Shown: piece by piece, positions 1 to 64,000 of the stretch | How the letters are laid out: every line of letters starts with the position of its first letter | How positions within the stretch are numbered: position 1 is the first letter of the stretch | IMG/VR virus record: IMGVR_UViG_3300009149_000023 | Span: 1-64,000 of that record | Strand: one strand, 5' to 3' | From: a virus | DNA: 64,000 bases | Position numbers and translations under genes: made by a program | The notes under the pieces: generated by a model | The model's input: only the letters and a program-made list of their open reading frames with translations | Databases searched by the model: none | Told to the model about the DNA's origin: nothing

Positions 1-719
1 CCGCCGGCTAAGTTCATCAGTCTTCCTCCAGTGATAGAGAAAGAGCCATTTGTAGATACTACAGCTGTTTTTGTAACATCATTATTATATACTTGGACTT
101 GATCAAGAGAAATTGATCCGCCTGAGTGGACAATTGCTTGTCCTGCGTTTGATGATATAGTGCAACCATTAAAAGCTACTACACCATTTGTCATAGTAAG
201 AGCAACGCCATCAGCTGATTCAATTGTAAAGTTAAACGAGTTTAGATCGTCATTTATAACTACATGTCCTTGGGTATAAATATTGGAACCATTTGTATTT
301 GCATTAACTTCTAGTGTTCCAGAAAATGTAAACTGTCCTACATCACAAGTAGTAGTACCTGTTGTTAAGCCTCCTACAATACTTGTTCTATGTAAACCAG
401 AACCATATAGACTAACACTATCCGGTAATGTTCCTCCAGTATAGATACCAGGAGCCAGTATTATAGTATTTCCAGCAGAAGCTTCTGCTATAGCTTTAGG
501 TAAATCTGCATAAGGTCGTACAGGTGATCCTATACCATCTGCGTCACTTCCTCCGTTTTGTGCTACAAAGATAACGTCATCGCCAAACTTTACATCAGGA
601 CCTAACCAGCCTTTATAGACTGTGTCTTGAAGTAAAAATGCACGAGCGTCGTATTGTCCAGCATTAGCTGAGAATGTCAAACAGAAGGTTAGGACTAGAA
701 TCATTATATTCTTTGACAT
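1..719 (-). CDS. Right-handed beta-helix (pectin-lyase-like, DUF1565-type start) protein with N-terminal signal peptide; 3' end runs off the window
   Basis: Not in the ORF track; translated by hand from ATG at 719 with RBS GGAGG: MSKNIMILVLTFCLTFSANA-GQYDARAFLL...IFVAQNGGSDADGIGSPVRPYADLPKAIAEASAGNTIILAPGIYT; open to position 1. Confidence 0.7.
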   Translation of the reverse strand, partial: MSKNIMILVLTFCLTFSANAGQYDARAFLLQDTVYKGWLGPDVKFGDDVIFVAQNGGSDADGIGSPVRPYADLPKAIAEASAGNTIILAPGIYTGGTLPDSVSLYGSGLHRTSIVGGLTTGTTTCDVGQFTFSGTLEVNANTNGSNIYTQGHVVINDDLNSFNFTIESADGVALTMTNGVVAFNGCTISSNAGQAIVHSGGSISLDQVQVYNNDVTKTAVVSTNGSFSITGGRLMNLAG

Positions 720-731
720 TTCTAATCCTCC

Positions 732-1070
732 TTAAATAATGTAAATGAATGAAATTCTATAACCAGCAGTAGGTGCGGTTACAAAAGTGACAACATCTGT
801 TGCTACTGAGTATTCAGAACTTAATGCTATGCCGCCCTCAACAAAAGTTAGCACAGCACCTTTAGGGGTATTGGCTAACGTAAACTGAGCTTGTCCTCCA
901 GGAGCGACAAATTCTTCAATTACCTGTTGTGCAGTTGCTGTCGCTATTGTCTGAATATTTATTGTATAAGTTCCATCTGTTAAGTTCCCAGAAGGTACGT
1001 GCAGTGAATCTCCAGCAGGTAATTGCTGAGGTAAGGCAGCACCTGGAACTAAAGGTCTTTTGATAGCCAT
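732..1070 (-). CDS. Small virion fibre/decoration protein (beta-sandwich domain)
   Basis: RBS GGAGG; GQAQFTLANTP...EYSVATDVVTFVTAPTAGYRISFIY is a common phage structural beta-sandwich pattern. Confidence 0.55.
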   Translation of the reverse strand: MAIKRPLVPGAALPQQLPAGDSLHVPSGNLTDGTYTINIQTIATATAQQVIEEFVAPGGQAQFTLANTPKGAVLTFVEGGIALSSEYSVATDVVTFVTAPTAGYRISFIYII

Positions 1071-1082
1071 GGTGTACCCTCC

Positions 1083-2648
1083 TTAGTTCTGCCAAAGATA
1101 TTGGACATCAACAATTATTTTGCTATTTTGTATTTTTCCTACTCTGATAACATATTGATTATTTGCTGTAGGAACGGCTGTTACTAGCCTTCCTGATGTA
1201 GTAGCTGACAAATAAACCTCATCTCCATCGCTAAAAGTATGTCCAACATATAAAGGAGCTATACCTTCAGATACAACGAGTGCTTCACTTGTTATGCCAT
1301 CTATCTCAGCAATTACGCCAAGCACTTTATAACCATTAGCATCTACAGCTGGATCAGCTATTGTTAATGCAGTCTGATTACTAGAGTTTATGTATACAAC
1401 GTCTCCAACGTTGCCTGTTAAGACTGCAAACCTTAAAGCATGCTGATGAAGGTCTGTTCCGCCCGCTATACCACCTGTTAGCTTATTGAGATTGCTTGCT
1501 TTGACATTTGTTGATATACCGGCTAACTGATTTAACTCTGTAGCAGTAACTGACAATGATACGCCATTAATAGAAAAATTAATAGCATTCAGTGATTGTG
1601 CAATTGCTGTCTCAAGATTAACAGTATCAGTAACTCCACCTAAATTAATAGATACACCTGAACCTTGGATAGTTAAACTACTTGTCAGATTGTATACATC
1701 AACAAAGTTAGTAAATTGTTGAATTGTTCCTGCACTACTATCAACTAAGACAGGTGAGCTTCTTAAAGCATTAAAGTCAGCCTGAGTGACTCCACCGCCA
1801 CCTTCAACACCATCAGCTGGACTTCTTCCGCCAATGAGTTCATTCATGTCTTTCAGATTTGTTCTGTAAGGATAGTAGAAGCTTAATGCTTGTGCAGAAG
1901 TGAATGTGTATTCATTTCCACCGGAAGCATCCACTGAGTAATAAGCTATTGACCAGCGCAGGTCAGATAGATTGTTAGCTGTGCTTACTTCGCCATAAGT
2001 ATCTACAAGAATAAATGTTCCTGTGTCATTACCATTATCTGTATAGTTCTGAACTTCGTATATAGTTGTATCAGGACTGATTAAATAGCGACCTACATAA
2101 TTAATAGGACCACCAACTGAGAAGATACCTGCCCAGCCTACTGTTGCTGAACCATTTGCCCAAGTTAAAGCAACAACTGAGTTATCTGTGTTAACTTCTC
2201 TTTCAGTAACACCGAATACTTCATTATTAGCACCATCGTCTATATAATCCATATCGGCATCAAGGACGATTGTTCTGTAATAGTTTCCTGCAACAAAAGT
2301 TAGTACACCTTCAATAGTAGAATCAGCTTTTGTAGTGTAAGCAACTTCGACATTGCTACTAACAAACTTGCCAGTTACAAGTGTTGCATTTTCTCCCATA
2401 GAAACATTTAGCGTGTTTGATCTGTACTCGACAACTTTCTTTGATTCTAGAGTAGCGTCAGAAAGTTCTAGTGCTGTGTAACCTCCAACCTTCTCGGCAT
2501 CGAGGTTAGGGATTAAATTAGCCCCAACCTCTAACACAAAAGGATCAAGATCAGCTAGTTCCAGTTGTCCAATACGGATGACTGTGCTATCGGTTGCTTC
2601 TAATGGAAGACCAGTAGCGCTGTGTGGATATAAAAGTCTTTCAGCCAT
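1083..2648 (-). CDS. Virion fibre protein with C-terminal capsid-cement/decoration-like domain
   Basis: 521 aa, RBS; LDAEKVGG and ATELNQLAG fibre motifs; C-terminal GDVVYI...VLGVI...GDEVYLSATTSGRLVTAVPT...IRVG. Confidence 0.6.
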   Translation of the reverse strand: MAERLLYPHSATGLPLEATDSTVIRIGQLELADLDPFVLEVGANLIPNLDAEKVGGYTALELSDATLESKKVVEYRSNTLNVSMGENATLVTGKFVSSNVEVAYTTKADSTIEGVLTFVAGNYYRTIVLDADMDYIDDGANNEVFGVTEREVNTDNSVVALTWANGSATVGWAGIFSVGGPINYVGRYLISPDTTIYEVQNYTDNGNDTGTFILVDTYGEVSTANNLSDLRWSIAYYSVDASGGNEYTFTSAQALSFYYPYRTNLKDMNELIGGRSPADGVEGGGGVTQADFNALRSSPVLVDSSAGTIQQFTNFVDVYNLTSSLTIQGSGVSINLGGVTDTVNLETAIAQSLNAINFSINGVSLSVTATELNQLAGISTNVKASNLNKLTGGIAGGTDLHQHALRFAVLTGNVGDVVYINSSNQTALTIADPAVDANGYKVLGVIAEIDGITSEALVVSEGIAPLYVGHTFSDGDEVYLSATTSGRLVTAVPTANNQYVIRVGKIQNSKIIVDVQYLWQN

Positions 2649-2661
2649 CTTCTGTTCCTCC

Positions 2662-3546
2662 TTATGACCTTAAAAATAAGATTTGTGGACTAATTAAGAT
2701 TGTATTAGAATCTTGTTTAGTTCCAACTTTAATTACAGCACCTGTTGTAGGAGGTACGTCAACCACAGTATTACCGTCAAGGTATGTTAGATGTGTTGAG
2801 GTACTTGTGAATGACCATGCAGGGTTAGTATGATCCCCACCAATTCTGATAATTCCAAGCTGTCCTACAAAAATGTCAGCTTTAGCTAATCCTACTAAAC
2901 CAATTTTATCAGGATTTCCTGCAAAGTCGTTTGTTGCTTTATATGCTTTATTATCAATAAGGCATACAGGATCATGCTCTAACAAGCTTTCACCTGCTTC
3001 GATTTCAATTTCCATTGCTCCAGAAACAATCTGAGCAATCAATGATCTTATGTCAGGGTGTGAATCAGTAGCTACATTATGCTCAGCTATTGCTGCCGTT
3101 ATGTAGCTTTCATCTTCTCTGTATAGATCAGGGTCTATAGGATATACATTATAAAGAGCTTCTACAACATGATTATTAATGTAGACAATCTTTACAATTA
3201 AGTCTGATTCAAGTGTTAAGTCTGCTGGAAGTTTAAGTTGAATTAATGCTTCTGGCGGTGGATCAGATTTGTAAAAGTTGTAAGTCATAACAACAAACTG
3301 GTAGCCATCGTCTGTTGTATCTACTGTTAAATCTAAATCCGCAGTATACTCTATAATAACATTTTCTTTTACAACAAGCCCTAAGCCTACTGTAACTTTA
3401 TGATCATTTTTCTTAATTACATCAAGACCCTGAATGATGCCTCTTCCTCCAGGAACAATAACCCTAGAGAAACGATTCAGAATATCTGAATCTAGGCGAC
3501 CATACGGATCTAATGTTCGTATTTGGATATTCGCTTGAGCACCCAT
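2662..3546 (-). CDS. Virion fibre/decoration protein sharing its N-terminal domain with the three tail fibres
   Basis: N-terminus IQIRTLDPYGRLDSDILN aligns with 33497, 35647 and 38881; HNVATDSHPDIR fibre motif; C-terminal decoration-like domain. Confidence 0.6.
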   Translation of the reverse strand: MGAQANIQIRTLDPYGRLDSDILNRFSRVIVPGGRGIIQGLDVIKKNDHKVTVGLGLVVKENVIIEYTADLDLTVDTTDDGYQFVVMTYNFYKSDPPPEALIQLKLPADLTLESDLIVKIVYINNHVVEALYNVYPIDPDLYREDESYITAAIAEHNVATDSHPDIRSLIAQIVSGAMEIEIEAGESLLEHDPVCLIDNKAYKATNDFAGNPDKIGLVGLAKADIFVGQLGIIRIGGDHTNPAWSFTSTSTHLTYLDGNTVVDVPPTTGAVIKVGTKQDSNTILISPQILFLRS

Positions 3547-3568
3547 TAGATCTCCTCCTATTTATTTT

Positions 3569-4189
3569 TTAAAATCTACTTAACTGACCGTAGCCTTTGT
3601 TCTTAACATAATAGAAATACAGACCGCCCTCCTCCTGAGAGAAAATGGCAATATTAGGCCAGCCGTTGTTCTGAAGTTTTAAAATAAGGCTTTTTTCTAG
3701 AGGAACATTTAATCCAGCTTTGTCTATATCGCTTTTATCAAATACAACAAAGCTGTACTTGTTTTTCCATATATCATCGAAAGCTGTCTTACTCGCAAGT
3801 TTTGGAGCAAATACTTTTCGATAAACTAAGTCGTTGATTCTATTAAAGAATTGTGATACCTTTGAAGAAAACTTCTTGATATCATAGCTAAGTAGGTTTA
3901 CTAAAGAAGCACCTTTTATTACAGCGTACACAGTTTTAATTCTCAGAGTCTTTTCATTCTTAGCACCTCTGTTAACAATGATAGGCTGTGCCTCTGATTT
4001 AAACTCAGTATCACTCTGATCAATTAAGGAATAGGCATTAGTAAGTTTAATATCCCCTAGAATCTTTGCTTCTATCTGCGGTATCATCGCTGATCGTACA
4101 GCATCAGAAATAAAAATAGGGATAAAGATATGTTCAGTGAGTACCTTAGGCTCCATATCTTTAAGGTTTGTTTTTGCCATCTTAGCCAT
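3569..4189 (-). CDS. Hypothetical protein
   Basis: Start moved to ATG 4189 (RBS AGGAGGA, overlapping the upstream stop); 206 aa. Confidence 0.6.
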   Translation of the reverse strand: MAKMAKTNLKDMEPKVLTEHIFIPIFISDAVRSAMIPQIEAKILGDIKLTNAYSLIDQSDTEFKSEAQPIIVNRGAKNEKTLRIKTVYAVIKGASLVNLLSYDIKKFSSKVSQFFNRINDLVYRKVFAPKLASKTAFDDIWKNKYSFVVFDKSDIDKAGLNVPLEKSLILKLQNNGWPNIAIFSQEEGGLYFYYVKNKGYGQLSRF

Positions 4190-4929
4190 TAGCGTTTTCC
4201 TCCTTTGCGGGAACAGCATTTATTATATTCACAATAAACACATTGTCTCAAATCTAAATAAGCATTAGGTTCTTGTTGCTTTGCGATGCAATCAAATAAA
4301 TGATTAATCTTAGCAATTAGTTTCTTAGCATATTCTCTTAGCTCTTCTTCTCCAAATTCAAATGTTTGCATTCGTGTTAAGGTTCTTTCTACATATAAAA
4401 GCTGCCCGCCACGAATGTGAAAACCATGATCTTCCAAAACTAGGAAGTTTGCAGCAACTTGAAAAACATCCTTCTCACGAAGAACATTACAATCACTTAC
4501 TGTCTTTATCTCTAAGATAACGTCGTTATCTAATACTCCATCAACTCTACAATGAATTTTGTATTTGTCACTATTGCGAGGAAGCTCCGTAGCAGAGAAT
4601 GTATATTTCTTCTGAATGAAGTCATGAATAGAATTACCTACATGTGCCATTAAAAGCAAATGATGGTTCTTAGTTGCCATTTCAAAGTTTACAGTAGCAT
4701 TAGTAAGTCGTAGATAAAGTAAGTTACAACAATCGCCTGCTTCGGATGCTCTAACATACTGTCGAGGCTTTCTTGTTTTTAATTCTTCCTTCATCTCTGC
4801 GCGTAACATAGCGTATAGCTTATCGCTATTAAAGTAGTTTAAAGGCGTATCTTTCTTTACAACAGTTACAGTTGTCTGTTGTGTAGGATCCTCTATGTTA
4901 GATGTAATTTTATTAAGTATATCAGCCAT
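4189..4929 (-). CDS. Cas4-like PD-(D/E)XK exonuclease with 4Fe-4S cysteines
   Basis: ASEAGDCC, GNSIHDFIQ, RVDGVL...LEIKT, QVAAN, C-terminal CVYCEYNKCC. Confidence 0.8.
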   Translation of the reverse strand: MADILNKITSNIEDPTQQTTVTVVKKDTPLNYFNSDKLYAMLRAEMKEELKTRKPRQYVRASEAGDCCNLLYLRLTNATVNFEMATKNHHLLLMAHVGNSIHDFIQKKYTFSATELPRNSDKYKIHCRVDGVLDNDVILEIKTVSDCNVLREKDVFQVAANFLVLEDHGFHIRGGQLLYVERTLTRMQTFEFGEEELREYAKKLIAKINHLFDCIAKQQEPNAYLDLRQCVYCEYNKCCSRKGGKR

Positions 4930-5422
4930 TTTTATGCACACCTGCTTTGTCTATCTCACTGATAAGGCTTTCACGAAGATAAGTAAACGTAGCAGTATAA
5001 GCTTCTTGTTCCAGTTTAGTCTGCAGGGCATTAATTTTTGCTGTAAAAGGAAACATGCATTCAATCATTGTACGAAGCACACCTTTCACTGTATTACTTT
5101 GAATCTGTGAAGGCACCTCAACTTTAAAGGATTCTTTAAGACTTTCAACTTTCTGTAGTTTATTAGCAACTCTTTTTTTAATTTTCATGCGATACTGCTC
5201 TTCGCTTTCGCCTTTAGCAGCTTGACCGAATACAGGACTTGTAGGCCCCTTTACGAGTTTCTTGCTAAGATCAATTAAAGCAAGCTTTATTATAATGTAT
5301 GCTTTAGAAGGATCCGCTCCCTTCAAAAGGATTACATCACCACTTGACGTTTTTCTTAAATCGCTTTTATTCTGCGAGTTTAATGATAGTCTATCTGAAG
5401 ATATCATAGAGCTCAGTTTCAT
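4922..5422 (-). CDS. Hypothetical protein
   Basis: Start moved to ATG 5422 (RBS GGAGGG, ATGA overlap with upstream stop); 166 aa. Confidence 0.55.
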   Translation of the reverse strand: MKLSSMISSDRLSLNSQNKSDLRKTSSGDVILLKGADPSKAYIIIKLALIDLSKKLVKGPTSPVFGQAAKGESEEQYRMKIKKRVANKLQKVESLKESFKVEVPSQIQSNTVKGVLRTMIECMFPFTAKINALQTKLEQEAYTATFTYLRESLISEIDKAGVHKNG

Positions 5423-6456
5423 CCTTTCCCTCCTACTTTGAGAAATGCCCTGCCTATAAACAGAAATGCAAATGTAATAGCTAGTAATGCTGGGATAAAA
5501 ATAGCTACTGCAATAGATGCAGGTGAAGCTGTTTTTAGCCATGCTGCTAAATCTGATAATACAGAACGTAAACCTTTTATTGCTTTAGCAAAGATATCTC
5601 TAATTTTCTTAAAGATAAATTTAGGTCCTGCTAAGGCAACATCTTTCATTTTATCTAAAAAGCCTTCTGTTAGGAAGTCTTCCATTAAACTTTCATTTAC
5701 TATTTGTGCGGTAGCTTCTATATCTTTTGATATGTCTGTAGCTTGCTTAGGATTCTTTAGCCTTTTCTTTACAGCAATAGCTAAAGTGATTATGATTACA
5801 GCACATACAATAGCAAACGCGCCTTTGTTGTTCTTAATAATCTTCTGTAAACTTCTATATAAGGATTTAACTCTAACCCACAGACCATTAGCAATCTTCT
5901 TCTGAGTAGCAGCAATGTTCTTCTTCGCTTTCTCAGCAGGTATAAATTCTTTAACGTCTCCTTGTACAAATGCTACAAGTAATTCTTTTTGTGCGCCAGA
6001 TACTTTAGGAGAAGCTGCTATACGTGTTGCAACAGCCTGTCCTGCCATATCTTTAACATCTATATTCGCGAAGTTTGCTACTTGCTGTAATGGTTCGAAG
6101 GTTTGGGAGAATCCCTCTGAAAAGCGTTGTGAAGTTTCCTGAACCTGTGAAAGTTTTAAGGATACAGATTGAACTGCTCTACCAAATACATTAGGCTTTA
6201 CAGCTTCCTCTGCTTTTTCGACATCATCTAAAATTTTATACGCATCAGAGTATAAGTCATCATCAGTTCCTTCTGCAGCAGGTGCTACAGCTTCTTTAAT
6301 ATCTGAAGGCTTTACGGAGTCTAGTGCTTCATTTAGTTCTTCAGTACTTTCTGAATTTTGTACTTTAGCTTGTACATCGCCTAATGCGCTATTTAAATTA
6401 TCAACAGCAGTTGCAGCTGCATTTGCAATGTCTGATCCTTTGACTTCTTTTTTCAT
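5419..6456 (-). CDS. Membrane-segment protein, possible internal head/ejection protein
   Basis: Two hydrophobic stretches (GAFAIVCAVIIITLAIAV; ASIAVAIFIPALLAITFAFLFIG); clustered VNE/LME/LTE sites. Confidence 0.55.
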   Translation of the reverse strand: MKKEVKGSDIANAAATAVDNLNSALGDVQAKVQNSESTEELNEALDSVKPSDIKEAVAPAAEGTDDDLYSDAYKILDDVEKAEEAVKPNVFGRAVQSVSLKLSQVQETSQRFSEGFSQTFEPLQQVANFANIDVKDMAGQAVATRIAASPKVSGAQKELLVAFVQGDVKEFIPAEKAKKNIAATQKKIANGLWVRVKSLYRSLQKIIKNNKGAFAIVCAVIIITLAIAVKKRLKNPKQATDISKDIEATAQIVNESLMEDFLTEGFLDKMKDVALAGPKFIFKKIRDIFAKAIKGLRSVLSDLAAWLKTASPASIAVAIFIPALLAITFAFLFIGRAFLKVGGKG

Positions 6457-6459
6457 AGG

Positions 6460-7329
6460 TTACACCTTTGATAGATTGGCTTTCAACAGCTCCTTAGTTG
6501 ATTTTGCTTGCATTTTGATAATATTAAGGGACATTGCACTATTTTCAACGTCATTCAGTTCTTCTGTAGAAGGAACGGAGTTGCTCATGTTATTAGGATC
6601 AGCTGAAAGAGCTTTCTGTTTCTTTCTAGCAATGACAACTAAGATAACACTTACTATAATTACTAGAAGTAACGCAGCACCTAATATTTTCCAAGTGTGT
6701 GCTTGTTTAAGAAGTTGAGCAGCAGATACACCTTTCTTAGCAGCGTCAGCAGCAAATTTGCCTACCTTATCAGCAGCTCCGCCTGCAGCAGCCTTTTTTG
6801 CTTTGTCTTCTGCTTCAGAGTATCCTGGAACGTCTTTCATTTCATCCTGAAACTTCTTAATAACACGTTTACCTTGCGCAATTACTGCCTTAATGAGAGC
6901 ATCAACTTCTGTACCTTTAAATTTCACACTAAACCAGCCAAGTTTAGCGCCAACTTCGCCTGTAAGATCTGGATTAGGTTTAGGCTGATTGCCTGCTTTA
7001 ACATTTAAAATATTGTATGTATCTCCACCCTCACTATCCTTACTTTCTGGAGCAGTACTGCCTGTATTAGAACCATTGTCATCGCTTGGGTACACAGTAA
7101 AGTCATCCACTACCTTTGTTCCTTTACCTTTTCCTTTTCCACTAGCTTCAGTTAATGCATCCTGTAAAGATTTTAATCGAGCATCGGCTGCTTTTTCTAC
7201 TTTACTAAGAGCTGCAGCAGCTTTAGCAAGTTCCATGCGCTTTGTATTTCTAGACGCATTAGTTGGAAGCACCTTTATAGCTTTGGCAGCTTGTAAAAGC
7301 GCTTTATTATATTCAGAAGATACGCTCAT
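6460..7329 (-). CDS. Single-TM protein, possible internal head/ejection protein
   Basis: Ala/Lys-rich; TM ILGAALLLVIIVSVILVVIA; RBS AAGGAG. Confidence 0.55.
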   Translation of the reverse strand: MSVSSEYNKALLQAAKAIKVLPTNASRNTKRMELAKAAAALSKVEKAADARLKSLQDALTEASGKGKGKGTKVVDDFTVYPSDDNGSNTGSTAPESKDSEGGDTYNILNVKAGNQPKPNPDLTGEVGAKLGWFSVKFKGTEVDALIKAVIAQGKRVIKKFQDEMKDVPGYSEAEDKAKKAAAGGAADKVGKFAADAAKKGVSAAQLLKQAHTWKILGAALLLVIIVSVILVVIARKKQKALSADPNNMSNSVPSTEELNDVENSAMSLNIIKMQAKSTKELLKANLSKV

Positions 7330-7341
7330 AAACTTACTCCT

Positions 7342-7911
7342 TTATACACAATATTTTTTGATTACGTCTTCAAGCACTATAACATAATCAGCAAATTGTT
7401 GTTTAGTTTGATCAGCAAGAGGAGCGTACGCTTGTTCGAGGCTCCTAGCACATTCTATAACACGTGCTTCAAGACTTCCTATTAAATCAGAAGGATTAAG
7501 CAACCTTGCTTGAAAAGGTGTAGGCTGAAGCTTTTGTGTTAATTGACAAAAGACCTGTTTAACAGTTCTGATTACAGCAACCGCTATACATGCAACCTCA
7601 ATCTTTTCTTGGCTGAAAGTAACTCCTGCAAGTTTAGGAACATTAGGACCGCCCTTAAAGCCACCACCAGATCGTTCGCTTGATGCTTTCGCAAGTGCAT
7701 GATTAACTCTATCTTTAACAAAGTTATACTCATACACAAATAAGCCTTCAAGCTGGCCCCTAATTGTTTCGTCTAGCGCTTCTTTCTTAGCTTGCATAAA
7801 AAATGGTTTAAGTATTTCAACTAATTTTGCACAAGCAGCTTCTTTCTTTAAAGAAGGCTCAGAACGAAGGTATGTGAAAAAACCTTTAATGTTCTGTTCG
7901 AGATTTACCAT
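7342..7911 (-). CDS. Hypothetical protein
   Basis: 189 aa ORF, RBS GGAGGAG, in operon. Confidence 0.6.
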   Translation of the reverse strand: MVNLEQNIKGFFTYLRSEPSLKKEAACAKLVEILKPFFMQAKKEALDETIRGQLEGLFVYEYNFVKDRVNHALAKASSERSGGGFKGGPNVPKLAGVTFSQEKIEVACIAVAVIRTVKQVFCQLTQKLQPTPFQARLLNPSDLIGSLEARVIECARSLEQAYAPLADQTKQQFADYVIVLEDVIKKYCV

Positions 7912-8234
7912 TACTCCTCCTGATTCGTTAAGTTATGTGAATTCTGTACTGCATTAGCATTTTGCATAAGAAAAGGGTTACCTGTTGCGGGGTTTTCAAG
8001 ATGCTTCATTTCAGTTTTAATTACTACAGCATTAGCTTCTTTAAGGAATGCTAATTGAGTTTTATCTATCTCGAGTAAACCTTTCAGTAATTCTGCGAAT
8101 GCTTGCTTCTTTCTCCAATCGCCTTGAGCATTACTTATCTGCTCATAAATCATATCACGTAGTATATCAAGCTGTGCAAGCTTTTCTTCTATCTTTACTA
8201 AGTTTTTGTTAATAGTAGCATTTTCACAAGACAA
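7911..8234 (-). CDS. Small coiled-coil hypothetical protein
   Basis: TTG start with RBS AAGGAGG; helical heptad character. Confidence 0.55.
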   Translation of the reverse strand: MSCENATINKNLVKIEEKLAQLDILRDMIYEQISNAQGDWRKKQAFAELLKGLLEIDKTQLAFLKEANAVVIKTEMKHLENPATGNPFLMQNANAVQNSHNLTNQEE

Positions 8235-8246
8235 GCTGTGCCTCCT

Positions 8247-9611
8247 TTATAGACAGAAACAATCTAGGTTATTCTCTTTTAGTTTAGCGAGGGTATACCC
8301 AAACTTTCCTGAAAAGAAATTCCGGTAGAATTCTGACACCTCTTCAATTAGTTTGTTTTCATTAAGAGGCTCGGTTACATCAGTTTTTATGTTGGTAAAA
8401 TCACAATCTCTTAGTCTTGATACAAGTTTCTGTATTAATTTGTTCTCTTCCGCTGTTTTAGCAAGCACAGGATTCATATATCCTTGAAGCTCAACAATTG
8501 TTTTATTTGATATTCTAGGCTTAGTAGTTTTCTTTACTTTCTTAGCAGCACATGTTAGTAGCTTCGACAAGTAATGAAAGTTTGTATAAGACAAAACAAT
8601 TGACATATATAAAGAGATTGTGTAGTGATAGTACAAGTTTAGTTCCCTATACATGCTTGTCTTTGTATTTGTCAATGCTGCAAAGAATGGAATAGCTATC
8701 AACTCAGTTAAAGGATTAGGCTCAACAATCTGCTTAGTTAAATCGGGACTAAGTTCATATCGTTTAAGCACAGCAGGAGTAACTATCTTTTCTATTAATT
8801 GCTTTACCATCAACACAGGAAGTAATGTATCACCTTGTCCTTGCTGACTTTCGGTTGAATCATAAAAGAACATACTTTCATAAAAGAAAGCATCTGGATA
8901 AGCGCTAATAAAAATATAGTCAACAACATTCTTAGCATACACAACTAAATAAGTAATAGGGTTTTTATCACAATCTAACACAGGTAATACATTTTCTAAG
9001 ATGTTTACGTATGTATCAATACAAACTGTTTCGGGACTGTCACCTGTTACAAATTTTAGATACTGCCAGAAAGGTTTGTTTGAAGTTGCAGATGCAAACA
9101 CTTTAATCTGAATTAGTTTATATAACTTGTTTAGGATTCCTTCTTTGGATAAAGTCTGTAAAAGGTTTGCAAAGATCTTACTATGAATATCTTTATCCGG
9201 TCTCAAGTCTGTACTATAAAATATAGTATAGAATTTTAAAGACACGCTTGCCGCTAATACAGCTAACATTTCACTTGTGTCAAAAAATATCTGTTTCTTT
9301 TTACTTCTTTGCACAATCTCCAGTTCCCTAACTACCTTAAATAGATCTTCTTTTTTACAGAATTCGAGTAAGCCCCATTTAATCTGAAGAAAGGCTTTAT
9401 ATAAAGCAGCACCATCTCTTGTCTTTACATAGTCAAGAAATGCTTTGTCCATTAAGTTGCTAATGTATTTTGATTTCTCTAATATACTGTCAACTACAGG
9501 AAAGATGTTTTCCCTTTGGTTCCTGATTGGCACATTTTTAATCTTGTAGATGTGCTCTGTACCTTTCACAGTAATGACTAACCTTTTTTCTTCGTTTAAA
9601 GAAATTCTCAT
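8247..9611 (-). CDS. Putative sigma-like promoter-specificity subunit of phage RNA polymerase (AR9 gp226 / phiKZ gp68 class)
   Basis: 454 aa; ILNKLYKLIQIKVFASATSNKPFWQYLK, VLPVLDCDKNPITYLVVYAK and NFHYLSKLLTCA resemble, in order and spacing, segments I recall from AR9 gp226; needs profile search. Confidence 0.6.
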   Translation of the reverse strand: MRISLNEEKRLVITVKGTEHIYKIKNVPIRNQRENIFPVVDSILEKSKYISNLMDKAFLDYVKTRDGAALYKAFLQIKWGLLEFCKKEDLFKVVRELEIVQRSKKKQIFFDTSEMLAVLAASVSLKFYTIFYSTDLRPDKDIHSKIFANLLQTLSKEGILNKLYKLIQIKVFASATSNKPFWQYLKFVTGDSPETVCIDTYVNILENVLPVLDCDKNPITYLVVYAKNVVDYIFISAYPDAFFYESMFFYDSTESQQGQGDTLLPVLMVKQLIEKIVTPAVLKRYELSPDLTKQIVEPNPLTELIAIPFFAALTNTKTSMYRELNLYYHYTISLYMSIVLSYTNFHYLSKLLTCAAKKVKKTTKPRISNKTIVELQGYMNPVLAKTAEENKLIQKLVSRLRDCDFTNIKTDVTEPLNENKLIEEVSEFYRNFFSGKFGYTLAKLKENNLDCFCL

Positions 9612-9639
9612 TAAGTATTCCTCCTAATTATGTAACAAA

Positions 9640-10482
9640 CTAAGCTTGTTCGAAATCTGATCCAGTGAATGCTGAAACCATATCACCAAAACTGGCTGCG
9701 GTATCTGCTATCTCAGATGCTGCAAAAACTTGTTGTGCTATAAAGATTCCTTCGCATACTACAACGCAAGTAGCAGCTACTGTACCGACGCCTGCTGCCA
9801 TAGCAACTACGCCCACAACACTTAATACAACGGGAAGGTTTTGAATCCCCAATCTTTGAAATAGTTGATTGAAGTAATTAAGAACGGGGGAAATGAAGCT
9901 CCAAAGTGTTTTTAGGACTTTTAAAGTGAACATAAGGACAGGTTTTACTAGGTCCCACAATACTCCTGCTATTGCTTTTAGTACTTCTCCTCCTTTTGCT
10001 AACACATCTTTGAAACCTTCTAACAAGTTCTTACCAGTACCCTCCTTAAACATTTTATTCATTTCATCATGAAATTTTTCTAACTGCGTAACTAGTTTCT
10101 TTTGTTCCGCAGCTTGTTCCTTACCAAAGGTTCCTAACAACACAATTGTTGCCGATAGATATGCGATCCTATCGTTAATAGTCATATCTTCTTGTGTGAA
10201 GTTAATTAAGTCAATTGTTTTAACATCTTTCGCTTTCTTATCTATTTTCTTAAGACTAGAGTTAAGATCAGAATCAAATTTAGAAGCAAAGCGTCTGACA
10301 TTCTTTTTAAACTTAGGGTCAACATTCTTTGCATTAGCGACAAAATCTAATACCATACAGAGGATAGCAACACTTTCCTCAAGTTTCTTAGAAGGAGTAT
10401 TTTCCTTGTAAAGAGCATCTATAATCTTTTTCATATCAGGATCTGTTTTTCTACCAAACAGTTCTTTTAAGTCGACTTGCAT
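9640..10482 (-). CDS. Membrane-segment protein, possible internal head/ejection protein
   Basis: Start moved to ATG 10482 (RBS GGAGGA); NLLEG site; amphipathic helices and hydrophobic LPVVLSVVGVVAMAAGVGTVAATCVVV. Confidence 0.55.
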   Translation of the reverse strand: MQVDLKELFGRKTDPDMKKIIDALYKENTPSKKLEESVAILCMVLDFVANAKNVDPKFKKNVRRFASKFDSDLNSSLKKIDKKAKDVKTIDLINFTQEDMTINDRIAYLSATIVLLGTFGKEQAAEQKKLVTQLEKFHDEMNKMFKEGTGKNLLEGFKDVLAKGGEVLKAIAGVLWDLVKPVLMFTLKVLKTLWSFISPVLNYFNQLFQRLGIQNLPVVLSVVGVVAMAAGVGTVAATCVVVCEGIFIAQQVFAASEIADTAASFGDMVSAFTGSDFEQA

Positions 10483-10498
10483 CACTATCCTCCAAGAT

Positions 10499-12295
10499 TT
10501 AAGCTGTCGCTGTGGCGCTAGGACCACCAGATGTGAGAACGGGGCTAATGCCGCCAAGAGTTGAGCTTCCATTAACTACCAAGTTACCATCGATTGTTAC
10601 ATTACCTTCGTTGATTATGTTAGGAGCCTTTATCTTAATGGTATCGGGAGCTTCTATCAAAGCATTCCCTGTTGCCATGTTAAAGATAAGTTTATGAGCT
10701 GTTGTTCCTGACTTTAGCTCAATGATTTGATTTTGCTCATCAAGTCTTAACTGATGACCTGCTGCTGTTATAGCAGTAATGACGCTGTCCTTCTCACTAA
10801 TTTCTATCATATGCTCACTAGGAGTCATTAATCTTATAAAGCCATCATCTTCATGAGCATTCATATAAAACACATAGCCTTCAGGTAATTGTACTTGAGC
10901 ATACTTCTTGTCTTCATGCTCATTCATTTCAAATCTATATTCTGTAGGTGTCTGCATTTTAATGAACTTATCATCATCATGATCATTTATATAAAAATAA
11001 GAACCTGCCGGGGTTTGAAGTTGGATATACTTCTTATCATCATGCTCGTTCATTTCAAATCTATAGTTAGTGGAAGTAAGCACTTTAATAAATCTATCGT
11101 CGTCATGTGTATTCATAAAGAATAAGTAATTCTCATCTGTTTGCATTTGAATAAACTTTTTATCGTCATGTGTACACAATTCAACACGATAGCCTTTTAG
11201 AGGATCACCTTTCTGATCAACCTCATCCTCTATGCCACCTTGGTCTGAGTCAGGTTCATCGATAGCTAAGTATTTAACTCGATCTTTAGGATCCTCTTGA
11301 CCTATCTTCATATCAGGATCTTTCGTTCTTTCAGACCCTCTGATGCCATTGCCACCTTTAATCCTAATAGTAGATTCTTGTCCGCCTTTGTTTACCCAAG
11401 AACCTTTCTGTCCACCTTTACCGCCACCGAGAGCATTATCTTCGTTTGTCTCATCTTCATTATTATCTTTGTTTTCTCTAGGCTGCCCTTGCTCATCTTC
11501 AGCAGCTTCAAAGCCTTCTCCAATAGGCCCTTTATCTGAGCCAAAAGGTTTAGGCGCATCTTCTCTAGGAGCCCACAGTTCAATATTCTTTCTATCTTTG
11601 TGCTCGTTAACTTCCAAAAAGAAGTTTATGTAAGATCGAAGCATTAAGCGTTCGTTATTGTCTGAAAGAAGAATTCTATGACCATGTGGTGTCTTCATAA
11701 GATAAAATTCTTTCTCTGGTGAGCATTTATTCTTTACTTCTTGTATAGTTGTATGTTTTATAGAGTTAATGCCGAAAGGCAGATACCTACACTGATTAGG
11801 ATCACCATCTTCAAACATTACAAGTATAAAAGCATTTCTGGCAGGAACAGCAAATGAGCCAAAGTCATCATATACTTTTTGATCTTTTCTAGCATTAGGG
11901 TCTTGCTTACCATCAGCCATTTCTTCTGAAGATTGGTGAGGCTGAGGTTTAACTTCTTCACCTAAGACTTTAGTTCCTGATTCTTCTTTAGTGTCAGAAC
12001 CTTCTGTTATCTTATTTCCAAGTAGTTTACCAGCATCACAAACTTTACTTGTATTCTGACTTCCATATAAAAATACAGGATAAGCATATATACCAACAGT
12101 CTCTTCAATGTCCATCATAAGTTCAGGAATGTATACTTCAATTCTGCCTTCTCGCTCTAAAGGCTCATTACCTTCCTTCTCTTCGTGATTGTTTAAAACC
12201 TTAGCTTTATACAGGCCGAAGTATCGCTTTTGCTCCCATCCAGACAGTAAGAAGTTTTTTCTATAGTCTTGGTTATCATCATCACGCCAATTCAT
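10499..12295 (-). CDS. Baseplate central spike/hub, gp5/VgrG-like
   Basis: N-terminal OB fold YFGLYKAKVLNN...EGRIEVYIPEL, VPARNAFILVMFEDGDPNQCRYL, KTPHGHRILLSD; beta repeats; C-terminal NVTIDGNLVVNG. Confidence 0.8.
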   Translation of the reverse strand: MNWRDDDNQDYRKNFLLSGWEQKRYFGLYKAKVLNNHEEKEGNEPLEREGRIEVYIPELMMDIEETVGIYAYPVFLYGSQNTSKVCDAGKLLGNKITEGSDTKEESGTKVLGEEVKPQPHQSSEEMADGKQDPNARKDQKVYDDFGSFAVPARNAFILVMFEDGDPNQCRYLPFGINSIKHTTIQEVKNKCSPEKEFYLMKTPHGHRILLSDNNERLMLRSYINFFLEVNEHKDRKNIELWAPREDAPKPFGSDKGPIGEGFEAAEDEQGQPRENKDNNEDETNEDNALGGGKGGQKGSWVNKGGQESTIRIKGGNGIRGSERTKDPDMKIGQEDPKDRVKYLAIDEPDSDQGGIEDEVDQKGDPLKGYRVELCTHDDKKFIQMQTDENYLFFMNTHDDDRFIKVLTSTNYRFEMNEHDDKKYIQLQTPAGSYFYINDHDDDKFIKMQTPTEYRFEMNEHEDKKYAQVQLPEGYVFYMNAHEDDGFIRLMTPSEHMIEISEKDSVITAITAAGHQLRLDEQNQIIELKSGTTAHKLIFNMATGNALIEAPDTIKIKAPNIINEGNVTIDGNLVVNGSSTLGGISPVLTSGGPSATATA

Positions 12296-12382
12296 TAGTA
12301 ACCCTCCAAAGGAAAAAGCACAACATAAAAAACTTATGTGTGTATAACGTAGATATATATCTGAACTTGACTACCTGAAAGA

Positions 12383-13237
12383 TTAAAGTTGCTTGTAGAT
12401 CTCTTTTGTCAGCTCTTTGAATGCTGCAAAGTTATATTTCTTCATACCATCATCAAACAAATCGTACGAGTTTGTTTTAATACAGTACAGTAATGCTAAC
12501 AGGTATGAAGGCCTTTCAACATAAAATAACGTCTTTGGTTTAAACTTAGCATAGGAAAATAGCTGTTGAATAGTTTCGTTTTTATGAAGGAACTCAAACT
12601 CCTTAAATTCCTTAACTAGTTTGTTAATATCATCTAGTTTTAGTTTCTCTAGTTTATCTTTAGCTTCATCATATACAACAGCATCGAAATGCATGAGATA
12701 TTTCTTTAACTTAGCATACTTGATAGGCGCGTGGTCTGGATCAAGAATGGTGTCAATGATGTACTTCTTAACTAAAATTTCAAATAACGCAACCTCTTGC
12801 TTCTGACTGGTTACTATTTTAGCTCTAAGACCTACCTCTCTATAGTAAAAAGAGAATAAGTAAGTTAAAAGGAAGTCATTCATTTTAGGTGTGATAAGTT
12901 GCGGCTTGTTATGAAATGTTTCAAATATTAAACCAAAAGTTATATGAAGGAATATTTTCTTAAGCAAAGCACTTGAAGAAGTTTCGTCACTTAAAAGCTT
13001 CTGTACCTGCATTAAGATAACAACTTTGCCACCATCTACTGCAACATCTAAATAGGGTTCTTTATCGGTTACACCTATGACAACCTTCTTACCTATCTTT
13101 GCGTTGAACAAAGGTATCAATTTTGTTTCACCTGAAACACGTGCTTGAGTTTCAAATATTGTTTTTATCAATTGAAAGTTAGGGTCATTCGGGTTTAAAA
13201 GTGTGTACGGGGTCTTAGGTAACATCTTAATCAACAC
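12383..13237 (-). CDS. Hypothetical protein
   Basis: 284 aa ORF, RBS GGAGGA, TTG/GTG start. Confidence 0.6.
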   Translation of the reverse strand: MLIKMLPKTPYTLLNPNDPNFQLIKTIFETQARVSGETKLIPLFNAKIGKKVVIGVTDKEPYLDVAVDGGKVVILMQVQKLLSDETSSSALLKKIFLHITFGLIFETFHNKPQLITPKMNDFLLTYLFSFYYREVGLRAKIVTSQKQEVALFEILVKKYIIDTILDPDHAPIKYAKLKKYLMHFDAVVYDEAKDKLEKLKLDDINKLVKEFKEFEFLHKNETIQQLFSYAKFKPKTLFYVERPSYLLALLYCIKTNSYDLFDDGMKKYNFAAFKELTKEIYKQL

Positions 13238-13246
13238 TATTCCTCC

Positions 13247-13648
13247 TTATATAGAAACTTCTGCGTCTACTGTATGGAAAATATCTGTAGATTCATACAA
13301 TGCTAGAACATCATTCACTCTTGCTGACTCAGGAACTTTAATTGTTTCTGTTTTAAAGTCAAGCATAGAGAACATATCATTTACATATAATAGTATAAAG
13401 TAATAGCCGGGATCGCTATACGTATCATAACAAAACAGATCGGGTCTGTAATGATAGCCTGTGTCAAGCTGTATAGATTTTGCTGATTCAAGCAAGTATA
13501 CTTTGTTTCTATCAAGTACACCCATTAAAGGAGAAGGTATAATTAAATCATACTCAGAAAAATAGTACATCTTCCTGTAACGACTTTGCTTGTATCTTAC
13601 AAACTTGTTAGCAGAAACAGAGCTATTAATATTATTTGTTACCTGCAT
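13247..13648 (-). CDS. Baseplate wedge protein, gp53/LysM-like
   Basis: YHYRPDLFCYDTYSDPGYYFILLYVN...IKVP matches the gp53/tail-X RPD..S...YG....W..IL..N pattern. Confidence 0.75.
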   Translation of the reverse strand: MQVTNNINSSVSANKFVRYKQSRYRKMYYFSEYDLIIPSPLMGVLDRNKVYLLESAKSIQLDTGYHYRPDLFCYDTYSDPGYYFILLYVNDMFSMLDFKTETIKVPESARVNDVLALYESTDIFHTVDAEVSI

Positions 13649-14366
13649 CGGGATCCTCCTCAGGCTTATCTTCTATAAGTAATTGATCTGGATCTGGTTT
13701 ATATGCACCTTTTAGCCATGACTCAGATGCATGCTCAATCCCTATTTCAGATAGTTTATTAACAACTATTTGAATATCAGGAGACATGTTTAAATTCTGC
13801 GTCAGGAACTTCCACTCACCTCTAATCAACTCAATAGGAATGTCAAGAAAACCATTATGGTATTTCTCATGTAGTGTTTTAACTAAAGGCACATAACCTA
13901 CTTTATCTGCAAAGTGTAAACCAATTACAATCTGCGCAACATCAAATGTTGAAAACTTTTCCTTTTCTTGCATTAATGTATCTGTAACCATACAACATAC
14001 ATTAAATAAAGAAATAGGATGGTGATGGATTTCGATACTGCATTCTTCGTTAGTTTCATGTGTTAGTACACATTCAGTTACATTCATCTCAGTTCTAAGG
14101 TATTTAGTCCAGTTTCTGTATTCCGGGGCAGTCCTGACCATCTTCTCAACAGCCTTAATAAAATATTTATAATCATTAACAGTGTAGAAGAAATTCTTTT
14201 TTAGTTCTAAGTTAAACTGACTTTCTTCGATCTTGAAAACAGGATTAGCAGTATCAGCTGCAATATCTTTAATTGATGGTTTGATTATTTCTGCAGTTTC
14301 TGTAACATCTGTGAAGTCTTCCTTTACTTCATCGTCTACGAAAGCTCTTTCTATTTTCTTTCCCAT
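13632..14366 (-). CDS. HNH-like conserved phage protein
   Basis: CVLT...IEIHHHP...VPLVKTLHEKYH, His-Me-finger-like spacing. Confidence 0.5.
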   Translation of the reverse strand: MGKKIERAFVDDEVKEDFTDVTETAEIIKPSIKDIAADTANPVFKIEESQFNLELKKNFFYTVNDYKYFIKAVEKMVRTAPEYRNWTKYLRTEMNVTECVLTHETNEECSIEIHHHPISLFNVCCMVTDTLMQEKEKFSTFDVAQIVIGLHFADKVGYVPLVKTLHEKYHNGFLDIPIELIRGEWKFLTQNLNMSPDIQIVVNKLSEIGIEHASESWLKGAYKPDPDQLLIEDKPEEDPDAGNK

Positions 14367-14397
14367 TTTAGTACCCTCCTAGGAAAATTATTCTGAA

Positions 14398-14625
14398 TTA
14401 ACGTATACCTTCTTGAATTTTACAGATCCATGCATCGTCCACCTTTACTCTAACGTGTGGAAGAAGCTTTGTAAAATTATTATTATCAACTGGCATTGCG
14501 AATATGTATTTTCGTGTTTCATTATCAATAGGATCTATTACTTCTTGTTCATGTACAACATATTGTTTGTCGTTATAGGTGAACTTGTCACCATTACATA
14601 ACATCCAAAAAGCAATTTCTTTCAT
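14398..14625 (-). CDS. Small hypothetical protein
   Basis: RBS GAGGG; F..L..G.KF.Y..K.YV start shared with the neighbouring ORF. Confidence 0.55.
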   Translation of the reverse strand: MKEIAFWMLCNGDKFTYNDKQYVVHEQEVIDPIDNETRKYIFAMPVDNNNFTKLLPHVRVKVDDAWICKIQEGIR

Positions 14626-14646
14626 TTATTATCCCTCACTAAAACT

Positions 14647-15018
14647 TTAACTTTGGTAGTCTTCCTCAGCCTCTTGTCCTAATACAGTAAAGACCCTATA
14701 TTCGCTAGGATCGTATCGAAACTTTTTAAGAAGTTCATCATTAACTAATATTTGATAAGAATTACCTAGCCATGTTATGTGAACAACACCAAATGTATGT
14801 CTGTGGTCTGTTGAGAATGTAAATCTTTGCAGTTGACATAATTTAGTACATTCCTCAATACTGCCTCCCCATAACTCAGCAGGTATAGCTATAGGTATAT
14901 AACGATACTCTGTAGAAGTAGCTGAAACAGTAGCCCTTATTTGAAACTTTACATAAACTCTATCTTTATAGTGAAACTTTACACCTTCGTCTAAATGAGC
15001 AAATTCTAAATAAGCCAC
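14647..15018 (-). CDS. Hypothetical protein
   Basis: GTG start with RBS GGAGG; FAHLDEGVKFHYKDRVYV. Confidence 0.55.
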   Translation of the reverse strand: MAYLEFAHLDEGVKFHYKDRVYVKFQIRATVSATSTEYRYIPIAIPAELWGGSIEECTKLCQLQRFTFSTDHRHTFGVVHITWLGNSYQILVNDELLKKFRYDPSEYRVFTVLGQEAEEDYQS

Positions 15019-15031
15019 AAATTATTACCTC

Positions 15032-16180
15032 CTAGATAGGCTCGTAATAATAAATACTAATAAAGTCATCCTTTTTAATCGGAACGTACAAGCTAATAGT
15101 AGAAGGATCTTTTACTTTGTATTCTCTATCTTCACTCATAATACCCCAATAACTCATAACAGTTATTTTTCTATTACCGATAGGTTCAGGTAAGGTTACA
15201 TCGTAAGGAGCAGTAATGTCGCTATGGTCTACAGTGATTGGTATGTTATATGATTTTTGGAATTCATAGGTAATTTGACCATCTTGGATAATAGAGTCTC
15301 CAATCTTAATCGTATTTACTCCAGGAGTTCTTTCATCGCCCGGGCCTACATACCATTCATAGAATCCTGTATCTATTTGTCCGTTAATAACAATAGACTT
15401 TTTAAACTCATCAACACGCCAATCAGTCTTTAAAACTATATAGGCAGGCAGTTCTATATCCCACTCGAATGTCATGTTAATTCTATAGTCAGGCTTTTCA
15501 GATCCACCATACCATGTTGTTCCATCGGATATAGATGTTAGTCTGATCATAGGTGAACTATTAACAGGGAATACATAATACTGCTGGTCTACACTTCTTA
15601 TAAGTTTTTGATCAAGTTCGGTCTGACTCCAATCAAGAGTATAGTGTTGTCCTGTTGATTCGTTTACATAATCATAAGTAATCATTTCTGTTGGGATCTG
15701 TAATTGTGTAGTGAATTCAGGAAGTATAAACCATTTGTCAGTATCGAACCATTGCATAGTAGCAAATTGATAGTCATGCGCTTCAGGACTTGAATGAGCA
15801 ATAAGTATAACTTCAGAAGTTCCCATAAACCTTTCAAATATAGGAGTAATCTGTACATGGTCGTCTTCATACATTTTCTCATATAAAGTAGACGCAAAGT
15901 AGTAAGCATTTCTTTTAGAATGCTTCCATGTATGATTTGTTTTCTCATCTATCTTACTAAGAGTAAAGTTTCCTGAGAGTAACGGCAATACTGGAGCATC
16001 CAAGTTTCTTGTTTTATAATCAAGCAAGTATTGTAGAGACTTTGTATAGTTTCCGCAAACTACTGTCTCTATAGAATTGTGGCACACCTGTTGAGACATA
16101 TAATTTAGAAAATGTCTGATATACGAACTAAGGTGTATATGAGGTCTAATATTTTGAGTATAAAAGGTTTCAACTGGCAT
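15032..16180 (-). CDS. Putative tail completion/terminator-like structural protein
   Basis: 382 aa, alternating beta strands (RINMTFEWDIELPAYI), C-terminal beta-sandwich like 732..1070; function inferred from context. Confidence 0.4.
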   Translation of the reverse strand: MPVETFYTQNIRPHIHLSSYIRHFLNYMSQQVCHNSIETVVCGNYTKSLQYLLDYKTRNLDAPVLPLLSGNFTLSKIDEKTNHTWKHSKRNAYYFASTLYEKMYEDDHVQITPIFERFMGTSEVILIAHSSPEAHDYQFATMQWFDTDKWFILPEFTTQLQIPTEMITYDYVNESTGQHYTLDWSQTELDQKLIRSVDQQYYVFPVNSSPMIRLTSISDGTTWYGGSEKPDYRINMTFEWDIELPAYIVLKTDWRVDEFKKSIVINGQIDTGFYEWYVGPGDERTPGVNTIKIGDSIIQDGQITYEFQKSYNIPITVDHSDITAPYDVTLPEPIGNRKITVMSYWGIMSEDREYKVKDPSTISLYVPIKKDDFISIYYYEPI

Positions 16181-16192
16181 TGTTACTCTCCA

Positions 16193-16672
16193 TCATATTT
16201 TGAATTTTTCAAACTCAATTTCAGCTCCGACACTTTTAACAACTTTCTTCTGACTAGTTGCGTCTATAAAATGTCTTTCGCAGTGTACATATAAATCATG
16301 CTCTCGTAGGAACATATACAGCTGCACTTTCTGCAAAAAATCACCATTAGGTGTTTTAGTTTTACCTAAAGTGATCGTTTCATTTGAGAAGAGTAAACAC
16401 TCTTTATTCCTGATGTGTTTGAATTGGTTGGTGATTTTAAGATGTTGTGACTCTACTGAATCGAGTAATAAGTTCTGTGCTACAAAGATAGAATCATTCA
16501 CATTATCGTATTTCCTGAATACGAATCTACCTGTCACTTCTTTAATTGCTCTATTGTCAAGATCAATGTCTATGTAAGAGTTTGAACGGTGAAACTTTAC
16601 ATCTAATCCTAACAAGTCACTTCCTACTTGAACCGCAAGTTTGTACGTCCTTGGAAAACTAAAAAATCTCAT
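16193..16672 (-). CDS. Hypothetical protein, first gene of leftward operon
   Basis: Start moved to ATG 16672 (RBS AAGGAGG). Confidence 0.6.
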   Translation of the reverse strand: MRFFSFPRTYKLAVQVGSDLLGLDVKFHRSNSYIDIDLDNRAIKEVTGRFVFRKYDNVNDSIFVAQNLLLDSVESQHLKITNQFKHIRNKECLLFSNETITLGKTKTPNGDFLQKVQLYMFLREHDLYVHCERHFIDATSQKKVVKSVGAEIEFEKFKI

Positions 16673-16720
16673 TAAAGTAAACCCTCCTTGATGCAACATG
16701 AATAAACGTATGGTACTACA

Positions 16721-16737
16721 TCAATTGTTGTGTTTTT
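16721..16737 (-). promoter_or_regulatory. Candidate phage-RNAP promoter motif AAAAACACAACAATTGA
   Basis: Intergenic, sense to the leftward operon; 26/27 nt identical to the copy at 32994-33020. Confidence 0.65.
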
Positions 16738-16819
16738 ACATGTGTGAGAAAAACTCTTAAAATTTAAAAATGTAGAGTACTACTTATACATATGAGTATC
16801 TTTAAAGGAGTGTTCCTAT

Positions 16820-17869
16820 ATGGCTACTATTGTTATAGACCCTACGTATACTATCTCTGCATCTTCCTCAACTGCATCTAACTTAGCAGCACCTACAACA
16901 ACAGCAGGTGCAACAACTATACATCAGCATGGAGGATTAGCTTATGTAACAAGTACATCAGCCACCACAACTAATTATGGTTATTCACTATGGACAGACG
17001 ATATGGGCGGAGGTAGCCTTGCTCCTATAGATGCTGCTAATGAAGCTACCATAAAAATGCAAAGAGATATATATGACTACTACAATGAAAGAGACATGGT
17101 TTATAAATTTATGTATGAACCAGAATGGGGACGAATGCATGAAGATGGTGCTGTTAGGTTTAACTATCATGCTTTTACAGGATGGACAGACTTAGAAGCT
17201 ATAATAGACGAAAAGAATGAGATGTTAAGATTTGCTTTTTACAAGAATAGAGGATGGAAGGACGAGGAGGCTAAAGCAGATGCGAGTGTAAAAATCAATC
17301 TTGCTTATCACAGACACAACGAATGGAAAGATTTAGATTGGTATAAAGAAACAAATCATACTATGTTAATTACAGGATTGTCTGAATGCTTAGAATTTGA
17401 AGATTGTGACGCTCTTCGTGACATGGTTGACTTTGTACTTACAAAGGTAATAACTGAGAATAGAGGGTTAAGCACAACGATGCTTTCAGTATTATATCAA
17501 ATAATGGAAAAGATGGACAAAGCATTCATAAAGGTACTCCTGTTTAAAAATTATGGTGAAGCTAGCGAGGAGATAAGAACAATTCTTGCATGCATTGTAG
17601 AAGACGCTGCTAGCCCTTTTAAAGATTCAGATAGGCTTATGTTAGGTCAAATAGGATTACAGAAATGGTTAAAGCTAAAGGAACACGCAGATAAATATGC
17701 AAAAGTCTATGCTCCTTATATACCAGTACAGACATGGACTAAATCACAGCTAACCTATTGCGGGACAACAGCAGGGGCGCAACAAATTACTAATAGCACA
17801 ACAGTCAGAAAACCTGATGCTTTTGCTACACTGGATATAGCAAAATCTTGGTTAAAAGGAAATAACTAA
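16820..17869 (+). CDS. Hypothetical protein with Thr/Ala/Ser-rich N-terminus
   Basis: 349 aa, RBS AAAGGAG. Confidence 0.6.
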   Translation: MATIVIDPTYTISASSSTASNLAAPTTTAGATTIHQHGGLAYVTSTSATTTNYGYSLWTDDMGGGSLAPIDAANEATIKMQRDIYDYYNERDMVYKFMYEPEWGRMHEDGAVRFNYHAFTGWTDLEAIIDEKNEMLRFAFYKNRGWKDEEAKADASVKINLAYHRHNEWKDLDWYKETNHTMLITGLSECLEFEDCDALRDMVDFVLTKVITENRGLSTTMLSVLYQIMEKMDKAFIKVLLFKNYGEASEEIRTILACIVEDAASPFKDSDRLMLGQIGLQKWLKLKEHADKYAKVYAPYIPVQTWTKSQLTYCGTTAGAQQITNSTTVRKPDAFATLDIAKSWLKGNN

Positions 17870-17873
17870 ACTA

Positions 17874-18320
17874 ATGAAAAGTCAATCAATAATCTGTAAC
17901 ATTTGTAAACAATGTTGCTTAAACAGCAAAGCTGTTATTAGTCACTTAGTTCATAATCATCTTACACCTGCGTCATTAATGAAAATTACTATTGAGGACG
18001 ATTCCGAATTTCATGTGGTAGAGGTCACTAATTTAGATCTTGATGCTATTAACACACAAGCTAACCTTGCTACAACATTATTAAGTGGACAAAAGGCTGA
18101 AGGTAACACTTTAATAATAAATAAAGATCACGTATATACAGTAGAGGATACAGGATTAATAGTTTTGTGTTATTATCCACAAACTAATACAGCTATTTCT
18201 TTAGACAAGAAAGATGTTCCTGTATTATTAGAATCCTTACACGCAGTTATAGCCAAAGAGAATTCTATTAGAATTCAAAAATTAGCGAGCTTTACTTCAT
18301 TAGCTCGAAAGGTAGGTTGA
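17874..18320 (+). CDS. C2H2 zinc-finger-containing protein
   Basis: CNIC...HLVHNH at N-terminus. Confidence 0.55.
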   Translation: MKSQSIICNICKQCCLNSKAVISHLVHNHLTPASLMKITIEDDSEFHVVEVTNLDLDAINTQANLATTLLSGQKAEGNTLIINKDHVYTVEDTGLIVLCYYPQTNTAISLDKKDVPVLLESLHAVIAKENSIRIQKLASFTSLARKVG

Positions 18321-18321
18321 C

Positions 18322-18597
18322 ATGGACAAGTTTATTGGTATCATAGAAAGGCTACAATCTTCTAAAACAATAGCATTAGAAGATATTCGTAGCTTTACAG
18401 ACATTGTTGAAAATAGTTTAAGCATGGCTGTAGATTCTTTAGAAACAGCCAGAACAAGAGAAGCGATGATCTTTTCAGAATTCTTAGACAAACATTCCGA
18501 AAGAAAAATCACAATAACTGAGTTTTTAAAAACAATGAAAGTTACTAAGGATGTTAAAGCAGTATTCAGAGATTTTGTAAATGAGGTTAAAAAATGA
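18322..18597 (+). CDS. Hypothetical protein
   Basis: 91 aa ORF tightly packed in operon. Confidence 0.55.
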   Translation: MDKFIGIIERLQSSKTIALEDIRSFTDIVENSLSMAVDSLETARTREAMIFSEFLDKHSERKITITEFLKTMKVTKDVKAVFRDFVNEVKK

Positions 18598-18917
18598 CTC
18601 AAGTACGTTCCTTTTTCTGCATGTTTTCAACATTTTTTCGTCTGATAGGGATAGGCATTGCTGCCTTTATTGTTCTTTATGTAATAATGAGTTCAGGTTT
18701 TAATCAATGGATGGAGGTTAACCCTTTTGATTCTCAAATGATAAACACGATATTCTGGATAAGTATTTTCAATATCATGTTTATACTCGGACCGAGCTTT
18801 TTACTAATATATGATTTGTTTTATCAAACCAATTCAGAAACGTTTGCTAAAGCACATGAGCATGCACAACAAATTGTAGAAAAAGTACTCTCAACAAAAG
18901 ATGATGAAACAAAATGA
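18594..18917 (+). CDS. Two-TM membrane protein (holin-like topology)
   Basis: LIGIGIAAFIVLYVIM and IFWISIFNIMFILGPSFLLIY, charged C-tail; overlaps the SLT-like gene. Confidence 0.5.
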   Translation: MTQVRSFFCMFSTFFRLIGIGIAAFIVLYVIMSSGFNQWMEVNPFDSQMINTIFWISIFNIMFILGPSFLLIYDLFYQTNSETFAKAHEHAQQIVEKVLSTKDDETK

Positions 18918-19651
18918 GCCTTTGGTACATATTCAGATACAGAGCAAAACGAATGTTTTGTCTTATGTTGAGAAGAATTGCCATTAATTTAAATCAGGAG
19001 GACTTAATGAGTTCACGGTACAATCACATGCTGAAAGTTGTCAGCACAAAAAACAAGCTAAGGTATTCGGTGCTTAAAGGTTTTGTAGAAGTAGTTTCTA
19101 ACTACAATCCTTTTTTGTACGAGGTTGACGAAGCTTCGTGGGAAGAGATGTCTAAATATAGCACAGTGTGGGAACCTCTATTCAGAGATCATCACTCGCT
19201 TTATTTTAAAGACTTCAAACCAACAGAAGTCGAACTAAAAAATATGTATTGTGCTTATTACGGATTATGCAAAGTGCCTTACCACAAAGTAGCCTTGAGG
19301 GCAAACTTTAAGGAAAATCCATATGTACTTATTCAACAACCTATTAAGAACCTGGAAGTAGCTGCTGAACATCTTAAGACAATGGCAGCACATTTTCCTC
19401 ATATTAAAGAACCTTTCAAGTGGGCAGTAGCTTCAGTTGCTTATTTCTCAGATCCTATTAAGATAATGGATATGATAAAAGCAATTAAGTCAACTACAGT
19501 CGGCGATGCTGTGCAGCATCCTGACGCCTTGCAGAAGGCCCTGAGAAAGGGGTTTGGTGATCAAGCTGACTCTTTAATCGACTTGGTAGATAATTTTAGG
19601 ATAGCACAAGAGAAATACCAAAAAGAAGAATTGGAAATGATGGTTAGTTAA
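18914..19651 (+). CDS. Lytic transglycosylase (SLT)-fold protein, catalytic Glu apparently replaced
   Basis: LKGFVEVVSNYNP (cf. AII..ES.FNP), YYGLCKV (cf. GLMQV), QPIKNLEVAAEHL (cf. DP..NI..GA.YL), AVASVAYFSDP (cf. ALAAYNxGP). Confidence 0.55.
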   Translation: MSLWYIFRYRAKRMFCLMLRRIAINLNQEDLMSSRYNHMLKVVSTKNKLRYSVLKGFVEVVSNYNPFLYEVDEASWEEMSKYSTVWEPLFRDHHSLYFKDFKPTEVELKNMYCAYYGLCKVPYHKVALRANFKENPYVLIQQPIKNLEVAAEHLKTMAAHFPHIKEPFKWAVASVAYFSDPIKIMDMIKAIKSTTVGDAVQHPDALQKALRKGFGDQADSLIDLVDNFRIAQEKYQKEELEMMVS

Positions 19652-19679
19652 GACTGTTCGTATCTCCTAGTACGACAAC

Positions 19680-19730
19680 ATAAAAGAGACTCTGTACGTA
19701 AATGCGTAAAAGGAGTCTCTTTTATTTTTA
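19680..19730 (+). terminator. Intrinsic terminator (potentially bidirectional)
   Basis: ATAAAAGAGACTC...GAGTCTCTTTTAT inverted repeat followed by T tract. Confidence 0.75.
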
Positions 19731-19751
19731 GGTTGTTTTGCTCATATCGTT

Positions 19752-19767
19752 AAAACACAACAAGTGA
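19752..19767 (+). promoter_or_regulatory. Candidate phage-RNAP promoter motif AAAACACAACAAGTGA
   Basis: Directly after a terminator, ~35 nt before ATG 19798; 21/23 nt identical to 32986-33008. Confidence 0.65.
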
Positions 19768-19797
19768 TTGGAATAGTTCATGGAGGTATACTTAATT

Positions 19798-20364
19798 ATG
19801 AGTAAGAAAAGAGGAAAAAGTACAAAGGTCGCAAGTTGGAATTTTCTTGTAGCTAAAGATCGGATTAGAAAAGCTAAACCTTTAGTCTACAAACAATACG
19901 AGAAAGAACTAGTTGAGATAGCAAATGTGACTCGAGCACTATTTGAAAATGCTATCCTCAAGGACATGTATACTAAGCTTGCAAAACAGTTCTTTGAGCA
20001 GATTAAAGGGACTAGAACTTTAGAGCAAGCAGGCGAAATTATTAATGAATTTCTTACACTAGCAAATGAGACTTCAAAATCATCAGCTTTATTCGAAATC
20101 GACGAACAAATCAAAGATGTCGAAAAACAAGTTACCTCAATGACAGACGAAGGCAAAACTCAGGAAGAAATTGATGCTTATGTTGAAGAGCACCTAACTG
20201 CTCCTTTACAAAAGGTATATGAAGATTTAGAATCTGATGGTTTAGTTGAGGATGGCATATTAGCTGATGCTGAAAAAATACTTCAAGAAATTGAAGACGA
20301 GGAAAACCAAGCCGAGGGGGAAATAGATAATGGTAACACTGACGAGTCTGTATCGCTACGCTAA
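19798..20364 (+). CDS. Hypothetical protein, basic N-terminus and acidic C-terminus
   Basis: Start moved to ATG 19798 (RBS GGAGG). Confidence 0.6.
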   Translation: MSKKRGKSTKVASWNFLVAKDRIRKAKPLVYKQYEKELVEIANVTRALFENAILKDMYTKLAKQFFEQIKGTRTLEQAGEIINEFLTLANETSKSSALFEIDEQIKDVEKQVTSMTDEGKTQEEIDAYVEEHLTAPLQKVYEDLESDGLVEDGILADAEKILQEIEDEENQAEGEIDNGNTDESVSLR

Positions 20365-21049
20365 ACAAAAATTAGGACTACCTTATGTAGAATTTGAAAA
20401 GTCAGATGATGAGCTTTTCGAAATACTTAAAGAAACAACCATGCCTACTTTTAATCGTTACTTCCCTCATGTTAATAATATGGCACTTGACACACGTTTA
20501 GCTGAAAACTTAACAGATATTCCAAATGAGTATTGGTTAAGAGATCCAGACAATCAAGAAATATTTTCAGTTAGCAAAGTGTTAGATGTATATAACACGT
20601 TAATTGTTCATGGTTATCCTATTGATGTAGCATTCAGACAGTTTGATGATATTCCTAACTGGGCGTTAAGTGTAGATAGAGCTGAAACAGCTTATCTGTA
20701 TTCACCTGCTAGAATGACTTTTTCTTTTATGCCTCCAAACAAAATCAGAGTAATGCCTTCTAATTCAATCTCGGGCGGAGTGTTTACTGTGCAATATGAA
20801 AGAGGTCATAAAGACGATTTAAGCACACTTCAGAATCAATACGAGCATTATCTTAAAGAACTTTTTCTAGCTGATTGCAAACTTGAAATAGGTAACATAA
20901 GAAAGAAGTATCAGAACTTCACAACACCTTTTGGAGAGATTCCTCTGAATGGTGATGATCTTATTTCTCAAGGAACTGCAGAAAGAGAAAAGTTATATTC
21001 TGAGTTTGAAGAAAAAGCTCTGCCGAATATTCTAATCAAAGTCGGATAA
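20330..21049 (+). CDS. Neck/head-tail adaptor protein, T4 gp13-like
   Basis: YAKQKLGLPYVEFE...YLKELFLADCKLEIGNIRKKY...IPLNGDDLISQGTAEREKL...ILIKVG. Confidence 0.8.
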   Translation: MVTLTSLYRYAKQKLGLPYVEFEKSDDELFEILKETTMPTFNRYFPHVNNMALDTRLAENLTDIPNEYWLRDPDNQEIFSVSKVLDVYNTLIVHGYPIDVAFRQFDDIPNWALSVDRAETAYLYSPARMTFSFMPPNKIRVMPSNSISGGVFTVQYERGHKDDLSTLQNQYEHYLKELFLADCKLEIGNIRKKYQNFTTPFGEIPLNGDDLISQGTAEREKLYSEFEEKALPNILIKVG

Positions 21050-21073
21050 GTACTAACAGGAGGATTACGCATA

Positions 21074-21721
21074 ATGACGTTTGCATTTGATATTGATGGA
21101 GTTATTGTTGATGTTAATAAAACAGTGCAGCAATATCTCAGAAAAACACATAACCTAACATACAAACAATTAGGTGTACAATATATCTGGCCTAAGCGTT
21201 TGTCTGAGTTTGAAGGTGTATTTGATGAGATGATTCGTCTTGATATAGAAAGGTTCATCTTTCAATCTTTCGATTATATACAAGACAGCATTTACCGTAC
21301 AGCCATCCTAAGCTCAATGAAGACTTTAGGCAAACAAGGACATAAAATTTACATAATTACCAATAGGCCCATTTATACAAAAGATGTTACACGACAGTGC
21401 TTTCCTGAAGATGTAGCTGAACATATAGAAGATTTCTTATTCTTTGAAGAAGGCATAGATACAGAAGGTAATGAAGACCTTTTTAAAATTAAAAGATGTC
21501 AATCGGTTAATGTTGACGTTTTAATAGATGATCGTGCTGATAATATAAAAGCTTTCGCAGAAACTACTAAGCATGGATTTTGGTTTGTCGATGAGATTCC
21601 TGAGGCAGATAGAATCAATGAAATTACAAAGTTAAACTCTGTTATTGTGTGTGACAGCAGTAACTTAAAGAAAAAACTCAGAGAGGTAATATACAATGTC
21701 AACTCGTCTGAAAGACACTGA
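21074..21721 (+). CDS. HAD-family 5'(3')-deoxyribonucleotidase-like protein
   Basis: FDIDGVI motif I, IITNR motif II, K, LIDDRADN motif IV. Confidence 0.8.
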   Translation: MTFAFDIDGVIVDVNKTVQQYLRKTHNLTYKQLGVQYIWPKRLSEFEGVFDEMIRLDIERFIFQSFDYIQDSIYRTAILSSMKTLGKQGHKIYIITNRPIYTKDVTRQCFPEDVAEHIEDFLFFEEGIDTEGNEDLFKIKRCQSVNVDVLIDDRADNIKAFAETTKHGFWFVDEIPEADRINEITKLNSVIVCDSSNLKKKLREVIYNVNSSERH

Positions 21722-24569
21722 AAAATTCTGTGCCAAACTGATCCCCGTTACCTCTCCTTCTGTATTTAGAAAATTAGGAGAAACTGTAACCTTTGATGAG
21801 AAAGGTATTCTTTCTTATGAGATCTTTGGTACTAATGAGAATGAAAGAAGGGTAAGACACTCTTTCATTAATCTAAAGAATGTTCAAGTTCTTCATCCTA
21901 TTCTATACGATAAACTGAAAATTAATAGTAAGTTAAAAAACATTCTATATAATAAAGGTTCTTACATTATTAAGGGTGGCGAGCTTATTGCTGACCCAAA
22001 TGGAGATACAGGCATATCATTTTTTAAGTCTATTGTAGGAAGATATAAGCCTGAATCAGCTGCTATTCAAAAAGTCTTTGATATTATTAAAGTATCACCT
22101 TTTGCTTTCTTAAATAAGATTATTGTGATACCTCCTGCATTCAGAGAGACTGGAAAAGAATTAGTTTATAGAACCGTAACGGATCTCAATAAAGCATATA
22201 CTTCTTTAATTCGTGCAGCTAATGCAATTGCGGCTTCGGGAGACGCTGATGCTTACTCGGCTGAAATACAAAGGCTCATGGAAAATCTATATATTGCTAT
22301 TAAAGCACAAATTGGTTCCAAAGACGGAATATCAAGATCAAATATTCAAGGAAAACGTTTAGACTTTTCAGGTCGCGCTGTTATTACAATGGACCTGTCC
22401 TTAAAAATAGATGAATGTATTCTTCCTTTAGTTATAGCATTAAAAATGTTTGAACCTTTCATAATTGCTGAGTTTAAGAAACAGCCCGGACGTAAGCCAG
22501 GCGACTATTTAATTTATGATATGTTACAAGATGTTTATGATAATCTTGATGCCAGTGACTATTATGAAGAAGTTAAGAAAGTAATAGATTCAATTGCCGC
22601 AACACGCCTTGTGCTGCTTAATCGTGCACCTTCTCTACATAAACTATCACTGCTTGCATTCAAACCGCGCATAACCTTAGATAAGGTTATCAAACTAAAT
22701 CCTTTTATACTTGATGGATACAATGCTGACTTTGATGGTGACCAGATGGGTGTATACAGTCCTTTGACAAGACAAGGACAAGAGGAAGCTAAAAAACTTC
22801 TACCTTCCAATAACTTATTTAATGTAGCTTCAAGAAAGATATCAACACAGCTTTCTGAAAACTTTGCGTTATACTTATATTATAGTACTGCATGGGAGTC
22901 AACTTCTGCACCCGCAAGTAAGTTAGACACTAATAAAAAGAATCTTGATTTCTTTAGACGTGTTACACTTAAAGGAGAAACAGCTACCGTAGGCAGATGG
23001 TTATTAACTCTTGCTATTAGAGAAGCTGTCTTGGATGATAAGTATCCTATAATTAAGCAGCCTATAAATAAATCAATATTTAGTCAAATGTTATCTGATA
23101 TCTTTATGAAGTATGGTAAGAATGCTTTGATAGGTGTGCTGTATAAAGTTAGAGATTTGACCATGGAATATGGTTCATTACTACCAGACGTACTTCCTGA
23201 AATAAAACTTAGTGACACTGCTAAGAAAGAGCTCCTTCCTAAAATAGAAGAATTAAAACATACTCCTGATGTATGGGATGATATTGTAAGTATAGTAAAA
23301 AGAGATATAAGAAATCATCAAAAGAACTTATACATTCTTCTTGAATCTAAAACAACTAAGCTTGACTGGAATAAGATTACACAGGCGTTAGTTGCTAAAG
23401 GCTATACTCAAACACTTTCAGGTGAGAACAAATTAATGACATCAAGTCAGCTCGATGGTTTAACACAAGAAGAACTTTTAGTGGATACTTCTAATGCTAG
23501 AAGAGGTATTGTTGACAGAGCTCTTATGACAGGTAAGCCTGGTTATTTAACCAGAAAGCTAATTTTTGCATTAGGCTCAACATTACTACATCCTACATTA
23601 AAAGATTGTGGAACTAGCAGAACACTAAAACTAAGAGTAAACAAGAATCATGTTAATAGCTTAGTAGGAAGATATGCTTTATTAAATGGTAAGCTAGTTT
23701 TACTTGAGAAAGCTGATGCTGAAAAATTAGTAGGAAGTACAATCAATGTAAGGTCTCCTGCCTACTGTAAGAGTAAACAAATATGCCATACTTGTTATGG
23801 CATGCTAAGCAAATATGTGAACTCAAAGAACATAGGTATTATAGCTTCTCAAGCTATAGGCGAGTTAGGTACTCAGATGATTATGAGAACCTTCCATGTA
23901 GATACTCTTGTTACTACAGCTAAAAAGACATTACCTACTATTAAAGAATTTAAGTTAACAGATGCAGGTTATGTAGCGATGCAGCCTGTGGTAATACATT
24001 TAAAGAAAGACGATATAGAAGAAAGGTCTGACTTTAGTATAGTAACAAAAGCTATTACTGTCAACGATGCACGATACGATTTTGTATTTACTGTTTCCTT
24101 ATTAGCTGTCGAAGACTCAAGAGAAACAGCAACTACACTAGAGTTAGCATTTCCTAAAGGAGCTATTCCTCTATTCGGAGGCTCAACAGGACATCTAAGG
24201 GATAAGATATCTGAAGTTGATGGTTTATTTGAATTAAGTCAGAAACTAAAAATTAGAGATGCCACAGCATTACTAGAAAGACTATTTGATGAATATTATA
24301 CGCTTGGTAAACTAGATCATGTACATTTTGAATTGTTTATAGGTGCTATGATGAGAAGTAAAGCTAAGCCTGAAATTCCTTTCAGATTATCAACTGATAC
24401 AGCTTACCAATTAGTGCCTATCTCAAAAGTAGCACTTTATGAAAGTCCTCAACTTGCTTTTATATTCCAAAGACAGTCAGATGCTATTATTGCAGGACTA
24501 TATCAAGATACTCTTGAAGAAGACCCAGAAGAACGAACCAAATCCGATTTAGAAGAATATTACTACTAG
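21696..24569 (+). CDS. rpoC: DNA-directed RNA polymerase beta-prime subunit (unsplit, phage-encoded)
   Basis: GKRLDFSGRAVI, LNRAPSLH, catalytic NADFDGDQM, bridge helix ARRGIVDRALMTGKPGYLTRKL, DCGT/RSPAYC/ICHTCYG zinc site, trigger loop IGELGTQMIMRTFH. Confidence 0.97.
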   Translation: MSTRLKDTEKFCAKLIPVTSPSVFRKLGETVTFDEKGILSYEIFGTNENERRVRHSFINLKNVQVLHPILYDKLKINSKLKNILYNKGSYIIKGGELIADPNGDTGISFFKSIVGRYKPESAAIQKVFDIIKVSPFAFLNKIIVIPPAFRETGKELVYRTVTDLNKAYTSLIRAANAIAASGDADAYSAEIQRLMENLYIAIKAQIGSKDGISRSNIQGKRLDFSGRAVITMDLSLKIDECILPLVIALKMFEPFIIAEFKKQPGRKPGDYLIYDMLQDVYDNLDASDYYEEVKKVIDSIAATRLVLLNRAPSLHKLSLLAFKPRITLDKVIKLNPFILDGYNADFDGDQMGVYSPLTRQGQEEAKKLLPSNNLFNVASRKISTQLSENFALYLYYSTAWESTSAPASKLDTNKKNLDFFRRVTLKGETATVGRWLLTLAIREAVLDDKYPIIKQPINKSIFSQMLSDIFMKYGKNALIGVLYKVRDLTMEYGSLLPDVLPEIKLSDTAKKELLPKIEELKHTPDVWDDIVSIVKRDIRNHQKNLYILLESKTTKLDWNKITQALVAKGYTQTLSGENKLMTSSQLDGLTQEELLVDTSNARRGIVDRALMTGKPGYLTRKLIFALGSTLLHPTLKDCGTSRTLKLRVNKNHVNSLVGRYALLNGKLVLLEKADAEKLVGSTINVRSPAYCKSKQICHTCYGMLSKYVNSKNIGIIASQAIGELGTQMIMRTFHVDTLVTTAKKTLPTIKEFKLTDAGYVAMQPVVIHLKKDDIEERSDFSIVTKAITVNDARYDFVFTVSLLAVEDSRETATTLELAFPKGAIPLFGGSTGHLRDKISEVDGLFELSQKLKIRDATALLERLFDEYYTLGKLDHVHFELFIGAMMRSKAKPEIPFRLSTDTAYQLVPISKVALYESPQLAFIFQRQSDAIIAGLYQDTLEEDPEERTKSDLEEYYY

Positions 24570-24578
24570 GAGGCAGCT

Positions 24579-27500
24579 TTGTATCTGCAAAGATTTAGAT
24601 TATTTAGTTCACGAGACCCTAAACTCCGGTTTGAAGACGAAGGTTATAGAATATTTACTATAGTGGAGAATTCAACTTTTCCTAAACTATATCCTAAGTC
24701 AGGCCTCATGAAAGAAGATTGCCGTATTGTAGTAATCCCTAAAGTTCAGACAAAGTTTGGTTTAGTGCAGACTGCTAAATTAAAATCCGATTACTCCGCA
24801 ACTAAATTAGTTTCGTATATTGATACACATACTATTAAAGAATCCGATAAGAATGCTTATATAGACTTAACACCTGTAATGGACTTTATGCGCCCACGTT
24901 TAAAAAGGTTTGATTCAGATGTTGCCTACAGAACATTTATGGCTATGATGGATAACCTAGATACAGGTCCAGGTAAAAAAGTTTTACTTTATATGCTTGA
25001 TATGACAAGGCCTGCAGCATTACGATTAACAGAGATGTATATAGCTGTATTGATTTATGCTATGATGCGAAGAAAGACTATGCCTTTCCATACAGTAATG
25101 TTTGGTGCTATTGGCGGTGGTAGTAAGTTTAGAAAGATTTATGAAGCTGACGATTCGTTAAACAGTTATCAAAAGATTATATCAACTATGAGGACTGAAC
25201 TTTCACATATGAGTTCAGGTGCCATGTCTATTGCAATGGCGCAGCAAATTAGCGAAGACTTAGATGTGCCTACAGAAAAGGTAATTCCTATTATAAAGAC
25301 TCTAATAAGTGATACACCCCCTGAGCAAAGATCTAGACTTATAAACCTCGCAAATGCTGATCCTAAGAAGATTAGGGAAATAGTAGTTAAGACTTCTCAG
25401 AAGATGACAGGGCATACTATCATTAAAGATCTACCTTTACAGCTAAAGAAAGTTGAAATGAAAACTTTGTCTGCTGATATGCCTAGTGCACAAATTACAC
25501 AAGTAACGGAGTTAACAAAAGCTAAGCAACCTGTTACTTCACTTGATATAAGTTCAGATCTTAATACACATTTAGTTATTCCTAGGATGACTTTAAACGT
25601 TAATTCAGTATCATTAGCTCCTTTAGTTAATCATGTTACTGGTAAAGAGTTTTCAACTACGTTGGATGTTAGCCCTAATCCTAAGTTTTCAGGAACTAAC
25701 CTTATTAAAGTTAAGATTGTTGATTCCAAGACAAATAAAACACAGGACATCGAAGCAATTATCCCTAACTTAAAGTCTGATGGATCCTTTAAGATGTATG
25801 GACAAACATATACACTTAAGAAACAAATTGCGTCACTTCCTGTAGCAAAGTATAAAGAGAATGAGATTTCTATTGAAACATTACTGACTAACTTTAAGCT
25901 TGTTCGCAAAAAAGTAGGGCATAAAGTTTATATCAATTTCAGTAAGTATACTTCACTGCCTTTATTCTATTATTTAGCTGCTGTTATAGGACCAGAAGCT
26001 CTTTGTAAGAAACTAGACATCGAGGTCACTAAAACAGGAAAAGGTTTAACACTGCAACCTAAAGGTGGCTTAGGTTCAATAATTTCTCCAAAGATGCTAG
26101 AATCAACTGACAAAGACTACTTTAAAAAAGAGTTAGAGAAGATGATAGGTAACAGAGGATTAATTCACTACTTAGTAGAGAAGCTTCCAGAAAAAGCAAT
26201 AGATCCTAGCACGCTTGATTTACTTAAAACATCTAAGATGCCAACTAATTTTATTGATATGATTATATTTGCAGCAACAAAACTGGTTAAGGATTTACCG
26301 GAAGCTCCTAATGACCTACATCATAGAAGAATAAGATCAACAGAAGTAGTTAATAAGATATTCTTATCTGGCTTAGATAGAGCACTTAGTACTTATAAAC
26401 AGGATGTAGCTTCTGGTAGAGTAGATGCTGACATTGTAATTGATCCTAACTTTGTTATGAATACTTTGAGAGAAACGGGTGCTATAGACTTTGCGGAAAG
26501 TAAACCTAATCCTGTAGCAGAAATTGCTAGTAAGAATAAAGTAAATTATTCAGGCTATGCTACGTTTAGATCAGAGAATACTCCTATAGCTTTTAGAGAT
26601 ATTCATCCGTCACAGAAAGGATTACTTGATCCAATCGAAACAGCAAAAGATTCTTCAGTGGGAGATCAATTATATTTAACAGTATCTCCTAACATAATGT
26701 CTAATAATAATCTTTTTGTTCCTACAAGCAACCCTGATTCAATGCTAGGCTATACAACTAGCTTAACTCCTTTTCTTGAATCTTCTGCTACCGCACGTAC
26801 AAACATGGGAACCTCTCATACAAAGCAAGCAGTACCTATAGTTGAGTCTGAAGCACCTTTTGTTATGAGTGGTATAGAAGGTGTCTATAAAGACATTACT
26901 TCTGACAAGTTTATTACTAAGTCACCTGTAGACGGAAAAGTTACTTCTATTAAGAAAACTTATATGACTATTACAGACAAGGCTAAAAAGACACATAAGA
27001 TCAATCTTGTTAAACCGCATATTACTACAGGAACAGGTATAGCAATAAATAATGTACATGCACCCGTTGTAAGTGTAGGTGATAACGTAAAGGTAAAGGA
27101 TATCCTAGCTGAAAACTTTACCTTCAAAGGCGGCATTCTTGCTATAGGAAAGAACTTGCTCTGTGCCTTTGCTTTATACAATTCTACTAATTACATGGAT
27201 GGTGTTATCATATCATCACATTTAAAAGAGAGCATGGCTGTTGAAGAGATTAGTAAAAAAGTAGTGTATGTAAATCCTGAAACAGATAGAATACTTCATT
27301 TTCATTCTAAGCTAGGACCTATTGGAAAGAATACAACGCTTATTAAGTATGATACTTCTGCTTTTAACATAGCAGCTTATGAAAGGTCAGTAGTTACAGT
27401 AAAAGGAAATGCTATAGGATCATTAGAAGCTATTGTATTAAAAGCACCTAAGAAGTCCTTAGCAGATGAGCTGTTACGAAAACTTCCAGACATAGATAAG

Positions 27501-28430
27501 AGTAATATAACTGTTATCATTAAGGATGACATAGATAAAACCGTCGAGCTTACATTTGAAGTTAAGTTACTGAATACTCTTAAAGTTGGAGACAAGTTTG
27601 GTAATAAGCACGGAAACAAAGGTGTTATTAATCACATCATTCCTGAAGAAGAAACTCCTTACATTGTAGAAGATGGAAGATGGTTAGATTGTGTATTAAA
27701 TCCTTTGGGACTGTTTGGTCGAACTAACTGGGGACAGTATAAAGAATTATTGGTGTCTGCTATATTGTATGAGTTTAACAAACAGTTTGTAGAGATATAC
27801 AAAGTCAAAGGAAGGAAAGCAGCTTCTGAATATTTTGCTTCTTCTGCTGTTAAGTTAAACAAGATTAAAGATTATGACAAACTAATTCTTTCTAGGCTTA
27901 ACAGGATGTCTGACAAACAGATGAAGGAATTAGTTACTAGCATTAAAAAGGAAGAGCAATTACTTCCTATACACATTCCTCCATTCAAGAGTGCTTCGTA
28001 TAGTGATCTATTAGCATTAGGAGAACAGCTAAATGTAGTTAAGACTATTAGATGTCCTGAACTTGGTAAAGATATTAGAGCATTAGTAGGTTACATGTAT
28101 TTCCATAGGCTAGAGCATTTACCTGAGTACAAATTAAATGCTAGGTCTACAGGTGTTTATAGATACAGAACTAAGCAGCCTGTTGCTGGAAAGAAGATGA
28201 TGGGTGGACAAAGATTTGGAGAAATGGAAAATTGGTGTTTACTTTCACATGATTGTCCTACAATAATGCAAGAGTTTAAGACAGTGCAGTCTGATGACTT
28301 TGATTATAAGAATAAAGTTATAACACAGATACTAAATGGTGAAGTTCCTGAAATGCCTGCAACTAAACAGCATACTGCAATTTACGATATGTTCAAAGCT
28401 TTAATGACCGGGTTGCATATAGATATTTAA
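24579..28430 (+). CDS. rpoB: DNA-directed RNA polymerase beta subunit (unsplit, with long N-terminal extension)
   Basis: FRDIHPSQKGLLDPIET, RTNMGTSHTKQAVP, GDKFGNKHGNKGVI, LNPLGLFGRTNWGQ, LEHLPEYKLNARS, GGQRFGEMENWCL; TTG start with RBS GGAGG. Confidence 0.96.
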   Translation: MYLQRFRLFSSRDPKLRFEDEGYRIFTIVENSTFPKLYPKSGLMKEDCRIVVIPKVQTKFGLVQTAKLKSDYSATKLVSYIDTHTIKESDKNAYIDLTPVMDFMRPRLKRFDSDVAYRTFMAMMDNLDTGPGKKVLLYMLDMTRPAALRLTEMYIAVLIYAMMRRKTMPFHTVMFGAIGGGSKFRKIYEADDSLNSYQKIISTMRTELSHMSSGAMSIAMAQQISEDLDVPTEKVIPIIKTLISDTPPEQRSRLINLANADPKKIREIVVKTSQKMTGHTIIKDLPLQLKKVEMKTLSADMPSAQITQVTELTKAKQPVTSLDISSDLNTHLVIPRMTLNVNSVSLAPLVNHVTGKEFSTTLDVSPNPKFSGTNLIKVKIVDSKTNKTQDIEAIIPNLKSDGSFKMYGQTYTLKKQIASLPVAKYKENEISIETLLTNFKLVRKKVGHKVYINFSKYTSLPLFYYLAAVIGPEALCKKLDIEVTKTGKGLTLQPKGGLGSIISPKMLESTDKDYFKKELEKMIGNRGLIHYLVEKLPEKAIDPSTLDLLKTSKMPTNFIDMIIFAATKLVKDLPEAPNDLHHRRIRSTEVVNKIFLSGLDRALSTYKQDVASGRVDADIVIDPNFVMNTLRETGAIDFAESKPNPVAEIASKNKVNYSGYATFRSENTPIAFRDIHPSQKGLLDPIETAKDSSVGDQLYLTVSPNIMSNNNLFVPTSNPDSMLGYTTSLTPFLESSATARTNMGTSHTKQAVPIVESEAPFVMSGIEGVYKDITSDKFITKSPVDGKVTSIKKTYMTITDKAKKTHKINLVKPHITTGTGIAINNVHAPVVSVGDNVKVKDILAENFTFKGGILAIGKNLLCAFALYNSTNYMDGVIISSHLKESMAVEEISKKVVYVNPETDRILHFHSKLGPIGKNTTLIKYDTSAFNIAAYERSVVTVKGNAIGSLEAIVLKAPKKSLADELLRKLPDIDKSNITVIIKDDIDKTVELTFEVKLLNTLKVGDKFGNKHGNKGVINHIIPEEETPYIVEDGRWLDCVLNPLGLFGRTNWGQYKELLVSAILYEFNKQFVEIYKVKGRKAASEYFASSAVKLNKIKDYDKLILSRLNRMSDKQMKELVTSIKKEEQLLPIHIPPFKSASYSDLLALGEQLNVVKTIRCPELGKDIRALVGYMYFHRLEHLPEYKLNARSTGVYRYRTKQPVAGKKMMGGQRFGEMENWCLLSHDCPTIMQEFKTVQSDDFDYKNKVITQILNGEVPEMPATKQHTAIYDMFKALMTGLHIDI

Positions 28431-28529
28431 AAATCCCCGTGTAATTTCTCATAACAGTAGTATTTGTTATTATGGACAAATTAAACCCAGTTTTTATGTA
28501 CGAGGGTGCAAGATTAAACTTAGAGGAAA

Positions 28530-28883
28530 ATGATGGCTAAATTTTCTTCTGATAATCCTATTATTATTGTAGATAAAGGTGTTATAAATTTAATTCCTAT
28601 ACTAAGGGATGCTGTTATTTTAGTAGCAGTAAAACATCCTGAAAAGGGAAATAAGTATACAGCTCGTATAACTACTACATTAGGAAATACTTACAATCTA
28701 GGCTTATGGGATACAAGAGACGATGCCGAAACTTTTTTGCATGTTTTAGGTGATCTACTTTACGAGTATGCTGAAAATATTCAGAAATCGGAAAACTTTC
28801 CTGAAATGATGATGAAAACAACATCACAATCAGATGATATAGATACTAAGAAATTCTCAAGGATGTTAAGGTTTGATGATTAA
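28530..28883 (+). CDS. Hypothetical protein
   Basis: 117 aa, RBS GAGG. Confidence 0.55.
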   Translation: MMAKFSSDNPIIIVDKGVINLIPILRDAVILVAVKHPEKGNKYTARITTTLGNTYNLGLWDTRDDAETFLHVLGDLLYEYAENIQKSENFPEMMMKTTSQSDDIDTKKFSRMLRFDD

Positions 28884-28988
28884 CTTTAACATATCATATT
28901 CAACAAGTCTGTTGACTCATTCACAATCTTTTTTAAACTTTGTAGATAATTTGCTGCCATTATACAGTTTTTATACAGGAGGTGCATA

Positions 28989-29171
28989 ATGTCTTGGGAA
29001 ACTACTTATATGCTTATGAGGCAAAATAGCTATACGTTTCTATGTGTAGGAGTACTACTAGCTGAATGTGGCTTGTTTTACTGGGCCTTTACATTAAAGC
29101 AGTGTGCGAAGAAAGAAGCTAGACTAGTTGAACAAGCACTTGGTAAAGTTAGGAAGATAACTAATGATTAA
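28989..29171 (+). CDS. Small membrane protein
   Basis: RBS GGAGG; hydrophobic FLCVGVLLAECGLFYWAF. Confidence 0.5.
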   Translation: MSWETTYMLMRQNSYTFLCVGVLLAECGLFYWAFTLKQCAKKEARLVEQALGKVRKITND

Positions 29172-29445
29172 TTTTCTAAAACTTAAGTGCAGGTTCGCGG
29201 AGATGGTTAATTTGAGGCTTTTACTAGAACAATGTGTCTCTATTACGAAACAAACATCAAACCACGACTCTGTACCCATAATAGTTTGTTATCTTCCAGG
29301 AAATGGTAATCAAGTATTTTACTATGAAAGTCACCAAGAGAATCTGCGTGACGCTGACTATGACAGATTATTCATGTATTTAAATGACATACAAGATACA
29401 AAAGAAAAACAACTCACTAGAAAATTAAATATGGAAGATAATTGA
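29164..29445 (+). CDS. Hypothetical protein
   Basis: 93 aa, overlapping neighbours. Confidence 0.5.
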   Translation: MINFLKLKCRFAEMVNLRLLLEQCVSITKQTSNHDSVPIIVCYLPGNGNQVFYYESHQENLRDADYDRLFMYLNDIQDTKEKQLTRKLNMEDN

Positions 29446-29453
29446 GGTAGTTT

Positions 29454-29714
29454 ATGAAAGTTAGAACAGGTTTTGTTTCTAATAGTAGTTCTGCTAGTTT
29501 TGTGATAGAAGATTTTACTTACCATATAACAGTTGAGCAAACCTATGCGCTTCTTAACTGTCATGATAAAATAAACGATTGTTGGGAAGTAAATGTAAGA
29601 ACAGGAGAGCGTCCTGAACTTAGAGGACACACTTTTATGGATAACGGGGACATGAGTCAATTTATGAATAAGATAAAAATACCTAAAGAATGCGTAGAGT
29701 GGGATGAAGACTAG
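29454..29714 (+). CDS. Conserved small protein of the MKxRxGFVSNSSS family (unknown function)
   Basis: MKVRTGFVSNSSSASF N-terminal motif, RBS GAGG. Confidence 0.75.
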   Translation: MKVRTGFVSNSSSASFVIEDFTYHITVEQTYALLNCHDKINDCWEVNVRTGERPELRGHTFMDNGDMSQFMNKIKIPKECVEWDED

Positions 29715-29973
29715 TAACTTTAATTTCTTGCATCAAAGACAAATTGACTATACGTTTCAGCCTGTATTGTTTGGCAGAAGGGAGTCTGCTTTCACTGTCC
29801 TTTACTCATACAGTAGAACTTTTCATAAAAGAAAAATATTAACAAAAAGGTACTTTAGCCAGTTCACATTACTAAATAGAAAAGAAATAATGCATATAGA
29901 AAAGAGAAAGGATAATTGGTTACATACTTGTTTATTTTTTGTGAGGTTTAACGATGAAAGATGTTTGCCATGA
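29704..29973 (+). CDS. Small hypothetical protein
   Basis: 89 aa, overlaps both neighbours. Confidence 0.4.
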   Translation: MKTSNFNFLHQRQIDYTFQPVLFGRRESAFTVLYSYSRTFHKRKILTKRYFSQFTLLNRKEIMHIEKRKDNWLHTCLFFVRFNDERCLP

Positions 29974-30244
29974 TTGTATCCTACAACGTTATCTACTTAA
30001 ATCTGCAAAACATATAATGCCTGATACAACTGGACAGTGGGATGTAGTAATTGCTAAACCTTATAGTCCAGGTAATCCCGAGGAAGATGCAGAACTTACA
30101 CGTATTGTTAATAGAGAATGTTTTTTAAATACGATGTTTTCAGGAGTTATACAAGAAGTGATTACATATAGAAACGGAACTAAAATTACAGTAATAGAAC
30201 CCCGATTAGCTGTGAGGAGTATACATTGTCAACTACTCAAATAA
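29954..30244 (+). CDS. Small hypothetical protein
   Basis: 96 aa, RBS GAGG. Confidence 0.5.
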   Translation: MKDVCHDCILQRYLLKSAKHIMPDTTGQWDVVIAKPYSPGNPEEDAELTRIVNRECFLNTMFSGVIQEVITYRNGTKITVIEPRLAVRSIHCQLLK

Positions 30245-30573
30245 AGCCACGTGAGCAAATGAGTTTTATAGGAACGAATGATACACCTAGAGACTTTTGT
30301 CATATTATTACTGCAATATGTAAACCATGGTGGGTACGTAATCATCTTCGGTATGCTGTGGAACCAAGTTATACAGGAAGTGACTATGGTTTTTCTACAT
30401 TCTCTTCAAATGATCAACATATACTTGCAGCAGCTGATTGTTATTGTTTTGGTAATAGAGTTGAGATAAGGAGTTATGATTTTAATGAAGCTTATTCGAG
30501 GAATGAGTATGATTGCAAACCAGCTAATAGTCGCATAAGTTGGATAACGGAAAGAAGGTATATATGGTCATAG
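30226..30573 (+). CDS. Small hypothetical protein
   Basis: TTG start with RBS GAGGAG. Confidence 0.45.
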   Translation: MSTTQIKPREQMSFIGTNDTPRDFCHIITAICKPWWVRNHLRYAVEPSYTGSDYGFSTFSSNDQHILAAADCYCFGNRVEIRSYDFNEAYSRNEYDCKPANSRISWITERRYIWS

Positions 30574-30827
30574 CTTCGACTGATGTTTCATTGTTTCCTA
30601 CATGTAACATATCACGACAAGAATCTTCTCAACGATATTTAATAAGCTGTTTTTTACAAGCACGTGTTAATCGTCAGCAAGAATGGTTTAACCATGAGGA
30701 GCATTGCATTATGTATAGACGACTGTTTGGTTCAACCCGCCATCGGCTTATTTTAAGCAGTGTTAAAGGTGGCTATACACTAATAACATCTATATTTAAT
30801 AATGAGGGGAAGCGCGAGTATTTATGA
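30540..30827 (+). CDS. Small hypothetical protein
   Basis: ORF in tightly packed array; true start may be ATG near 30564. Confidence 0.4.
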   Translation: MDNGKKVYMVIASTDVSLFPTCNISRQESSQRYLISCFLQARVNRQQEWFNHEEHCIMYRRLFGSTRHRLILSSVKGGYTLITSIFNNEGKREYL

Positions 30828-31041
30828 ATGACATTGACAATCTTACATTTTTTAAATCCTTCTTTGTTCTAAATATGAACTAACACATTTTAGGAAGGTA
30901 AGGGCTATGAATACTAGATGTATAGAATTGAGTTGTGACACAGCAGCTGAAGCCCTCATAAGTTTTTATATATTTTCACATTCTTGTTTCATTATAGACA
31001 AGGGTGAAAAAAGCTCGATAGCACGAAGAAGGTTTTTATGA
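30824..31041 (+). pseudogene. Frameshifted paralog of the 31038..31265 gene
   Basis: MNDIDNLTFFK... stops early; the -1 frame reads ...CDTAAEALISFYIFSHSCFIIDKGEKSSIARRRFL, paralleling YDTAAEALISFYIFSHAAYIVEWCDKRAVEQRRFL. Confidence 0.6.
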
Positions 31042-31199
31042 ATGAAATTAACATAGACTACTTTACTGTAAAGTTTCAGAATGAGGATCGAAAATTGATA
31101 TATTTTAAAAGGGGACGAAGTTTTGAACATAACTGTCATACAGCAATTCTTTATGATACAGCAGCTGAAGCCCTCATAAGTTTTTATATATTTTCACAT
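30940..31199 (+). repeat. Perfect 42-bp direct repeat (30940-30981 and 31158-31199)
   Basis: ACAGCAGCTGAAGCCCTCATAAGTTTTTATATATTTTCACAT occurs twice, 218 bp apart. Confidence 0.9.
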
Positions 31200-31265
31200 G
31201 CAGCTTATATCGTTGAATGGTGTGACAAGCGTGCAGTAGAACAAAGGAGGTTTTTATGGGTTTAA
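31038..31265 (+). CDS. Small hypothetical protein
   Basis: 75 aa; has an adjacent degenerate paralog. Confidence 0.55.
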   Translation: MNEINIDYFTVKFQNEDRKLIYFKRGRSFEHNCHTAILYDTAAEALISFYIFSHAAYIVEWCDKRAVEQRRFLWV

Positions 31266-31807
31266 AAATAGCAAAGCTTTCTGAGAATTTTTATCAGAAA
31301 GAGGAATTACGATTCATTAAATACTGTTGCCAGAAATACTTAGATAAGAATCCTGGCTGGAGAGATGAGTTTGACGAACAATTTCATATTAGATTTTGTC
31401 ATCATATGTGTACATGTTGGATGGATGATAAATGGTTTGATGATGAAAACTTCCTGATACGTATGATGGGTATGTTATTTTGCGGCGTTCCAAGAATTGT
31501 TAATAACAAAGAAAGAGCTATGCAAGTATTGTCGGAGCTCTATAGCTTAACGCAGGATAGTTTAATTACCTTATCAGAATTAATAGGTGAATTATCCTAT
31601 AGAGTAGTAGAGGATCGTAAAGAGTTTAAGTTTCATGATTTGAATACTTACTACCTTAACAGTAGATTTGAATATATTTTTGAGATAGTAAAAACTCCTG
31701 CAATAGTTAGAGTACTTACTTTCCTAAAACCATACAATGAGCAAATGCATAAGATAGTAAAAAACGAACTCATAAAGGAAAGTGATAATGAGGTTATAGG
31801 AGCATGA
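31256..31807 (+). CDS. Hypothetical protein
   Basis: 183 aa, RBS AAGGAGG. Confidence 0.6.
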   Translation: MGLKIAKLSENFYQKEELRFIKYCCQKYLDKNPGWRDEFDEQFHIRFCHHMCTCWMDDKWFDDENFLIRMMGMLFCGVPRIVNNKERAMQVLSELYSLTQDSLITLSELIGELSYRVVEDRKEFKFHDLNTYYLNSRFEYIFEIVKTPAIVRVLTFLKPYNEQMHKIVKNELIKESDNEVIGA

Positions 31808-32073
31808 CTAAATCAATCTTTAACCATATCTCACACTCCTATATATTTCAGAATACTGCATTAAGTCAAAAGAAGTTTTCTGAAAGGATAGTAACAAGTT
31901 ACCCACACCATAGAAAAAGAACAGTAATCTTAGAGCTCACATTACATCAGATGATTATTGCTTATGCCTATCAATTTTTGTTTACTATTAGATGGTTTCC
32001 TTTAAAAGACCCTCGTCACTTAAACATAAGTCTCCTAAGGCCACACCTCTACAACTGGAAACACACTAAGTAG
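31804..32073 (+). CDS. Small hypothetical protein
   Basis: 89 aa, ATGA overlap, RBS AGGAG. Confidence 0.45.
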   Translation: MTKSIFNHISHSYIFQNTALSQKKFSERIVTSYPHHRKRTVILELTLHQMIIAYAYQFLFTIRWFPLKDPRHLNISLLRPHLYNWKHTK

Positions 32074-32117
32074 CCGTTTTGTATTAATATCTTATACATA
32101 AAGGGAGGGTTCATGAA

Positions 32118-32507
32118 ATGGCTTTAGGGTCCCACATAATAGTTGATTTAGAAAATTGCGACAAAGCTTTGCTTAACGATGCTACCTTTATTGAACAACT
32201 TCTAAAAGACGCTGTAGTTGTAGCAGGTGCTACCGAGTTAAATACTTATGTACACTCATTTAATCCGCAAGGTATAACGGGTGCTACTGTTTTAGCTGAG
32301 TCACATATCACTATACATACTTTTCCAGAGTTAGGCGTAGCTTGTTTAGACGCTTTTACTTGTGGAGATCATACCAAACCACAAGCAGCTATTGATCATA
32401 TGGCTAAAGCATTGAAAGGAACGATGAATGAAATAACTGGTCTTACTAGAGGGAAAGATTTTAAGTTTCTTACCGAAGAAGAAAGGAATGCTATAGTTTA
32501 TGACTAA
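32118..32507 (+). CDS. speD: S-adenosylmethionine decarboxylase proenzyme; frame continues past TAA to 32609 as an HTH
   Basis: GSHIIVDL, HSFNPQGITG, autocleavage LAESHITIHTFPE, LDAFTCG. Confidence 0.95.
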   Translation: MALGSHIIVDLENCDKALLNDATFIEQLLKDAVVVAGATELNTYVHSFNPQGITGATVLAESHITIHTFPELGVACLDAFTCGDHTKPQAAIDHMAKALKGTMNEITGLTRGKDFKFLTEEERNAIVYD

Positions 32508-32609
32508 GTACGAACTCTTAGGAAACAGGGTGTTAAGAGAAAAGACATTGCTAAGAAATTTAATATGCGTTATGAGATGATTTGGGCTATTTGCAAGGAT
32601 ACTACATAA
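32508..32609 (+). other. In-frame HTH-coding extension beyond the speD TAA
   Basis: LTEEERNAIVYD*VRTLRKQGVKRKDIAKKFNMRYEMIWAICKDTT*; ends exactly at the next gene's RBS. Confidence 0.65.
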
Positions 32610-32619
32610 AGGAGCACAC

Positions 32620-32979
32620 ATGACTGACCACTCACTTTCTTATAGTGAAAAAGATGGCTGCCTAATCTTTTCACTACAGGGGCCTCTTAATTATATTTCC
32701 TGTACTGTGCTAGAATCACAAAAACTTTACTTTGTTGAGAAAGCCGTGGAAGATAAAGTAAAAGCAATAATTATTGATTTTAGTGCTGTAGGCTATGTGG
32801 ATAGTGCAGGTATCTCTGTTTTGCTACAATACTACGCAGTTTGTAAAGATTTAAACATACCGTTAGCATTAATTTCAATGAATTCAATAGTATACAAAGT
32901 CTTTCGAATAACTAATTTAAATCGACTTTTCTTAATTACCAAGACTTATTCTGAAGCAATAGAATCCATTAATCAGTAG
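32620..32979 (+). CDS. STAS-domain anti-sigma-factor antagonist (SpoIIAA/RsbV-like)
   Basis: LQGPLNY, IIIDFSAVGYVDSAGISVL (phospho-Ser motif), VYKVFRITNLNRLFLI..TYSEAI. Confidence 0.9.
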   Translation: MTDHSLSYSEKDGCLIFSLQGPLNYISCTVLESQKLYFVEKAVEDKVKAIIIDFSAVGYVDSAGISVLLQYYAVCKDLNIPLALISMNSIVYKVFRITNLNRLFLITKTYSEAIESINQ

Positions 32980-32995
32980 TTTCTCCTCATAACGT

Positions 32996-33012
32996 AAAAA
33001 CACAACAATTGA
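32996..33012 (+). promoter_or_regulatory. Candidate phage-RNAP promoter motif AAAAACACAACAATTGA
   Basis: Intergenic, upstream of the tail-fibre operon; followed by small hairpin AAGTAGTAC-ACTTTA-GTACTACTT. Confidence 0.65.
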
Positions 33013-33065
33013 AGTAGTACACTTTAGTACTACTTTTTCTGTGTTTATTCAAGGAGGTTTACCTT

Positions 33066-33476
33066 ATGCCAGCAAGAGAATTTAACAAAGAGAAGTTAGC
33101 AGCTTACTCTAAAAAGAAGCTTCATCCCCGTCACATCTATTCAGAAATCACATTCGACATTGAAAAGTTACCTGAGGACATAGGTAAAGGTTATCAGGGA
33201 ATACTACTGTCTGACGGGTTTCCTATTATACACATTTCATACTTTGATTTCTTAGGACGTGTTGAGAAGAAAGCAGATGCTACGAAGTATATGACATACA
33301 TCACAGAAAAGTATAAAAGATTGGATGAAGTTTCTATTACAACTTGGGAGCTTCGCTCTCTTGTAGATGCAAAAGAACTTAGTCAAAAATTAATAGATGA
33401 GTTGCTTGATTCATATGTAATGTATTTGAGACTGCAAGTACAGTATAAACCAGAAGCTGAACTTAGTAATGCATAA
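33066..33476 (+). CDS. Hypothetical protein
   Basis: 136 aa, RBS AAGGAGG. Confidence 0.6.
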   Translation: MPAREFNKEKLAAYSKKKLHPRHIYSEITFDIEKLPEDIGKGYQGILLSDGFPIIHISYFDFLGRVEKKADATKYMTYITEKYKRLDEVSITTWELRSLVDAKELSQKLIDELLDSYVMYLRLQVQYKPEAELSNA

Positions 33477-33496
33477 TATAAAGGAGGAATACCTCG

Positions 33497-35635
33497 ATGT
33501 CTGACCAGAGTGCAATCCAACACAGATATCTAGATCCATTTGAAAAATTAACATCGGATACTACTAACAGGATTCTGATGGCTGTCTACCCAGACGGCAA
33601 AGGTTTGAAGACGGGACTAGAACTTTCAATTAACGGAACTGACCCTAGAGTAGTTGATGTTACACAAGGTGTAGCAATTAAGGACTTTGTAGTTATCAAC
33701 TACTTTGCGGACTTTACTATTACGTTCGATGAAGCAGTAGTACCTGATGATTACTATGTAGTTGTTCTGGAGTATAGATATCAGAAGATGTCTCCTCCTC
33801 CAATAGCAATTGTTAAAATCATTGAAGCAGCTGATTACTCTCCTTTATTTCATATTGTATTAGGAGTACTTCATGTAGCTGGTAACCAGATTGTAGGAAT
33901 TACCAACCAGCATCCAACTATTCCTGAAATAGTAAGACCTGCTGCCGCATTAAGTGATCATAATTCACTTCCAAACCTTCAGGGTGGCCTTGCAGTAAGT
34001 GAATACTATCATTTGACACAAGCTGAGTATGCAATAGTTCATCAATTGTTTTTAGATGGACAGTTAGATCATAACGAACTAACAGGCATTCAAGGTGGTG
34101 CTCCTGGTTCAGGTGGAAGTCCTGGAGAAAGATATCATCTAACATTATGGGAACATGATCATGTACAGCAAGCTCTTGCAGGAACTTGGAAGGTTCCTTT
34201 TGCTGACAAGCTAGATGATCATCCTGCTGCAGATTTTTCTTTAGTAACACATACTCATATACATAATAGTTTGTCAGATTTACAAGGCGGTAATGGTACA
34301 GATGAGTTTTATCACTTTACAGTTGACGAACATTCCGATCTTCAGGGTGTACTTGATGGAACCTTTGCAATAGACGATTCCTTACGACTTGGTGGAAAGC
34401 TTCCTAGTGAGTATGCAGATGCTATTCATAACCATGTGCATAATACATTGGACAATCTGCAGGGAGGGAATGGTACGGATGAGTTCTACCACTTCACTGC
34501 CTCAGAGCATGTTAATATCCTTGGGGTCCTTTCAGGCTCTTATAAAGCGTCTGATGCTGACTTACTTGATGGATTAGATTCTAGTGCATTTGCATTAGCT
34601 GTTCATACACATGTGCATAATGATCAGGTTGATTTACAAGGCGGCATATCTACTGAAAGATATCATTTAACATTAGCAAGCTATAATAATTTGCAAGGAT
34701 TGATTGCAGGAACTATCTCAGTTCCTAATGCAGACAAACTTGACGGCTATGACTCAACAGATTTTGCAACAGCAACTCATACACATACTCACAATAGTCT
34801 TTCCAACCTTCAAGGTGGTAATACTACTGAACGTTATCACGTGTATAGTAATTGGTACAATGCTATGCAGAATGCGACAACACCTTCAAGTACAAATCCA
34901 TTTATGACTATAAATGATTTGTCAGCTATCCAGCATAATGCTATTGGTGGTCTACAAGGTGGAACAACTAATCAGTATTATCATTTCACACAGGCACAGC
35001 ATACTGGCTTAACTGGCGGTGGAGATGCTTCTGCTTATCATAATCACAATACATGTTATTACACTAAAGCAGTAGCTGACAGCAGATACTTAAGAGTAGA
35101 TGGTTTTAATCCGATGCAAGGAAACCTTAACATGGGTAACAATCGCGTGCAGTATGTTGCTACTCCTGTAAGTTCTACTGACGGTGTAAACAAAGCGTAT
35201 GTTGATGGTTGGACTCCTTCAGCGATTTGTCATAATGAATTGACTAACATTCAGGGCGGTACATCAACAGAAAGATACCATATTAGATTAAATCAATATA
35301 ATATGCTCACAAACTCTAATGGAACTGTTGACGATGCTTCAACAATGCATCATCACGATAGTTGTTATTATACTAAGACAACTTCTGATGGAAGGTATCT
35401 CTTTGCAGCCGGTGGCTCAATGACAGGAACTCTAAATGCAAATAATAACAGAATTTGCGGACTTCCTTCATCACCTCTTACTGCAACAGAAGCTGTTTCT
35501 AAAGCATGGGTTGATTCCTTAGCAGGTGTTCCAACAGGAGCTGTTGTAGGTAAACAAACTAACGACGGCTTAACAGGTTTCGCAGCATTAAACATTCAAG
35601 ACAGTGCCGGAATGTGGTTGTACCAGAAATCATAG
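33497..35635 (+). CDS. Tail fibre 1 with His-rich HN.L..LQGG...YH repeats
   Basis: Repeats HxHxHNxLxxLQGGxxxExYH, ADxLDG motifs, MQGNLNMGNNRV..VATP...DGVNKAYVD fibre motifs. Confidence 0.8.
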   Translation: MSDQSAIQHRYLDPFEKLTSDTTNRILMAVYPDGKGLKTGLELSINGTDPRVVDVTQGVAIKDFVVINYFADFTITFDEAVVPDDYYVVVLEYRYQKMSPPPIAIVKIIEAADYSPLFHIVLGVLHVAGNQIVGITNQHPTIPEIVRPAAALSDHNSLPNLQGGLAVSEYYHLTQAEYAIVHQLFLDGQLDHNELTGIQGGAPGSGGSPGERYHLTLWEHDHVQQALAGTWKVPFADKLDDHPAADFSLVTHTHIHNSLSDLQGGNGTDEFYHFTVDEHSDLQGVLDGTFAIDDSLRLGGKLPSEYADAIHNHVHNTLDNLQGGNGTDEFYHFTASEHVNILGVLSGSYKASDADLLDGLDSSAFALAVHTHVHNDQVDLQGGISTERYHLTLASYNNLQGLIAGTISVPNADKLDGYDSTDFATATHTHTHNSLSNLQGGNTTERYHVYSNWYNAMQNATTPSSTNPFMTINDLSAIQHNAIGGLQGGTTNQYYHFTQAQHTGLTGGGDASAYHNHNTCYYTKAVADSRYLRVDGFNPMQGNLNMGNNRVQYVATPVSSTDGVNKAYVDGWTPSAICHNELTNIQGGTSTERYHIRLNQYNMLTNSNGTVDDASTMHHHDSCYYTKTTSDGRYLFAAGGSMTGTLNANNNRICGLPSSPLTATEAVSKAWVDSLAGVPTGAVVGKQTNDGLTGFAALNIQDSAGMWLYQKS

Positions 35636-35646
35636 GAGTAAGATAG

Positions 35647-38600
35647 ATGCCATCCCAAGACCTAATCCAAAGAAGGTCTTTAGACTACAAACAGCGAGTT
35701 ATATCAGATACAGTAAACTTAAAGTTTGCAGCATTAACAGTCTGGCCTGACAATGTTGTAATAGATGGTTTTGAACCAATTAAACTATCCAATACTAAGC
35801 TGAAAATTACTCCTGGTTATGGTTTAAAGGACCGTGTACTCATAACGTACATAGACAAGGTAGAAATAGATACTACCTTGCTTGCTGACGCAGATTACTG
35901 CGTGGTAATGCATTACGAACGGGATTTGGTAGAGCCGCCAAACGCTGCTGAAATAAAAACAATTACTTTAGCTGAATATCAAGCTAATAGCACTAAGTAT
36001 GTGTTCTTAGCATATCTTGAAGTAGTTAATGGTTTAATTGTTACTTTGCTAGATCATCATCCTACCATCAGTACCATCAGAGTTCCTAGATGGGGACACT
36101 CAGAACTATCAGGTCTCCAAGGTGGTAAGGTAACATAAAATGAATACTATCATTTATCTGAGGCTGAGCATACAGCCTTATCCTCTTTAGTTGTTTCTTC
36201 TACTTTAGATCACAATGCTGACCTTTCTAACATTCAAGGTGGAGACGTTGATGAATATTATCATTTTCTAGCAGATGAAGGGCTAGGCATCAGTGCTATT
36301 TTGTCAGACGATCAAGTTGCTTGGCATGCTAATTTTATCTATACAGATTTAGGCGGTTTTGTAAACGCTGACAAATTAGGGACATTATCTTCAACAGATT
36401 TAGCATTAGCTGTTCATACACATGAGCATAAAAGCCTTTCAGATCTACAAGGCGGTGTTGCGGATGAGTATTACCATTTTGATCAAACAGAACATGCAGG
36501 CTTACAAACTATACTGACATCCTCTGTTGTAGAAAATACTGAAAAGCTTGGAGGAAGATTAGCTAGTGATTTCGCATTAGCAATACACAATCATCAACAC
36601 TATAATTTATTAAATGTTCAAGGCGGTGCTGCTTTTCAGCAATTCCATCTTTCATTGAATGATAGAAATAGTATAAATGCTATTGCTAATGAAACTGTGC
36701 CTTTTCCTAATGTAGACAAGCTAGACGGAAAGGACTCAACTGGTTTTGCATTAGCAGAACATGTGCATAGCCATACTACTTCTTTTACAGGAAAGCAAGG
36801 TGGGACAACTAATCAGTATTATCATGTTAAGGCATCTTCTATCTCTTTCATAGCGAATGTTATTTCAGGAGCGCAGAAGATTCCTAACGCTGATCTTATA
36901 AATGGTAAGACAGCGGCAGATTTCGCCTTCTCAGGCCATACACATAATCATGGCAATATTAATAATACGCAAGGTGGCGTGTCTGGACAGAAATATCACC
37001 TTACTAAAAACTTTTATGATTCGTTAAGTGCTTCCAACAGTCCGAGTGCAACTAATGTTTTATTAACTAAATCTTTTGTTAACTCAAACAACCTTCAGCA
37101 TACTAATTTATTAGTGCAAGGTGGTCAGTATCATTTAACTAGTTCACAAGTAAATCTGTTAACTGGTGCTTTTGATGCTAGCTCGTTACACGTTCATGGA
37201 AGTAGCTATTATACAAAAACTTTATCTGAAGGCAAGTATGTTAATGTTACAGGAGATTCTATCCCTGTTAATAGTTTAAGTATTGGTAATCATAAGATTA
37301 CTAATTTAGCTATTCCTGTTAGTTCGAGTGATATAGCTTCAAAAAGTTACGCGGATACTAAACTTGCTGGATCTTTAAATCATAATCAGATAGCAGGTCT
37401 TCAGGGCGGTTCCTTTAATGATTACTATCACATAAAAAGTTCATCACTTACTAATTTAACAACAAGTATTGATGGATCGCTTGAACATTTGCATGCTAGT
37501 AGATACTATAAGAAGTCAGTTGCTGATACTACTTTTATAGATGTCGCTGGTGATACTATAACATCCAATCTTAATATGAATGGGAACAGAATTAATGTTG
37601 CTCCATTAGCAACAGATCCTACTGACATAGTTACTAAAAGCTATGTTGAGGCAGCAGGAGTAATAATTCCTACTGGCACATTGCTAAGACATACATCTAA
37701 CAATGCTACTGCTATGACTAGTAGTGGTTATGTACAAGTTAATAAAACAATATCTTTCCCTTCTCTAATAGCAGCAGGTTCTGCTGATACTCTTCACAGG
37801 CATGTGTATCCTGTAGGTTTTAGCCAGAAAGGCGAGGCTGCAAGATTAAATAGTTATACTGTTGCTAATAACAGTGCTGACTCTCATGTATTTATTGTAG
37901 TAAAAGAAGACGTCCTTGCCCCGTACGGAGGAATGTTATATCAAGTTTGGTATTGTTATGATGCTAACGTAGCAACAAATTCAGTATCACTTGTGCAGAC
38001 ATTTACAAGTGAGCCTGTTTTCCCCGGACCTGTAAATCCTCCTCCACCTGACCCTAGTTACCCAGTTCCTGCTTTCTTAACATTTGTAAAGATAGCTGGA
38101 AAGTATTATTCTGTATTTGCAAATAGTTTACAAGAAAGCACTGACTTGTTATCATGGACAGTAAAAGCAAGTGTAGGTAACTCGTCAGCGAAGTTAGCAT
38201 ATAACGCTGTAGACAATACTATCGGCATTATCACAGCGGCAGGGCAATTTACTCGATATGATATTAGTGCAGGTACAAAGCTCGGTCCTATAAACATGGG
38301 ACTAGCTGGAACATCTATTGCAAACTTTGATATATTCCCTGCTTTAAGTAATACAGGAAACATTGTAGGATTTTATGTCTATAAAAAGACAACAGGAGAA
38401 ATGATATTTATTAACATACTTAAAACAGGCGCAGCCTTACAGTATAAAAAGGTTTCCTTAGGCGTCACCCCTTCGGCAGGTAATCGTGACTTTACAATGC
38501 TTAACGGAAGTGCAGGACATTTCCATATGATGGGCTATCCAACTACAGGAGGGCTTAATACTATATTAGCTCCTTGCGTTTATACTCCTGGTTATAGTTA

Positions 38601-38865
38601 TGTTACAACATCTGTTGCCATTTCTAATTATGCATCCGCTGGTGTTTCTCAACATTACAGTGGTGGCTCTGCCTACGCTGTAGAAGTTGAACAAGTTGTA
38701 GGGCCTACTGATTACTTTACTTGGATAAAAGTACAAACAACAAAGTTTTCAGGTTCAAGCAATTATTCAGTTCCTGCGGTGTCAATGTCTGTTAGAGCAG
38801 ATACATCAGTTGTTAATGATAGAATGTTACTTGAGCAATCTAATTTTTATTATAAGAAGTTGTGA
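35647..38865 (+). CDS. Tail fibre 2, one reading frame interrupted by a single TAA at 36136-36138
   Basis: ORFs 35647..36138 and 36301..38865 share a frame; the gap translates to NEYYHLSEAEHTAL...QGGDVDEYYHFLADE, collinear with fibre 3; joined length 1072 codons vs 1050 aa for the paralog. Confidence 0.8.
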
Positions 38866-38880
38866 GGGAGGATACACTAA

Positions 38881-41800
38881 ATGAGCGTCGACCAAAGATT
38901 AATACAAGTACGTTCAGTTGATCCACTCCAGGAGATTACATCCGATGGAGTGAACAATAAACTAAAAGCTATAGTGTCTGAGAACAAAGGTGTCTTCAGT
39001 GGCTTTGAGTTTATTCAACTGACACCTACTACTTTCAAAGTAAACCCTGGTATATGTTTGAAAGACTATGTAACTATTAAATATGATGAAGCGGTTACCT
39101 TAGAAATTACCTCCCTTGGTGATGGCTTTCATCACATTGTATTAGAATATGTTTATGAAAAAACTATCCCTTTATATATAGCAGAGATTAAAATAGTAAC
39201 CCCAGCAGAGTATACTGCTGAGCCTGCTAAGTATTTATATTTAGGAACTTTACAGATTGATCTAGCAGCAATTGTTTATTTATCACAAGTATATCCAGCA
39301 GACCCTTCTTTATTTAGAAGAGTACTTTTAACACACAACTCTTATGAAGACTTACAAGGTGGTCAGAAAACTACGGATGAATTTTATCATTTATCTGAAG
39401 CAGAACATACAGCCGTTGGTTCTATGGTTGTTCCTACAGGAATGCCTCATAATGGTCTTGGTCACCTTGAAGGTGGTAATGGCACAGATGAATTTTACCA
39501 CTTTATAGCAAATGAATGGTCAGGTATTGTAGCTGTAATGAATGACGACCAAGCAGCTTGGCATCTTAACCCTCTATACATTGGAGGCAGTTTTGTAAAT
39601 GCCGATAAGCTAGGAACTAAAGATGCAACAGATTTAGCATTAGCTGTTCATACTCATGTGCATAATGACTTAAATACTATTCAAGGTGGAGTAGCAACAG
39701 AAAGATATCATGTTGACGAACAAGAACATATTGACTTGTCTGCTATACTAGCTACACACACTGTGGAGAACACAAGTAAGCTAGGAGGAAGGCTGGACAG
39801 TGACTTTGCTTTAGCAACTCATGTTCATGATCATTCTGGTGTAGAGATTTTAAGTCAGCAAGGCGGACAAGCAAATGAATACTATCATTTATCTGATAGT
39901 CAGTTAGTAACCATATGGGACATAGTACAGGAAACTGAGAAGTTTCCTAATGCTGACAAGCTTAACGGCCACGATTCATCATACTTTGCTTTAGTAGGTC
40001 ATGTACATAGTCATAACGATGAATGGACAAACCTACAAGGTGGACAAGCAAATGAATACTATCATCTAAGTGCAGCTAACTTAACATTCCTTCAAGAAGT
40101 TATCAGTGGAGCCACGAAGGCTCCGAATGCTAATCTACTTGGTGGTTATGATAGTTCTCATTTTGCTCAAGCTAATCATACACATAACCACAGTAACCTG
40201 TTAACTATTCAGGGAGGCATTTCGGGCCAACAGTATCACTTAGACGCAGACTTTTATGATGCTTTAACTAATGCAGCTACCCCGACGGGAACAAACTATT
40301 TATTAACAGGTAGTGACTTTTCTGTAGGAGTCCTTGATCATAATGACTTAACTACTATTCAAGGCGGAAGCTCAACTTATAGAATGCATTTAACACAAGC
40401 TCAACATGGAAGTTTGTCTACAGGTATAACAACGACATTGCATGCACATTCGGCTTATTACAGGAGATCAGAGTCAGATGCTAACTATGTAAACAGAACA
40501 GGAGATACTTTAGCAGCGCTTAATCTCGCTAATCATAGTATTATTGGATTAGCTGCTCCATCTGTTTCTACAGACTTAGCAAACAAACAATATGCTGATA
40601 GTCATTTAGCATCAGCTTTTGATCATAATGCTGTTCAAGACATCCAAGGCGGCATCCCGACTGAAAAATATCACTTTACCTTACAGCAATTTAATGAACT
40701 GACTGGAGTCGCTGTAGTAAGTCAACATGAGCACGATGGAAGATATTACACACAATCATTAAGTGACACTGCTTTTATAAACAGGAATGGTGATATGTTA
40801 ACTGGAACTGTTAACATGAGTAACAATAGAGTTACAACTGTTCCTTATGCATCTGTTGCTACAGACATAGCAAGTAAGCAGTATGTAGAAGATAATGCGG
40901 GCATACTTCCAACAGCGAGTGTATTAAAACATTATAGCAGAAATGCTTCTCCTATGACAGGTAAAAGTTTTGCACATATAAATAAAGCTGATAACTTCTT
41001 TGATAACTTTACTGCAATAGCAACTAAAGCATTTCCTACAACTCCTCCGTGGACTCCAACATCAGTGCAACTAAGCTTTACTTTTTCACAGTATGACGCT
41101 TTTTCTGATTCAACTATTGTTATGGGGTCAGCATTGTCCACTGGACAAGGTTTTGCTTCTTTTGTTCAAAAGATTTCATCGTCCCATACAGTAACAGATA
41201 TCGCAACTGTTAACTATTGGTTATTCTGTTCACCTATTGTTAGACATCCTGCAAACGGAAAGTATTATGTTTTATCTATGGATGATGGCTCAGGCGGTAT
41301 TACGCCTTCTGACAATAATGTTAAACTATTATCATCTACTGATTTAATTAGTTGGAGTGCGGCTGATAGCAATGTATTTACTGGCAACATGACATCCAGC
41401 CCACTGTTCGGTTATCTATTAGCAGAAGGCAATTATATCTATGCTTTAATTTTCACCGGAGGAGGAACTCCGGGCAATTCAGTAAGATTCTATAGCTGGG
41501 ATGTAACTTCCGGTCATGCAAGAACATTATACTTTACACGTTCAGTAGGTGCTGTTACTAAGTTTGATGGATTGTTTAATTTCAACAATGCAGGCTTTAT
41601 GACTACTATTAACAATAAAGTAAGCGTATTCGATACAGCAGGTACTTGGGTTGATATAACAGCTTCTAGTCCTGCGCAAGTTGCTGCTGTTAATAGTAAT
41701 ACACTAGTAACAAATGATTGGTCAGGTTCATCTATACAGTTAGGCGCTTACAACGGTGAATCAACTCCTAACGGTATAACACATATCTTATATTCATCAG

Positions 41801-42033
41801 TAAATGCAATAAACGTTTCTCAGAATATGAGAACAGCTTCATTAGCAACAAGAAGTAATGCTACATACTTTGTGGGGAGACCTAATACAGGTATGGGTGC
41901 TTTAGACTTATATAAGATTTATAGAACCACTACTACACATGCTTTCAAGAGTCCTTTGATGACTAATAATAACTACGCAAGCAATACTCTCGCTCAAAAA
42001 TTCAATAATCAATACTACTATAAGAGGTCATAG
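38881..42033 (+). CDS. Tail fibre 3 with His-rich repeats and distal beta-rich receptor-binding region
   Basis: Same repeat family; distal SSTDLISWS Asp-box-like segment. Confidence 0.8.
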   Translation: MSVDQRLIQVRSVDPLQEITSDGVNNKLKAIVSENKGVFSGFEFIQLTPTTFKVNPGICLKDYVTIKYDEAVTLEITSLGDGFHHIVLEYVYEKTIPLYIAEIKIVTPAEYTAEPAKYLYLGTLQIDLAAIVYLSQVYPADPSLFRRVLLTHNSYEDLQGGQKTTDEFYHLSEAEHTAVGSMVVPTGMPHNGLGHLEGGNGTDEFYHFIANEWSGIVAVMNDDQAAWHLNPLYIGGSFVNADKLGTKDATDLALAVHTHVHNDLNTIQGGVATERYHVDEQEHIDLSAILATHTVENTSKLGGRLDSDFALATHVHDHSGVEILSQQGGQANEYYHLSDSQLVTIWDIVQETEKFPNADKLNGHDSSYFALVGHVHSHNDEWTNLQGGQANEYYHLSAANLTFLQEVISGATKAPNANLLGGYDSSHFAQANHTHNHSNLLTIQGGISGQQYHLDADFYDALTNAATPTGTNYLLTGSDFSVGVLDHNDLTTIQGGSSTYRMHLTQAQHGSLSTGITTTLHAHSAYYRRSESDANYVNRTGDTLAALNLANHSIIGLAAPSVSTDLANKQYADSHLASAFDHNAVQDIQGGIPTEKYHFTLQQFNELTGVAVVSQHEHDGRYYTQSLSDTAFINRNGDMLTGTVNMSNNRVTTVPYASVATDIASKQYVEDNAGILPTASVLKHYSRNASPMTGKSFAHINKADNFFDNFTAIATKAFPTTPPWTPTSVQLSFTFSQYDAFSDSTIVMGSALSTGQGFASFVQKISSSHTVTDIATVNYWLFCSPIVRHPANGKYYVLSMDDGSGGITPSDNNVKLLSSTDLISWSAADSNVFTGNMTSSPLFGYLLAEGNYIYALIFTGGGTPGNSVRFYSWDVTSGHARTLYFTRSVGAVTKFDGLFNFNNAGFMTTINNKVSVFDTAGTWVDITASSPAQVAAVNSNTLVTNDWSGSSIQLGAYNGESTPNGITHILYSSVNAINVSQNMRTASLATRSNATYFVGRPNTGMGALDLYKIYRTTTTHAFKSPLMTNNNYASNTLAQKFNNQYYYKRS

Positions 42034-42050
42034 TATGATAAGGAGTGAGT

Positions 42051-42176
42051 ATGCAACAAGACACAACACAAGTAAAGGTAGACGACCATGAACTCGAACG
42101 CCCGCCCTCTCTTGACTCAGTATTGGAACTGCTTGAATGGATCATGCGACCCGACGAAAAAGAAAAAGGGGAGTGA
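42051..42176 (+). CDS. Small hypothetical protein (41 aa)
   Basis: RBS AAGGAG; MQQDTTQVKVDDHELERPPSLDSVLELLEWIMRPDEKEKGE; below the ORF-track cutoff. Confidence 0.5.
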   Translation: MQQDTTQVKVDDHELERPPSLDSVLELLEWIMRPDEKEKGE

Positions 42177-42177
42177 C

Positions 42178-42300
42178 ATGGTCATAGCAAAAGATGATAA
42201 GGATCTCAATTACGGTTTGAACTATACAACCGATGAACATTTACTTGCATTTCACGATAATGAACTATTAAAGAAGAAGGAGCCTAAAGATGAGCTTTAA
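42178..42300 (+). CDS. Small hypothetical protein (40 aa)
   Basis: RBS GGGGAG; MVIAKDDKDLNY... Confidence 0.45.
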   Translation: MVIAKDDKDLNYGLNYTTDEHLLAFHDNELLKKKEPKDEL

Positions 42301-42562
42301 GCATGAATTGAGTGCTATACTAGTAGAAGCACTTGAGGTTACTGATAAGGTTGCACTAACAGACAAAGACGTACCTAGTCTAACAGTACCTAAACTAATA
42401 GCATTTATTAGGCGGACTGGTAAGAAAAGTGAAACCTTAGCTGCATTAAATAGTATTAAGAGTCGTTTGGAAAAAGAGAACCCTCGCGTATCAAAAAAAG
42501 CTGCAGAATTAGTTGAAGCTTTGAAAAAAGATTCCGCTTGGGCAACCTTGAAACAGAAGTAA
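42290..42562 (+). CDS. Hypothetical protein
   Basis: 90 aa, RBS AAGGAG. Confidence 0.55.
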   Translation: MSFKHELSAILVEALEVTDKVALTDKDVPSLTVPKLIAFIRRTGKKSETLAALNSIKSRLEKENPRVSKKAAELVEALKKDSAWATLKQK

Positions 42563-42571
42563 GGAGTTACA

Positions 42572-42757
42572 TTGTTTAAGTCTAAAGAGGAAGCGCTGCT
42601 TGCAGCGAAGAAAACAATAGCTTGGTTAGATTCTGATGAAGGCAAACAAGCTATGCAAGATGCTATTAAGAAAGGAACACCTTTTTCTGACAAGATAGCG
42701 CGGGCTCGAAGAATTGATCCTGCACTGCTTAGAATACCATTGTGCCCTTTTCGGTGA
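42572..42757 (+). CDS. Small hypothetical protein
   Basis: TTG start, RBS AAGGAG. Confidence 0.5.
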   Translation: MFKSKEEALLAAKKTIAWLDSDEGKQAMQDAIKKGTPFSDKIARARRIDPALLRIPLCPFR

Positions 42758-42775
42758 TTTATTGTAAGTTTGTTT

Positions 42776-42790
42776 AAACACAACAATCGA
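42776..42790 (+). promoter_or_regulatory. Candidate phage-RNAP promoter motif AAACACAACAATCGA
   Basis: Intergenic, ~40 nt before ATG 42827. Confidence 0.6.
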
Positions 42791-42826
42791 TAGATACTTA
42801 ACTTTCTTCAGGAGGAATACTTAATC

Positions 42827-43411
42827 ATGACGACTGTAAATCAAATCACTACCTACAAACACAAGTTACTTTACCAAGTTAGTAAGAAGGTCGCTACTCA
42901 TTTAAATGAGGTAAACTGGCAGGGACAAACCGAAAGATTGTATCATACGTTGGTAATCATGTTAGAACAAATGATTGATAGACTTGCAGTTTCACGAATG
43001 AGAGTTGCTGTATGGAATGTGTTAGGTACTGAAAAAATTTCATGTGAGTACGAACTAGGTGCTTGTTTAAATGAACTATGTTACAATTCTGTTTCATCTT
43101 CATCTTACTTAATAGACATAATTGTTTCTTACATAGTTGAAAAGAAGAAAGAAGATCCAGCAGAATTTTTTAGAAAATGTGTTGTAGAGTTCACAGCTAT
43201 TTGGTTGGATGAACGAGGTGAACATATTGGGCATGACGATCCCATTACCGAAACAGATATTTATTCTCTGTTATTACATGAGCCTGAAACACGAAAGTTA
43301 GTTCAAGCTATGCTTATAACTAGAGGAATTTTAAAACCTTCAGCAGAACCAGTTGAAGATGTTAAAGGCAATCAGCCTGAACAATTAGAATTATTTGATC
43401 AAGGAGCTTAA
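42827..43411 (+). CDS. Hypothetical protein with C-terminal QLELF motif
   Basis: 194 aa, RBS GGAGG. Confidence 0.6.
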   Translation: MTTVNQITTYKHKLLYQVSKKVATHLNEVNWQGQTERLYHTLVIMLEQMIDRLAVSRMRVAVWNVLGTEKISCEYELGACLNELCYNSVSSSSYLIDIIVSYIVEKKKEDPAEFFRKCVVEFTAIWLDERGEHIGHDDPITETDIYSLLLHEPETRKLVQAMLITRGILKPSAEPVEDVKGNQPEQLELFDQGA

Positions 43412-43414
43412 ACA

Positions 43415-43717
43415 ATGTCCGACAGCAAAAGTAGAACTAACTTAATGATAGATGCAAGACACTACTTCACTGCTGTATGGAAGTCAGAGCAACTTGCAAA
43501 TAATATTCCTTGCTTTGAGAATGTTTTAGAGAAAGCAACTGATCTTGCAATGTTATCTGCTGCTTATGAACTAAATGAAGCATTAGCAGAAGAGTTAGCT
43601 GCTCGTGCATTAACAGAGCAGACTATGAATGTAGAATGGATTCAGCAAAAACTTACCTCTCTTGGTAAGCAGAACGATAAAATCATTTACTTGATTAAGA
43701 AGGTGTTAAGAGCATAA
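43415..43717 (+). CDS. Hypothetical protein
   Basis: 100 aa, RBS AAGGAG. Confidence 0.55.
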   Translation: MSDSKSRTNLMIDARHYFTAVWKSEQLANNIPCFENVLEKATDLAMLSAAYELNEALAEELAARALTEQTMNVEWIQQKLTSLGKQNDKIIYLIKKVLRA

Positions 43718-43811
43718 CTAGCTACCGCTTTTCAAAGATAAACGAATATATCTGAAGGATTAGAAAAGCACATGCAGTATGCTGAACAGGATAGAAGGAG
43801 GTTTCTATATC

Positions 43812-44846
43812 ATGAGTAATAACATCAAAACCCTACTGGAACAAATTGAAGCCAAATACAATGGCCCAATCGAACCACTTATTCGCGCAAAAGCTAATCT
43901 TAATGCGGGAGTAGACTATAGCACACTAGGTAAAAGACTTCAGGGTTTCATTTCGCAGAAACTTTATGAGTCTCTTAGCTCAGGCAGTGTAGTTGACGTT
44001 GACGGATTGTGTGAAAACATTATCGGTATTATCCGTGAAGAAATGGATGAACGTGAACTAGTAAAACATGAAAAAGGTGACAAAGACGAAGAAGAGGAAG
44101 TGCAAAAAGAAGCCACAGACTCTGACAATGATAACGAAGCAGAGTTTCGACAGGATGATGATGCTGTAACTGAATCTCTAGAAGAGCAGGTTAACGCAAT
44201 CCTTGAAGAACTGGAAGGCGAAGAAGAAAAAGAAAAAGATGGATCTCTTGAAGAAGAGATTAATCAGATCTTTGAAGATCTTGAGGATGAAGGCGAAGGA
44301 AGCGACGAAGCTGATGAACAGGAAGAGCCTGAATGTATTCCTAACCCAAAGTTTAAAGCAAAAGAAGCTCCAGCCGAAGAAGTTCCAGCCGAAGAAGAAA
44401 AGAAAGATGACGAAGATCTTTCTTTAGAAGATCAGATCAACACAATGCTTGATGAACTTCTAATAGAAGGTGAAGGTGAAGGCGAAGAAGAAGAAGAGAA
44501 AGATGAACCCGCTATGGATGAACTTGAAGACGAAGAAATTGAAAAAGAAATTTCTGAAATCCTCGAAGCTCTTGATAAAGACGACGACGAAGAGAAAAAA
44601 CCTGAAACAGTAGAGGAATCTCTTTCTGAACTCGTTTCCAGTATCCTTGAAGAACTTGAAGATGACAAAGACAACGCTGAAGACATCGTCAATGAAATGA
44701 AAGAAGGTGCTGAAGAAGAAGAATCAGTAGAAGACATCGAGAAGAAAGTTGAAAGTGTTCTCGAAAGTCGTGGAATCAATATCGGATCCAATAAAGTTAA
44801 AGCTCTTACAGAAGCTCTTGTGAATTCAATTCTCAAGGATCTGTAA
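43812..44846 (+). CDS. Acidic prohead core/scaffolding protein
   Basis: Very Glu/Asp-rich; repeated SLEEQ(V/I)N.IL.EL; LxE sites; near portal; start moved to ATG 43812. Confidence 0.65.
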   Translation: MSNNIKTLLEQIEAKYNGPIEPLIRAKANLNAGVDYSTLGKRLQGFISQKLYESLSSGSVVDVDGLCENIIGIIREEMDERELVKHEKGDKDEEEEVQKEATDSDNDNEAEFRQDDDAVTESLEEQVNAILEELEGEEEKEKDGSLEEEINQIFEDLEDEGEGSDEADEQEEPECIPNPKFKAKEAPAEEVPAEEEKKDDEDLSLEDQINTMLDELLIEGEGEGEEEEEKDEPAMDELEDEEIEKEISEILEALDKDDDEEKKPETVEESLSELVSSILEELEDDKDNAEDIVNEMKEGAEEEESVEDIEKKVESVLESRGINIGSNKVKALTEALVNSILKDL

Positions 44847-44871
44847 TCTCAAATTTTAACTACGTTTACAG

Positions 44872-44908
44872 TATGGCGGAGTGTTTAGTCGCTCCGCCAT
44901 ATTTTTTT
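44872..44908 (+). terminator. Intrinsic terminator
   Basis: TATGGCGGAG...CTCCGCCATA stem followed by T7. Confidence 0.85.
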
Positions 44909-44933
44909 GCCAATTTCCTAAGGAGGAATACAA

Positions 44934-45362
44934 ATGAAGAAGATTAAGATACTAACCGCAGGAAGGATTAAGCTTCCCTACTTTGGTACTTTCCAAGAAA
45001 TGCGCTTACCTGCAACTATCCCCTATTCATCAGCAGCTGAAATGATTTGCAGGTCACACAAACTCAAGTTTGAAATTATCGATGAAGTAGAAGCTAGTGT
45101 TCCTAAAGTTGATCCTATTAAGGAAGAAGCCCCTAAAGTAGAAGAAGTACTTCCTGAGTTAAAGGATGAACTAGTCAAAGAACTAGAAAAAGAAGGAGTG
45201 ATAGCAGAAGAAGTAGTTGCTGGCCAGGAACTTCCGGATCCTAACGAACTTGCTAAACAAGAAGAAGCGAAGAAGTTAGTTGCGGAAGAGAAAGCCAAAA
45301 AGAAAGCTAAAGAACAGAAAGAAAAAGAAAAGAAAGCTAAAGAGCAAAAAGCTAAGAAATAA
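44934..45362 (+). CDS. Lys/Glu-rich hypothetical protein
   Basis: RBS AAGGAGG; KEQK repeats at C-terminus. Confidence 0.6.
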   Translation: MKKIKILTAGRIKLPYFGTFQEMRLPATIPYSSAAEMICRSHKLKFEIIDEVEASVPKVDPIKEEAPKVEEVLPELKDELVKELEKEGVIAEEVVAGQELPDPNELAKQEEAKKLVAEEKAKKKAKEQKEKEKKAKEQKAKK

Positions 45363-45397
45363 TCACGCAAGTTTACAGCCTCAGGAGGGTTACTTTA

Positions 45398-45667
45398 ATG
45401 ACAACGAATCTTTACAAGCTAGTGATGATTTTAAAAGGTGGTAGAGCTGTCGTGATAACCACATCTTCAAGCAGAGAAGACCTTTTGGTACAATTTGAAA
45501 TTGTGTTAGAAAGGATAAAAGACAAAGCAAAATTTATCCACTTAAACAGTGGAGACGACGATGCTTTAATATGTGTTGATGAGATTGCTACTATAATGAT
45601 TAGTGATTCTCAGAATTCATATTCTATGTCTCAAAATAACGATCATAAAAGAAGGAGTAATAGCTAA
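45398..45667 (+). CDS. Small hypothetical protein
   Basis: RBS GGAGG. Confidence 0.55.
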   Translation: MTTNLYKLVMILKGGRAVVITTSSSREDLLVQFEIVLERIKDKAKFIHLNSGDDDALICVDEIATIMISDSQNSYSMSQNNDHKRRSNS

Positions 45668-46155
45668 TGTATTCCTTTCTTTATTTCCTAGGAGGCTTTG
45701 TTACATGTTTGGTGTTAGCAATAGCATACAATCATAGAGCTAATAAAGCACCCAAGATCAACAATCATTTAAACGAGTTCAAGACAGCTCTTGCTCTAAT
45801 ACAATTTTTCTGTGAAAGAGCTTATGAGTTATTTTATCGTTTAAAGATACAACCTACAAACATTATAAAAGAACCTTTATCTAATGTAGAGTATGCTGCA
45901 TTAAGAAAAGACTTTTATAAGTTTACGTTGGAACAGATGGGTGACGAGCTTGCTAAGGTAGGAAGTTTCTATTTTGGCGGCACAATTCCACTTATCCGTT
46001 ATATTTCTAATTACTTTGAGGATAAGTTGATGGAAACTAGATCAACAGCTTCATTGGATTTGTTTAACACATCCACCAGACAAGGAAAGCAGCGTTTAGC
46101 TGATCTTGCTAAGCAATATGTTGAAGTTCGGCCTGACCGGGCTGAAGGGAAGTAA
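45667..46155 (+). CDS. Protein with N-terminal membrane anchor
   Basis: MYSFLYFLGGFVTCLVLAIAY. Confidence 0.55.
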   Translation: MYSFLYFLGGFVTCLVLAIAYNHRANKAPKINNHLNEFKTALALIQFFCERAYELFYRLKIQPTNIIKEPLSNVEYAALRKDFYKFTLEQMGDELAKVGSFYFGGTIPLIRYISNYFEDKLMETRSTASLDLFNTSTRQGKQRLADLAKQYVEVRPDRAEGK

Positions 46156-46158
46156 TCA

Positions 46159-48144
46159 ATGGGATTTGATACACAATTAAAAAACTTAAAAGATACTTTA
46201 TTCGGAGCTTCAGTTGTTTCAGTTGATGATGCTATAGAGCAGGTAACTAAGGAGATCATCACTAAACAAAAGTTTAAGACTACTACCATTGTTGAGCTTC
46301 TTAGAAATTTAACAAAGTTAGAAGGCAAAGAGGAAACCGATCAGCCTGGAACTTCTTTTGTTGAAATGCTTAAGAAAGGTGTCTCAAGAAAGAAGTTTGC
46401 TCCAGAGACAGATAGGTCAGAAAGATATAGACAAATTGATTATATCTATGATAACAATCCTCAGGTTGCGCAGGCTCTTAAAGTGTTTGTGGATAACTGC
46501 TTGTCTCCTGACGTGTTTACTAAAAACACTTTAGACGTAATTTGTACATTACTTCAGTCAGAGGATACATCAGAATTTGAACAAGCTAAACGATATATGC
46601 TTTCTATTCAGAAACATTATAAGATGGAAGAGCATGTAACGGAGATAACAGCCTTGTTCTTAAAGTATGGTGATGTGTTTGTAGAAGTTATTAATCCTAA
46701 AGAAGAATTAATGTACTACGGTGTACTGCAAGAAAAAGCAGCATCCGCTGATGACCATGTTAGACATTATTCTTTAGCCGGTCCGCCTTTACATGAATTC
46801 ACACAATCGTCTACTACACTACTAGAACAAAATATGCCTAAGATAACGGGCGGTGATGTTCTTATGGAAGCAGACACTAGTGAAAGAAGTGCTGGCGAAG
46901 GAACTGGTAAAAAAGATACATCTGGTTTAAACACTGATGGAAAAGAAAAAGACGTTAAGAAAAGTAAATGGGAACTTAACGATCTTAGGATTAAAGTACA
47001 CAACCCCAACAACGTTATAGTGTTGCAGGAACAAGGTATTATCTTAGGCTACTTAGTTTTAGAAGCTAAGGACACCGGAGCAAGTTTTGCTGGTGGTGGA
47101 ATGTCTGGTGGTGTAAGTGAAACAGGGGCTGTAATAGATGAAATAGTTAGAAACATTCTTCAAAAAGCAGGAGACCTTTTACAGCGTCCCGGATTAAAGA
47201 ATGATTCTGAAGCTATTAACATACTATACAATTTATTAAAAAGAGAGAAGTTAAAGTTAGGTGAGATGGTAACTAGGTTAGTTATGCCTAACCGCTTACA
47301 GCACTTCAAACTTCTTCCTTCTAAGTTTGACCCTTATGGAGAGTCTATATTCTATCCTGTGCTGTTTACAGCAAAACTTCTCACTACATTAAGAGGAGCC
47401 TTAGTTATTTATAGACTTTCAAGAGCGCCGGAAAGGCGCGTGTTCAATATTGAGACAGGTCTATCGAGAGATGCTGCTGCTATAATTGAACAGGTTAAGA
47501 ATGAAATGGATAGACGAGAAGTTACTATCGACGATTTAGGATCGATAGATACAATCTCTTCTATGACATCTACCTTTGAATCTATTTACTTGCCTATGAC
47601 TAATGGTAAGAAGTTCATAGAACTTGAAACTATGCAAGGTGGACAACTTGCTGACAAAGTAGAAGATATTAACTTTGTACTAAAAGAAGTCCTTTCAGGA
47701 TTAGGAATCCCGCCAGCACTATTAGGATACGAGGCAGACATTGAAAGCAAATCGACTTTATCGCAACAAAATATTAAGTTTGCGAGAAGCATTATTCAGA
47801 TACAAAAACTACTATCGCAGTACTTCACTAATCTATACTTGATGACTGTTGAGATAACAGAACCAGAAATGATCAATCTAGTTACTATGACAACTGCCGT
47901 AGCTCTAAAACCTCCTAGAAGTTTAATGCTTGCAGGCTTAACAGAAATGGCTGAAGAATTAGACAAGCTTGTTGATACTTTTAAGAAGCTTGAATATCCT
48001 GTTGAAAGGATTATTAGTTATTACTTCGGTGATATTATGGAGCCTGAGATACTTGAACAGTATAGAGTGCAAGCTAGAGCTGAAAAGCAGATACTAGCTG
48101 CTGGAGACGAAGAAGATGAAGGCGGCGAAGGTGGAGGCTTTTGA
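46159..48144 (+). CDS. Portal protein, T4 gp20-like
   Basis: PYGESIF...LRGALVIYRLSRAPERRVFNIETG; IELETMQGG...VEDINF...LGIPPALLG...FARSIIQIQ. Confidence 0.92.
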   Translation: MGFDTQLKNLKDTLFGASVVSVDDAIEQVTKEIITKQKFKTTTIVELLRNLTKLEGKEETDQPGTSFVEMLKKGVSRKKFAPETDRSERYRQIDYIYDNNPQVAQALKVFVDNCLSPDVFTKNTLDVICTLLQSEDTSEFEQAKRYMLSIQKHYKMEEHVTEITALFLKYGDVFVEVINPKEELMYYGVLQEKAASADDHVRHYSLAGPPLHEFTQSSTTLLEQNMPKITGGDVLMEADTSERSAGEGTGKKDTSGLNTDGKEKDVKKSKWELNDLRIKVHNPNNVIVLQEQGIILGYLVLEAKDTGASFAGGGMSGGVSETGAVIDEIVRNILQKAGDLLQRPGLKNDSEAINILYNLLKREKLKLGEMVTRLVMPNRLQHFKLLPSKFDPYGESIFYPVLFTAKLLTTLRGALVIYRLSRAPERRVFNIETGLSRDAAAIIEQVKNEMDRREVTIDDLGSIDTISSMTSTFESIYLPMTNGKKFIELETMQGGQLADKVEDINFVLKEVLSGLGIPPALLGYEADIESKSTLSQQNIKFARSIIQIQKLLSQYFTNLYLMTVEITEPEMINLVTMTTAVALKPPRSLMLAGLTEMAEELDKLVDTFKKLEYPVERIISYYFGDIMEPEILEQYRVQARAEKQILAAGDEEDEGGEGGGF

Positions 48145-48722
48145 TGAATGACGCTTTCAACAAGTTCTTAACCTTACTTGAACAAGCGGAGGATAGTTAT
48201 CCTTTCTTAGACGATGTAACTGCGCCAGAGCCGCTAACAGAAGCTCCTAAAGCTGAAGAAAAGAAAAGTAAGGAAAAAAAGAAGAAAGAAGCTCCTGATC
48301 CTTTTGCAGCAGGAGACGAAAAGAAAGAAGACGCACCTGCCGGGGATGAAAAGAAAGAAGATGCTCCTGCAGATGACAAGGATCCTTTTGGTGGCGGAGA
48401 TGCAGCCGAAGGTGGTGAAGAAAAAAGTGATGAAGATGTATTCAAGAGTTGGATAATCATTCAGACTACCATTAAAGCTTTAAAGAACTACCTTGTATTA
48501 CTTGATCTATTACTTAGACGCGACTTTGAAAAGAAGTTCTTTGAATTTCAGAAGAAGGTTGCTTCTTTTGATGATACTTTACAGATTCTAGTAAAGTATT
48601 GGAAGAACATCAAAGAACGCGATAAAATTATTAAACTTGTGCAGCATACGTCTATTGCACTGAAGAAAGATTTCATTAATCTCTTAAAGGAAGCTAAACA
48701 TGATGAACAACACAAATCGTAA
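48141..48722 (+). CDS. Prohead core/internal protein
   Basis: Between portal and protease; LLE/LTE sites; repeated AGDEKKEDAP. Confidence 0.5.
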   Translation: MMNDAFNKFLTLLEQAEDSYPFLDDVTAPEPLTEAPKAEEKKSKEKKKKEAPDPFAAGDEKKEDAPAGDEKKEDAPADDKDPFGGGDAAEGGEEKSDEDVFKSWIIIQTTIKALKNYLVLLDLLLRRDFEKKFFEFQKKVASFDDTLQILVKYWKNIKERDKIIKLVQHTSIALKKDFINLLKEAKHDEQHKS

Positions 48723-49383
48723 CGGTCTTTACATACTATCAGAAGAACCTTTGTTTGAGTCAGAGATTGTCATTGACAAGAGCAGAGCTGACAACACAGT
48801 AATAGCGAGAGCAGTTATGCAGATTACTGATGTTATGAATGCTAACCGCAGAATTTACCCTAGAGAGCTTTTAGAAAGGCATCTTGAATTAGCACAACCT
48901 ATGATTGCTAAAAGAAGATTATTCGGAGAAGCAGATCATCCACCAGCAGATGCACCTATGCATAGAATACTTTCAATTCGCTTTAAAGACAGTTGTCACT
49001 GCTTTAATAAAATGTGGATTGATCAAGAAAGAGGTAGAGGTGTTGTAAGAGCTATAATCGAAACTACTCCTACTACTTGGGGTTACACTTTAGCCGCAAT
49101 GTTAAGAAAAGGAATGGGTGTAGGCTTTTCTCTAAGATCAACAGGTCGCGTACAGATGAGAGGGGATGTTGCTTATGTGGCTGAGCCTTTCAAATTCGTG
49201 ACGTATGACGCTGTTATTAATCCTTCCAATGAAGCCGCTTTCGTAGAAGAAATACTAACAGAAGCAAGCAATTGTGTAAAAGAAAGATATTTAACAGAAG
49301 GCAAAGAATTAACGTCTTTAATTGAGTCTTATATTGAAGCTGAAGTTAGAGATTGTGCATCCAGAATGCTTAGGTTCCTGTAA
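48700..49383 (+). CDS. Prohead core protease, T4 gp21-like
   Basis: NANRRIYPRE, LFGEADHP, TTPTTWG, GFSLRSTG, VTYDAVINPS. Confidence 0.92.
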   Translation: MMNNTNRNGLYILSEEPLFESEIVIDKSRADNTVIARAVMQITDVMNANRRIYPRELLERHLELAQPMIAKRRLFGEADHPPADAPMHRILSIRFKDSCHCFNKMWIDQERGRGVVRAIIETTPTTWGYTLAAMLRKGMGVGFSLRSTGRVQMRGDVAYVAEPFKFVTYDAVINPSNEAAFVEEILTEASNCVKERYLTEGKELTSLIESYIEAEVRDCASRMLRFL

Positions 49384-49392
49384 GAGGATAAT

Positions 49393-49824
49393 ATGCTTAT
49401 TAATTTTAAAGCCTTAGAACAAACTTTACGTCCTATTGTTAAAAGACCTAATGTATTTAAGGTAGCTATCGTTATTGATAAGCTATCAGGTCAAGGTGGA
49501 GATGTTAGAGTTTCTACATACGATGATAAAGACAACAGAGTAAGTTTTTGGCGACAGGATGCTGCAACTCCAGCTAAACGCGGAGAAGTTAAAGTTATTA
49601 ATGAAACAGTTGCCTCTATGAAGAACAAACTCGTCATTAATTTTCTTGGCTTAGAGCGCATATTAGCACATCTTTCTAGACGAAGTGCTGCACTAGAACG
49701 CATTCTTATTTTGTTTGACTTGATAAATGGTGTAGCTAAGATTAATGTTTATCGTGGTAATAAAGAAATTCAATCTTGGGCAGAAAAAGCAAGTCATAAT
49801 TCGAAGGTTATCAAACTCAGGTAA
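49393..49824 (+). CDS. Hypothetical protein
   Basis: 143 aa, RBS GAGG. Confidence 0.55.
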   Translation: MLINFKALEQTLRPIVKRPNVFKVAIVIDKLSGQGGDVRVSTYDDKDNRVSFWRQDAATPAKRGEVKVINETVASMKNKLVINFLGLERILAHLSRRSAALERILILFDLINGVAKINVYRGNKEIQSWAEKASHNSKVIKLR

Positions 49825-49907
49825 ATGGATTTAGTACTAGAACCAGGAGACTGATTCTTAGTTCTTTTTACTTTAAAATTTCTAATACGTTTATAGTACA
49901 GTTCTAT

Positions 49908-49922
49908 AAACACACTAATTGA
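49908..49922 (+). promoter_or_regulatory. Variant of the candidate promoter motif, AAACACACTAATTGA
   Basis: Two mismatches to AAACACAACAATTGA; intergenic, upstream of the unit ending in the major capsid gene. Confidence 0.45.
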
Positions 49923-49941
49923 AGAGATGGAGGAATACTTA

Positions 49942-50220
49942 ATGCACGTTGAAGGGATTCTCACACAAGAGACAGATATTGTCTTGAAAAGAGACACTGT
50001 AGACAAACTAACTGAAAAGCTAGTGAAAGACACTAATAAAGACATTTACAACAGACTTAGAATTGTAAGAGCGTGTACAACTAGAGTCTCAAATGATACT
50101 ATTAAAGTTAAAGAAGAAATTTCAATTTTAGAAGACAAAATTGAATTAAATGAAACGGAAATTCAGAAGTTACTTCTTGTAATAGCTTCGGCTATAGAAC
50201 AGGAGGCTGCAAATGAGTAA
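49942..50220 (+). CDS. Small coiled-coil head-region protein
   Basis: Start moved to ATG 49942 (RBS GGAGG). Confidence 0.55.
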   Translation: MHVEGILTQETDIVLKRDTVDKLTEKLVKDTNKDIYNRLRIVRACTTRVSNDTIKVKEEISILEDKIELNETEIQKLLLVIASAIEQEAANE

Positions 50221-50539
50221 GCCGTTAACCATAACACCAATCGGAGAGAGAAGTCTCTTTGATGAAGTGTTGAACGAGCAACTAACACAGCTCGTGCTTC
50301 AAGAAGTTTCTCAAGACGCGAAGGAAAAGAAAGAGCGAATTAATAAAATTGAGAACTTACTCTTGAAACACAGAGCCGTTTTGAAAAAGCTACGCAGTAA
50401 ACGTGAATCACTTTTAGTTGAGTTCGACCGCCAAGAGCGAAGGAAGAAGGAATTACGCGATCTCATCCAAAAGATTCAAACAGTTAAGTTAGTTGTACCA
50501 GCTGATGTAAAAGCTGAAGTAAGACAAATCTTTAATTAG
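50213..50539 (+). CDS. Small coiled-coil head-region protein
   Basis: RBS GGAGG; LNE/LQE sites, heptads. Confidence 0.55.
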   Translation: MSKPLTITPIGERSLFDEVLNEQLTQLVLQEVSQDAKEKKERINKIENLLLKHRAVLKKLRSKRESLLVEFDRQERRKKELRDLIQKIQTVKLVVPADVKAEVRQIFN

Positions 50540-50572
50540 AAACAAGTTAAAAACTATCGGAGGAACACTTTT

Positions 50573-52006
50573 ATGAGACAGATTCTTTTAGAGACCAAAC
50601 AACGCCTAGAAGCTAATCATGGCGTGAACATGGTTACAGAAATGCAGCGTATCCTCGCTGAACCAGTACTTTTTGAGGAATATATTGACGGCTTGTCACA
50701 GGGCATGAATGATGCCGATGCTGAGCAGTTTAAAGTTCTTGCAGAGAATACTGGTGCTAACCTGATGGAAAACTCCATCTTCGGTTATAATCCTTATGCA
50801 GTTTTGGTTATGCCTCTTCTTAGGAAGTTCTGGCCACGCCTTTCTGTTAAGGAAGCTGTAACTGTATCCCCAATGAGCAGCCCAAGCGTTGTTCGTTATT
50901 TCATTAAGCCTATGGCTAAAACCTATCTGGGAACAGAAGTCGAACTTCCAGATTTCAACAACAACGTATCACTCGGACCACAAGTTCCTGTGACTCCAGC
51001 TGTTGTCGTTCCTTCCCAGACTGATCTTCTGAATCTTCTTGGATTGACTTCCGCAATGGGTTCAATCTCTAGAACTCTCAGAGTAACTGCAGTATCCGAT
51101 GGAACTAACACTGAACCATGCAGCATCGAGACAGACATCGATGGTAACTTCTCTTCAGCTGTTACTTTCCAGGCTACTTCAGTAACAGACGTCATCCAGG
51201 GTCATGTTGATTTTAAGAATGGTATAATCAGCCTTAGCTCAGTTGGTGGAGTCATCACTGGCGCTACTCTGTATGCTATCGTCTCTCTGGAACAGAATAC
51301 TATTAATACAAACATCGAATTCAGAACTGAAAAGATTTTGTTCGAAGCTCTGACACGAAAGCTTAGTGCTCGTTGGTCAGTTGAGTTTGAACAGGATACT
51401 AAAGCTCTGTTCAATCTCGATGCACAGGCCGAGCTTATCAGCATCATGAGCAATCAGATTGCTGTTGAAATCGACAAAGAAATCATCACCGAACTTCTGA
51501 CTACAGTACAATTCCTGCACAACACAGCTATCGATACTTTTGATAAGACTGTTCCTGCTGGTTTTGCTTTAGGTCCGAAGGCTTGGTACGAAAACATTCT
51601 TGTTAAGATGAATGCTCTTAGCCAGACTGTATACAAAGATACAAACATCGCACCTGCGAACATTATTCTTTGTAACCCAAGCGAAGCTGCTATCCTTGAA
51701 ACAACTAACAGGTATGTATATGTAAGTGATGGCTTCTCCGGAAGCGAGCACACATATCGCGTAGGCACACTGGAATCAGGTAAGTGGAGAGTTATCGTAA
51801 CTCCTATCGTTCCTGAAGGCAAAATGCTTATGCTCATCAAACCTGCAGAAGAAAGAGCAGCTGTGTATTTCTACTGCCCATACATTCCAGTAACTATTTA
51901 TCCGTTCCCACTAGGAACCATGCCAAGCATGACACTTATGACTCGCTATGCGAAAGCAGCAGTGCGTCCTAAGGGTATTGCTTTGCTCAATGTTGTTGCT
52001 ACATAA
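50573..52006 (+). CDS. Major capsid protein, T4 gp23-like
   Basis: MPLLRKFWPRL...PMSSP; RKLSARWSVEFEQD...LDAQAEL...IAVEIDKEII; YFYCPYIP...LMTRYA; NLME maturation site; terminator follows. Confidence 0.93.
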   Translation: MRQILLETKQRLEANHGVNMVTEMQRILAEPVLFEEYIDGLSQGMNDADAEQFKVLAENTGANLMENSIFGYNPYAVLVMPLLRKFWPRLSVKEAVTVSPMSSPSVVRYFIKPMAKTYLGTEVELPDFNNNVSLGPQVPVTPAVVVPSQTDLLNLLGLTSAMGSISRTLRVTAVSDGTNTEPCSIETDIDGNFSSAVTFQATSVTDVIQGHVDFKNGIISLSSVGGVITGATLYAIVSLEQNTINTNIEFRTEKILFEALTRKLSARWSVEFEQDTKALFNLDAQAELISIMSNQIAVEIDKEIITELLTTVQFLHNTAIDTFDKTVPAGFALGPKAWYENILVKMNALSQTVYKDTNIAPANIILCNPSEAAILETTNRYVYVSDGFSGSEHTYRVGTLESGKWRVIVTPIVPEGKMLMLIKPAEERAAVYFYCPYIPVTIYPFPLGTMPSMTLMTRYAKAAVRPKGIALLNVVAT

Positions 52007-52031
52007 GAGTAGTTTCAAACGCTAAGAAATC

Positions 52032-52068
52032 AAGAAGGCTCAGTTTCGGCTGAGCCTTCTTTTTTTTT
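52032..52068 (+). terminator. Intrinsic terminator after major capsid gene
   Basis: AAGAAGGCTCAG-TTTCGG-CTGAGCCTTCTT followed by a T run. Confidence 0.9.
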
Positions 52069-52101
52069 GCCTTTTCACTATTTTAGGGAGAACATAATTG
52101 T

Positions 52102-52983
52102 ATGATTCAACTATATCAAATTGGTACAACACTAGCATCGCTAGGGCTGATCAGACAGGCTTTAGAGGAAGAAGGAGAACGCACTGCGCTAAAAACTCTT
52201 GACACTTTAATGGTATCTATCTATACACTCATAGGTCTAAGCCAGGCTGCTGCAAAGTCTGTTCATGAAGAAAAAATCATCCCTAAACTCCAAAAAGCTC
52301 CTATACACGCTTACTTCACTGAAAGGATACAAGACCTAACTAAGAATAAAACTATTAGTGTGCACTCAGCTCCTCATGCAATAGAGCAAAAAGGGTTACA
52401 ACCTTGTTTTATAGTTCCTGGAATTAAGAATAAGATTTTTGTAGACCCAGTAGTTATGGATAGACTACATGTGCCCCCTAAGTTTACTAGATACCAAGTG
52501 CAGATAGCTTTGCTATTACATGAGTATGGTCATTTAAAACTAAACCACGATAAATACTATGAAAGTTTTAAGAAAAGAGTACTACCTAATATCTTGTTTA
52601 GTTTAGGTAAACATCTCTTAACTAGAATGGCAATCAAACGTATTGAAGAAAATGCTCATGATATGACCGATGAAGAAAAGAGCAAGTTCTTTAACTTTGT
52701 CGTTCTGTGTGCTGTTTCCTATACAATAGTTGAAATACTAGCTGTGGCTTATTTCAAGAGAGAACCTGAATATGCAGCTGATACAGAAGTTAAGGGAGCA
52801 TTTAAAGATGCTTACGAAGCTTATCTTAAATCAATGGCTAAAGCTGAACAAGCACAGACTGCCCACTATGACAAGTTAATGAGGATATTTAAAACTGTGC
52901 TTAAACATATAAAAGACATATCATCTCAGAATCCTACGTTTGAACAGAGACTCAATAAAGTTGCTAAATCGGACACCCCGTAA
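52102..52983 (+). CDS. Zinc metalloprotease, M48/HtpX-like, with hydrophobic segments
   Basis: ALLLHEYGH, downstream FKREPEYAAD, NPTFEQRL; hydrophobic FVVLCAVSYTIVEILAVAYF. Confidence 0.7.
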   Translation: MIQLYQIGTTLASLGLIRQALEEEGERTALKTLDTLMVSIYTLIGLSQAAAKSVHEEKIIPKLQKAPIHAYFTERIQDLTKNKTISVHSAPHAIEQKGLQPCFIVPGIKNKIFVDPVVMDRLHVPPKFTRYQVQIALLLHEYGHLKLNHDKYYESFKKRVLPNILFSLGKHLLTRMAIKRIEENAHDMTDEEKSKFFNFVVLCAVSYTIVEILAVAYFKREPEYAADTEVKGAFKDAYEAYLKSMAKAEQAQTAHYDKLMRIFKTVLKHIKDISSQNPTFEQRLNKVAKSDTP

Positions 52984-53010
52984 AAACCTTAATAGATCGA
53001 GCATTTTCTG

Positions 53011-53025
53011 AAACACAACAATTAG
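53011..53025 (+). promoter_or_regulatory. Candidate phage-RNAP promoter motif AAACACAACAATTAG
   Basis: Intergenic, ~30 nt before ATG 53054, upstream of baseplate/terminase/tape-measure genes. Confidence 0.6.
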
Positions 53026-53053
53026 AAGAACATCACCAGGAGAATTAGTAATT

Positions 53054-53830
53054 ATGGAAAAATCATATCTAGTAGAACTGTTTGAACAGAATGTTAGTTC
53101 TGTGTGGAAAGAGCATTCTCCTGCAGAACTATACTCAGTAACAGATAGGCAAGCAGCTAAGTTTAAACGACTCACTTATGGTAGAGAAGCTGAACAAGGT
53201 AAAGTTTTCCTAGAAGCTGTAATGCTACATGGAATGCTAGCTGTTGCTGATAGACTTAAAAGCAAACTTGGTTCTAAGTTTTTTGCATCAGTTCAAGCTG
53301 ACTATGGAAAACTTCTTGTGAAACTTAGAGGACATGCTTCGATGGATGAGCTAAGAACTATTGTTAAGCATCAAGGTTCCATTGCTGCTAAAGTAAGTGA
53401 AGTACTTCTTAAAAGAGGCACGCTTCAGCTAAGTGATGATAGAGTAACGATGTTTACTATAGGAGGTATTGCTAAGTTTCTTGAACAATATCTTTTACCT
53501 GCACCTACTGCTTGGAGAATTAGAGGTGGTCTTACTTCTAGGGTAGAGAAAGGCGGATCAATTCAACATCAAGCCTTAAAACTATATGTATCCTTTGCAG
53601 CACAAGCAGCACATGCTCTTGGTGAATTACTTGCACTAGTTATGTTTATTAAAAAGCATAACGTTAACAGACAGACATTAGAAAAAGATTCTGCTTATTA
53701 CAATAGACTAAAAATGGAACTAACAAAAGCATATAGGTCAGCAACAATGGTACTACCTACACTTGCTAGGATGGATCCTTTGAAGCTACTGCCTAACGTT
53801 AAACCCATTACACCGCAAAGAGCGGCATAA
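53054..53830 (+). CDS. Hypothetical protein
   Basis: 258 aa, RBS AGGAG. Confidence 0.6.
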   Translation: MEKSYLVELFEQNVSSVWKEHSPAELYSVTDRQAAKFKRLTYGREAEQGKVFLEAVMLHGMLAVADRLKSKLGSKFFASVQADYGKLLVKLRGHASMDELRTIVKHQGSIAAKVSEVLLKRGTLQLSDDRVTMFTIGGIAKFLEQYLLPAPTAWRIRGGLTSRVEKGGSIQHQALKLYVSFAAQAAHALGELLALVMFIKKHNVNRQTLEKDSAYYNRLKMELTKAYRSATMVLPTLARMDPLKLLPNVKPITPQRAA

Positions 53831-53892
53831 ACTACTTTAAAGGTAGTTAAGAATAGTTACTTTAATTAATTTTTTCAAGGAGGTTTACACCT

Positions 53893-54666
53893 ATGAACGG
53901 ACCCTTACCAAAGATGGATCTTCCTCAGTACGACGTTATCACCCCGCAGACTAACAAAACATTTACCCTGAGGACAATGACAGTTGCGGAAGAAATGAAG
54001 CTGAAAGGCTCATTAATCACACCAGAGCAAATTGTTTCACACGTCACAGCAGTGCTTTATGACTGTATTGTTAACAAGCCTGAAGACATCAAAGACATCA
54101 AAGACTTCATGACCAAAGTAACAACTCACGACCGGCAAGCACTATTGTTCGGCTTATTTCATGTTACTCATGGCGAAATTCAAAAGTATCCTGTTGAGAG
54201 TTGTAAAGGTTGCGGCAAGTCCTACGAGTATAACTTCCCTACTGATTCTTTATGTAAGATTACTCAGTATGAGGGCGAAGAAGATATACTTACTATGTTA
54301 GTAGAAGTTAAGCTGCCTATCTCTAAGCTATCTTGCTTTATTAAGCAGCCAACAATTAGAGATGAAATCGTTGCAGCTAAAACTGCTGTACAGATTCCAC
54401 ATGACAAAGAATTCTTGGATGAATTAATCTTTGTAGAGAAATTTACAAAAGGTGCTAAAGAGTTTTCTGAGATCATGGAGAAGCTTAGTTTGTTCAAAGC
54501 TCTGCCTTCTAAGGACAGGCGTGTACTTTGGCAGAAGTATACTGAACTGTTCGGACAGTATCAAGTTAAGGTTTCCGGAGAAGCTGTTTGTCCTTTCTGT
54601 AAGACCGAGATCGAGATAAATATCGATTTCATGGAAATCTTTTTTCGCATGGTTTATGAGCAGTGA
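53893..54666 (+). CDS. Baseplate hub assembly protein, T4 gp26-like
   Basis: LPKMDLPQYDVITP...LRTMTVAEEMKL...DRQALLF; CKGC and CPFC zinc knuckles; ends FF. Confidence 0.85.
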   Translation: MNGPLPKMDLPQYDVITPQTNKTFTLRTMTVAEEMKLKGSLITPEQIVSHVTAVLYDCIVNKPEDIKDIKDFMTKVTTHDRQALLFGLFHVTHGEIQKYPVESCKGCGKSYEYNFPTDSLCKITQYEGEEDILTMLVEVKLPISKLSCFIKQPTIRDEIVAAKTAVQIPHDKEFLDELIFVEKFTKGAKEFSEIMEKLSLFKALPSKDRRVLWQKYTELFGQYQVKVSGEAVCPFCKTEIEINIDFMEIFFRMVYEQ

Positions 54667-54856
54667 GCCTAGTGACTTTCTCGAGATAGTTTATAAAAAC
54701 ATCGCTCAGTACCAATTCCTTTCAAAGGCGCCTTTCTCAGACATTTTTTCAATGCCCGCAAGGTATTTACCTATCGCAGTGAAAGAACTAGGCGAGAAGA
54801 CGCGAGAACTATTGAAGGCACAGGCTTCAATGTTTCTTCCTATTAAGACTGATTAG
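54656..54856 (+). CDS. Small baseplate hub assembly chaperone, gp51-like
   Basis: 66 aa directly after the gp26-like gene; FSDIFSMP pattern. Confidence 0.5.
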   Translation: MSSEPSDFLEIVYKNIAQYQFLSKAPFSDIFSMPARYLPIAVKELGEKTRELLKAQASMFLPIKTD

Positions 54857-54870
54857 AGGTAGCAAATAAA

Positions 54871-56238
54871 ATGGCAACAAATGATTCCATTCGAGGGGCA
54901 GCTGCTCCTCCGGGTGCAGACACTGGAAGTAATGACGTAACATCGGGCGCTTCACAGCGCCCTTTTTATTCATTAGAAGTTGCATGGATAGTTAGTGAAA
55001 AAGGTGAAGCAGGTAGCACAAAGTCTATAGACATTTCACCTTTTGTCATGCGTTTAGTTATTGATAAATCAGTTCGGATACTTGCTCCTATAATAACAGT
55101 TGAGCTTAGGCCTACTGTTAGAGGTATTTTAAAATACAAAATAGGAGTAGCAGACACAGTAAAAATAAAATTATGGAAGTCAGAAGGGACAGGAAAGAAA
55201 CAACTAGAGCTAACCGCTGAGATGTATCCTGCTGAATTCTCTTTCTTATATCATAGGATGAAGACTGAGAATAGTTTTGAGCATGCTGATAAGTCTCCTC
55301 TATCTCTTTTGCTGTATCCTACATTTTTTAACAAGATACTTGCTCATCCTAAAAATCAGATATTTAAAGAACCTAGGAAGCTCGATAAATCTTTCTTGGA
55401 AGAAGTAATTCAATCTGCTTTTAAGAATGCTCCAGGTAAGACTGAATTTGACATACAGATAGACGAACCAGATAACACTGTACAACTTCCTCCTAGGTTT
55501 ATGGTTCATAAAACCCCATTAACTGATTACATGCGTTACTTAGTACAGCGATACGGATTATATAAGTCAGCAACGTTGTTTTATGCTGATTTTCCTGATA
55601 TGAAAGAAGGTGCAGGAGATAATGCAAAACCTGTTATTAATTTAAAAGCGTTGCATAAAGATTCAGAGGAGCTTGCTTTTAGTTTGGTACTTTCAAATAC
55701 TAATGAGAAATACGAACTGCAAGAGAAAGAACATTTCATTTATCTTGCAGTTAATGAAACAGATAGAAAACCTGATGCAGCCATGCAATATAAGACAGCT
55801 ACTAACTATCTTATATTTACTAGAGACTTTCTTTATAAGAGAGCGAAGTTAGGGCTTGAAGGTTTGCAAAAAGAAATTAAAGATGTGTCGGAAGTAATGT
55901 CAGCTGAGCAATTCTTCGAGATTGAAGACTTCTGGAAGATCGAAAAAACTAGCATGACTAACACTATTGATAACAAGTTTTCACATATTCCTTATTACTC
56001 AGATTGTCTAACAGGGCTAAGGGTTGTTCCTTTTACTCCTGATTTCTTCTTCCCCTTTGATAAACTTAGGGTAGGCAGATTAGTTACTATTGACGTTAAA
56101 GATCCTGACTTTATACAAGCAGATGGTAAATTGATAGGTAAGTATATGATCAGAGATATCACAATTAATATAACTAGACAATCAGGTGGTCAGGATCGTT
56201 GGGACATAATTCCCACATTTAGTTTAATAAGGAGGTAG
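54871..56238 (+). CDS. Putative baseplate hub (gp27-like) structural protein
   Basis: Beta-rich; C-terminal LRVGRLVTIDV...GKYMIRDITINI typical of hub proteins; context. Confidence 0.5.
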   Translation: MATNDSIRGAAAPPGADTGSNDVTSGASQRPFYSLEVAWIVSEKGEAGSTKSIDISPFVMRLVIDKSVRILAPIITVELRPTVRGILKYKIGVADTVKIKLWKSEGTGKKQLELTAEMYPAEFSFLYHRMKTENSFEHADKSPLSLLLYPTFFNKILAHPKNQIFKEPRKLDKSFLEEVIQSAFKNAPGKTEFDIQIDEPDNTVQLPPRFMVHKTPLTDYMRYLVQRYGLYKSATLFYADFPDMKEGAGDNAKPVINLKALHKDSEELAFSLVLSNTNEKYELQEKEHFIYLAVNETDRKPDAAMQYKTATNYLIFTRDFLYKRAKLGLEGLQKEIKDVSEVMSAEQFFEIEDFWKIEKTSMTNTIDNKFSHIPYYSDCLTGLRVVPFTPDFFFPFDKLRVGRLVTIDVKDPDFIQADGKLIGKYMIRDITINITRQSGGQDRWDIIPTFSLIRR

Positions 56239-56242
56239 AATT

Positions 56243-57913
56243 TTGGCTAAGCCGTCACCACAATGGATTCAAGAAGAGTTTACAAGATGTAAAAGCTCTT
56301 TTCCTTATTTTGTTGAACACTATTGTTATGTCAATACGGGTGCCGGTTTCCAGTTAATGAATTTAGCTGCTAAGCAAAAGAAACTCTGTGATAAACTAAT
56401 TGAAGACAATAACGTTTTAATACTTGGTTCAAGACAGACAGGTAAGACTACAATAATGGTTTGTTATTGTGCATGGGTAATGTTATTCTTTCCTGGAATG
56501 GACATTACATTCATATCAAGAAAAGAAGCACAGGCTAAAGAACAAATGGTTGATCTTGAAATATTGTTTGAAAGACTTCCTGATTTCTTAAGACCAACGT
56601 TGAAACCAAATGCTGCGACAGAAAAGAAAGTATTAGAAACAGGATCAAAGATTAAAATTGAATCTGTTCTCACTAATCCAGAAGGTAAAGGTCGAGGTAT
56701 GAGGTCTCATATTGTTTGGATCGATGAGGCTGCATTCTTAAAAACATTAAGCCCTTTGCTTTCGGGTTTGCTGCCTACTACGGCTCAACGTTTCCAGATG
56801 GCTAAGAAACATAATCTGCCTCATGGTATAGTAATGACTACAACGCCTAATGGAACAAAAGGTGTTGGTAAAGTATTTTATGACTATTGGGAAGCAGCAG
56901 AAGAGAGTAGAGTAAAGTTCGAAGACGATGGAGAACGCAATAGAGAGATATTACAAAACTGCTTCTTTACATCCTACAGAGTGCATTGGTCTGAAATGCC
57001 TTTCTACGATGAGAAATGGTATGAAGGTGAAAAGAAGAAATTTGGTAAACGGTTAAGAGAGTTTCATCAAGAATATGATTTGTCATTCTTAGGAGGAGAG
57101 GATACTTTCCTTCCTGATTCCGTAATAGAAGCACTTACGTCTAAACCTCCCATCAAGAAAGAGGGAGCTCTTTGGATTTGGAAAACAGCTGACTTATCTC
57201 ACGTTACAGGCGGTAAGGTTAAAGAATATTTAATAGCTGTAGATGTTGCTACTATGTACGGACATTGTAAATCAGCTATTCAGGTATTGGATATGGATAC
57301 GTTAGAACAGGTAGCTGAGTTTAGTGATAAACTTCCTATAGGTCCTCCTATACCTTATAACTTAACAGATGAAATATCAAAACTAGTCATGTTATATCCT
57401 AACTGCACAGTGACTTATGAGAATAACGGTGTAGGAAATCAGCTGGTAGAACAACTTCCTTTTCATCCTGTTATAGGTCCGAAACTTTATAAGGAAGATG
57501 AAAAGAAAAAGAAGACAGGATTTCATACATCCGAGAAAAGTAAAGAAGATATCTTTAATCAAGTATATTCATTGTTACTCAATAGAGCAGACACTATAAA
57601 CTCTTCTAGGTTAATAGGAGAACTTGTTGGATTAATTAATAGTAAGACAGGCAAAGTAACTAAGACATCAACAGCAACAGATGATTTAGTTTTAGCCTTA
57701 GGTCAAGGTTACGTAGTATTTTCTAGATTATATTCAAATCCTGTAACTGCTATCAATTCTCATCCAGAAACGGAGCAAAATCTGAAACATGTCCTTTTAA
57801 TGAATGTTAAAGAAACGGATAACCCTTACACGCAGGCAAGTCAGGAGCTATCAAAAGAGCAGATGATTGAAATCATTAACCGTCTTAAGTCACAAAGTAA
57901 GGGAGGGAAGTAA
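56243..57913 (+). CDS. terL: Terminase large subunit, T4 gp17-like
   Basis: Walker A GSRQTGKTT, Walker B VWIDEAAF, TTPNG coupling motif, nuclease AVDVA, ENNGVG, DDLVLAL. Confidence 0.95.
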   Translation: MAKPSPQWIQEEFTRCKSSFPYFVEHYCYVNTGAGFQLMNLAAKQKKLCDKLIEDNNVLILGSRQTGKTTIMVCYCAWVMLFFPGMDITFISRKEAQAKEQMVDLEILFERLPDFLRPTLKPNAATEKKVLETGSKIKIESVLTNPEGKGRGMRSHIVWIDEAAFLKTLSPLLSGLLPTTAQRFQMAKKHNLPHGIVMTTTPNGTKGVGKVFYDYWEAAEESRVKFEDDGERNREILQNCFFTSYRVHWSEMPFYDEKWYEGEKKKFGKRLREFHQEYDLSFLGGEDTFLPDSVIEALTSKPPIKKEGALWIWKTADLSHVTGGKVKEYLIAVDVATMYGHCKSAIQVLDMDTLEQVAEFSDKLPIGPPIPYNLTDEISKLVMLYPNCTVTYENNGVGNQLVEQLPFHPVIGPKLYKEDEKKKKTGFHTSEKSKEDIFNQVYSLLLNRADTINSSRLIGELVGLINSKTGKVTKTSTATDDLVLALGQGYVVFSRLYSNPVTAINSHPETEQNLKHVLLMNVKETDNPYTQASQELSKEQMIEIINRLKSQSKGGK

Positions 57914-59136
57914 TGAAAGTACCACAAGCGCCTTTTGTAGGAGCACCTGTATATGGTTTACCTCCTATGTCTTGGGAGATTCTAGATACCAAGTGGGAGA
58001 AAGTAGTACTGAATGGATTTTTCATAGTTAAAATAACCCCTGTAAAGATAGACATCAAGTGGGACGACGATAAAGCTTCTGGTGTTTTAACGCCACGTGC
58101 TGTAACTACTAAACCACATGATGAAATTCTAGGCAAAATATCAAGCGACTTAGGTGTATCTGGTTCTTCTTTTTATTTCGCAACACAAGCTAGAAGTTTA
58201 ATGGAAACTATGGAAAATAACTTTGGAGAAAGTTTTTACCAACAAGCAGCAGATGCAGGTTCTACTATGGGAACATATTTTAGCCAGTTTAGGCAACTTC
58301 ATGGAGGCACAGGAACAAAAGAGCAATTTAGCAAATTTGTAGGACAAATTGCAGACTCCGCTGGATCGAGTCTCCTCAAAAACATAGCATCAGGTCTTGT
58401 AACTGCAGCAGATAAGGCTATTAGTGGGATCGGAAAAGCAGGGGTTGGAGATATAGCAAATGTGCTGACAGGCGGGCGTGTTGATTTGCCTAGAGTATGG
58501 ACAGGGTCAAGTTGGAGTTTCGATAGCACGCTTAACTTTAAGTTTATAGCTCCCTCAGCTAACCAACAAGATGTAATTGATCATGTTGTAACGCCCATCC
58601 ATATCTTAAAGTATTTAGCAGCTGCTATTTCAAGAGATGGTGGTTTGATTTACAATGAGCCTCCTTTCCTAGAAGTAGAAATCCCTTTCCTTTATTATAA
58701 CCCAACATGCGGTTTTCGTTCTTTAAATATAGAGCATGGCGGTGATAATGGTACCTTTAGTTTTGATCAATTGCCTTTAATAACAAATGCATCAGTGCAA
58801 TTTGAATCATTGAGACTTGTGCAACCTACTTTAATAGATAAAGACCCACGTGGTTCTTACGATATATCTACTAAAAAGTCATTTGCTTATAGTTCAGGGA
58901 AAGGCACAGCTGGCGGTAATGGTACATTACGTCCAGGAAGAAAAGCAGAAAACTTAAATGATGTTTTCCAGGACCCTAGTACTAGCTCATCCGCAGGAAA
59001 GCGCTCTGCTCCTGAAGGCGCTGACACTGAACCTCAAAATATTGCTAACTTTGCAGCACCTAATATAAGTAAACCAAGTGCTAATCAAACTATTGCTGCG
59101 CAGAGAGACGTTGCTGACAAATTGAAAGGTTTCTAA
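57913..59136 (+). CDS. Putative tail-tube initiator/baseplate cap (gp48/gp54-like)
   Basis: LPRVWTGSSWSFDSTLNFKF...PPFLEVEIP...LPLITNASVQFESL tube-fold pattern; precedes the tape measure. Confidence 0.55.
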   Translation: MKVPQAPFVGAPVYGLPPMSWEILDTKWEKVVLNGFFIVKITPVKIDIKWDDDKASGVLTPRAVTTKPHDEILGKISSDLGVSGSSFYFATQARSLMETMENNFGESFYQQAADAGSTMGTYFSQFRQLHGGTGTKEQFSKFVGQIADSAGSSLLKNIASGLVTAADKAISGIGKAGVGDIANVLTGGRVDLPRVWTGSSWSFDSTLNFKFIAPSANQQDVIDHVVTPIHILKYLAAAISRDGGLIYNEPPFLEVEIPFLYYNPTCGFRSLNIEHGGDNGTFSFDQLPLITNASVQFESLRLVQPTLIDKDPRGSYDISTKKSFAYSSGKGTAGGNGTLRPGRKAENLNDVFQDPSTSSSAGKRSAPEGADTEPQNIANFAAPNISKPSANQTIAAQRDVADKLKGF

Positions 59137-59147
59137 GGAGATAAAGT

Positions 59148-62100
59148 ATGAATGATAAAGATCTAATTATTCTACAAGGTTTGCTTGAAGAACTAAGAAC
59201 GCAGACCCGTACGGAAATTGCTCAAAAAGTAGAAACTCTTCTTGTTGAAGCTAACAAAGATTCCTTTACCAAAAAAGACGTAAATGAATTAAAGAAAGTA
59301 CTTAAAGATATTGAGAAGTCTGCTGATATAGGTAATGCTGACTTAGCTGAAACAGTTACCGACGTAAAGCGGGTCCTTGAGAAAAGTTCCCCTAAACTTG
59401 ATACATTAAATAAAACAGTTAGAGGCACAACAGGCGCAATTGATAAGTCTTCTAGAAGTATATCAGGCGCAGTAAAAGAATCAGCTCGAGAGTCTGCAGG
59501 ATTAATATCAACTCCTATTAGACTACTAGACAAGACAATGAAGATGTCTGCTAATGCAGTTAGTTCTTTAGCTTTAGCTTCTACCTCTACTGTCAGAGGA
59601 GCTAATGCAAGATTAGGTGTAAGAATAGGATCCGACTTAACTAGACTTAGAGAAAGCCTTTTAGAAAGAGATGACTTCCATAGAGATAGCGAAGAGACTT
59701 TAGTTGAAAGCATAGCTTTTGCTATTCCTTATAGACTTAAACAGTTAGCTGAGATAAGTGGAAACTTTGCTTCGTCCTTTGCTGGAAAGATGACGGATGC
59801 CTTTTCAACAGGCACTGGGATACAGTTTGGTACTTTAATTGATGAAGTAAAGAAGATAAACCCTGTATTGACGGGATTAGGTAAACTTGTAGGCGCAGTG
59901 TTTTCTCCTATAGGATCACTATTTAAGTTACTACACGGTGTACTGTCTTCCACCTTTAAGAAAACATTCAGTTACTTAATTTCTGGTATTGGAGGTTTAT
60001 TTTCTCCTATTACTAATAGATTCACTAAAGAGGGAAGAGAAAAGCTAGACGAGTACGCATTTCAGCATAAGCAGATGCGCACACTAGAAAAGATTGAAGC
60101 TAATACTAAAGAAGCAGCTAAAGGAAAAGGCGGCAGTATACTAAGTGCGCCTTTTAGAATGATTAGGTGGTTAGCTAAACTTCCTTTAAATATGATTACA
60201 GGCGGGCTAGCTACTTTAGCTAATCCTGCTGCTTTAATAAGCTTACTTGCTAAGTCTTTAGGTTTCCTAGCTGTAGGCGGTTTAGGCGCAGCTGTACTAT
60301 TACCTCCACAACAAAGACGACAAGTTGCAGCAGCTATGTTTAAATATCTGCCTAGTGCTATTAAACCAGGCTTCCTTAAAGCTTTCGGTGCAGCAGGCGC
60401 AGGTTTATTTGGAGATCAAGATGTAAATGATTGGGAGAAGGACGCTGCAGAAGATGCTAAGACTAGTGATAGACAAAAAATTACTGATGCATATTATGAA
60501 AAAATGCTTGATGGAATTGGTAATGTTAAATCAGGTGTAGGCTCACTAAAAGATAAGATGGCAAAGCCTTTAGGTACCATCGCAGACTATAGTAAACGAG
60601 GCGCTAAGAATACACAAGACATGGCACTGGACCTTTCTACCTCTTTTAAGAAAGGTGGTGTGTTCGGTGTATTAGGCTTCCTTGCTAAACAATGGCTTAA
60701 ATTTGAATTCTTTAAGATAGGTTTAGCTTTAAAAGGATTAGTATGGTTAATGAATCCTTTTAGATGGGTTAAGGTGTTTACTAAAACACTAGCTGGAGCG
60801 CTAACAAGTGTTACTAGAGGCATTGGTGGTATGCTAGGCAATGCTTTTAAGAAAACTACGGATCTTGTACTGTGGCCCTTCAAGAAAGCACTCGCTATAC
60901 CTAAAGCGCTAGGTAAAGGTATCTTAGGTATGTTCGGAGTTAAGTTTGACAAAGATATGGAAAAGAAGAAACAATCTTTGTTTGGCAAGTTATTCTCTTT
61001 CGGTAAGAAAGAAGAAGAAAAGAAGAAAGGCTTCTGGGGAAGTCTATTTCCTGATAAGAAAAAAGAGAAAGAAAATATCATAGGAACTATCACTACTAAA
61101 GGGAAAGAGTTTTGGAATAAGTTCTTCCCTGGTAAAAAAGAAGTTGAGAAACAGAAACAAGGCTTGTTCGGTACTTTACTTGGCAAAGGTAAAAAATTAT
61201 GGGATGATTTCTTTCCTGATAAGAAAGAAGCTGCAAAGAAGAAAGATGATCTATTCGGTACTATATTTAGTAAAGGAAAGGATTTATTCAAAGGCCTCTT
61301 TGCTGACAAGAAGGGTGCTGCTGAAAAAGTTGTAAAGCAGCAAACTGCTGCGGGGAAAACATCTGCAGCTACTGGTACAATAGAGCCTCCTAAAAAGAAC
61401 ACTAGCAAAGTGATGAGTTACAAAGAGTGGCAGGCTTTATCGAAAAAAGAACAAGATCTATCTAACGATTTTAGTGGCCAAACGTCTCACCTAACTGCAG
61501 AGAAAGTTACAGGCACAATAAAGCTGCCTGAAAAGAAAACACTTAAGCAGAAGGCGCAAGAAAAGCTTAACTCAGTAAAACAATCATGGGAAAACTTTTA
61601 TAAAAGTAATGAAGAAGCGGTTGAACAAACAACAGCTACCGTAGATGATTTAAACGCAAAGCAAGAGACTAAGTCTAAGAAACTATTTAATGTTTTTAAG
61701 ACAAATCTTGCTAAGCTATCTGGTGGCATGTTTGACTTTTGGAATTTTGCACAAGACGGGCAAGGTAACATAATAGACAAAGTAATACTAAGTTCTGATA
61801 AACATCTTGAACAAGCAAATAAAGCAAATAAACAAGCTGAAGAACTTTTAAGCACAATAGATGTTGACCTTTCTCAATTTCAAGTATCTCAAGAAAAGTT
61901 AACAACACAGGCTGAAGAGCAGACTGGAACTATAACGGATAGCATCTGGAAGTTTGCTAGAAAAGGATTAGAGCAAGCTGATGGTTTAAGAAAGAAGTTG
62001 CTTGGACAAGAAACCAGAATACTAGAAATTGATGGTGAGCAAGTTGCAGCGGCTTCTGAAGAAAGAAAGAAATCCCTTGAAGAAATTGTCATGGGTTCGG

Positions 62101-63896
62101 AAAAGAATTTAGGAAGTAAAATAGACTTAATAGCTGCCGGCAAAGGTTTCTTAACAGGAACAGCTGTTACGGGTAGCCCTGTACTTGGTTTAATAAATGC
62201 AATTAGATCGAGTCAAAAATCTTCAGCAGGAGACATAACAACTTCCGTAGGAGCATTAGAGCAACGTATGATGACTGCTAATGATTTACTACAGGGTATA
62301 TTAGGAGCTATTAGAGAGTCAGGTAGTGTAAGTGTTGCTGATAAAGCAGTAGCAGACTTCGCTAATGCAACTTCTTGGAACTTAATAGAAAAGCTTGATG
62401 AGGCTGTAGTTCCTGAAGTTAAGGAAGTTGCAGAAAAGAAAGAACCTTCTAAGATAGAAGCATTAGGTGCACTGTCTCCTGCCGAAGAAAAGAAAGAGGC
62501 AACTACATTTGCTGCTACCGTAAGTGCAAGTGAAAGTCTTAAAGCAATTAGAAGTGCTTTGTTAGGAGAAGGAGAAGCAGGCAAAGGTATAGTTGGCATG
62601 TTAGGAGGGTTATTCCATCGCAAGGATAAAGAGGAATCTTCCGGTCTTCTTGGAGGCTTATTAGCAGGCGTAACAAACGCTGTTTCTGGATTAACCTCTA
62701 CTTTTACCGGTGCTGTTGCCGGAGGTCTTTCCGGGCTACTTGCAGGGCTTCTTCCGTGGGTTACAGGTACAGCACTTCCTGCTATAATGGGTGTCCTTAC
62801 AGGAGCAGCTACAATGGCTCTTATTACAGCTGCAGTGGTCCTGGCTCTAAAAATCGGTACTGACTTAGGTACTGCTTTGCGAAAGATGCGAGAGTATAGT
62901 AGAGTCTTGAAAGAAGAAGAATTTAATGTTGACCAAAAAAGAGGTATTTTAGAACTTGCTCAAGATATACAGTCTGGTAAAAAACAATTTGCATCTGAGA
63001 AAGAAAAAAGGGATGCAACTGCTAGTATAGTATTCTCAGCACAAGAAGCGCTTAAAACACAGAAAGAGGCTCAGGAAAAACTTGCGAGTATGCAACAAGA
63101 CTACTCAAAAATGGGTTTCTTAGAAAAAAAGAAACAGGCAGTAGCAATGGCTGGACTACAAGCTAGAGTAGACTCAATGAAAACAGAAGGTAAAATGTCT
63201 GAGCAAGCAATTGCACTGTTAACAGCGCCTAAGGAGCATCTTGAAAAACTGGGGATTAAGTATGCAAAGAACGTACAAACACCAGAATCAATACTTGAAG
63301 CGAATAAGTCGTATACACAATTTATGCAAAACAAGAAAGACGGTAAACAGCAGACAGATAGCTATTTCTCAACGTTTACTCCCGAGAAACTTGCGACTTA
63401 TGGGAAGGCAATTGAAGCACACAAAGCTGTAGCTGATCAGTATATTGCGAGCAAACCAGACTTTACACACTTAAAAAATCCTACAGGTATTCTTAATACA
63501 GGGGCTGACTTTAAGCCATTTAAGTCAGGAGAGGAAGAAGACAAATGGTGGAATGATGCCTACCTTGAAAGGATGAAGAAAAGAGAAGAAACTGGTATTA
63601 TTAAACAGGGGGCAGAAACTTGGGAAGCTCCTACATTTGAAGAAGAACGTATGGCAGCTGAAGAAGCAGCAAGACAAAAGAAAATGAAGGATGAAGAAAA
63701 GGGTAGAAATTCACTAGGAAAAGAACTTGCCGCAGGTGCAAAAACAACAGCTAGTACTTTAGCCGCAGCCTTTAACAGCTTTACACAGTCATCCTCTACA
63801 AGTTCAAATGTTTCTAATAATAGTAACGTTACACATAACAATCCAATTATGGCATATGACAATGACAGAGTCCGAGCACTTCATGGGAGAGGATAA
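59148..63896 (+). CDS. Tape measure protein
   Basis: 1582 aa, helical Gly/Ala/Lys-rich with hydrophobic stretches and periodic Phe/Trp; C-terminal SNVSNNSNVTHNNP. Confidence 0.8.
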   Translation: MNDKDLIILQGLLEELRTQTRTEIAQKVETLLVEANKDSFTKKDVNELKKVLKDIEKSADIGNADLAETVTDVKRVLEKSSPKLDTLNKTVRGTTGAIDKSSRSISGAVKESARESAGLISTPIRLLDKTMKMSANAVSSLALASTSTVRGANARLGVRIGSDLTRLRESLLERDDFHRDSEETLVESIAFAIPYRLKQLAEISGNFASSFAGKMTDAFSTGTGIQFGTLIDEVKKINPVLTGLGKLVGAVFSPIGSLFKLLHGVLSSTFKKTFSYLISGIGGLFSPITNRFTKEGREKLDEYAFQHKQMRTLEKIEANTKEAAKGKGGSILSAPFRMIRWLAKLPLNMITGGLATLANPAALISLLAKSLGFLAVGGLGAAVLLPPQQRRQVAAAMFKYLPSAIKPGFLKAFGAAGAGLFGDQDVNDWEKDAAEDAKTSDRQKITDAYYEKMLDGIGNVKSGVGSLKDKMAKPLGTIADYSKRGAKNTQDMALDLSTSFKKGGVFGVLGFLAKQWLKFEFFKIGLALKGLVWLMNPFRWVKVFTKTLAGALTSVTRGIGGMLGNAFKKTTDLVLWPFKKALAIPKALGKGILGMFGVKFDKDMEKKKQSLFGKLFSFGKKEEEKKKGFWGSLFPDKKKEKENIIGTITTKGKEFWNKFFPGKKEVEKQKQGLFGTLLGKGKKLWDDFFPDKKEAAKKKDDLFGTIFSKGKDLFKGLFADKKGAAEKVVKQQTAAGKTSAATGTIEPPKKNTSKVMSYKEWQALSKKEQDLSNDFSGQTSHLTAEKVTGTIKLPEKKTLKQKAQEKLNSVKQSWENFYKSNEEAVEQTTATVDDLNAKQETKSKKLFNVFKTNLAKLSGGMFDFWNFAQDGQGNIIDKVILSSDKHLEQANKANKQAEELLSTIDVDLSQFQVSQEKLTTQAEEQTGTITDSIWKFARKGLEQADGLRKKLLGQETRILEIDGEQVAAASEERKKSLEEIVMGSEKNLGSKIDLIAAGKGFLTGTAVTGSPVLGLINAIRSSQKSSAGDITTSVGALEQRMMTANDLLQGILGAIRESGSVSVADKAVADFANATSWNLIEKLDEAVVPEVKEVAEKKEPSKIEALGALSPAEEKKEATTFAATVSASESLKAIRSALLGEGEAGKGIVGMLGGLFHRKDKEESSGLLGGLLAGVTNAVSGLTSTFTGAVAGGLSGLLAGLLPWVTGTALPAIMGVLTGAATMALITAAVVLALKIGTDLGTALRKMREYSRVLKEEEFNVDQKRGILELAQDIQSGKKQFASEKEKRDATASIVFSAQEALKTQKEAQEKLASMQQDYSKMGFLEKKKQAVAMAGLQARVDSMKTEGKMSEQAIALLTAPKEHLEKLGIKYAKNVQTPESILEANKSYTQFMQNKKDGKQQTDSYFSTFTPEKLATYGKAIEAHKAVADQYIASKPDFTHLKNPTGILNTGADFKPFKSGEEEDKWWNDAYLERMKKREETGIIKQGAETWEAPTFEEERMAAEEAARQKKMKDEEKGRNSLGKELAAGAKTTASTLAAAFNSFTQSSSTSSNVSNNSNVTHNNPIMAYDNDRVRALHGRG

Positions 63897-64000
63897 TGAG
63901 CACTGGATCTTTAGTTAGGCACTATTATCAATACTTAGAAGAATACATTACTATGACGCATAGTACGTATAGTAAAAGCGGCAATGCGGTTTATTGTGAT
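63896..64000 (+). CDS. Start of a further gene, truncated by the window end
   Basis: TAATG overlap, RBS GGAGAGG; MSTGSLVRHYYQYLEEYITMTHSTYSKSGNAVYCD open to the end. Confidence 0.55.
   Translation, partial: MSTGSLVRHYYQYLEEYITMTHSTYSKSGNAVYCD

What the first reader, a model, noticed from the sequence alone, without database searches (positions are those of the whole stretch)
8247..9611. AR9 gp226-like sigma/promoter-specificity subunit in a phage with a T4-like head
Seen: 454-aa helical protein with blocks LNKLYKLIQIKVF...FWQYLK, LPVL....PITYL and NF..LSKLLTCA. From memory these parallel AR9 gp226 (LNKLYKIIYSRVF...IWTYLK, FPKL...VISYL, NF..IPEILSCA), which is of similar length; this recollection must be verified. 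Known: gp226 directs the AR9 non-virion RNAP to late promoters containing AACA and reads template-strand uracils. Inference: this phage uses an AR9-like late-transcription factor, implying either a second, non-virion RNAP outside the window or pairing with the unsplit enzyme here, and raising the question of uracil-containing DNA.
Basis: partly seen in the sequence, partly recalled or inferred. Interest (0 to 1): 0.8.

Follow-up and report, generated by a model that had tools for sequence, protein, structure and literature searches.

The report
Sigma-like factor for phage RNA polymerase
This gene in an uncultured giant phage encodes a relative of the sigma-like promoter-recognition subunit of the Bacillus phage AR9 RNA polymerase, and comparison with related phages suggests that it serves a phage-encoded polymerase whose two large subunits are not split into pieces.

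Summary
ORF 8247-9611(-) encodes 454 aa with a strong ribosome-binding site, and all the quoted sequence blocks are present. It is a true homologue of AR9 gp226. Against PDB sequences the only significant match is 7S01 chain A (E 3.6e-7). A profile of 75 metagenomic relatives hits only g226 in the AR9 genome (E 9.6e-18, near full length). An AlphaFold model (pLDDT 88) matches only AR9 gp226 (E 2.5e-9) and phiKZ gp68 (E 8.7e-6) in the PDB.

The phage is a fragment of an uncultured jumbo phage (73 kb, estimated 25% complete). It has a T4-type head and unsplit beta' (957 aa) and beta (1283 aa).

More distant uncultured relatives carry two unsplit beta'/beta sets. Their sigma-like gene lies beside the "class b" beta' in 40 of 48 loci. 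The window's beta' falls in class b.

A conserved motif, AAACACAAYAAWT, precedes structural operons here and at orthologous sites in relatives. It shares an AACA core with AR9 late promoters.

Uracil DNA is not supported. The thymine-excluding Val206 of gp226 is Pro here, and complete relatives encode thymidylate synthases.

Binding to the polymerase, promoter recognition and transcription start sites are all inferred. None was shown.

The parts
8247..9611 (-). Gene for the gp226/gp68-family sigma-like protein (454 aa, P0001).
   Evidence: ORF. PDB phmmer 7s01_A E 3.6e-7. Family profile against the AR9 genome hits g226 only, E 9.6e-18. Foldseek 7um0_A and 7s01_A E 2.5e-9, 8que_B E 8.7e-6.
9620..9625 (-). 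Shine-Dalgarno AGGAGG, 8 nt before the ATG. Only 28 nt separate this gene from the one upstream, and no promoter-like element is seen directly before it.
   Evidence: Sequence read.
8895..9140 (-). Sigma region-2-like core (residues about 158-239, equivalent to gp226 184-264). This is the best-conserved part of the family.
   Evidence: Alignment. Domain limits of gp226 from PMC9209446 section 8. Invariant columns cluster at 151-301. Family alignment.
9054..9083 (-). Segment SNKPFWQYLK (residues 177-186), aligned to the gp226 '2.1bis' helix SDVVIWTYLK. Trp and Tyr (gp226 W208 and Y210) are kept. Val206 is Pro180 and Ile207 is Phe181.
   Evidence: Roles of the gp226 residues from PMC9209446 section 10.
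8802..8894 (-). Linker (residues about 240-270), equivalent to the sigma-finger-like segment of gp226 (265-294). It has low confidence in the model (residues 248-258 have pLDDT below 50).
8250..8801 (-). C-terminal domain (residues about 271-454), aligned to the gp226 CTD (295-464).
   Evidence: The profile alignment covers query 36-426 against gp226 44-459. Foldseek gives a full-length alignment.
7911..8234 (-). Small gene (107 aa) directly downstream. It is kept next to the sigma-like gene in all four close relatives. Its function is unknown and it has no family match.
   Evidence: tblastn 36-50% identity in L003-L006, adjacent in each. No PHROG match.
21696..24569 (+). Unsplit RNAP beta' (957 aa), of paralogue class b.
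   Evidence: Pfam Rpb1_2 E 6.4e-30 and Rpb1_5 E 1.5e-20. NADFDGD at 343-349. In the tree it lies inside clade b, SH-aLRT 97.
24579..28430 (+). Unsplit RNAP beta (1283 aa).
   Evidence: Pfam Rpb2_6, Rpb2_7 and Rpb2_3. It matches the longer beta next to class-b beta' in G005 far better (E 5.2e-92) than the shorter beta (E 2.3e-37).
16721..16735 (-). Promoter-like motif AAACACAACAATTGA at the head of the minus-strand operon that runs through baseplate genes to the sigma-like gene.
   Evidence: The same motif lies at the orthologous place in L003 (3511) and L005 (2078).
19753..19767 (+). Promoter-like motif (1 mismatch) after a terminator-like hairpin, ahead of the gene run 19780 to beta'/beta.
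32998..33012 (+). Promoter-like motif (exact) ahead of 33066 and the large Ig-like/decoration-like genes.
42776..42790 (+). Promoter-like motif (1 mismatch), 37 nt before gene 42827. It overlaps the first bases of an opposite-strand ORF call.
49908..49922 (+). Weaker motif copy (2 mismatches) ahead of 49927 and the major capsid gene 50573.
53011..53025 (+). Promoter-like motif (2 mismatches) ahead of 53054 and the T4-baseplate-like gene 53893.
   Evidence: Related sites stand before the 53893 homologue in L005 (10462) and L006 (2281).

Best explanation
The gene encodes a member of the gp226/gp68 family. These are the sigma-like fifth subunits of jumbo-phage multisubunit RNA polymerases.

Shown: homology over nearly the whole length, the same two-domain fold, and conservation of the region-2-like core, including the Trp and Tyr of the gp226 '2.1bis' helix.

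Inferred: the protein docks on the phage's own unsplit beta'/beta enzyme (21696-28430), as gp226 docks on the AR9 core. It would then direct that enzyme to promoters carrying AAACACAAYAAWT, which stand 20-60 nt before the ribosome-binding sites of virion-gene operons. The invariant AACA in that motif would be read as in AR9, by the region-2-like domain on the melted template strand.

Because the thymine-excluding valine of gp226 is replaced, ordinary thymine DNA is the more likely template.

By analogy with more distant relatives, the full genome probably also encodes a second, 'class a' unsplit RNAP. That enzyme would start the programme.
For: (1) phmmer against the PDB finds only AR9 gp226 (7s01_A, E 3.6e-7, query 92-407 against chain 109-440). 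A 5-sequence profile extends the alignment to 36-426 against 44-459.

(2) The PHROG family phrog_25005 'RNA polymerase' matches at E 2.5e-7. tblastn against 50,697 phage records finds only 7 AR9/PBS1-type records.

(3) HMMER against 1.84 billion representatives finds 79 clusters. A profile of 75 of these proteins, with no AR9 sequence among them, finds one place in the 251-kb AR9 genome, g226, at E 9.6e-18 over model positions 14-451 of 484.

(4) For the model (pLDDT 88.4), Foldseek against the PDB gives three matches at E <= 0.001, all sigma-like subunits: 7um0_A and 7s01_A at 2.5e-9 and phiKZ gp68 8que_B at 8.7e-6. A fourth gp226 chain, 7um1_A, follows at E 0.34, and the first unrelated entry scores 0.73. 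In BFVD, 13 matches reach E <= 0.001. All 13 are proteins of 464-581 aa aligned over about their full length; the six that carry names are phage proteins, three of them from the jumbo phages RP12, Eowyn and Yaphecito, and seven carry no name in the tables at hand.

(5) Link to the polymerase. In 48 IMG/VR loci around a sister subfamily of the factor, 40 hold a beta', and it is always class b. In 32 of the 48 loci it is co-directional within 2.5 kb downstream. 25 of 25 searched records have beta', and 24 of 25 have two. Three complete genomes each have one factor, two beta' and two beta. The window's beta' lies in clade b (SH-aLRT 97). In the close relative L003, the sigma-like gene and a beta' N-terminus (55% identical) keep the window's arrangement.

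(6) Promoter. There are 7 matches with at most 2 mismatches in the 73-kb record, against 0.6 expected (30 simulations, maximum 2). Five lie in the 4.5% of the record that is intergenic, and a sixth lies at an ORF edge. All six point at the gene downstream. P(>=5 of 7) is 1.1e-7. The motif recurs at orthologous positions in L003, L005 and L006, although the flanks have diverged.

(7) The sister subfamily has its own enriched upstream motif, AGAACAAA(WWATAAA): 45 seen against 2.6 expected, in 36 of 48 loci. Both motifs share AACA with the experimentally defined AR9 late promoter AACA-(6N)-T-A/G (PMC5312081, passages). Each motif is absent from the other group.
Against: No experiment or structure shows that this protein binds the window's beta'/beta.

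In the window the factor gene is 12 kb from beta' and on the other strand, inside a run of baseplate and virion genes. It is not next to the polymerase, as it is in most of the sister subfamily.

If the factor is needed for the promoter of its own operon (16721), another route must first express it. None was found.

The plain 8-mer AAACACAA is not over-represented overall (7 seen against 6.1 expected). Only its placement and its extended form are.

The spacing from AACA to the downstream T-purine differs from AR9 (7 nt against 6 nt), and no transcription start site is known.

The window's beta' is not clearly closer to AR9's non-virion subunits than to its virion ones (E 1.8e-22 and 4.7e-19 for virion; 1.4e-14 and 2.1e-10 for non-virion).

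Five cultured phages that match the window's beta' (one, YerA41, with beta' annotated as two genes; D181 unannotated) have no member of the family (0 of 5). Such enzymes therefore do not always use this factor.
Confidence: 0.72

Rival explanations
1. It is a faithful functional copy of AR9 gp226. On this reading the phage has deoxyuridine DNA, and the factor reads template-strand uracils at AACA promoters for a separate, split non-virion RNAP encoded outside the window.
For: The protein is homologous to gp226. There is an AACA-containing upstream motif. Only about 25% of the genome is in hand, so other genes cannot be excluded.
Against: gp226 Val206 excludes the thymine methyl group and is absolutely conserved in the close gp226 homologues of dU phages (PMC9209446 section 10). 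It is Pro here and Ala in P0002. In the family alignment, Val at that column is seen only in AR9 and P0077. The three complete relatives with the factor encode ThyX (G018 and G019) or a ThyA-like protein (G005), and AR9 has neither. In relatives the factor travels with an unsplit class-b beta'. No split set was seen among the 25 records, apart from class-b genes divided in two in some of them.
Confidence: 0.07
2. It is an RNAP-associated family member whose main role is assembly or stability of the enzyme, as reported for phiKZ gp68. On this reading the upstream motif is read by another protein or by the second polymerase.
For: [quoted passage not shown] In the sister subfamily the AACA-type motif stands between the factor gene and class-b beta' (31 of 47 loci). 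Class b could therefore itself be a target of another enzyme.
Against: The most conserved part of the family is the region-2-like DNA-reading core, including the aromatic residues that contact the promoter in AR9. The two subfamilies of the factor have two different motifs, each absent from the other group. That is what one expects if the factor sets specificity.
Confidence: 0.13
3. It is packaged with the polymerase as part of a virion RNAP. It would be made late among structural genes and injected to start the next infection.
For: The gene sits in an operon with a gp25-like baseplate protein, a spike-like protein and a tape-measure-like protein. beta'/beta follow a head-tail-adaptor-like gene. 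The operon is headed by the same motif as the capsid and baseplate operons.
Against: In AR9 and phiKZ the family member belongs to the non-virion enzyme (PMC7598289, passages). No proteome data exist for this phage. In the sister subfamily the factor gene is usually preceded by a different, TATATAT-type element (30 of 47 loci), as the early-transcribed AR9 g226 is (annotated early promoter).
Confidence: 0.08

Closest known systems
Bacillus phage AR9 gp226 (PDB 7S01, 7UM0, 7UM1), promoter-specificity subunit of the non-virion RNAP
   Same: Similar length (454 against 464 aa). The two proteins align over nearly the full length at about 26% identity in the best segment. They share the two-domain fold. 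The region-2-like core is conserved, with W208, Y210, Y246, Y263 and P264 kept as W182, Y184, Y221, Y238 and P239. The associated promoter motif contains AACA.
   Different: Val206, the uracil selector, is Pro180, and Ile207 is Phe181. The partner genes in the window are unsplit beta' and beta, against four split polypeptides in AR9. The phage has a T4-type head. The candidate promoter is a longer conserved block of about 13-15 nt, with a 7-nt rather than 6-nt gap to the T-purine. The gene lies in a virion-gene operon, whereas AR9 g226 has its own early promoter.
Pseudomonas phage phiKZ gp68 (PDB 8QUE chain B, 7OGP), fifth subunit of the non-virion RNAP
   Same: Same fold family (Foldseek E 8.7e-6, full-length alignment). 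BFVD matches include proteins of three named jumbo phages (RP12, Eowyn and Yaphecito; their kinship to phiKZ is recalled, not from a call).
   Different: About 10% identity, with no sequence-level match. By the literature, phiKZ late promoters are TATG-type (PMC5312081, passages). The phiKZ core is split.
mReC phages (Weinheimer and Aylward 2020, PMC7481178): uncultured Caudovirales with full-length beta and beta'
   Same: Unsplit beta and beta', a Gp23-type capsid (PF07068), a PF03237 terminase, and metagenomic origin.
   Different: In the passages and sections I read, that paper names no specificity factor. A term search of its main text found 'sigma' and 'promoter' 0 times. It does not describe two polymerase sets per genome. 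Its supplements were not visible to me. Membership of the window's phage in their clade was not tested against their sequences.
Bacterial sigma-70-family factors
   Same: gp226 is described as having sigma2-, finger- and sigma4-helix-like elements (PMC9209446 section 8). The window protein aligns through those elements.
   Different: No Pfam sigma domain matches. Sigma chains appear only at non-significant Foldseek scores (6tye_F at E 2.1).

Membership tests
gp226/gp68 sigma-like RNAP subunit family | Significant sequence or profile similarity to gp226 over most of the length. | tested here: met
   E 3.6e-7; aligned over 36-426 against 44-459; family profile against the AR9 genome gives a single hit, g226, at E 9.6e-18; phrog_25005 at E 2.5e-7.
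gp226/gp68 sigma-like RNAP subunit family | Two-domain helical fold (NTD with a sigma2-like part, finger-like linker, CTD). | tested here: met
   Model pLDDT 88.4. Foldseek finds 7um0_A and 7s01_A at E 2.5e-9 and 8que_B at 8.7e-6, with full-length alignments. Global TM is only 0.42-0.43 with rmsd of about 17 A, consistent with a different domain orientation. No per-domain superposition could be made, because the VIA libraries were absent.
gp226/gp68 sigma-like RNAP subunit family | Encoded in a phage that has its own multisubunit RNAP. | tested here: met
   beta' and beta lie at 21696-28430. 25 of 25 searched records of the sister subfamily hold beta'.
gp226/gp68 sigma-like RNAP subunit family | Physical subunit of the RNAP holoenzyme. 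| not testable with these tools
   Only gene-neighbourhood evidence is available. This needs co-purification or a structure.
gp226/gp68 sigma-like RNAP subunit family | Required for promoter-specific initiation. | not testable with these tools
   Candidate promoters were found only computationally. No RNA run holds the stretch.
AR9-type deoxyuridine-reading gp226 (narrow sense) | Val206 in the 2.1bis helix, absolutely conserved in the close gp226 homologues of dU phages. | tested here: not met
   The aligned residue is Pro180, and Ala in P0002. The rule comes from PMC9209446 section 10.
AR9-type deoxyuridine-reading gp226 (narrow sense) | Genome with dU in place of dT, and no thymidylate synthase. 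| tested here: inconclusive
   The own 73-kb record has no ThyX or ThyA, but it is only about 25% of the genome. Complete relatives have ThyX or a ThyA-like protein, and AR9 has none.
AR9-type deoxyuridine-reading gp226 (narrow sense) | Partner is a split four-polypeptide non-virion core. | tested here: not met
   The only beta' in the record is a single 957-aa ORF. In relatives the factor is linked to unsplit class-b beta'.
Bacterial sigma-70 family | Pfam Sigma70 region 2 or region 4 domains. | tested here: not met
   Pfam gives no sigma family even at E up to 10.

The most novel reading that the evidence does not exclude
A large, wholly uncultured group of T4-headed jumbo phages runs an AR9/phiKZ-style two-polymerase programme, but with unsplit beta'/beta enzymes. 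A 'class a' enzyme would read TATATAT-type promoters, and a 'class b' enzyme plus the gp226-like factor would read AACA-core promoters. On this reading the sigma-like factor and its AACA-reading mode predate the splitting of jumbo-phage RNAP genes. The split enzymes of phiKZ and AR9 would then be derived forms of an unsplit phage RNAP, not relics of an ancestral multi-piece enzyme. Some relatives already show class-b beta' divided into two ORFs (about 780 + 240 aa, or 528 + 686 aa).
Probability: 0.3. Interest if true: 0.85.

Novelty: new variant of a known kind. Interest (0 to 1): 0.68.

Why it matters
gp226 and gp68 are the only known specificity factors of phage multisubunit RNA polymerases. 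So far they have been described only with the split enzymes of AR9-like and phiKZ-like jumbo phages (PMC7598289 and PMC13282480, passages).

Finding the family beside unsplit beta'/beta in T4-headed uncultured phages links two phage RNAP lineages that have been treated separately. At 50% identity the family has 79 clusters, and its only cultured matches in my three tblastn searches were AR9/PBS1-type phages.

The finding gives these polymerases a candidate initiation factor and candidate promoters. It also offers a thymine-DNA counterpart for testing how template-strand -10 recognition works without the uracil requirement.

For annotation, about 80 'hypothetical protein' clusters can now be named.

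Tried and rejected
Complex prediction. I submitted beta' residues 1-420 (alignment A4) with the factor (alignment A3). The result was no verdict, with a score of 0.00 in both runs. It is not used as evidence either way.

RNA evidence. No RNA holder is listed for window:12500-22000. The five DNA runs are held only as contigs, so read laying was not used and no start sites could be read.

Search in IMG/VR with the close-family alignment A2. 215 pattern matches were found, and none was confirmed. The metagenome scan gave four loci. Their contigs could not be extended, because the records are not held. Whether L003 carries a full unsplit beta' is therefore unknown beyond its first 155 residues.

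Cultured phages that match the window's beta' (RHph_TM30, YerA41, Carin-5, Vibrio D181 and Va2). The family profile found nothing in any of the five. The positive control on AR9 worked.

tblastn of a central family member, P0023, against phages found no match.

The sigma-70-type promoter scan of 28000-34000 found 19 sites against 26.3 expected. There is no enrichment.

TATATAT-type elements in the own record. Only two intergenic AGATATATATCT sites were seen (12353 and 65130), which is too few to call.

Assigning the window's beta' to AR9's virion or non-virion set gave mixed E-values and was not resolved.

The pocket residues of AR9 beta-N (gp105 R363 and K375) could not be mapped, because gp105 was not detected with the window's beta.

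Gene-content check for dU metabolism. The PHROG and Pfam scans of about 57 ORFs found no dUTPase, dCTP deaminase, Ugi-like protein or thymidylate synthase in the 73 kb. Many small ORFs were not scanned.

Chance similarity or an unrelated helical-repeat protein was rejected. The next PDB sequence match has E 1.1, and the first unrelated fold match has E 0.73.

Literature. No description of a gp226/gp68-like factor with unsplit phage RNAP was found in searches, or in the passages read. Supplements are closed, and subscription journals are largely absent from the library, so this is not proof that nothing is in print.
Full report
**What is there.** The minus-strand ORF 8247-9611 encodes 454 aa. 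Its ATG is preceded by AGGAGG at 9620-9625, and only 28 nt separate it from the upstream gene. The AR9 blocks recalled from memory are also correct. They appear, aligned to the window's blocks, in HMMER's alignment to PDB 7s01_A and in the AR9 g226 translation.

**Homology.** Pfam gives nothing. PHROGs gives phrog_25005 'RNA polymerase' at E 2.5e-7.
- phmmer against all PDB sequences gives one significant match, 7s01_A/7um0/7um1 (464 aa, 'DNA-directed RNA polymerase subunit'), at E 3.6e-7. The next match has E 1.1.
- A profile of five close homologues aligns query 36-426 to chain 44-459.
- tblastn against 50,697 phage records finds only 7 AR9/PBS1-type records, under the gene annotated 'non-virion RNAP subunit'.
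- An exhaustive HMMER search of 1.84 billion representatives finds 79 clusters at E <= 0.001, mostly 460-530 aa.
- A profile of 75 of these, with no AR9 sequence among them, hits exactly one place in the 251-kb AR9 genome. That place is g226, at E 9.6e-18 over model positions 14-451 of 484.
- An AlphaFold2 model built on that alignment has mean pLDDT 88.4. Its only weak stretch is at 248-258.
- Foldseek against the PDB returns 7um0_A and 7s01_A (E 2.5e-9, about 480 aligned columns, 20% identity) and phiKZ gp68 8que_B (E 8.7e-6). A fourth gp226 chain, 7um1_A, follows at E 0.34, and no unrelated entry scores below E 0.7. Global TM is only 0.42-0.43, as expected for two domains on a flexible linker.
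- BFVD gives 13 matches at E <= 0.001, all 464-581 aa. Six carry names and are phage proteins, three of them from the jumbo phages RP12, Eowyn and Yaphecito. Seven have no name in the tables at hand.

**Anatomy against gp226.** Fraser et al. 2022 (PMC9209446, sections 8 and 10 read) give these features for gp226:
- an NTD at residues 1-264, with a sigma2-like part at 184-264;
- a finger at 265-294;
- a sigma4-like helix at 295-316;
- a CTD to residue 464.

They report that V206 and I207 of the '2.1bis' helix line the -10U pocket, Y210 stacks on -9G, and S245/Y246 affect double-stranded templates. They also report that V206G lets the enzyme accept thymine.

In the alignment, confirmed in an 83-row family alignment, the mapping is:

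| gp226 residue | window residue |
|---|---|
| S203 | S177 |
| V206 | P180 |
| I207 | F181 |
| W208 | W182 |
| Y210 | Y184 |
| S245 | T220 |
| Y246 | Y221 |
| Y263 | Y238 |
| P264 | P239 |

The Trp is kept in 76 of 83 rows. The Val206 column is mostly Tyr or Phe, and Val is seen only in AR9 and P0077. The low-confidence stretch of the model (248-258) falls in the finger-equivalent linker.

**The phage.** The window is the first 64 kb of a 73,096-bp linear IMG/VR record, estimated 25% complete. It is therefore a fragment of a jumbo phage. It encodes:
- a Gp23-type capsid;
- a T4-type portal and a PF03237 terminase;
- a T4-type prohead protease and baseplate protein;
- a gp25-like baseplate protein;
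- an unsplit beta' at 21696-24569 (957 aa, NADFDGD at 343-349);
- an unsplit beta at 24579-28430 (1283 aa).

This profile fits the 'mReC' phages of Weinheimer and Aylward 2020 (PMC7481178, sections 6 and 8 read). A term search of that paper's main text found neither 'sigma' nor 'promoter'.

**Which polymerase does the factor serve?** A subfamily alignment (A5) recovered 48 IMG/VR loci on contigs up to 322 kb. Of 30 records asked for, 25 were held. All 25 have beta', and 24 have two beta' genes: a class of about 890-960 aa and a class of about 1000-1036 aa. In some records the longer class is divided into two ORFs.

Three complete genomes (277-322 kb) each have one factor gene, two beta' and two beta.

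In the 48 loci, 40 contain a beta', and its best match is always class b. Its position relative to the factor gene is:
- co-directional within 2.5 kb downstream in 32 loci;
- 2.9-5.4 kb downstream in five loci;
- divergent upstream in three loci.

Of the eight loci without a beta', four have less than 600 nt of sequence after the factor gene.

A maximum-likelihood tree was built from 38 rows: ten genomes with two paralogues each, 12 library proteins chosen by me from the 120 listed, five bacterial outgroups, and the window. It separates clade a (SH-aLRT 95) from clade b (97). The window's beta', together with P0086, is the deepest branch of clade b. The window's beta also matches the class-b-linked beta far better.

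In the close relative L003, whose factor is 57% identical, gene order is collinear with window 1-21.7 kb and ends in a beta' N-terminus that is 55% identical.

The own record holds only one beta'. A class-a set elsewhere in the missing three quarters of the genome is an inference.

**Candidate promoters.** Upstream regions in the record share AAACACAACAATTGA.
- With at most 2 mismatches there are 7 matches, against 0.6 expected.
- Five lie in the 4.5% of the record that is intergenic, and one lies at an ORF edge (42776). All six point at the next gene, 20-60 nt before its ribosome-binding site. The seventh (8589) lies inside the factor gene on the other strand and looks like chance.
- The sites head the baseplate-to-factor operon (16721), the run leading to beta'/beta (19753), and capsid, baseplate and decoration-like genes.
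- Variants stand at orthologous positions in L003, L005 and L006. Together they give the consensus AAACACAAYAAWTDR.

The sister subfamily has a different enriched element, AGAACAAA(WWATAAA). It lies within 200 nt after the factor gene in 31 of 47 loci and before it in 2 of 47. A WATATAT element lies before the factor gene in 30 of 47 loci and after it in 8 of 47.

AR9 late promoters are AACA-(6N)-T-A/G, and AR9 early promoters are AAATATATATTAT-(6N)-G (PMC5312081, passages). AR9 g226 has an annotated early promoter. The shared AACA core and the two-motif layout parallel AR9. No start site has been mapped in these phages, however, and the spacing differs.

**Uracil.** Nothing supports dU DNA. 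The selector valine is absent. ThyX (G018 and G019) or a ThyA-like protein (G005) is present in the three complete relatives and absent from AR9. The own fragment carries no informative nucleotide-metabolism gene.

**Verdict.** The protein is a real and correctly recognised remote homologue of gp226. It most likely acts as the specificity subunit of the unsplit class-b polymerase encoded 12 kb away and reads an AACA-core promoter on thymine DNA. Function, binding and start sites are inferred. The finding is new mainly in its context, namely unsplit enzymes, a T4-type head, and a large family known only from uncultured phages. I found no description of this in five literature searches and the passages read.

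Noticed in passing
window 7911-8234 (-): A 107-aa helical protein directly downstream of the sigma-like gene is kept next to it in all four close relatives (36-50% identity). It has no family match. It could be a partner or regulator of the factor.
   Followed up: partly
records G011, G012, G013, G015, G016, G018 and G022: In some relatives the class-b beta' is divided into two ORFs (about 780 + 240 aa, or 528 + 686 aa in G022). These are natural intermediates between unsplit and split phage RNAP genes.
   Followed up: no
L005 about 560-640, 1530-1580, 8470-8520 and 10400-10450: A repeated element of about 40 nt, CTCAAGAAAACCATATCCTTTAGGTTATGGTAGTTCAA, contains a hairpin. It occurs in four intergenic regions of this relative, one of them just before its sigma-like gene. 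It is absent from the window's motif set.
   Followed up: no
window 12346-12360 and record 65125-65140: The palindromic AGATATATATCT occurs twice in intergenic DNA: before the spike-like gene 10499-12295, and right after the 65115 motif. TATA-rich elements also stand before the spike homologues in L003 and L004.
   Followed up: partly
window 30942-30980 and 31160-31198: A direct repeat of about 38 nt (AGCAGCTGAAGCCCTCATAAGTTTTTATATATTTTCACAT) lies 218 nt apart in the small-gene region.
   Followed up: no
record 70540-70580 and 71800-71840 (outside the window): A repeated element, AATCCAGGACATAACAAATACATCTGGAAATCTTAA, precedes two genes, and TTGACATAAT occurs twice before gene 71974.
   Followed up: no
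window 4189-4941 (-): A Cas4/RecB-like exonuclease (phrog_1706, E 3.8e-23) sits in the same minus-strand gene run.
   Followed up: no
window 10499-12295 (-): A 598-aa protein has many HDDDKFIK(M/L)QTP-type repeats, and its position suggests a baseplate central spike. It is conserved at 40-61% identity in L003-L005. It has only sub-threshold Pfam matches.
   Followed up: no
L020 (Cobetia phage Carin-5) 4541-5131: This cultured phage with unsplit beta'/beta has a gene annotated 'RNA pol sigma factor' directly before beta' and no member of the gp226-like family. Unsplit phage RNAPs may therefore use different kinds of specificity factor.
   Followed up: partly
window 33011-33036: A hairpin, GAAGTAGTAC...GTACTACTT, begins at the last bases of the 32998 motif. 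GTAGTAC also follows the 16721 motif.
   Followed up: no

What the first reader, a model, noticed from the sequence alone, without database searches (positions are those of the whole stretch)
16721..53025. Repeated intergenic motif AAACACAACAA: candidate promoter for the phage's own RNA polymerase
Seen: copies at 16721-16737(-), 19752, 32996, 42776 and 53011 plus a variant at 49908, all intergenic, all sense, 20-60 nt before a start codon, heading units that hold baseplate, neck plus RNAP, tail fibres, capsid and terminase/tail genes. Two copies match at 26/27 nt and another pair at 21/23 nt. It does not resemble sigma70 -10/-35 or the T4 late TATAAATA. Known: AR9 late promoters contain AACA near -11. 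Inference: the late promoter read by the gp226-like factor, giving a polymerase, specificity factor and promoter set in one window. Caveats: spacing to a TA/TG start is not uniform, and the gp226-like gene itself lies downstream of one copy.
Basis: partly seen in the sequence, partly recalled or inferred. Interest (0 to 1): 0.78.

Follow-up and report, generated by a model that had tools for sequence, protein, structure and literature searches.

The report
Promoter motif for phage-encoded RNA polymerase
A 15-base signal, AAACACAAyAATTGA, sits in front of the virion and polymerase gene blocks of an uncultivated phage and two relatives, and is most likely the start signal read by the phage's own RNA polymerase together with its sigma-like factor.

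Summary
AAACACAACAA occurs 5 times exactly in the window, against 0.14 expected. The full element is 15 nt, AAACACAAyAATTGA.

In the 73,096-base contig, the 7 best matrix matches are all intergenic and all sense, although only 4% of the contig is intergenic. A matrix built from this contig alone finds the element at syntenic places in two metagenomic relatives whose beta subunits are 47% and 36% identical.

The window encodes unsplit beta' and beta subunits. It also encodes a 454-aa protein whose only significant solved relatives are AR9 gp226 and a PhiKZ non-virion polymerase chain.

The element contains AACA, and then T-purine after 7 bases. The published AR9 late consensus is AACA-(6N)-T-A/G.

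The best reading is a promoter for the phage polymerase plus its gp226-like factor (0.6). That it is a promoter of some kind is more certain (about 0.85).

Three things remain open:
- No start site has been mapped.
- The contig is estimated to be 25% of the genome.
- The polymerase operon and the factor gene themselves lie behind copies of the element.

I rate it a new variant of a known kind.

The parts
16721..16735 (-). Element copy AAACACAACAATTGA. It sits in a divergent junction and heads the leftward unit 16672->3 (baseplate-like genes, the gp226-like gene, a Cas4-like nuclease). Predicted start at 16722.
   Evidence: 24.5 bits, intergenic, sense; the syntenic copy is L001 3397-3411(-)
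19753..19767 (+). Element copy AAACACAACAAGTGA. It heads the unit 19798-28430 (188-aa protein, adaptor-like protein, HAD-like protein, beta', beta). Predicted start at 19766.
   Evidence: 22.0 bits; syntenic copies are L001 5076 and L002 1417
32059..32073 (+). Weaker candidate copy AAACACACTAAGTAG. It covers the last 15 nt of ORF 31804-32073, 44 nt before gene 32118-32507.
   Evidence: 15.8 bits, the best match below the seven clear sites; L001 18437 is a comparable copy ahead of a small ORF
32998..33012 (+). Element copy AAACACAACAATTGA. It heads the unit 33066-42033 (136-aa protein and three large fibre-like proteins). Predicted start at 33011.
   Evidence: 24.5 bits; the syntenic copy L001 18726 precedes the 52.6%-identical 716-aa protein
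42776..42790 (+). Element copy AAACACAACAATCGA. It heads the unit 42827-44846, which ends at the terminator-like hairpin 44870-44903. Predicted start at 42789.
   Evidence: (22.0 bits)
49908..49922 (+). Variant copy AAACACACTAATTGA. It heads the unit 49942-52006 (two small proteins and the major head protein), which ends at the terminator-like hairpin 52032-52061. Predicted start at 49921.
   Evidence: (20.7 bits)
53011..53025 (+). Element copy AAACACAACAATTAG. It heads the unit from 53054 (258-aa protein, baseplate-hub-like protein, large terminase, virion proteins). Predicted start at 53024.
   Evidence: (22.0 bits)
8247..9611 (-). gp226/gp68-type sigma-like promoter-specificity subunit, 454 aa.
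   Evidence: phrog_25005 'RNA polymerase' at E 2.5e-7. The only solved-structure sequence hit is 7s01_A (AR9 non-virion polymerase holoenzyme) at E 3.6e-7, or 1.2e-7 with a 59-sequence profile. An AlphaFold2 model with pLDDT 88.4 gives Foldseek top hits 7um0_A/7s01_A at 2.6e-9 and 5.8e-9 and PhiKZ 8que_B at 2.5e-5; every other hit has E above 1.
21696..24569 (+). Unsplit beta'-like subunit, 957 aa.
   Evidence: Pfam RNA_pol_Rpb1_2 and Rpb1_5; best solved relatives are bacterial beta' chains at E about 2e-49; it is the only copy in the contig
24579..28430 (+). Unsplit beta-like subunit, 1283 aa.
   Evidence: Pfam Rpb2 domains 3, 6 and 7; bacterial beta chains score E 9e-59, while the AR9 non-virion polymerase chain 7s00_C scores only 4.4e-14
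16735..16763 (+). Host-type (sigma-70/sigma-A-like) promoter candidate TTTACA-17-TAAAAT for the rightward early-looking module 16820-19651. It overlaps the element on the other strand by one base.
   Evidence: 10 of 12 matches. In L001 the homologous module is headed by a perfect TTGACA-17-TATAAT, the only zero-mismatch site found in the contig, L001 and L002; module homology is.
19683..19730 (+). Strong hairpin plus T-run that ends the early-looking module 23 nt before the 19753 copy.
   Evidence: fold of the 70 nt upstream, -18.9 kcal/mol; sequence
33011..33036 (+). 10-pair hairpin that begins exactly at the predicted first transcribed base of the 32998 copy. It could be a 5' stabiliser or an attenuator.
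   Evidence: -14.1 kcal/mol for the leader

Best explanation
The 15-nt element AAACACAAyAATTGA is a self-contained promoter. It is read by the phage's own multisubunit RNA polymerase (unsplit beta' 21696-24569 and beta 24579-28430) in complex with the gp226-type sigma-like subunit (8247-9611).

By analogy with AR9, the factor would bind the melted AACA core near -12 to -9, probably on the template strand, and set initiation at the conserved purine at position 14. That purine follows a conserved T. The resulting leaders are 21-55 nt long.

The element heads the virion-gene units, the polymerase operon and the unit that holds the factor gene. An early-looking module is served by a host-type -35/-10 promoter.

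What is shown:
- the element exists and lies only in intergenic, sense positions;
- it is conserved in relatives;
- the three proteins are homologous to polymerase subunits.

What is inferred:
- who reads the element;
- the start site;
- strand-specific recognition.
For: 1. Non-random occurrence. There are 5 exact copies against 0.14 expected. The 7 best matrix matches (at least 19.8 bits) in 73,096 bases are all intergenic and all sense, although only 2,918 bases (4.0%) are intergenic. The next match scores 15.8 bits. In a blind 7-mer test on intergenic segments, the three most enriched words are parts of the element, ahead of Shine-Dalgarno words.

2. Compact shape. Information is confined to positions 1-15. 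No conserved box lies upstream or downstream.

3. Conservation. A matrix built from this contig alone finds 4 sites of at least 21 bits in L001 (0.15 sites of at least 15 bits expected; best of 100 shuffles 18.0). It finds 1 site of 17.7 bits in L002. These sites lie before orthologues of 16193-16672, 19798-20364 and 33497-35635, or before the syntenic polymerase operon. The three genomes have G+C of 27%, 36.5% and 41.6%.

4. Divergent junctions. Three copies lie in divergent junctions (window 16721, L001 5076, L002 1417), where a transcript must begin.

5. Terminators. Terminator-like hairpins lie just upstream of window 19753 and L001 3397.

6. Factor homology. See the gp226-like part. In the HMMER alignment, AR9 gp226 W208, Y210, Y246 and Y263 align with W182, Y184, Y221 and Y238. 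The structure paper names Y210, Y246 and the main chain at Y263 in DNA contacts, and places W208 in the 2.1bis helix (PMC9209446, section 10).

7. Gene linkage. In two distant relatives (L005, L006) the gp226-like gene lies immediately before beta'-beta.

8. Likeness to AR9. The AR9 late promoter is A(-11)ACA-(6N)-U-A/G(+1), read by the gp226 holoenzyme (PMC5449584; PMC5312081). Here AACA is present in 12 of 12 sites, followed after 7 nt by T (11 of 12) and a purine (12 of 12). In AR9, 17 late promoters also depart in spacing or in one or two bases.

9. No sigma-70 family domain was found in the contig.
Against: - No start site, RNA or biochemical data exist for this phage.
- The spacer is 7 nt, not 6. 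If AR9's spacing is imposed, the start falls on a T.
- Positions 6-11 (C, AA, y, AA) are conserved here but have no counterpart in the 4-base AR9 core, so recognition may differ.
- The residue that gives AR9 its uracil specificity (V206) aligns with a proline here, or alanine in relatives. Nothing can be said about T versus U.
- The beta'/beta operon is headed by the element in all three genomes, and the factor gene lies behind a copy in this contig. The enzyme would therefore need a seed: read-through, a weak host promoter, a packaged enzyme or a second polymerase. In AR9, by contrast, g226 has early promoters.
- The contig is an estimated 25% of the genome, so another polymerase may exist.
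- Two units that follow terminators (from 44934 and from 52102) carry no copy.
- The more distant relatives with gp226-like genes (L005, L006) have no match above about 14 bits.
Confidence: 0.6

Rival explanations
1. The element is a late promoter, but it is read by a different phage polymerase encoded in the unseen three quarters of the genome. That could be a second multisubunit set or a single-subunit enzyme. The window's polymerase would then be a late-made, possibly virion-packaged enzyme that reads other (early) promoters.
For: The contig is an estimated 25% of the genome. The beta'/beta operon sits with an adaptor-like virion gene behind the element in all three genomes, and the factor gene sits among baseplate genes. 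That is what one expects of late, virion-destined products. Known jumbo phages carry two polymerase sets, and their virion polymerases read long, highly conserved elements (PMC7598289; PMC5312081).
Against: In AR9 and PhiKZ the gp226/gp68-type subunit belongs to the non-virion enzyme that reads late promoters. The element carries the AACA...T-purine pattern of the gp226-dependent class, not an AT-only early-type element. No second beta or beta' copy was found in the contig, or with the two queries in L001, L002, L005 and L006.
Confidence: 0.17
2. The element is read by the host polymerase after redirection by a phage product. That product could be an unrecognised sigma, or an activator whose binding site the element is. 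The phage polymerase would serve another gene class.
For: Host-type promoters serve the neighbouring early-looking module, so the host enzyme is probably used at first. That module encodes five proteins with no family match, one of them conserved in L001 and L002. This reading removes the circularity of a polymerase behind its own promoter.
Against: No -10-like or -35-like box lies at a fixed distance from the element. No sigma-70 region 2 was found in the contig. The element is strictly oriented and not a dyad. It is conserved across phages of 27-42% G+C, which probably have different hosts. It would also leave the phage polymerase with no detectable promoter class, since the blind word test found no other enriched intergenic motif.
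Confidence: 0.12
3. The element acts in RNA, as a processing site, a 5'-leader stabiliser or a translation signal, rather than as a DNA start signal.
For: It is sense-oriented and lies 19-53 nt ahead of start codons. Two copies are followed by hairpins.
Against: Three copies lie in divergent junctions with no upstream same-strand gene to supply a precursor. Two follow terminator-like hairpins directly. No Rfam family matches the window. The distance to the ribosome-binding site varies by more than 30 nt.
Confidence: 0.05
4. The copies are chance matches or remnants of a repeated or mobile sequence with no function.
For: Three copies share extra flanking similarity (26 of 27 and 21 of 23), as duplicated DNA would.
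Against: The positions are conserved in relatives whose beta proteins are only 36-47% identical. The other copies share nothing beyond the 15 nt.
Confidence: 0.01

Closest known systems
Late promoters of Bacillus phage AR9, read by the non-virion RNA polymerase with gp226: A(-11)ACA-(6N)-U-A/G(+1)
   Same: Both have a conserved AACA core followed at a fixed distance by T-purine. Both lack a -35 element and lie before virion genes. A gp226 homologue is encoded by the phage, and beta/beta'-type catalytic subunits are present.
   Different: The spacer is 7 nt rather than 6. The conserved stretch is 15 nt (about 17 bits summed over positions 1-15 from the per-position values) rather than 4+2 bases. 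The beta and beta' subunits are each one polypeptide and are closer to bacterial subunits than to AR9's. The uracil-selecting valine is replaced. The polymerase and factor genes are themselves behind the element.
PhiKZ non-virion polymerase with gp68, and its late promoters (TATG overlapping the start)
   Same: The sigma-like fifth subunit is of the same fold family (8que_B, Foldseek E 2.5e-5), and the enzyme transcribes late genes.
   Different: The promoter sequence is unrelated (T(-3)ATG(+1), PMC7598289). The PhiKZ subunits are split.
Early promoters of jumbo-phage virion polymerases (AR9: AAATATATATTAT-(6N)-G)
   Same: Both are long, highly conserved single-block elements that can be found by word over-representation.
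   Different: Those elements are purely AT-rich and precede early genes. This one contains three invariant C positions and precedes virion genes and the polymerase genes.
Metagenomic Caudovirales with deeply branching beta/beta' (mReC, Weinheimer and Aylward 2020)
   Same: These are uncultivated tailed phages with cellular-like beta and beta' genes, some from contigs over 200 kb (PMC7481178, section 6).
   Different: Whether this contig belongs to that clade was not tested, because no mReC sequences were available here. The main text of that paper has no occurrence of 'promoter' or 'sigma'.

Membership tests
AR9-type gp226-dependent late promoter | Conserved AACA tetranucleotide about 10 nt upstream of the start | tested here: met
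   AACA at positions 2-5 in 12 of 12 aligned sites; consensus taken from PMC5449584 and PMC5312081
AR9-type gp226-dependent late promoter | Exactly 6 unspecified bases, then T(-1) and A/G(+1) | tested here: not met
   T-purine follows after 7 bases (T13 in 11 of 12 sites, R14 in 12 of 12). With 6 bases the pair is T12-T13. AR9 itself has 17 late promoters with other spacing or base changes.
AR9-type gp226-dependent late promoter | Transcription starts at the conserved purine | not testable with these tools
   No RNA holder was listed for this DNA
AR9-type gp226-dependent late promoter | Recognition in the template strand, dependent on deoxyuridine | not testable with these tools
   Only an alignment is available: AR9 V206 aligns with P180, so U/T preference cannot be inferred
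AR9-type gp226-dependent late promoter | Precedes late (virion) genes | tested here: met
   The units contain baseplate-, adaptor-, fibre-, head- and terminase-like genes
gp226/gp68 sigma-like subunit (protein 8247-9611) | Sequence similarity to AR9 gp226 over most of its length | tested here: met
   7s01_A at E 3.6e-7 over residues 92-407; with the profile, E 1.2e-7 over positions 8-426 of 475; phrog_25005 at 2.5e-7
gp226/gp68 sigma-like subunit (protein 8247-9611) | Same fold | tested here: met
   Foldseek hits 7um0_A at 2.6e-9, 7s01_A at 5.8e-9 and 8que_B at 2.5e-5, each with probability 1.00; all others have E above 1. TM is only 0.42, and the solved gp226 has two domains joined by a linker.
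gp226/gp68 sigma-like subunit (protein 8247-9611) | Conserved 2.1bis helix residues that hold the template-strand bases | tested here: inconclusive
   W208/Y210 align with W182/Y184, and W182 is nearly invariant in 59 homologues. I207 aligns with F181 and V206 with P180. This rests on one pairwise HMMER alignment.
gp226/gp68 sigma-like subunit (protein 8247-9611) | Encoded together with phage beta/beta' genes | tested here: met
   Same contig here and in L001's contig; directly upstream of beta'-beta in L005 and L006
gp226/gp68 sigma-like subunit (protein 8247-9611) | Binds the core enzyme and confers promoter specificity | not tested
   No complex prediction or experiment was done
Sigma-70-type bacterial promoter | -35 and -10 hexamers 16-18 nt apart | tested here: not met
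   No information outside positions 1-15. None of the sigma-70-like sites listed lies downstream of a copy in the same direction; the only one next to a copy is 16735-16763 on the opposite strand.
Jumbo-phage virion-polymerase early promoter | Extended AT-rich block before early genes | tested here: not met
   The element is an extended block, but it has invariant C at positions 4 and 6 and precedes virion genes

The most novel reading that the evidence does not exclude
This uncultivated lineage carries a three-gene transcription machine: one-piece, bacterial-like beta' and beta, plus a gp226-type sigma. It would stand between cellular sigma-dependent polymerases and the fragmented non-virion polymerases of jumbo phages. 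Its promoter would be an information-rich, 15-nt version of the AR9 template-strand promoter that works without needing uracil DNA for specificity. The machine would drive its own genes in a positive-feedback loop that is seeded by host transcription or by a packaged enzyme.
Probability: 0.3. Interest if true: 0.75.

Novelty: new variant of a known kind. Interest (0 to 1): 0.58.

Why it matters
Template-strand promoter recognition by a sigma-like viral subunit has, in the papers I read, been worked out in one system: AR9, with split subunits and uracil DNA. Here the same kind of factor is paired with unsplit, bacterial-like subunits and with a long, well-defined promoter that is conserved in three divergent genomes.

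That gives a compact set to test: three genes and a 15-nt site that can be synthesised. It could show how gp226-type factors read DNA, whether uracil dependence is ancestral or an AR9 speciality, and how phage polymerases diverged from cellular ones.

It also gives a practical rule for marking transcription units in this group of metagenomic phages.

Tried and rejected
Searches that found no further relatives:
- Megablast of 19000-34000 against GenBank phages gave no match.
- tblastn with the beta protein found only distant polymerases at under 60% identity. The 'promoter' features of YerA41 are merely sigma-70 predictions.
- Scans of viral contigs with beta and with the close gp226-like alignment found nothing. 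So did genome contigs.
6 of the 117 have a second match of at least 17 bits. None encodes a relative of beta, beta' or the factor, and I found no close relative of the contig's proteins among them. I treat these as background.

Distant relatives:
- L004/L005 (identical over the fetched stretch) and L006 have no element match above about 14 bits.
- Their few intergenic gaps were too few for motif discovery.

RNA data:
- No RNA holder was listed for this DNA.

Structure:
- The first structure model, from 6 sequences, was poor in the sigma2-like region (pLDDT 65.2). I replaced it with the 59-sequence model.

Other checks:
- No Rfam family and no tRNA gene in the window.
- Sigma-70-like sites are not enriched overall: 67, 56 and 42 found against 69.8, 78.6 and 53.0 expected. 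Only the placement of a few of them is suggestive.
- I looked for a conserved host-type -10 box after the element in the polymerase-operon leaders. L001 and L002 each have a TATAAT, but at different distances (7 and 15 nt), and the window has none. I rejected this as a shared feature (reading).
- GTAGTAC words near two copies turned out to be the arms of local hairpins, not a separate enriched motif.

Literature:
- Searches found no paper in the held library that links gp226/gp68-type factors to unsplit-subunit metagenomic phages, or that reports this element.
- Papers seen as passages: PMC5449584, PMC7598289, PMC5312081, PMC13282480.
- PMC7481178: passages and section 6. PMC9209446: outline and sections 8 and 10.
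- PMC12809450, PMC7618050 and PMC8287921 were seen only in search listings.
- I did not ask for supplements, which are closed. The mReC contig lists and the AR9 promoter tables in them might bear on clade membership and on spacing variants.

Full report
OBSERVATION. The 11-mer AAACACAACAA occurs five times exactly in the window: 16725-16735 on the minus strand, and 19753, 32998, 42776 and 53011 on the plus strand. The expectation is 0.14, and none of 100 dinucleotide shuffles reached five. Allowing one mismatch adds only one coding, antisense site (3740), which is no more than chance. The window is bases 1-64000 of a single 73,096-base contig. That contig has no further exact copy. It does have variants at 49908 (AAACACACTAATTGA) and, beyond the window, at 65115 (AAACACAAAAATTAG).

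SHAPE OF THE ELEMENT. I aligned the seven contig sites with five from relatives. Information is confined to 15 positions: AAACACAA-y-AA-T-T-R-R. Nothing is conserved from 29 bases upstream of the element to 30 bases downstream of it. Positions 1-7 are invariant in all 12 sites, and position 8 is A in 11 of 12. Position 13 is T in 11 of 12, and position 14 is a purine in 12 of 12.

PLACEMENT. Genes run leftward up to about 16.7 kb and rightward after that. With my gene calls, 4.0% of the contig (2,918 bases) is intergenic. The seven best matches to a position matrix (19.8-24.5 bits) are all intergenic and all in the sense of the downstream genes. By my arithmetic, seven of seven intergenic by chance is about 0.04^7.

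The next match (15.8 bits, 32059) covers the last 15 bases of an ORF, 44 bases before the next gene, and may be an eighth copy. Below that, the matches of 8-15 bits are all within coding sequence.

In a blind test of 7-mers shared by intergenic segments, the three most enriched words are parts of the element, ahead of ribosome-binding words. No other motif class emerges.

CONSERVATION. Protein searches found two close relatives of the beta subunit and five relatives of the factor, all from metagenomes. Two loci could be fetched:
- L001: 23.9 kb, beta 47% identical, 41.6% G+C.
- L002: 11.4 kb, beta 36% identical, 27% G+C.

A matrix built only from this contig's seven sites finds four sites of 21-24.5 bits in L001. 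There, 0.15 sites of at least 15 bits are expected, and the best of 100 shuffles scored 18.0. It finds one site of 17.7 bits in L002 (0.13 expected; best shuffle 18.3, so this one is marginal on its own).

Their places match the window's:
- L001 3397(-) precedes the 58%-identical orthologue of 16193-16672.
- L001 5076(+) and L002 1417(+) precede the gene string that leads into the adaptor-like gene, beta' and beta.
- L001 18726(+) precedes the 52.6%-identical orthologue of the 712-aa fibre-like protein.
- L001 18437(+) precedes a small ORF just upstream.

Three copies (window 16721, L001 5076, L002 1417) lie in divergent junctions, where a transcript has to begin. Window 19753 and L001 3397 follow terminator-like hairpins.

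THE POLYMERASE AND ITS FACTOR. ORF 21696-24569 (957 aa) carries Rpb1 domains 2 and 5. ORF 24579-28430 (1283 aa) carries Rpb2 domains 3, 6 and 7. Both are single polypeptides. Both are far closer to bacterial beta' and beta (E about 1e-49 and 1e-59) than to the AR9 non-virion polymerase chain (4.4e-14).

ORF 8247-9611 (454 aa) has no Pfam match, but the following evidence identifies it:
- It hits PHROG 25005, 'RNA polymerase'.
- Its only solved-structure sequence match is chain A of 7s01/7um0/7um1, the AR9 non-virion polymerase holoenzyme. The match is E 3.6e-7 alone, and 1.2e-7 over nearly full length with a 59-sequence profile.
- A model from that alignment (pLDDT 88.4) gives those same chains as top Foldseek hits (2.6e-9 and 5.8e-9), followed by chain B of the PhiKZ non-virion polymerase (2.5e-5). 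Nothing else scores below E 1.

In the pairwise alignment, AR9 W208, Y210, Y246 and Y263 correspond to W182, Y184, Y221 and Y238. The uracil-selecting V206 corresponds to P180 (the residue roles come from PMC9209446, section 10).

In two distant relatives (factor 22-24% identical) the factor gene lies directly before beta'-beta. That ties the three proteins together.

COMPARISON WITH KNOWN PROMOTERS. AR9 late promoters are A(-11)ACA-(6N)-U-A/G(+1). They need gp226 and are read in the template strand (PMC5449584; PMC5312081; PMC9209446). The present element has AACA at positions 2-5 and T-purine at positions 13-14, which makes a 7-base spacer. If position 14 is the start, AACA sits at -12 to -9.

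The rest of the element (C6, A7, A8, A10, A11) has no AR9 counterpart. AR9 early promoters (AAATATATATTAT-6N-G) and PhiKZ late promoters (TATG) are different. There is no -35/-10 arrangement.

ARCHITECTURE AND DIFFICULTIES. The module 16820-19651 is preceded by TTTACA-17-TAAAAT. Its homologue in L001, which is inverted, is preceded by a perfect TTGACA-17-TATAAT. That is the only zero-mismatch site in the contig, L001 and L002. So the host polymerase probably serves an early module.

The difficulty is that the polymerase operon is headed by the element in all three genomes, and the factor gene lies about 7 kb downstream of the 16721 copy. The enzyme would need a seed. In AR9, g226 has early promoters.

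The record is a linear IMG/VR fragment with an estimated completeness of 25%. A second polymerase, or other promoters, may therefore lie outside it. Units that begin after the terminators at 44870-44903 and 52032-52061 have no copy of their own.

VERDICT. The element is real, is placed non-randomly and is conserved. It is almost certainly a transcription start signal. The most economical reading is that the phage's own polymerase with its gp226-type factor reads it (0.6). The main rivals are:
- a second, unseen phage polymerase (0.17);
- a redirected host enzyme (0.12);
- an RNA-level signal (0.05);
- chance (0.01).

In the literature I could search, gp226/gp68-type factors are described only for jumbo phages with split subunits. 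The paper on metagenomic polymerase-encoding tailed phages does not mention promoters or sigma.

LIMITS. There are no RNA data (details under Tried and rejected). Only two close relatives could be fetched. Gene starts are my own calls.

Noticed in passing
16700-16760, 19728-19767, 32973-33012: Three copies (16721, 19753, 32998) share extra upstream similarity, roughly TTT..CTCAyA..GTwAA just before the element. The other four contig copies and the five copies in relatives lack it. These three head the factor, polymerase and fibre units, so they may form a sub-class, for example with different timing or strength.
   Followed up: partly
L001 4990-5019 (minus strand): A perfect TTGACA-17-TATAAT promoter faces away from the element copy at 5076 and serves a three-gene module. 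The homologues of that module are inverted in the window (17874-19651). The window's equivalent is TTTACA-17-TAAAAT at 16735-16763.
   Followed up: partly
L001 6460-9992: The beta' gene is in two ORFs (483 and 662 aa) in L001, but is one ORF in the window (957 aa) and in L002 (963 aa). This could be a natural split like that of jumbo-phage polymerases, an intron or intein-type insertion, or an assembly error.
   Followed up: no
21074-21721: A 215-aa HAD-type protein lies between the adaptor-like gene and beta'. It has weak, sub-threshold hits to pyrimidine 5'-deoxynucleotidase (NT5C) and to polynucleotide kinase families. L002 has no counterpart between its adaptor-like and beta' genes, and none was detected in L001. 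A nucleotide-pool enzyme would be of interest given AR9's uracil DNA.
   Followed up: no
33011-33036: A 10-pair hairpin followed by T-rich sequence begins exactly at the predicted first transcribed base of the 32998 copy. It could protect the 5' end or attenuate the fibre unit.
   Followed up: partly
contig positions about 70538-70572 and 71796-71830 (beyond the window end): A roughly 35-nt intergenic sequence (ATCCAGGACATAACAAATACATCTGGAAATCTTAA) occurs twice, each time just after a gene for a membrane-anchored-looking protein. It contains a short CCAG/CTGG inverted repeat. Its function is unknown.
   Followed up: no
4189-4941: A 250-aa protein matches the Cas4-like/exonuclease PHROG 1706 (E 3.6e-23). 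It lies in the same leftward unit as the sigma-like factor.
   Followed up: no
L005 11135-11201: In a distant relative, the gap after the factor gene holds two similar words, GAACAAAAAAAATGAGA and GAACTAAAAAAAGAGAG. The first fits AACA-(7N)-TG. This may be a different member of the same promoter class, but there are too few gaps to test it.
   Followed up: no
19780-19800, 42810-42829, 49925-49944: Several highly placed genes share an extended translation start region, GGAGG(A/T)ATACTTAAT..ATG, which is longer than a plain Shine-Dalgarno sequence.
   Followed up: no

Follow-up and report, generated by a model that had tools for sequence, protein, structure and literature searches.

The A1 extension of the Qbeta coat protein is produced by readthrough at a UGA codon. 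In trigger enzymes such as BirA, PutA and NadR, a metabolic enzyme is combined with a helix-turn-helix (HTH) domain and the state of a metabolite controls transcription. To our knowledge, SpeD enzymes have not been linked to a DNA-binding module before. AMD1 in vertebrates is an AdoMet decarboxylase with a stop codon that is read through (PMC13025110, in part), and polyamines raise nonsense suppression in bacteria at a UAG codon on the rpoS mRNA (PMC7177335, in part). Homologues of speD are common in marine phages according to part of PMC9992855. In the main texts of PMC9992855 and PMC10407285, supplements excluded, the SpeD fusions described are SpeD-SpeD and the term helix-turn-helix has 0 occurrences.

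The locus described here is found in the window, which is the whole stretch of 64,000 nucleotides of viral DNA that was analysed and belongs to a record of 73,096 bases. A speD-family gene ends at an in-frame TAA, and the same frame continues to another TAA that abuts the ribosome-binding site of a gene for a STAS-domain protein (Table 1). Both points had been claimed from the letters of the window and are borne out by reading the ORFs. The speD TAA is genuine, and the phage population is fixed for it. The following 33 codons look like good coding sequence, and together with the last ~10 residues of SpeD the extension looks, in structure prediction, like an HTH of the resolvase type. Either a slight readthrough product is made from this frame or the HTH domain has been severed only recently.

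Table 1. Position and character of the features at the speD locus, numbered from the first letter of the window
Feature	Position	Strand	Remarks
Shine-Dalgarno-like GGGAGGG	32103-32109	+	8 nt 5' of the speD ATG
speD-family gene	32118-32507	+	ATG start, 129 aa, predicted class 1b pyruvoyl decarboxylase proenzyme
Ser62 codon TCA	32301-32303	+	expected self-cleavage site and pyruvoyl precursor, motif LAESHITIH
In-frame TAA ending speD	32505-32507	+	in the middle of predicted helix 120-136; kept in X1 and X2 contigs; TGA in L007
In-frame extension of 33 codons	32508-32606	+	codon usage, HTH_7 likeness, AF2 helices, comparison with L007
Second in-frame TAA, end of the extension	32607-32609	+	TAA at the homologous place in L007 too
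AGGAG, ribosome-binding site of the STAS gene	32610-32614	+	directly 3' of the stop of the extension
STAS-domain gene	32620-32979	+	ATG at 32620; 119 aa, anti-sigma-factor-antagonist fold family
Terminator-like hairpin and T-run after the STAS gene	33011-33036	+	terminator scan

Judged by its sequence, the gene product is a SpeD-family pyruvoyl decarboxylase of class 1b with predicted activity. The catalytic domain (residues 6-112) is followed by a lineage-specific tail (residues 113-129, KDFKFLTEEERNAIVYD), and the ORF translation ends in ...LTEEERNAIVYD. The Pfam family AdoMet_dc (PF02675) matches the catalytic domain with an E-value of 8.5e-36 (123 bits against a cut-off of 25), its profile being covered end to end (positions 1-107 of 107), and PHROG 3125 matches SpeD with an E-value of 1.6e-33. 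The AF2 model (pLDDT 91) is similar to the AdoMetDC of T. maritima, 1tlu_A (Foldseek E 2.4e-15, TM 0.86 on the target, 114 columns). E61-S62-H63, H67 and C82 are invariant in an alignment of 45 homologues, and the histidine and cysteine of the active site presumably have the roles that they have elsewhere in the family. The role of Ser62 is assigned from the SpeD family (PMC10407285, in part), the title of 1tmi, 'S63A non-processing mutant', being a further basis. AdoMet, arginine and ornithine are all possible substrates; no single activity is assignable to the protein, since arginine and ornithine decarboxylases occur among the phage homologues (parts of PMC9992855 and PMC10407285). No spermidine synthase gene (speE) was found in the 73,096 bases of the record, which is about 25% complete according to CheckV.

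A base-call error at the speD stop had been given as a simple alternative, and this is contradicted by the same TAA in Logan contigs of runs X1 and X2, which belong to two studies. Record 1 of run X1 spans positions 32000-34413 with the TAA intact and three differences from the window (32508, 32754 and 34279). Record 8 of run X2 spans 32388-32538 and has 0 differences, TAA included. The data for runs X1-X4 are Logan contigs, which do not show minor alleles, and X3 and X4 have no coverage of the speD stop. A 129-aa SpeD protein is also on record from two contigs. X1 differs from the window at 7 of 4401 bases, and data sets of the window type are thus about 0.16% apart. TAA terminates 48 of 69 sampled ORFs, including all the long structural ones, so the phage and its host terminate well at this codon. 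With TAA as the main terminator, long ORFs that are intact under code 11 and no tRNA in the record, the picture is not that of a reassigned stop codon. A second stop of this kind, also an in-frame TAA, is found in the tail-fibre gene (36136-36138); it is TCA in the X1 and X4 assemblies, and position 36137 is outside the coverage of X2.

The extension reads VRTLRKQGVKRKDIAKKFNMRYEMIWAICKDTT in the speD frame. Its open length is unremarkable by itself, as an open frame of 33 codons is expected by chance in about 9% of cases at this base composition, and of the 55 ORF extensions of the genome 4 reach this length. The signal comes not from open length but from codon usage, HTH likeness, controls without Pfam matches and the comparison with L007, a related phage locus. 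The codon-usage score is 0.258; windows average 0.341 in frame and -0.12 and -0.19 off frame. Among 553 in-frame windows this value lies at the 29th percentile, while 0.27% of 1106 off-frame windows reach it, and the other five frames of the extension all have negative scores. The extension had been described as having no start of its own, which is correct for its head; the only in-frame ATG is at 32565, 14 codons before the end. Tandem stops after TAA are not significantly enriched (23 of 55 extensions of at most 5 codons vs about 35% expected), and no paralogue of the tail was found elsewhere in the genome.

The sequence-only reading placed the stop inside a recognisable HTH, and this stands in part: a profile match and a predicted helix that crosses codon 130 agree with it, but the match is below the curated cut-off. 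HTH_7 (PF02796) is the best Pfam match of tail and extension, which cover profile positions 11-32 with an E-value of 1.4e-4 and 22.3 bits, under the gathering cut-off of 23.8. The extension alone gives 5.7e-3 and 17.2 bits. PHROG families of HTH proteins and regulators match tail and extension with E-values of 0.002-0.1, and 0 of 6 control translations match any Pfam family at E <= 10. In the AF2 model of the read-through product, helices are predicted at residues 120-136, 141-147 and 152-160 with pLDDT 80-87 for the block, although no homologues cover it. The identical three helices are predicted when the tail region is folded alone (pLDDT 78.8). The share of the extension in these helices is about 131-136, 141-147 and 152-160 in read-through numbering. 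The top Foldseek matches of the predicted three-helix fold are the HTH of the Sin, Tn3 and gamma-delta resolvases, Tc3, NarL and RcsB, with E-values of 0.1-2 and none at E <= 0.001; the resolvase HTH domains have E-values of 0.1-1, and the structures 2r0q, 5cy2, 2gm4 and 1gdt have TM values of 0.61-0.69 on the query.

L007 is the only relative that has the tail. Its SpeD is 66% identical to that of the window, and synonymous sites are saturated (pS 0.74, pN 0.23). The tail is identical at 13 of 17 residues, and its pN of 0.14 is lower than the 0.25 of the enzyme core, so the 129-aa product is probably functional alone. Codon 130 is a stop in this relative as well (1/1), with YD-TGA in L007 and YD-TAA in the window, and the sequence flanking it is nearly identical in both phages (TATGACTRANTACGAA). 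A recent private nonsense mutation, the other simple alternative offered earlier, fares badly for this reason, and the stop is inferred to predate the split from L007. In L008/L087, the next relative at 58%, the C-terminus is not the same.

Conservation behind the stop is uneven. The first four codons of the extension show conservative changes only (V/L, R, T/I, L/I), and the last 11 codons have changed at 5 of 5.5 synonymous but at 4 of 27.5 non-synonymous sites (Fisher p 0.003). The middle is alignable in no frame and has four more stops in L007 (three TGA and one TAA), so the L007 lineage makes no HTH now. The expectation of a conserved stop with an HTH under purifying selection behind it is thus supported by the stop and the ends of the extension but not by the scrambled middle. 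Non-coding DNA of the two phages is otherwise unalignable except at short functional blocks, and sequence that is still conserved is thus likely to be held by selection. One such block, GGAGGGTTCATGA.ATGGC, is kept upstream while the remaining upstream spacer is not; another, TAAAGGAGCACAC at the STAS ribosome-binding site, matches at 12 of 13 bases although L007 lacks the STAS gene. We infer from these comparisons that the extension is kept under protein-level selection, which would most simply be explained by a few ribosomes reading through. Third-codon-position identity increases from 0.40 in codons 1-112 to 0.73 in codons 113-134, and 12 of 13 third positions are identical in codons 121-133, a stretch centred on the stop and chosen post hoc. 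This hints at a nucleotide-level constraint around the stop. Antisense coding and coding in another frame at the extension were also considered and are ruled out by the pattern of changes relative to L007.

Searches for further relatives gave few hits. Among GenBank phages, DNA comparison of positions 31800-33500 rendered only six cyanophage speD cores with 71-74% identity, and positions 40000-64000 had no megablast match. The read-through product matches 143 phage records in tblastn, few of which extend past residue 129. The best match past this residue, the long fusion protein H7, was rejected, its tail being basic and not an HTH, and in the annotation of another record (H37) a hypothetical ORF of 47 aa, separate from SpeD, comes next. 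Outside L007 the tail was found neither in speD scans of IMG/VR (4 and 101 relatives), nor among the 80 kept of 183 metagenome relatives and the 80 kept of 270 genome relatives, nor by local tblastn over 246 loci. No SpeD-HTH frame, continuous or broken by a stop, was found in the 246 loci or among eight sequences, either with a match past residue 129 or among the closest relatives, examined from the best 150 of 5783 representative hits. A degenerate pattern for IWAICKD occurs in five IMG/VR places, none related in context. A word-indexed protein search with the tail region (89-286 aa, shared 5-residue words required) gave nothing, which is a weak negative, and no relatives of the STAS protein were found in IMG/VR.

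The STAS protein itself is clearly assigned, with PF01740 matching residues 9-113 (E 1.9e-17, 63.4 bits vs a cut-off of 22.6). A scan showed no promoter or terminator between speD and the STAS gene, the first terminator-like site being the one in Table 1, and the two genes probably share one transcript. L007 has neither the STAS gene nor the 136-aa ORF.

In bacteria both release factors recognise UAA, and it leaks less than the other stops. No stimulatory RNA structure was found, since the 151 nt around the speD stop fold worse than shuffled sequences (z = +1.99), with an equal or better fold in 193 of 200 shuffles. The +4 base after the stop varies between the window (G), X1 (C) and L007 (T), and +4U reduces readthrough in bacteria (PMC5289835, in part). 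A suppressor tRNA or a phage release factor had been suggested, but the 73,096 bases have neither a tRNA that ARAGORN finds nor an RF-1 domain; this is a weak point against readthrough because so small a part of the genome is on record. A leaky stop, a conserved 3' context and a stimulatory structure are all missing here, and the third-position identity near the stop is the sole hint of a signal. Several results thus speak against tuned readthrough. The readthrough claimed by the sequence-only reading retains the kept stop and a coding-like extension with constrained ends on its side, while the lack of a tuned signal, the UAA codon and the broken middle in L007 count against it.

Low-level readthrough that yields SpeD-HTH is tentatively preferred on the sequence evidence, at somewhat less than an even chance. 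The speD gene would then be a two-part reading frame split by a genuine stop, which a small share of ribosomes would pass by near-cognate decoding. Most of the enzyme would be of the short form, with a minor SpeD-HTH isoform of 163 residues. Self-cleavage at Glu61/Ser62 would leave the HTH on the pyruvoyl-bearing alpha chain, and a few extended chains in an oligomer might tether the enzyme to DNA.

It is also quite possible, if on the whole doubtful, that an ancestral continuous SpeD-HTH lost its HTH in both lineages by separate nonsense hits at the same codon, with a recent loss in the window lineage and an extension that is no longer translated. The small divergence of the window-type data sets fits this history, as a mutation just fixed would leave the extension intact, and the tail-fibre TAA shows that a nonsense variant occurs elsewhere in this assembly. 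The module can evidently be lost, since L007 has a scrambled HTH middle and is without the STAS gene and the 136-aa ORF, and the stop has an accidental look, as it is within helix 1 and not at the border of a domain. Readthrough is moreover poor at UAA. Two independent nonsense hits would nevertheless be needed on one of ~45 HTH codons with nearly identical flanks, and a shared stop with one TAA-to-TGA transition is a shorter path. The ancestor proposed also has no continuous SpeD-HTH descendant in the 246 loci, the eight sequences from the best 150 of 5783 or the word-indexed search. If the stop is instead ancestral and the extension has been untranslated ever since, the likenesses would be due to chance or to other constraints such as an upstream element of the STAS gene or a stop signal. 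The conserved 3' block continues through the stop into the ribosome-binding site, and a role of some of it in STAS expression is therefore conceivable. The unusually conserved third positions near the speD stop point to constraint on nucleotides rather than protein there, and the open frame is not improbable by chance. This history is nonetheless unlikely, because with saturated synonymous sites and unalignable spacers a stretch that is not translated would be expected to have become random. The codon usage is seldom matched off frame, HTH_7 is detected in the extension alone while the controls match nothing, and the synonymous changes in the last 11 codons are not expected of a DNA or RNA signal.

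The extension might also be expressed by another route, either from the +1-frame ATG at 32500-32502 with a later shift to the speD frame or as a tiny ORF from the ATG at 32565. ATGACTRA overlaps the stop in both phages, the first six residues of the +1 frame, MT(K/D)YEL, are common to them, and a purine-rich GAAGAAAGG lies upstream of the ATG at 32500-32502. In L007 a good GAGGG-6 nt-ATG also stands in the speD frame, shortly before the conserved end. Past these six residues, however, the two ORFs of the +1 frame (26 aa and 47 aa) have nothing in common and match no family, no slippery heptamer was seen by eye, the in-frame ATG of L007 meets a TAA after three codons, and a peptide of 14 residues is too short for an HTH, which makes such a route very unlikely. 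A wrong base in the assembly, or a TAA that is decoded as an amino acid, would be in keeping with the tail-fibre TAA that other assemblies do not share. This is close to refuted by the speD TAA in contigs of two further runs, by the 129-aa protein from two contigs and by a genome in which TAA ends most sampled ORFs and no tRNA is on record.

The stop might further be kept as a translational polyamine sensor, in which the amount of SpeD-HTH reports polyamines and feeds back on transcription of the STAS and tail-fibre genes. An isoform of this kind would report the polyamine level because polyamines raise nonsense suppression. By analogy with known systems this is conceivable but improbable, and both the sensing of polyamines and the connection with the STAS gene are conjectural.

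Readthrough of the stop, if it occurs, would be a rare case in a DNA phage or bacterium in which a whole domain is added, and a simple model of how a metabolite could set gene expression via termination efficiency. If the HTH was instead severed recently, the locus is a record of an enzyme-HTH fusion that these phages once had and are now losing, together with its STAS neighbour in one lineage. In both cases annotation is affected, since a 'complete' speD of 129 aa would hide a further, predicted domain.

Compared with known proteins, SpeD of the window is like class 1b SpeD and its phage homologues in the AdoMet_dc domain, the ES-H motif, H67, C82 and the predicted T. maritima-like fold. It differs from them in the 17-residue tail, shared with one relative only, and in the in-frame HTH-coding extension behind the stop. 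The predicted fold of the extension has its best Pfam and Foldseek matches in the C-terminal HTH of serine recombinases (gamma-delta, Tn3 and Sin). There is no recombinase domain here, helix 1 is longer and interrupted by the stop, the score is below the cut-off and DNA binding is predicted.

The arrangement resembles the Qbeta A1 coat extension and AMD1 in that one frame holds a stop and a conserved in-frame extension that would add a module to a minority of the chains. Unlike in Qbeta, where the codon is UGA, the stop in the window is UAA without a conserved context signal, and the extended product is a predicted one. The tail of AMD1 is a ribosome-arrest peptide whereas a domain is predicted here, and any parallel is convergent because the enzymes are of different classes. 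In the polyamine modulon of E. coli (rpoS UAG and prfB +1 frameshift) polyamines can set the yield of a stop-interrupted frame (PMC7177335, in part), and the rpoS case needs the supE suppressor tRNA and UAG, with nothing comparable in the record here. Trigger enzymes resemble the proposed product in combining an enzyme with an HTH, but they do so in one uninterrupted frame, while in the speD gene of the window a stop stands between the two.

The enzyme encoded by speD is an ordinary member of the SpeD family. The processing motif E61-S62-H63 and the residues H67 and C82 are invariant across 45 aligned SpeD homologues, and the AlphaFold model of the product (pLDDT 91) superposes on the AdoMetDC of T. 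maritima (1tlu, E 2.4e-15). The layout claimed in the sequence-only reading, in which the frame stays open behind the speD stop as far as the STAS gene, was borne out (see table). The 33 codons concerned (32508-32606) are called the extension here. The terminator-like hairpin appears only after the STAS gene, and speD, the extension and the STAS gene are therefore probably a single transcript.

Coordinates of features in the speD region
Feature	Position	Strand	Remarks
speD ORF	32118-32507	+	129 aa, preceded by GGGAGGG ribosome-binding site
AdoMet_dc domain	SpeD residues 6-112		Pfam, end-to-end match, E 8.5e-36
First stop, TAA	32505-32507	+	Ends the speD frame
Second stop, TAA	32607-32609	+	33 codons further in the speD frame; touches AGGAG of the STAS gene
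STAS-domain gene	32620-32979	+	Pfam STAS, E 1.9e-17
Terminator-like hairpin	33011-33036	+	After the STAS gene

The region before speD (28883-32118) holds only short ORFs of 60-183 aa, many of them overlapping, and looks like an accessory or early-gene region; the one ORF tested there (31256-31807) gave no family match. A short motif, AAACACA(ACAATT), is found upstream of speD (32055-32063) and after the STAS gene (33000-33012). It is also present at about 230 and 880 in L007, the metagenome contig that is the only relative with the same SpeD tail, although the spacers around it are unalignable, and may act as a promoter or as a regulatory element in the phage.

At the level of assemblies, the speD TAA is genuine. 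Four public sequencing runs cover 32000-36400 in part, each as Logan contigs, in which minor alleles are invisible. One contig of run X1 spans 32000-34413 with three differences (32508 G>C, 32754 T>C and 34279 T>C), none of them in the stop, and run X2, from a different study, covers 32388-32538 without any. Because the contigs of both runs keep the TAA and records of the 129-aa protein come from two contigs, the base-call error that the sequence-only reading offered as a simple alternative is very unlikely. It is scarcely credible that the interrupted frame reflects an artefact of any kind or a different genetic code.

A tail-fibre-like gene (35647-38865) is likewise interrupted by an in-frame TAA (36136-36138), which lies within a repeated LQGG...YYHLS motif (LQGGKVT*NEYYHLS), with 908 further open codons behind it and no start before a TTG at 36301. 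The orthologue in L007 is an uninterrupted 1054-aa ORF (QGGSIDYKEYYHLS). Position 36137 is C in contigs of X1 and of a further run, X4, giving TCA (serine), so that this TAA, whether variant or error, is peculiar to the window's assembly. The large consecutive ORFs at 33497-35635, 35647-38865 and 38881-42033 have many QGG-x(4-6)-YH(L/F) repeats, in the last of them on the basis of one tblastn line, and are probably paralogous fibre or receptor-binding proteins.

A frame that stays open for 33 codons is in itself no more than chance: the expectation at this base composition is about 9%, and 4 of the 55 extensions in the genome reach this length. It is codon usage, family searches, controls and fold that place the extension above chance. 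Its codon-usage score in the speD frame, 0.258, lies at the 29th percentile of 553 in-frame 33-codon windows and is reached by only 0.27% of 1106 off-frame windows; the score is negative in the other five frames. The last 18 SpeD residues and the extension, read through, match Pfam HTH_7 (E 1.4e-4; 22.3 bits, below the cut-off of 23.8) and several helix-turn-helix (HTH) or regulator families in PHROG (E 0.002-0.1). Six control translations, namely three other in-frame extensions of the genome, the two +1-frame ORFs and the L007 version with X at the stops, gave no Pfam match at E <= 10. AlphaFold predicts helices at residues 120-136, 141-147 and 152-160 of the read-through product, in a block with pLDDT 80-87, although its alignment contains no homologue over the helix region, and the 52-residue tail folded alone gives these three helices again (pLDDT 78.8). 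The best Foldseek rows for this tail are the HTH domains of the Sin, Tn3 and gamma-delta resolvases, followed by Tc3, NarL and RcsB (E 0.1-2), with no row at E 0.001 or better. The extension is thus real coding sequence for a hidden, predicted HTH. The proposal that the stop lies inside a recognisable HTH is supported by the HTH_7 match and by a first predicted helix that spans the stop, at scores below the curated thresholds.

SpeD homologues are abundant (143 phage records, 5783 representative proteins and several hundred loci). The tail of the enzyme, residues 113-129 (KDFKFLTEEERNAIVYD), was found in only one other sequence, L007, by tblastn of the tail (246 loci), and word-indexed protein searches with the tail region gave no further carriers. 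A SpeD-HTH architecture was not found in that tblastn, in the word-indexed searches, among the eight representatives examined of the best 150 of 5783, or in the main texts of PMC9992855 and PMC10407285, which mention neither helix-turn-helix nor readthrough. A faecal phage-like scaffold (MT839461.1, 813-2480) encodes a 555-aa ORF with a large N-terminal region and a C-terminal SpeD domain with a basic tail, to which the protein P0127 is related; it is a different, non-HTH fusion and was rejected as a SpeD-HTH.

The SpeD of L007 also has 129 aa, is 66% identical and ends in INYD; the codon precisely homologous to the window's TAA is TGA. Differences fall on 74% of synonymous sites, a level of saturation, and on 23% of non-synonymous sites; by this divergence the two genes are old relatives. 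Upstream of speD, the spacer can be aligned at the ribosome-binding site, at the start and at two short motifs but nowhere else. Whatever is conserved between the two therefore reflects constraint. The tail is more conserved than the enzyme core (pN 0.14 vs 0.25), which argues that the 129-aa product is functional by itself. Codons 1-4 of the extension show only conservative changes (V/L, R, T/I, L/I), and the last 11 codons read EKIWAICKDFA in the window and EMIWAICKDTT in L007, with changes at 5 of 5.5 synonymous and 4 of 27.5 non-synonymous sites (Fisher p 0.003). Past the second stop, 12 of the 13 bases of TAAAGGAGCACAC are conserved. The middle of the L007 extension is alignable in no frame and contains three further TGA and one TAA. 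L007 also has neither the STAS gene nor the 136-aa ORF that follows it (window 32620-33476 vs L007 810-975) but keeps the ribosome-binding block preceding STAS and the AAACACAACAATT motif behind it, which looks like a cassette deletion in the L007 lineage or an insertion in the window. Most simply read, the extension of L007 evolved as protein until discrete and fairly recent events removed the middle of its HTH and the STAS cassette.

Conservation at the nucleotide level is higher near the speD stop than at synonymous sites elsewhere. Third positions are identical in 12 of 13 codons over codons 121-133, a stretch chosen after viewing the data, and their identity is 0.40 in codons 1-112; this hints at a constraint on the nucleotides themselves or at an exchange of the segment more recently. 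Besides the window-type phage, run X1 contains a contig with a loose end identical to the start of the L007 fibre gene. Both phage types thus seem to occur in one sample, and recombination between them is possible.

An untranslated remnant as old as the split between window and L007 should be random by now. The extension is not, so that a long-dead tail with signals of other origin is unlikely, and two serious readings are left. The one that we tentatively prefer, at somewhat short of an even chance, is that the stop, which is probably old, is shared by descent and that the extension is selected as some ribosomes pass it. A single TAA-to-TGA transition accounts for both stops, and the coding signature and constrained ends follow naturally. 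On the other hand, UAA is the tightest stop in bacteria and TAA terminates 48 of 69 ORFs here, no RNA structure was found around the stop (fold z = +1.99), and L007 no longer encodes the HTH domain. The +4 base differs among the three versions (G, C or T), and +4U lowers readthrough (PMC5289835). Readthrough as first proposed is thus favoured by the homologous stop and the coding signature, and disfavoured by the stop's identity and surroundings.

The other serious reading, possible but doubtful, is that SpeD-HTH was once one continuous gene and was truncated in each lineage separately and not long ago. Nonsense variants do arise in this assembly, as in the tail-fibre gene, and the module is dispensable, as L007 shows; however, two hits would be needed on one codon among about 45, in an otherwise nearly identical stretch, and none of the searches found the continuous form. 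Expression by another route, such as an ATG at 32500 overlapping the stop in the +1 frame, is distinctly improbable. This ATG is conserved (ATGACTAA in the window, ATGACTGA in L007), and the ORFs that start there, of 26 aa (32500-32580) and 47 aa (L007 686-829), share only MT(K/D)YEL.

The virus record is linear, with 73,096 bp and a G+C content of 36.4%, and the window is its first 64 kb. It encodes a portal, a major head protein, a large terminase and an RNA-polymerase-like protein, and megablast of 40000-64000 against GenBank phages gave no matches. No tRNA gene was found in the record, and the search for an ochre suppressor tRNA or a release factor-like gene, which would have favoured readthrough, gave neither. 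This is weak evidence against readthrough because the record is about 25% complete (CheckV), and the whole phage may be far larger than 73 kb.

Translation of the extension is a proposal, and the overall interpretation is, from sequence comparison, partly supported. The proenzyme is expected to self-cleave at Glu61/Ser62, as in its family, so that the alpha chain would bear both the pyruvoyl group and the C-terminus. If some ribosomes pass the stop, the majority of chains would end at residue 129, and a small share would have 34 further residues completing a resolvase-type HTH. Polyamines raise nonsense suppression in E. coli (PMC7177335), and by analogy a polyamine-dependent yield of extended SpeD, as in the suggested polyamine-sensing switch, is conceivable. 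Phage SpeD homologues acting on AdoMet, arginine and ornithine exist (PMC9992855, PMC10407285), and the substrate here may be any of these, as the sequence cannot tell.

The HTH of the extension is like HTH_7 but scores under the curated cut-off. One of four criteria for domain-adding readthrough, a conserved stop, was found here; another, a leaky stop with conserved 3' context or RNA structure, was not. Purifying selection on the extension, judged against one relative, seems likely at its first four and last 11 codons, the middle being unalignable with four more stops. Because only one of the four was found, the speD case is not filed as proven domain-adding readthrough. Qbeta A1 is an example of such readthrough. 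The proposed arrangement would work in the same way, and like the readthrough described for AMD1 (PMC13025110).
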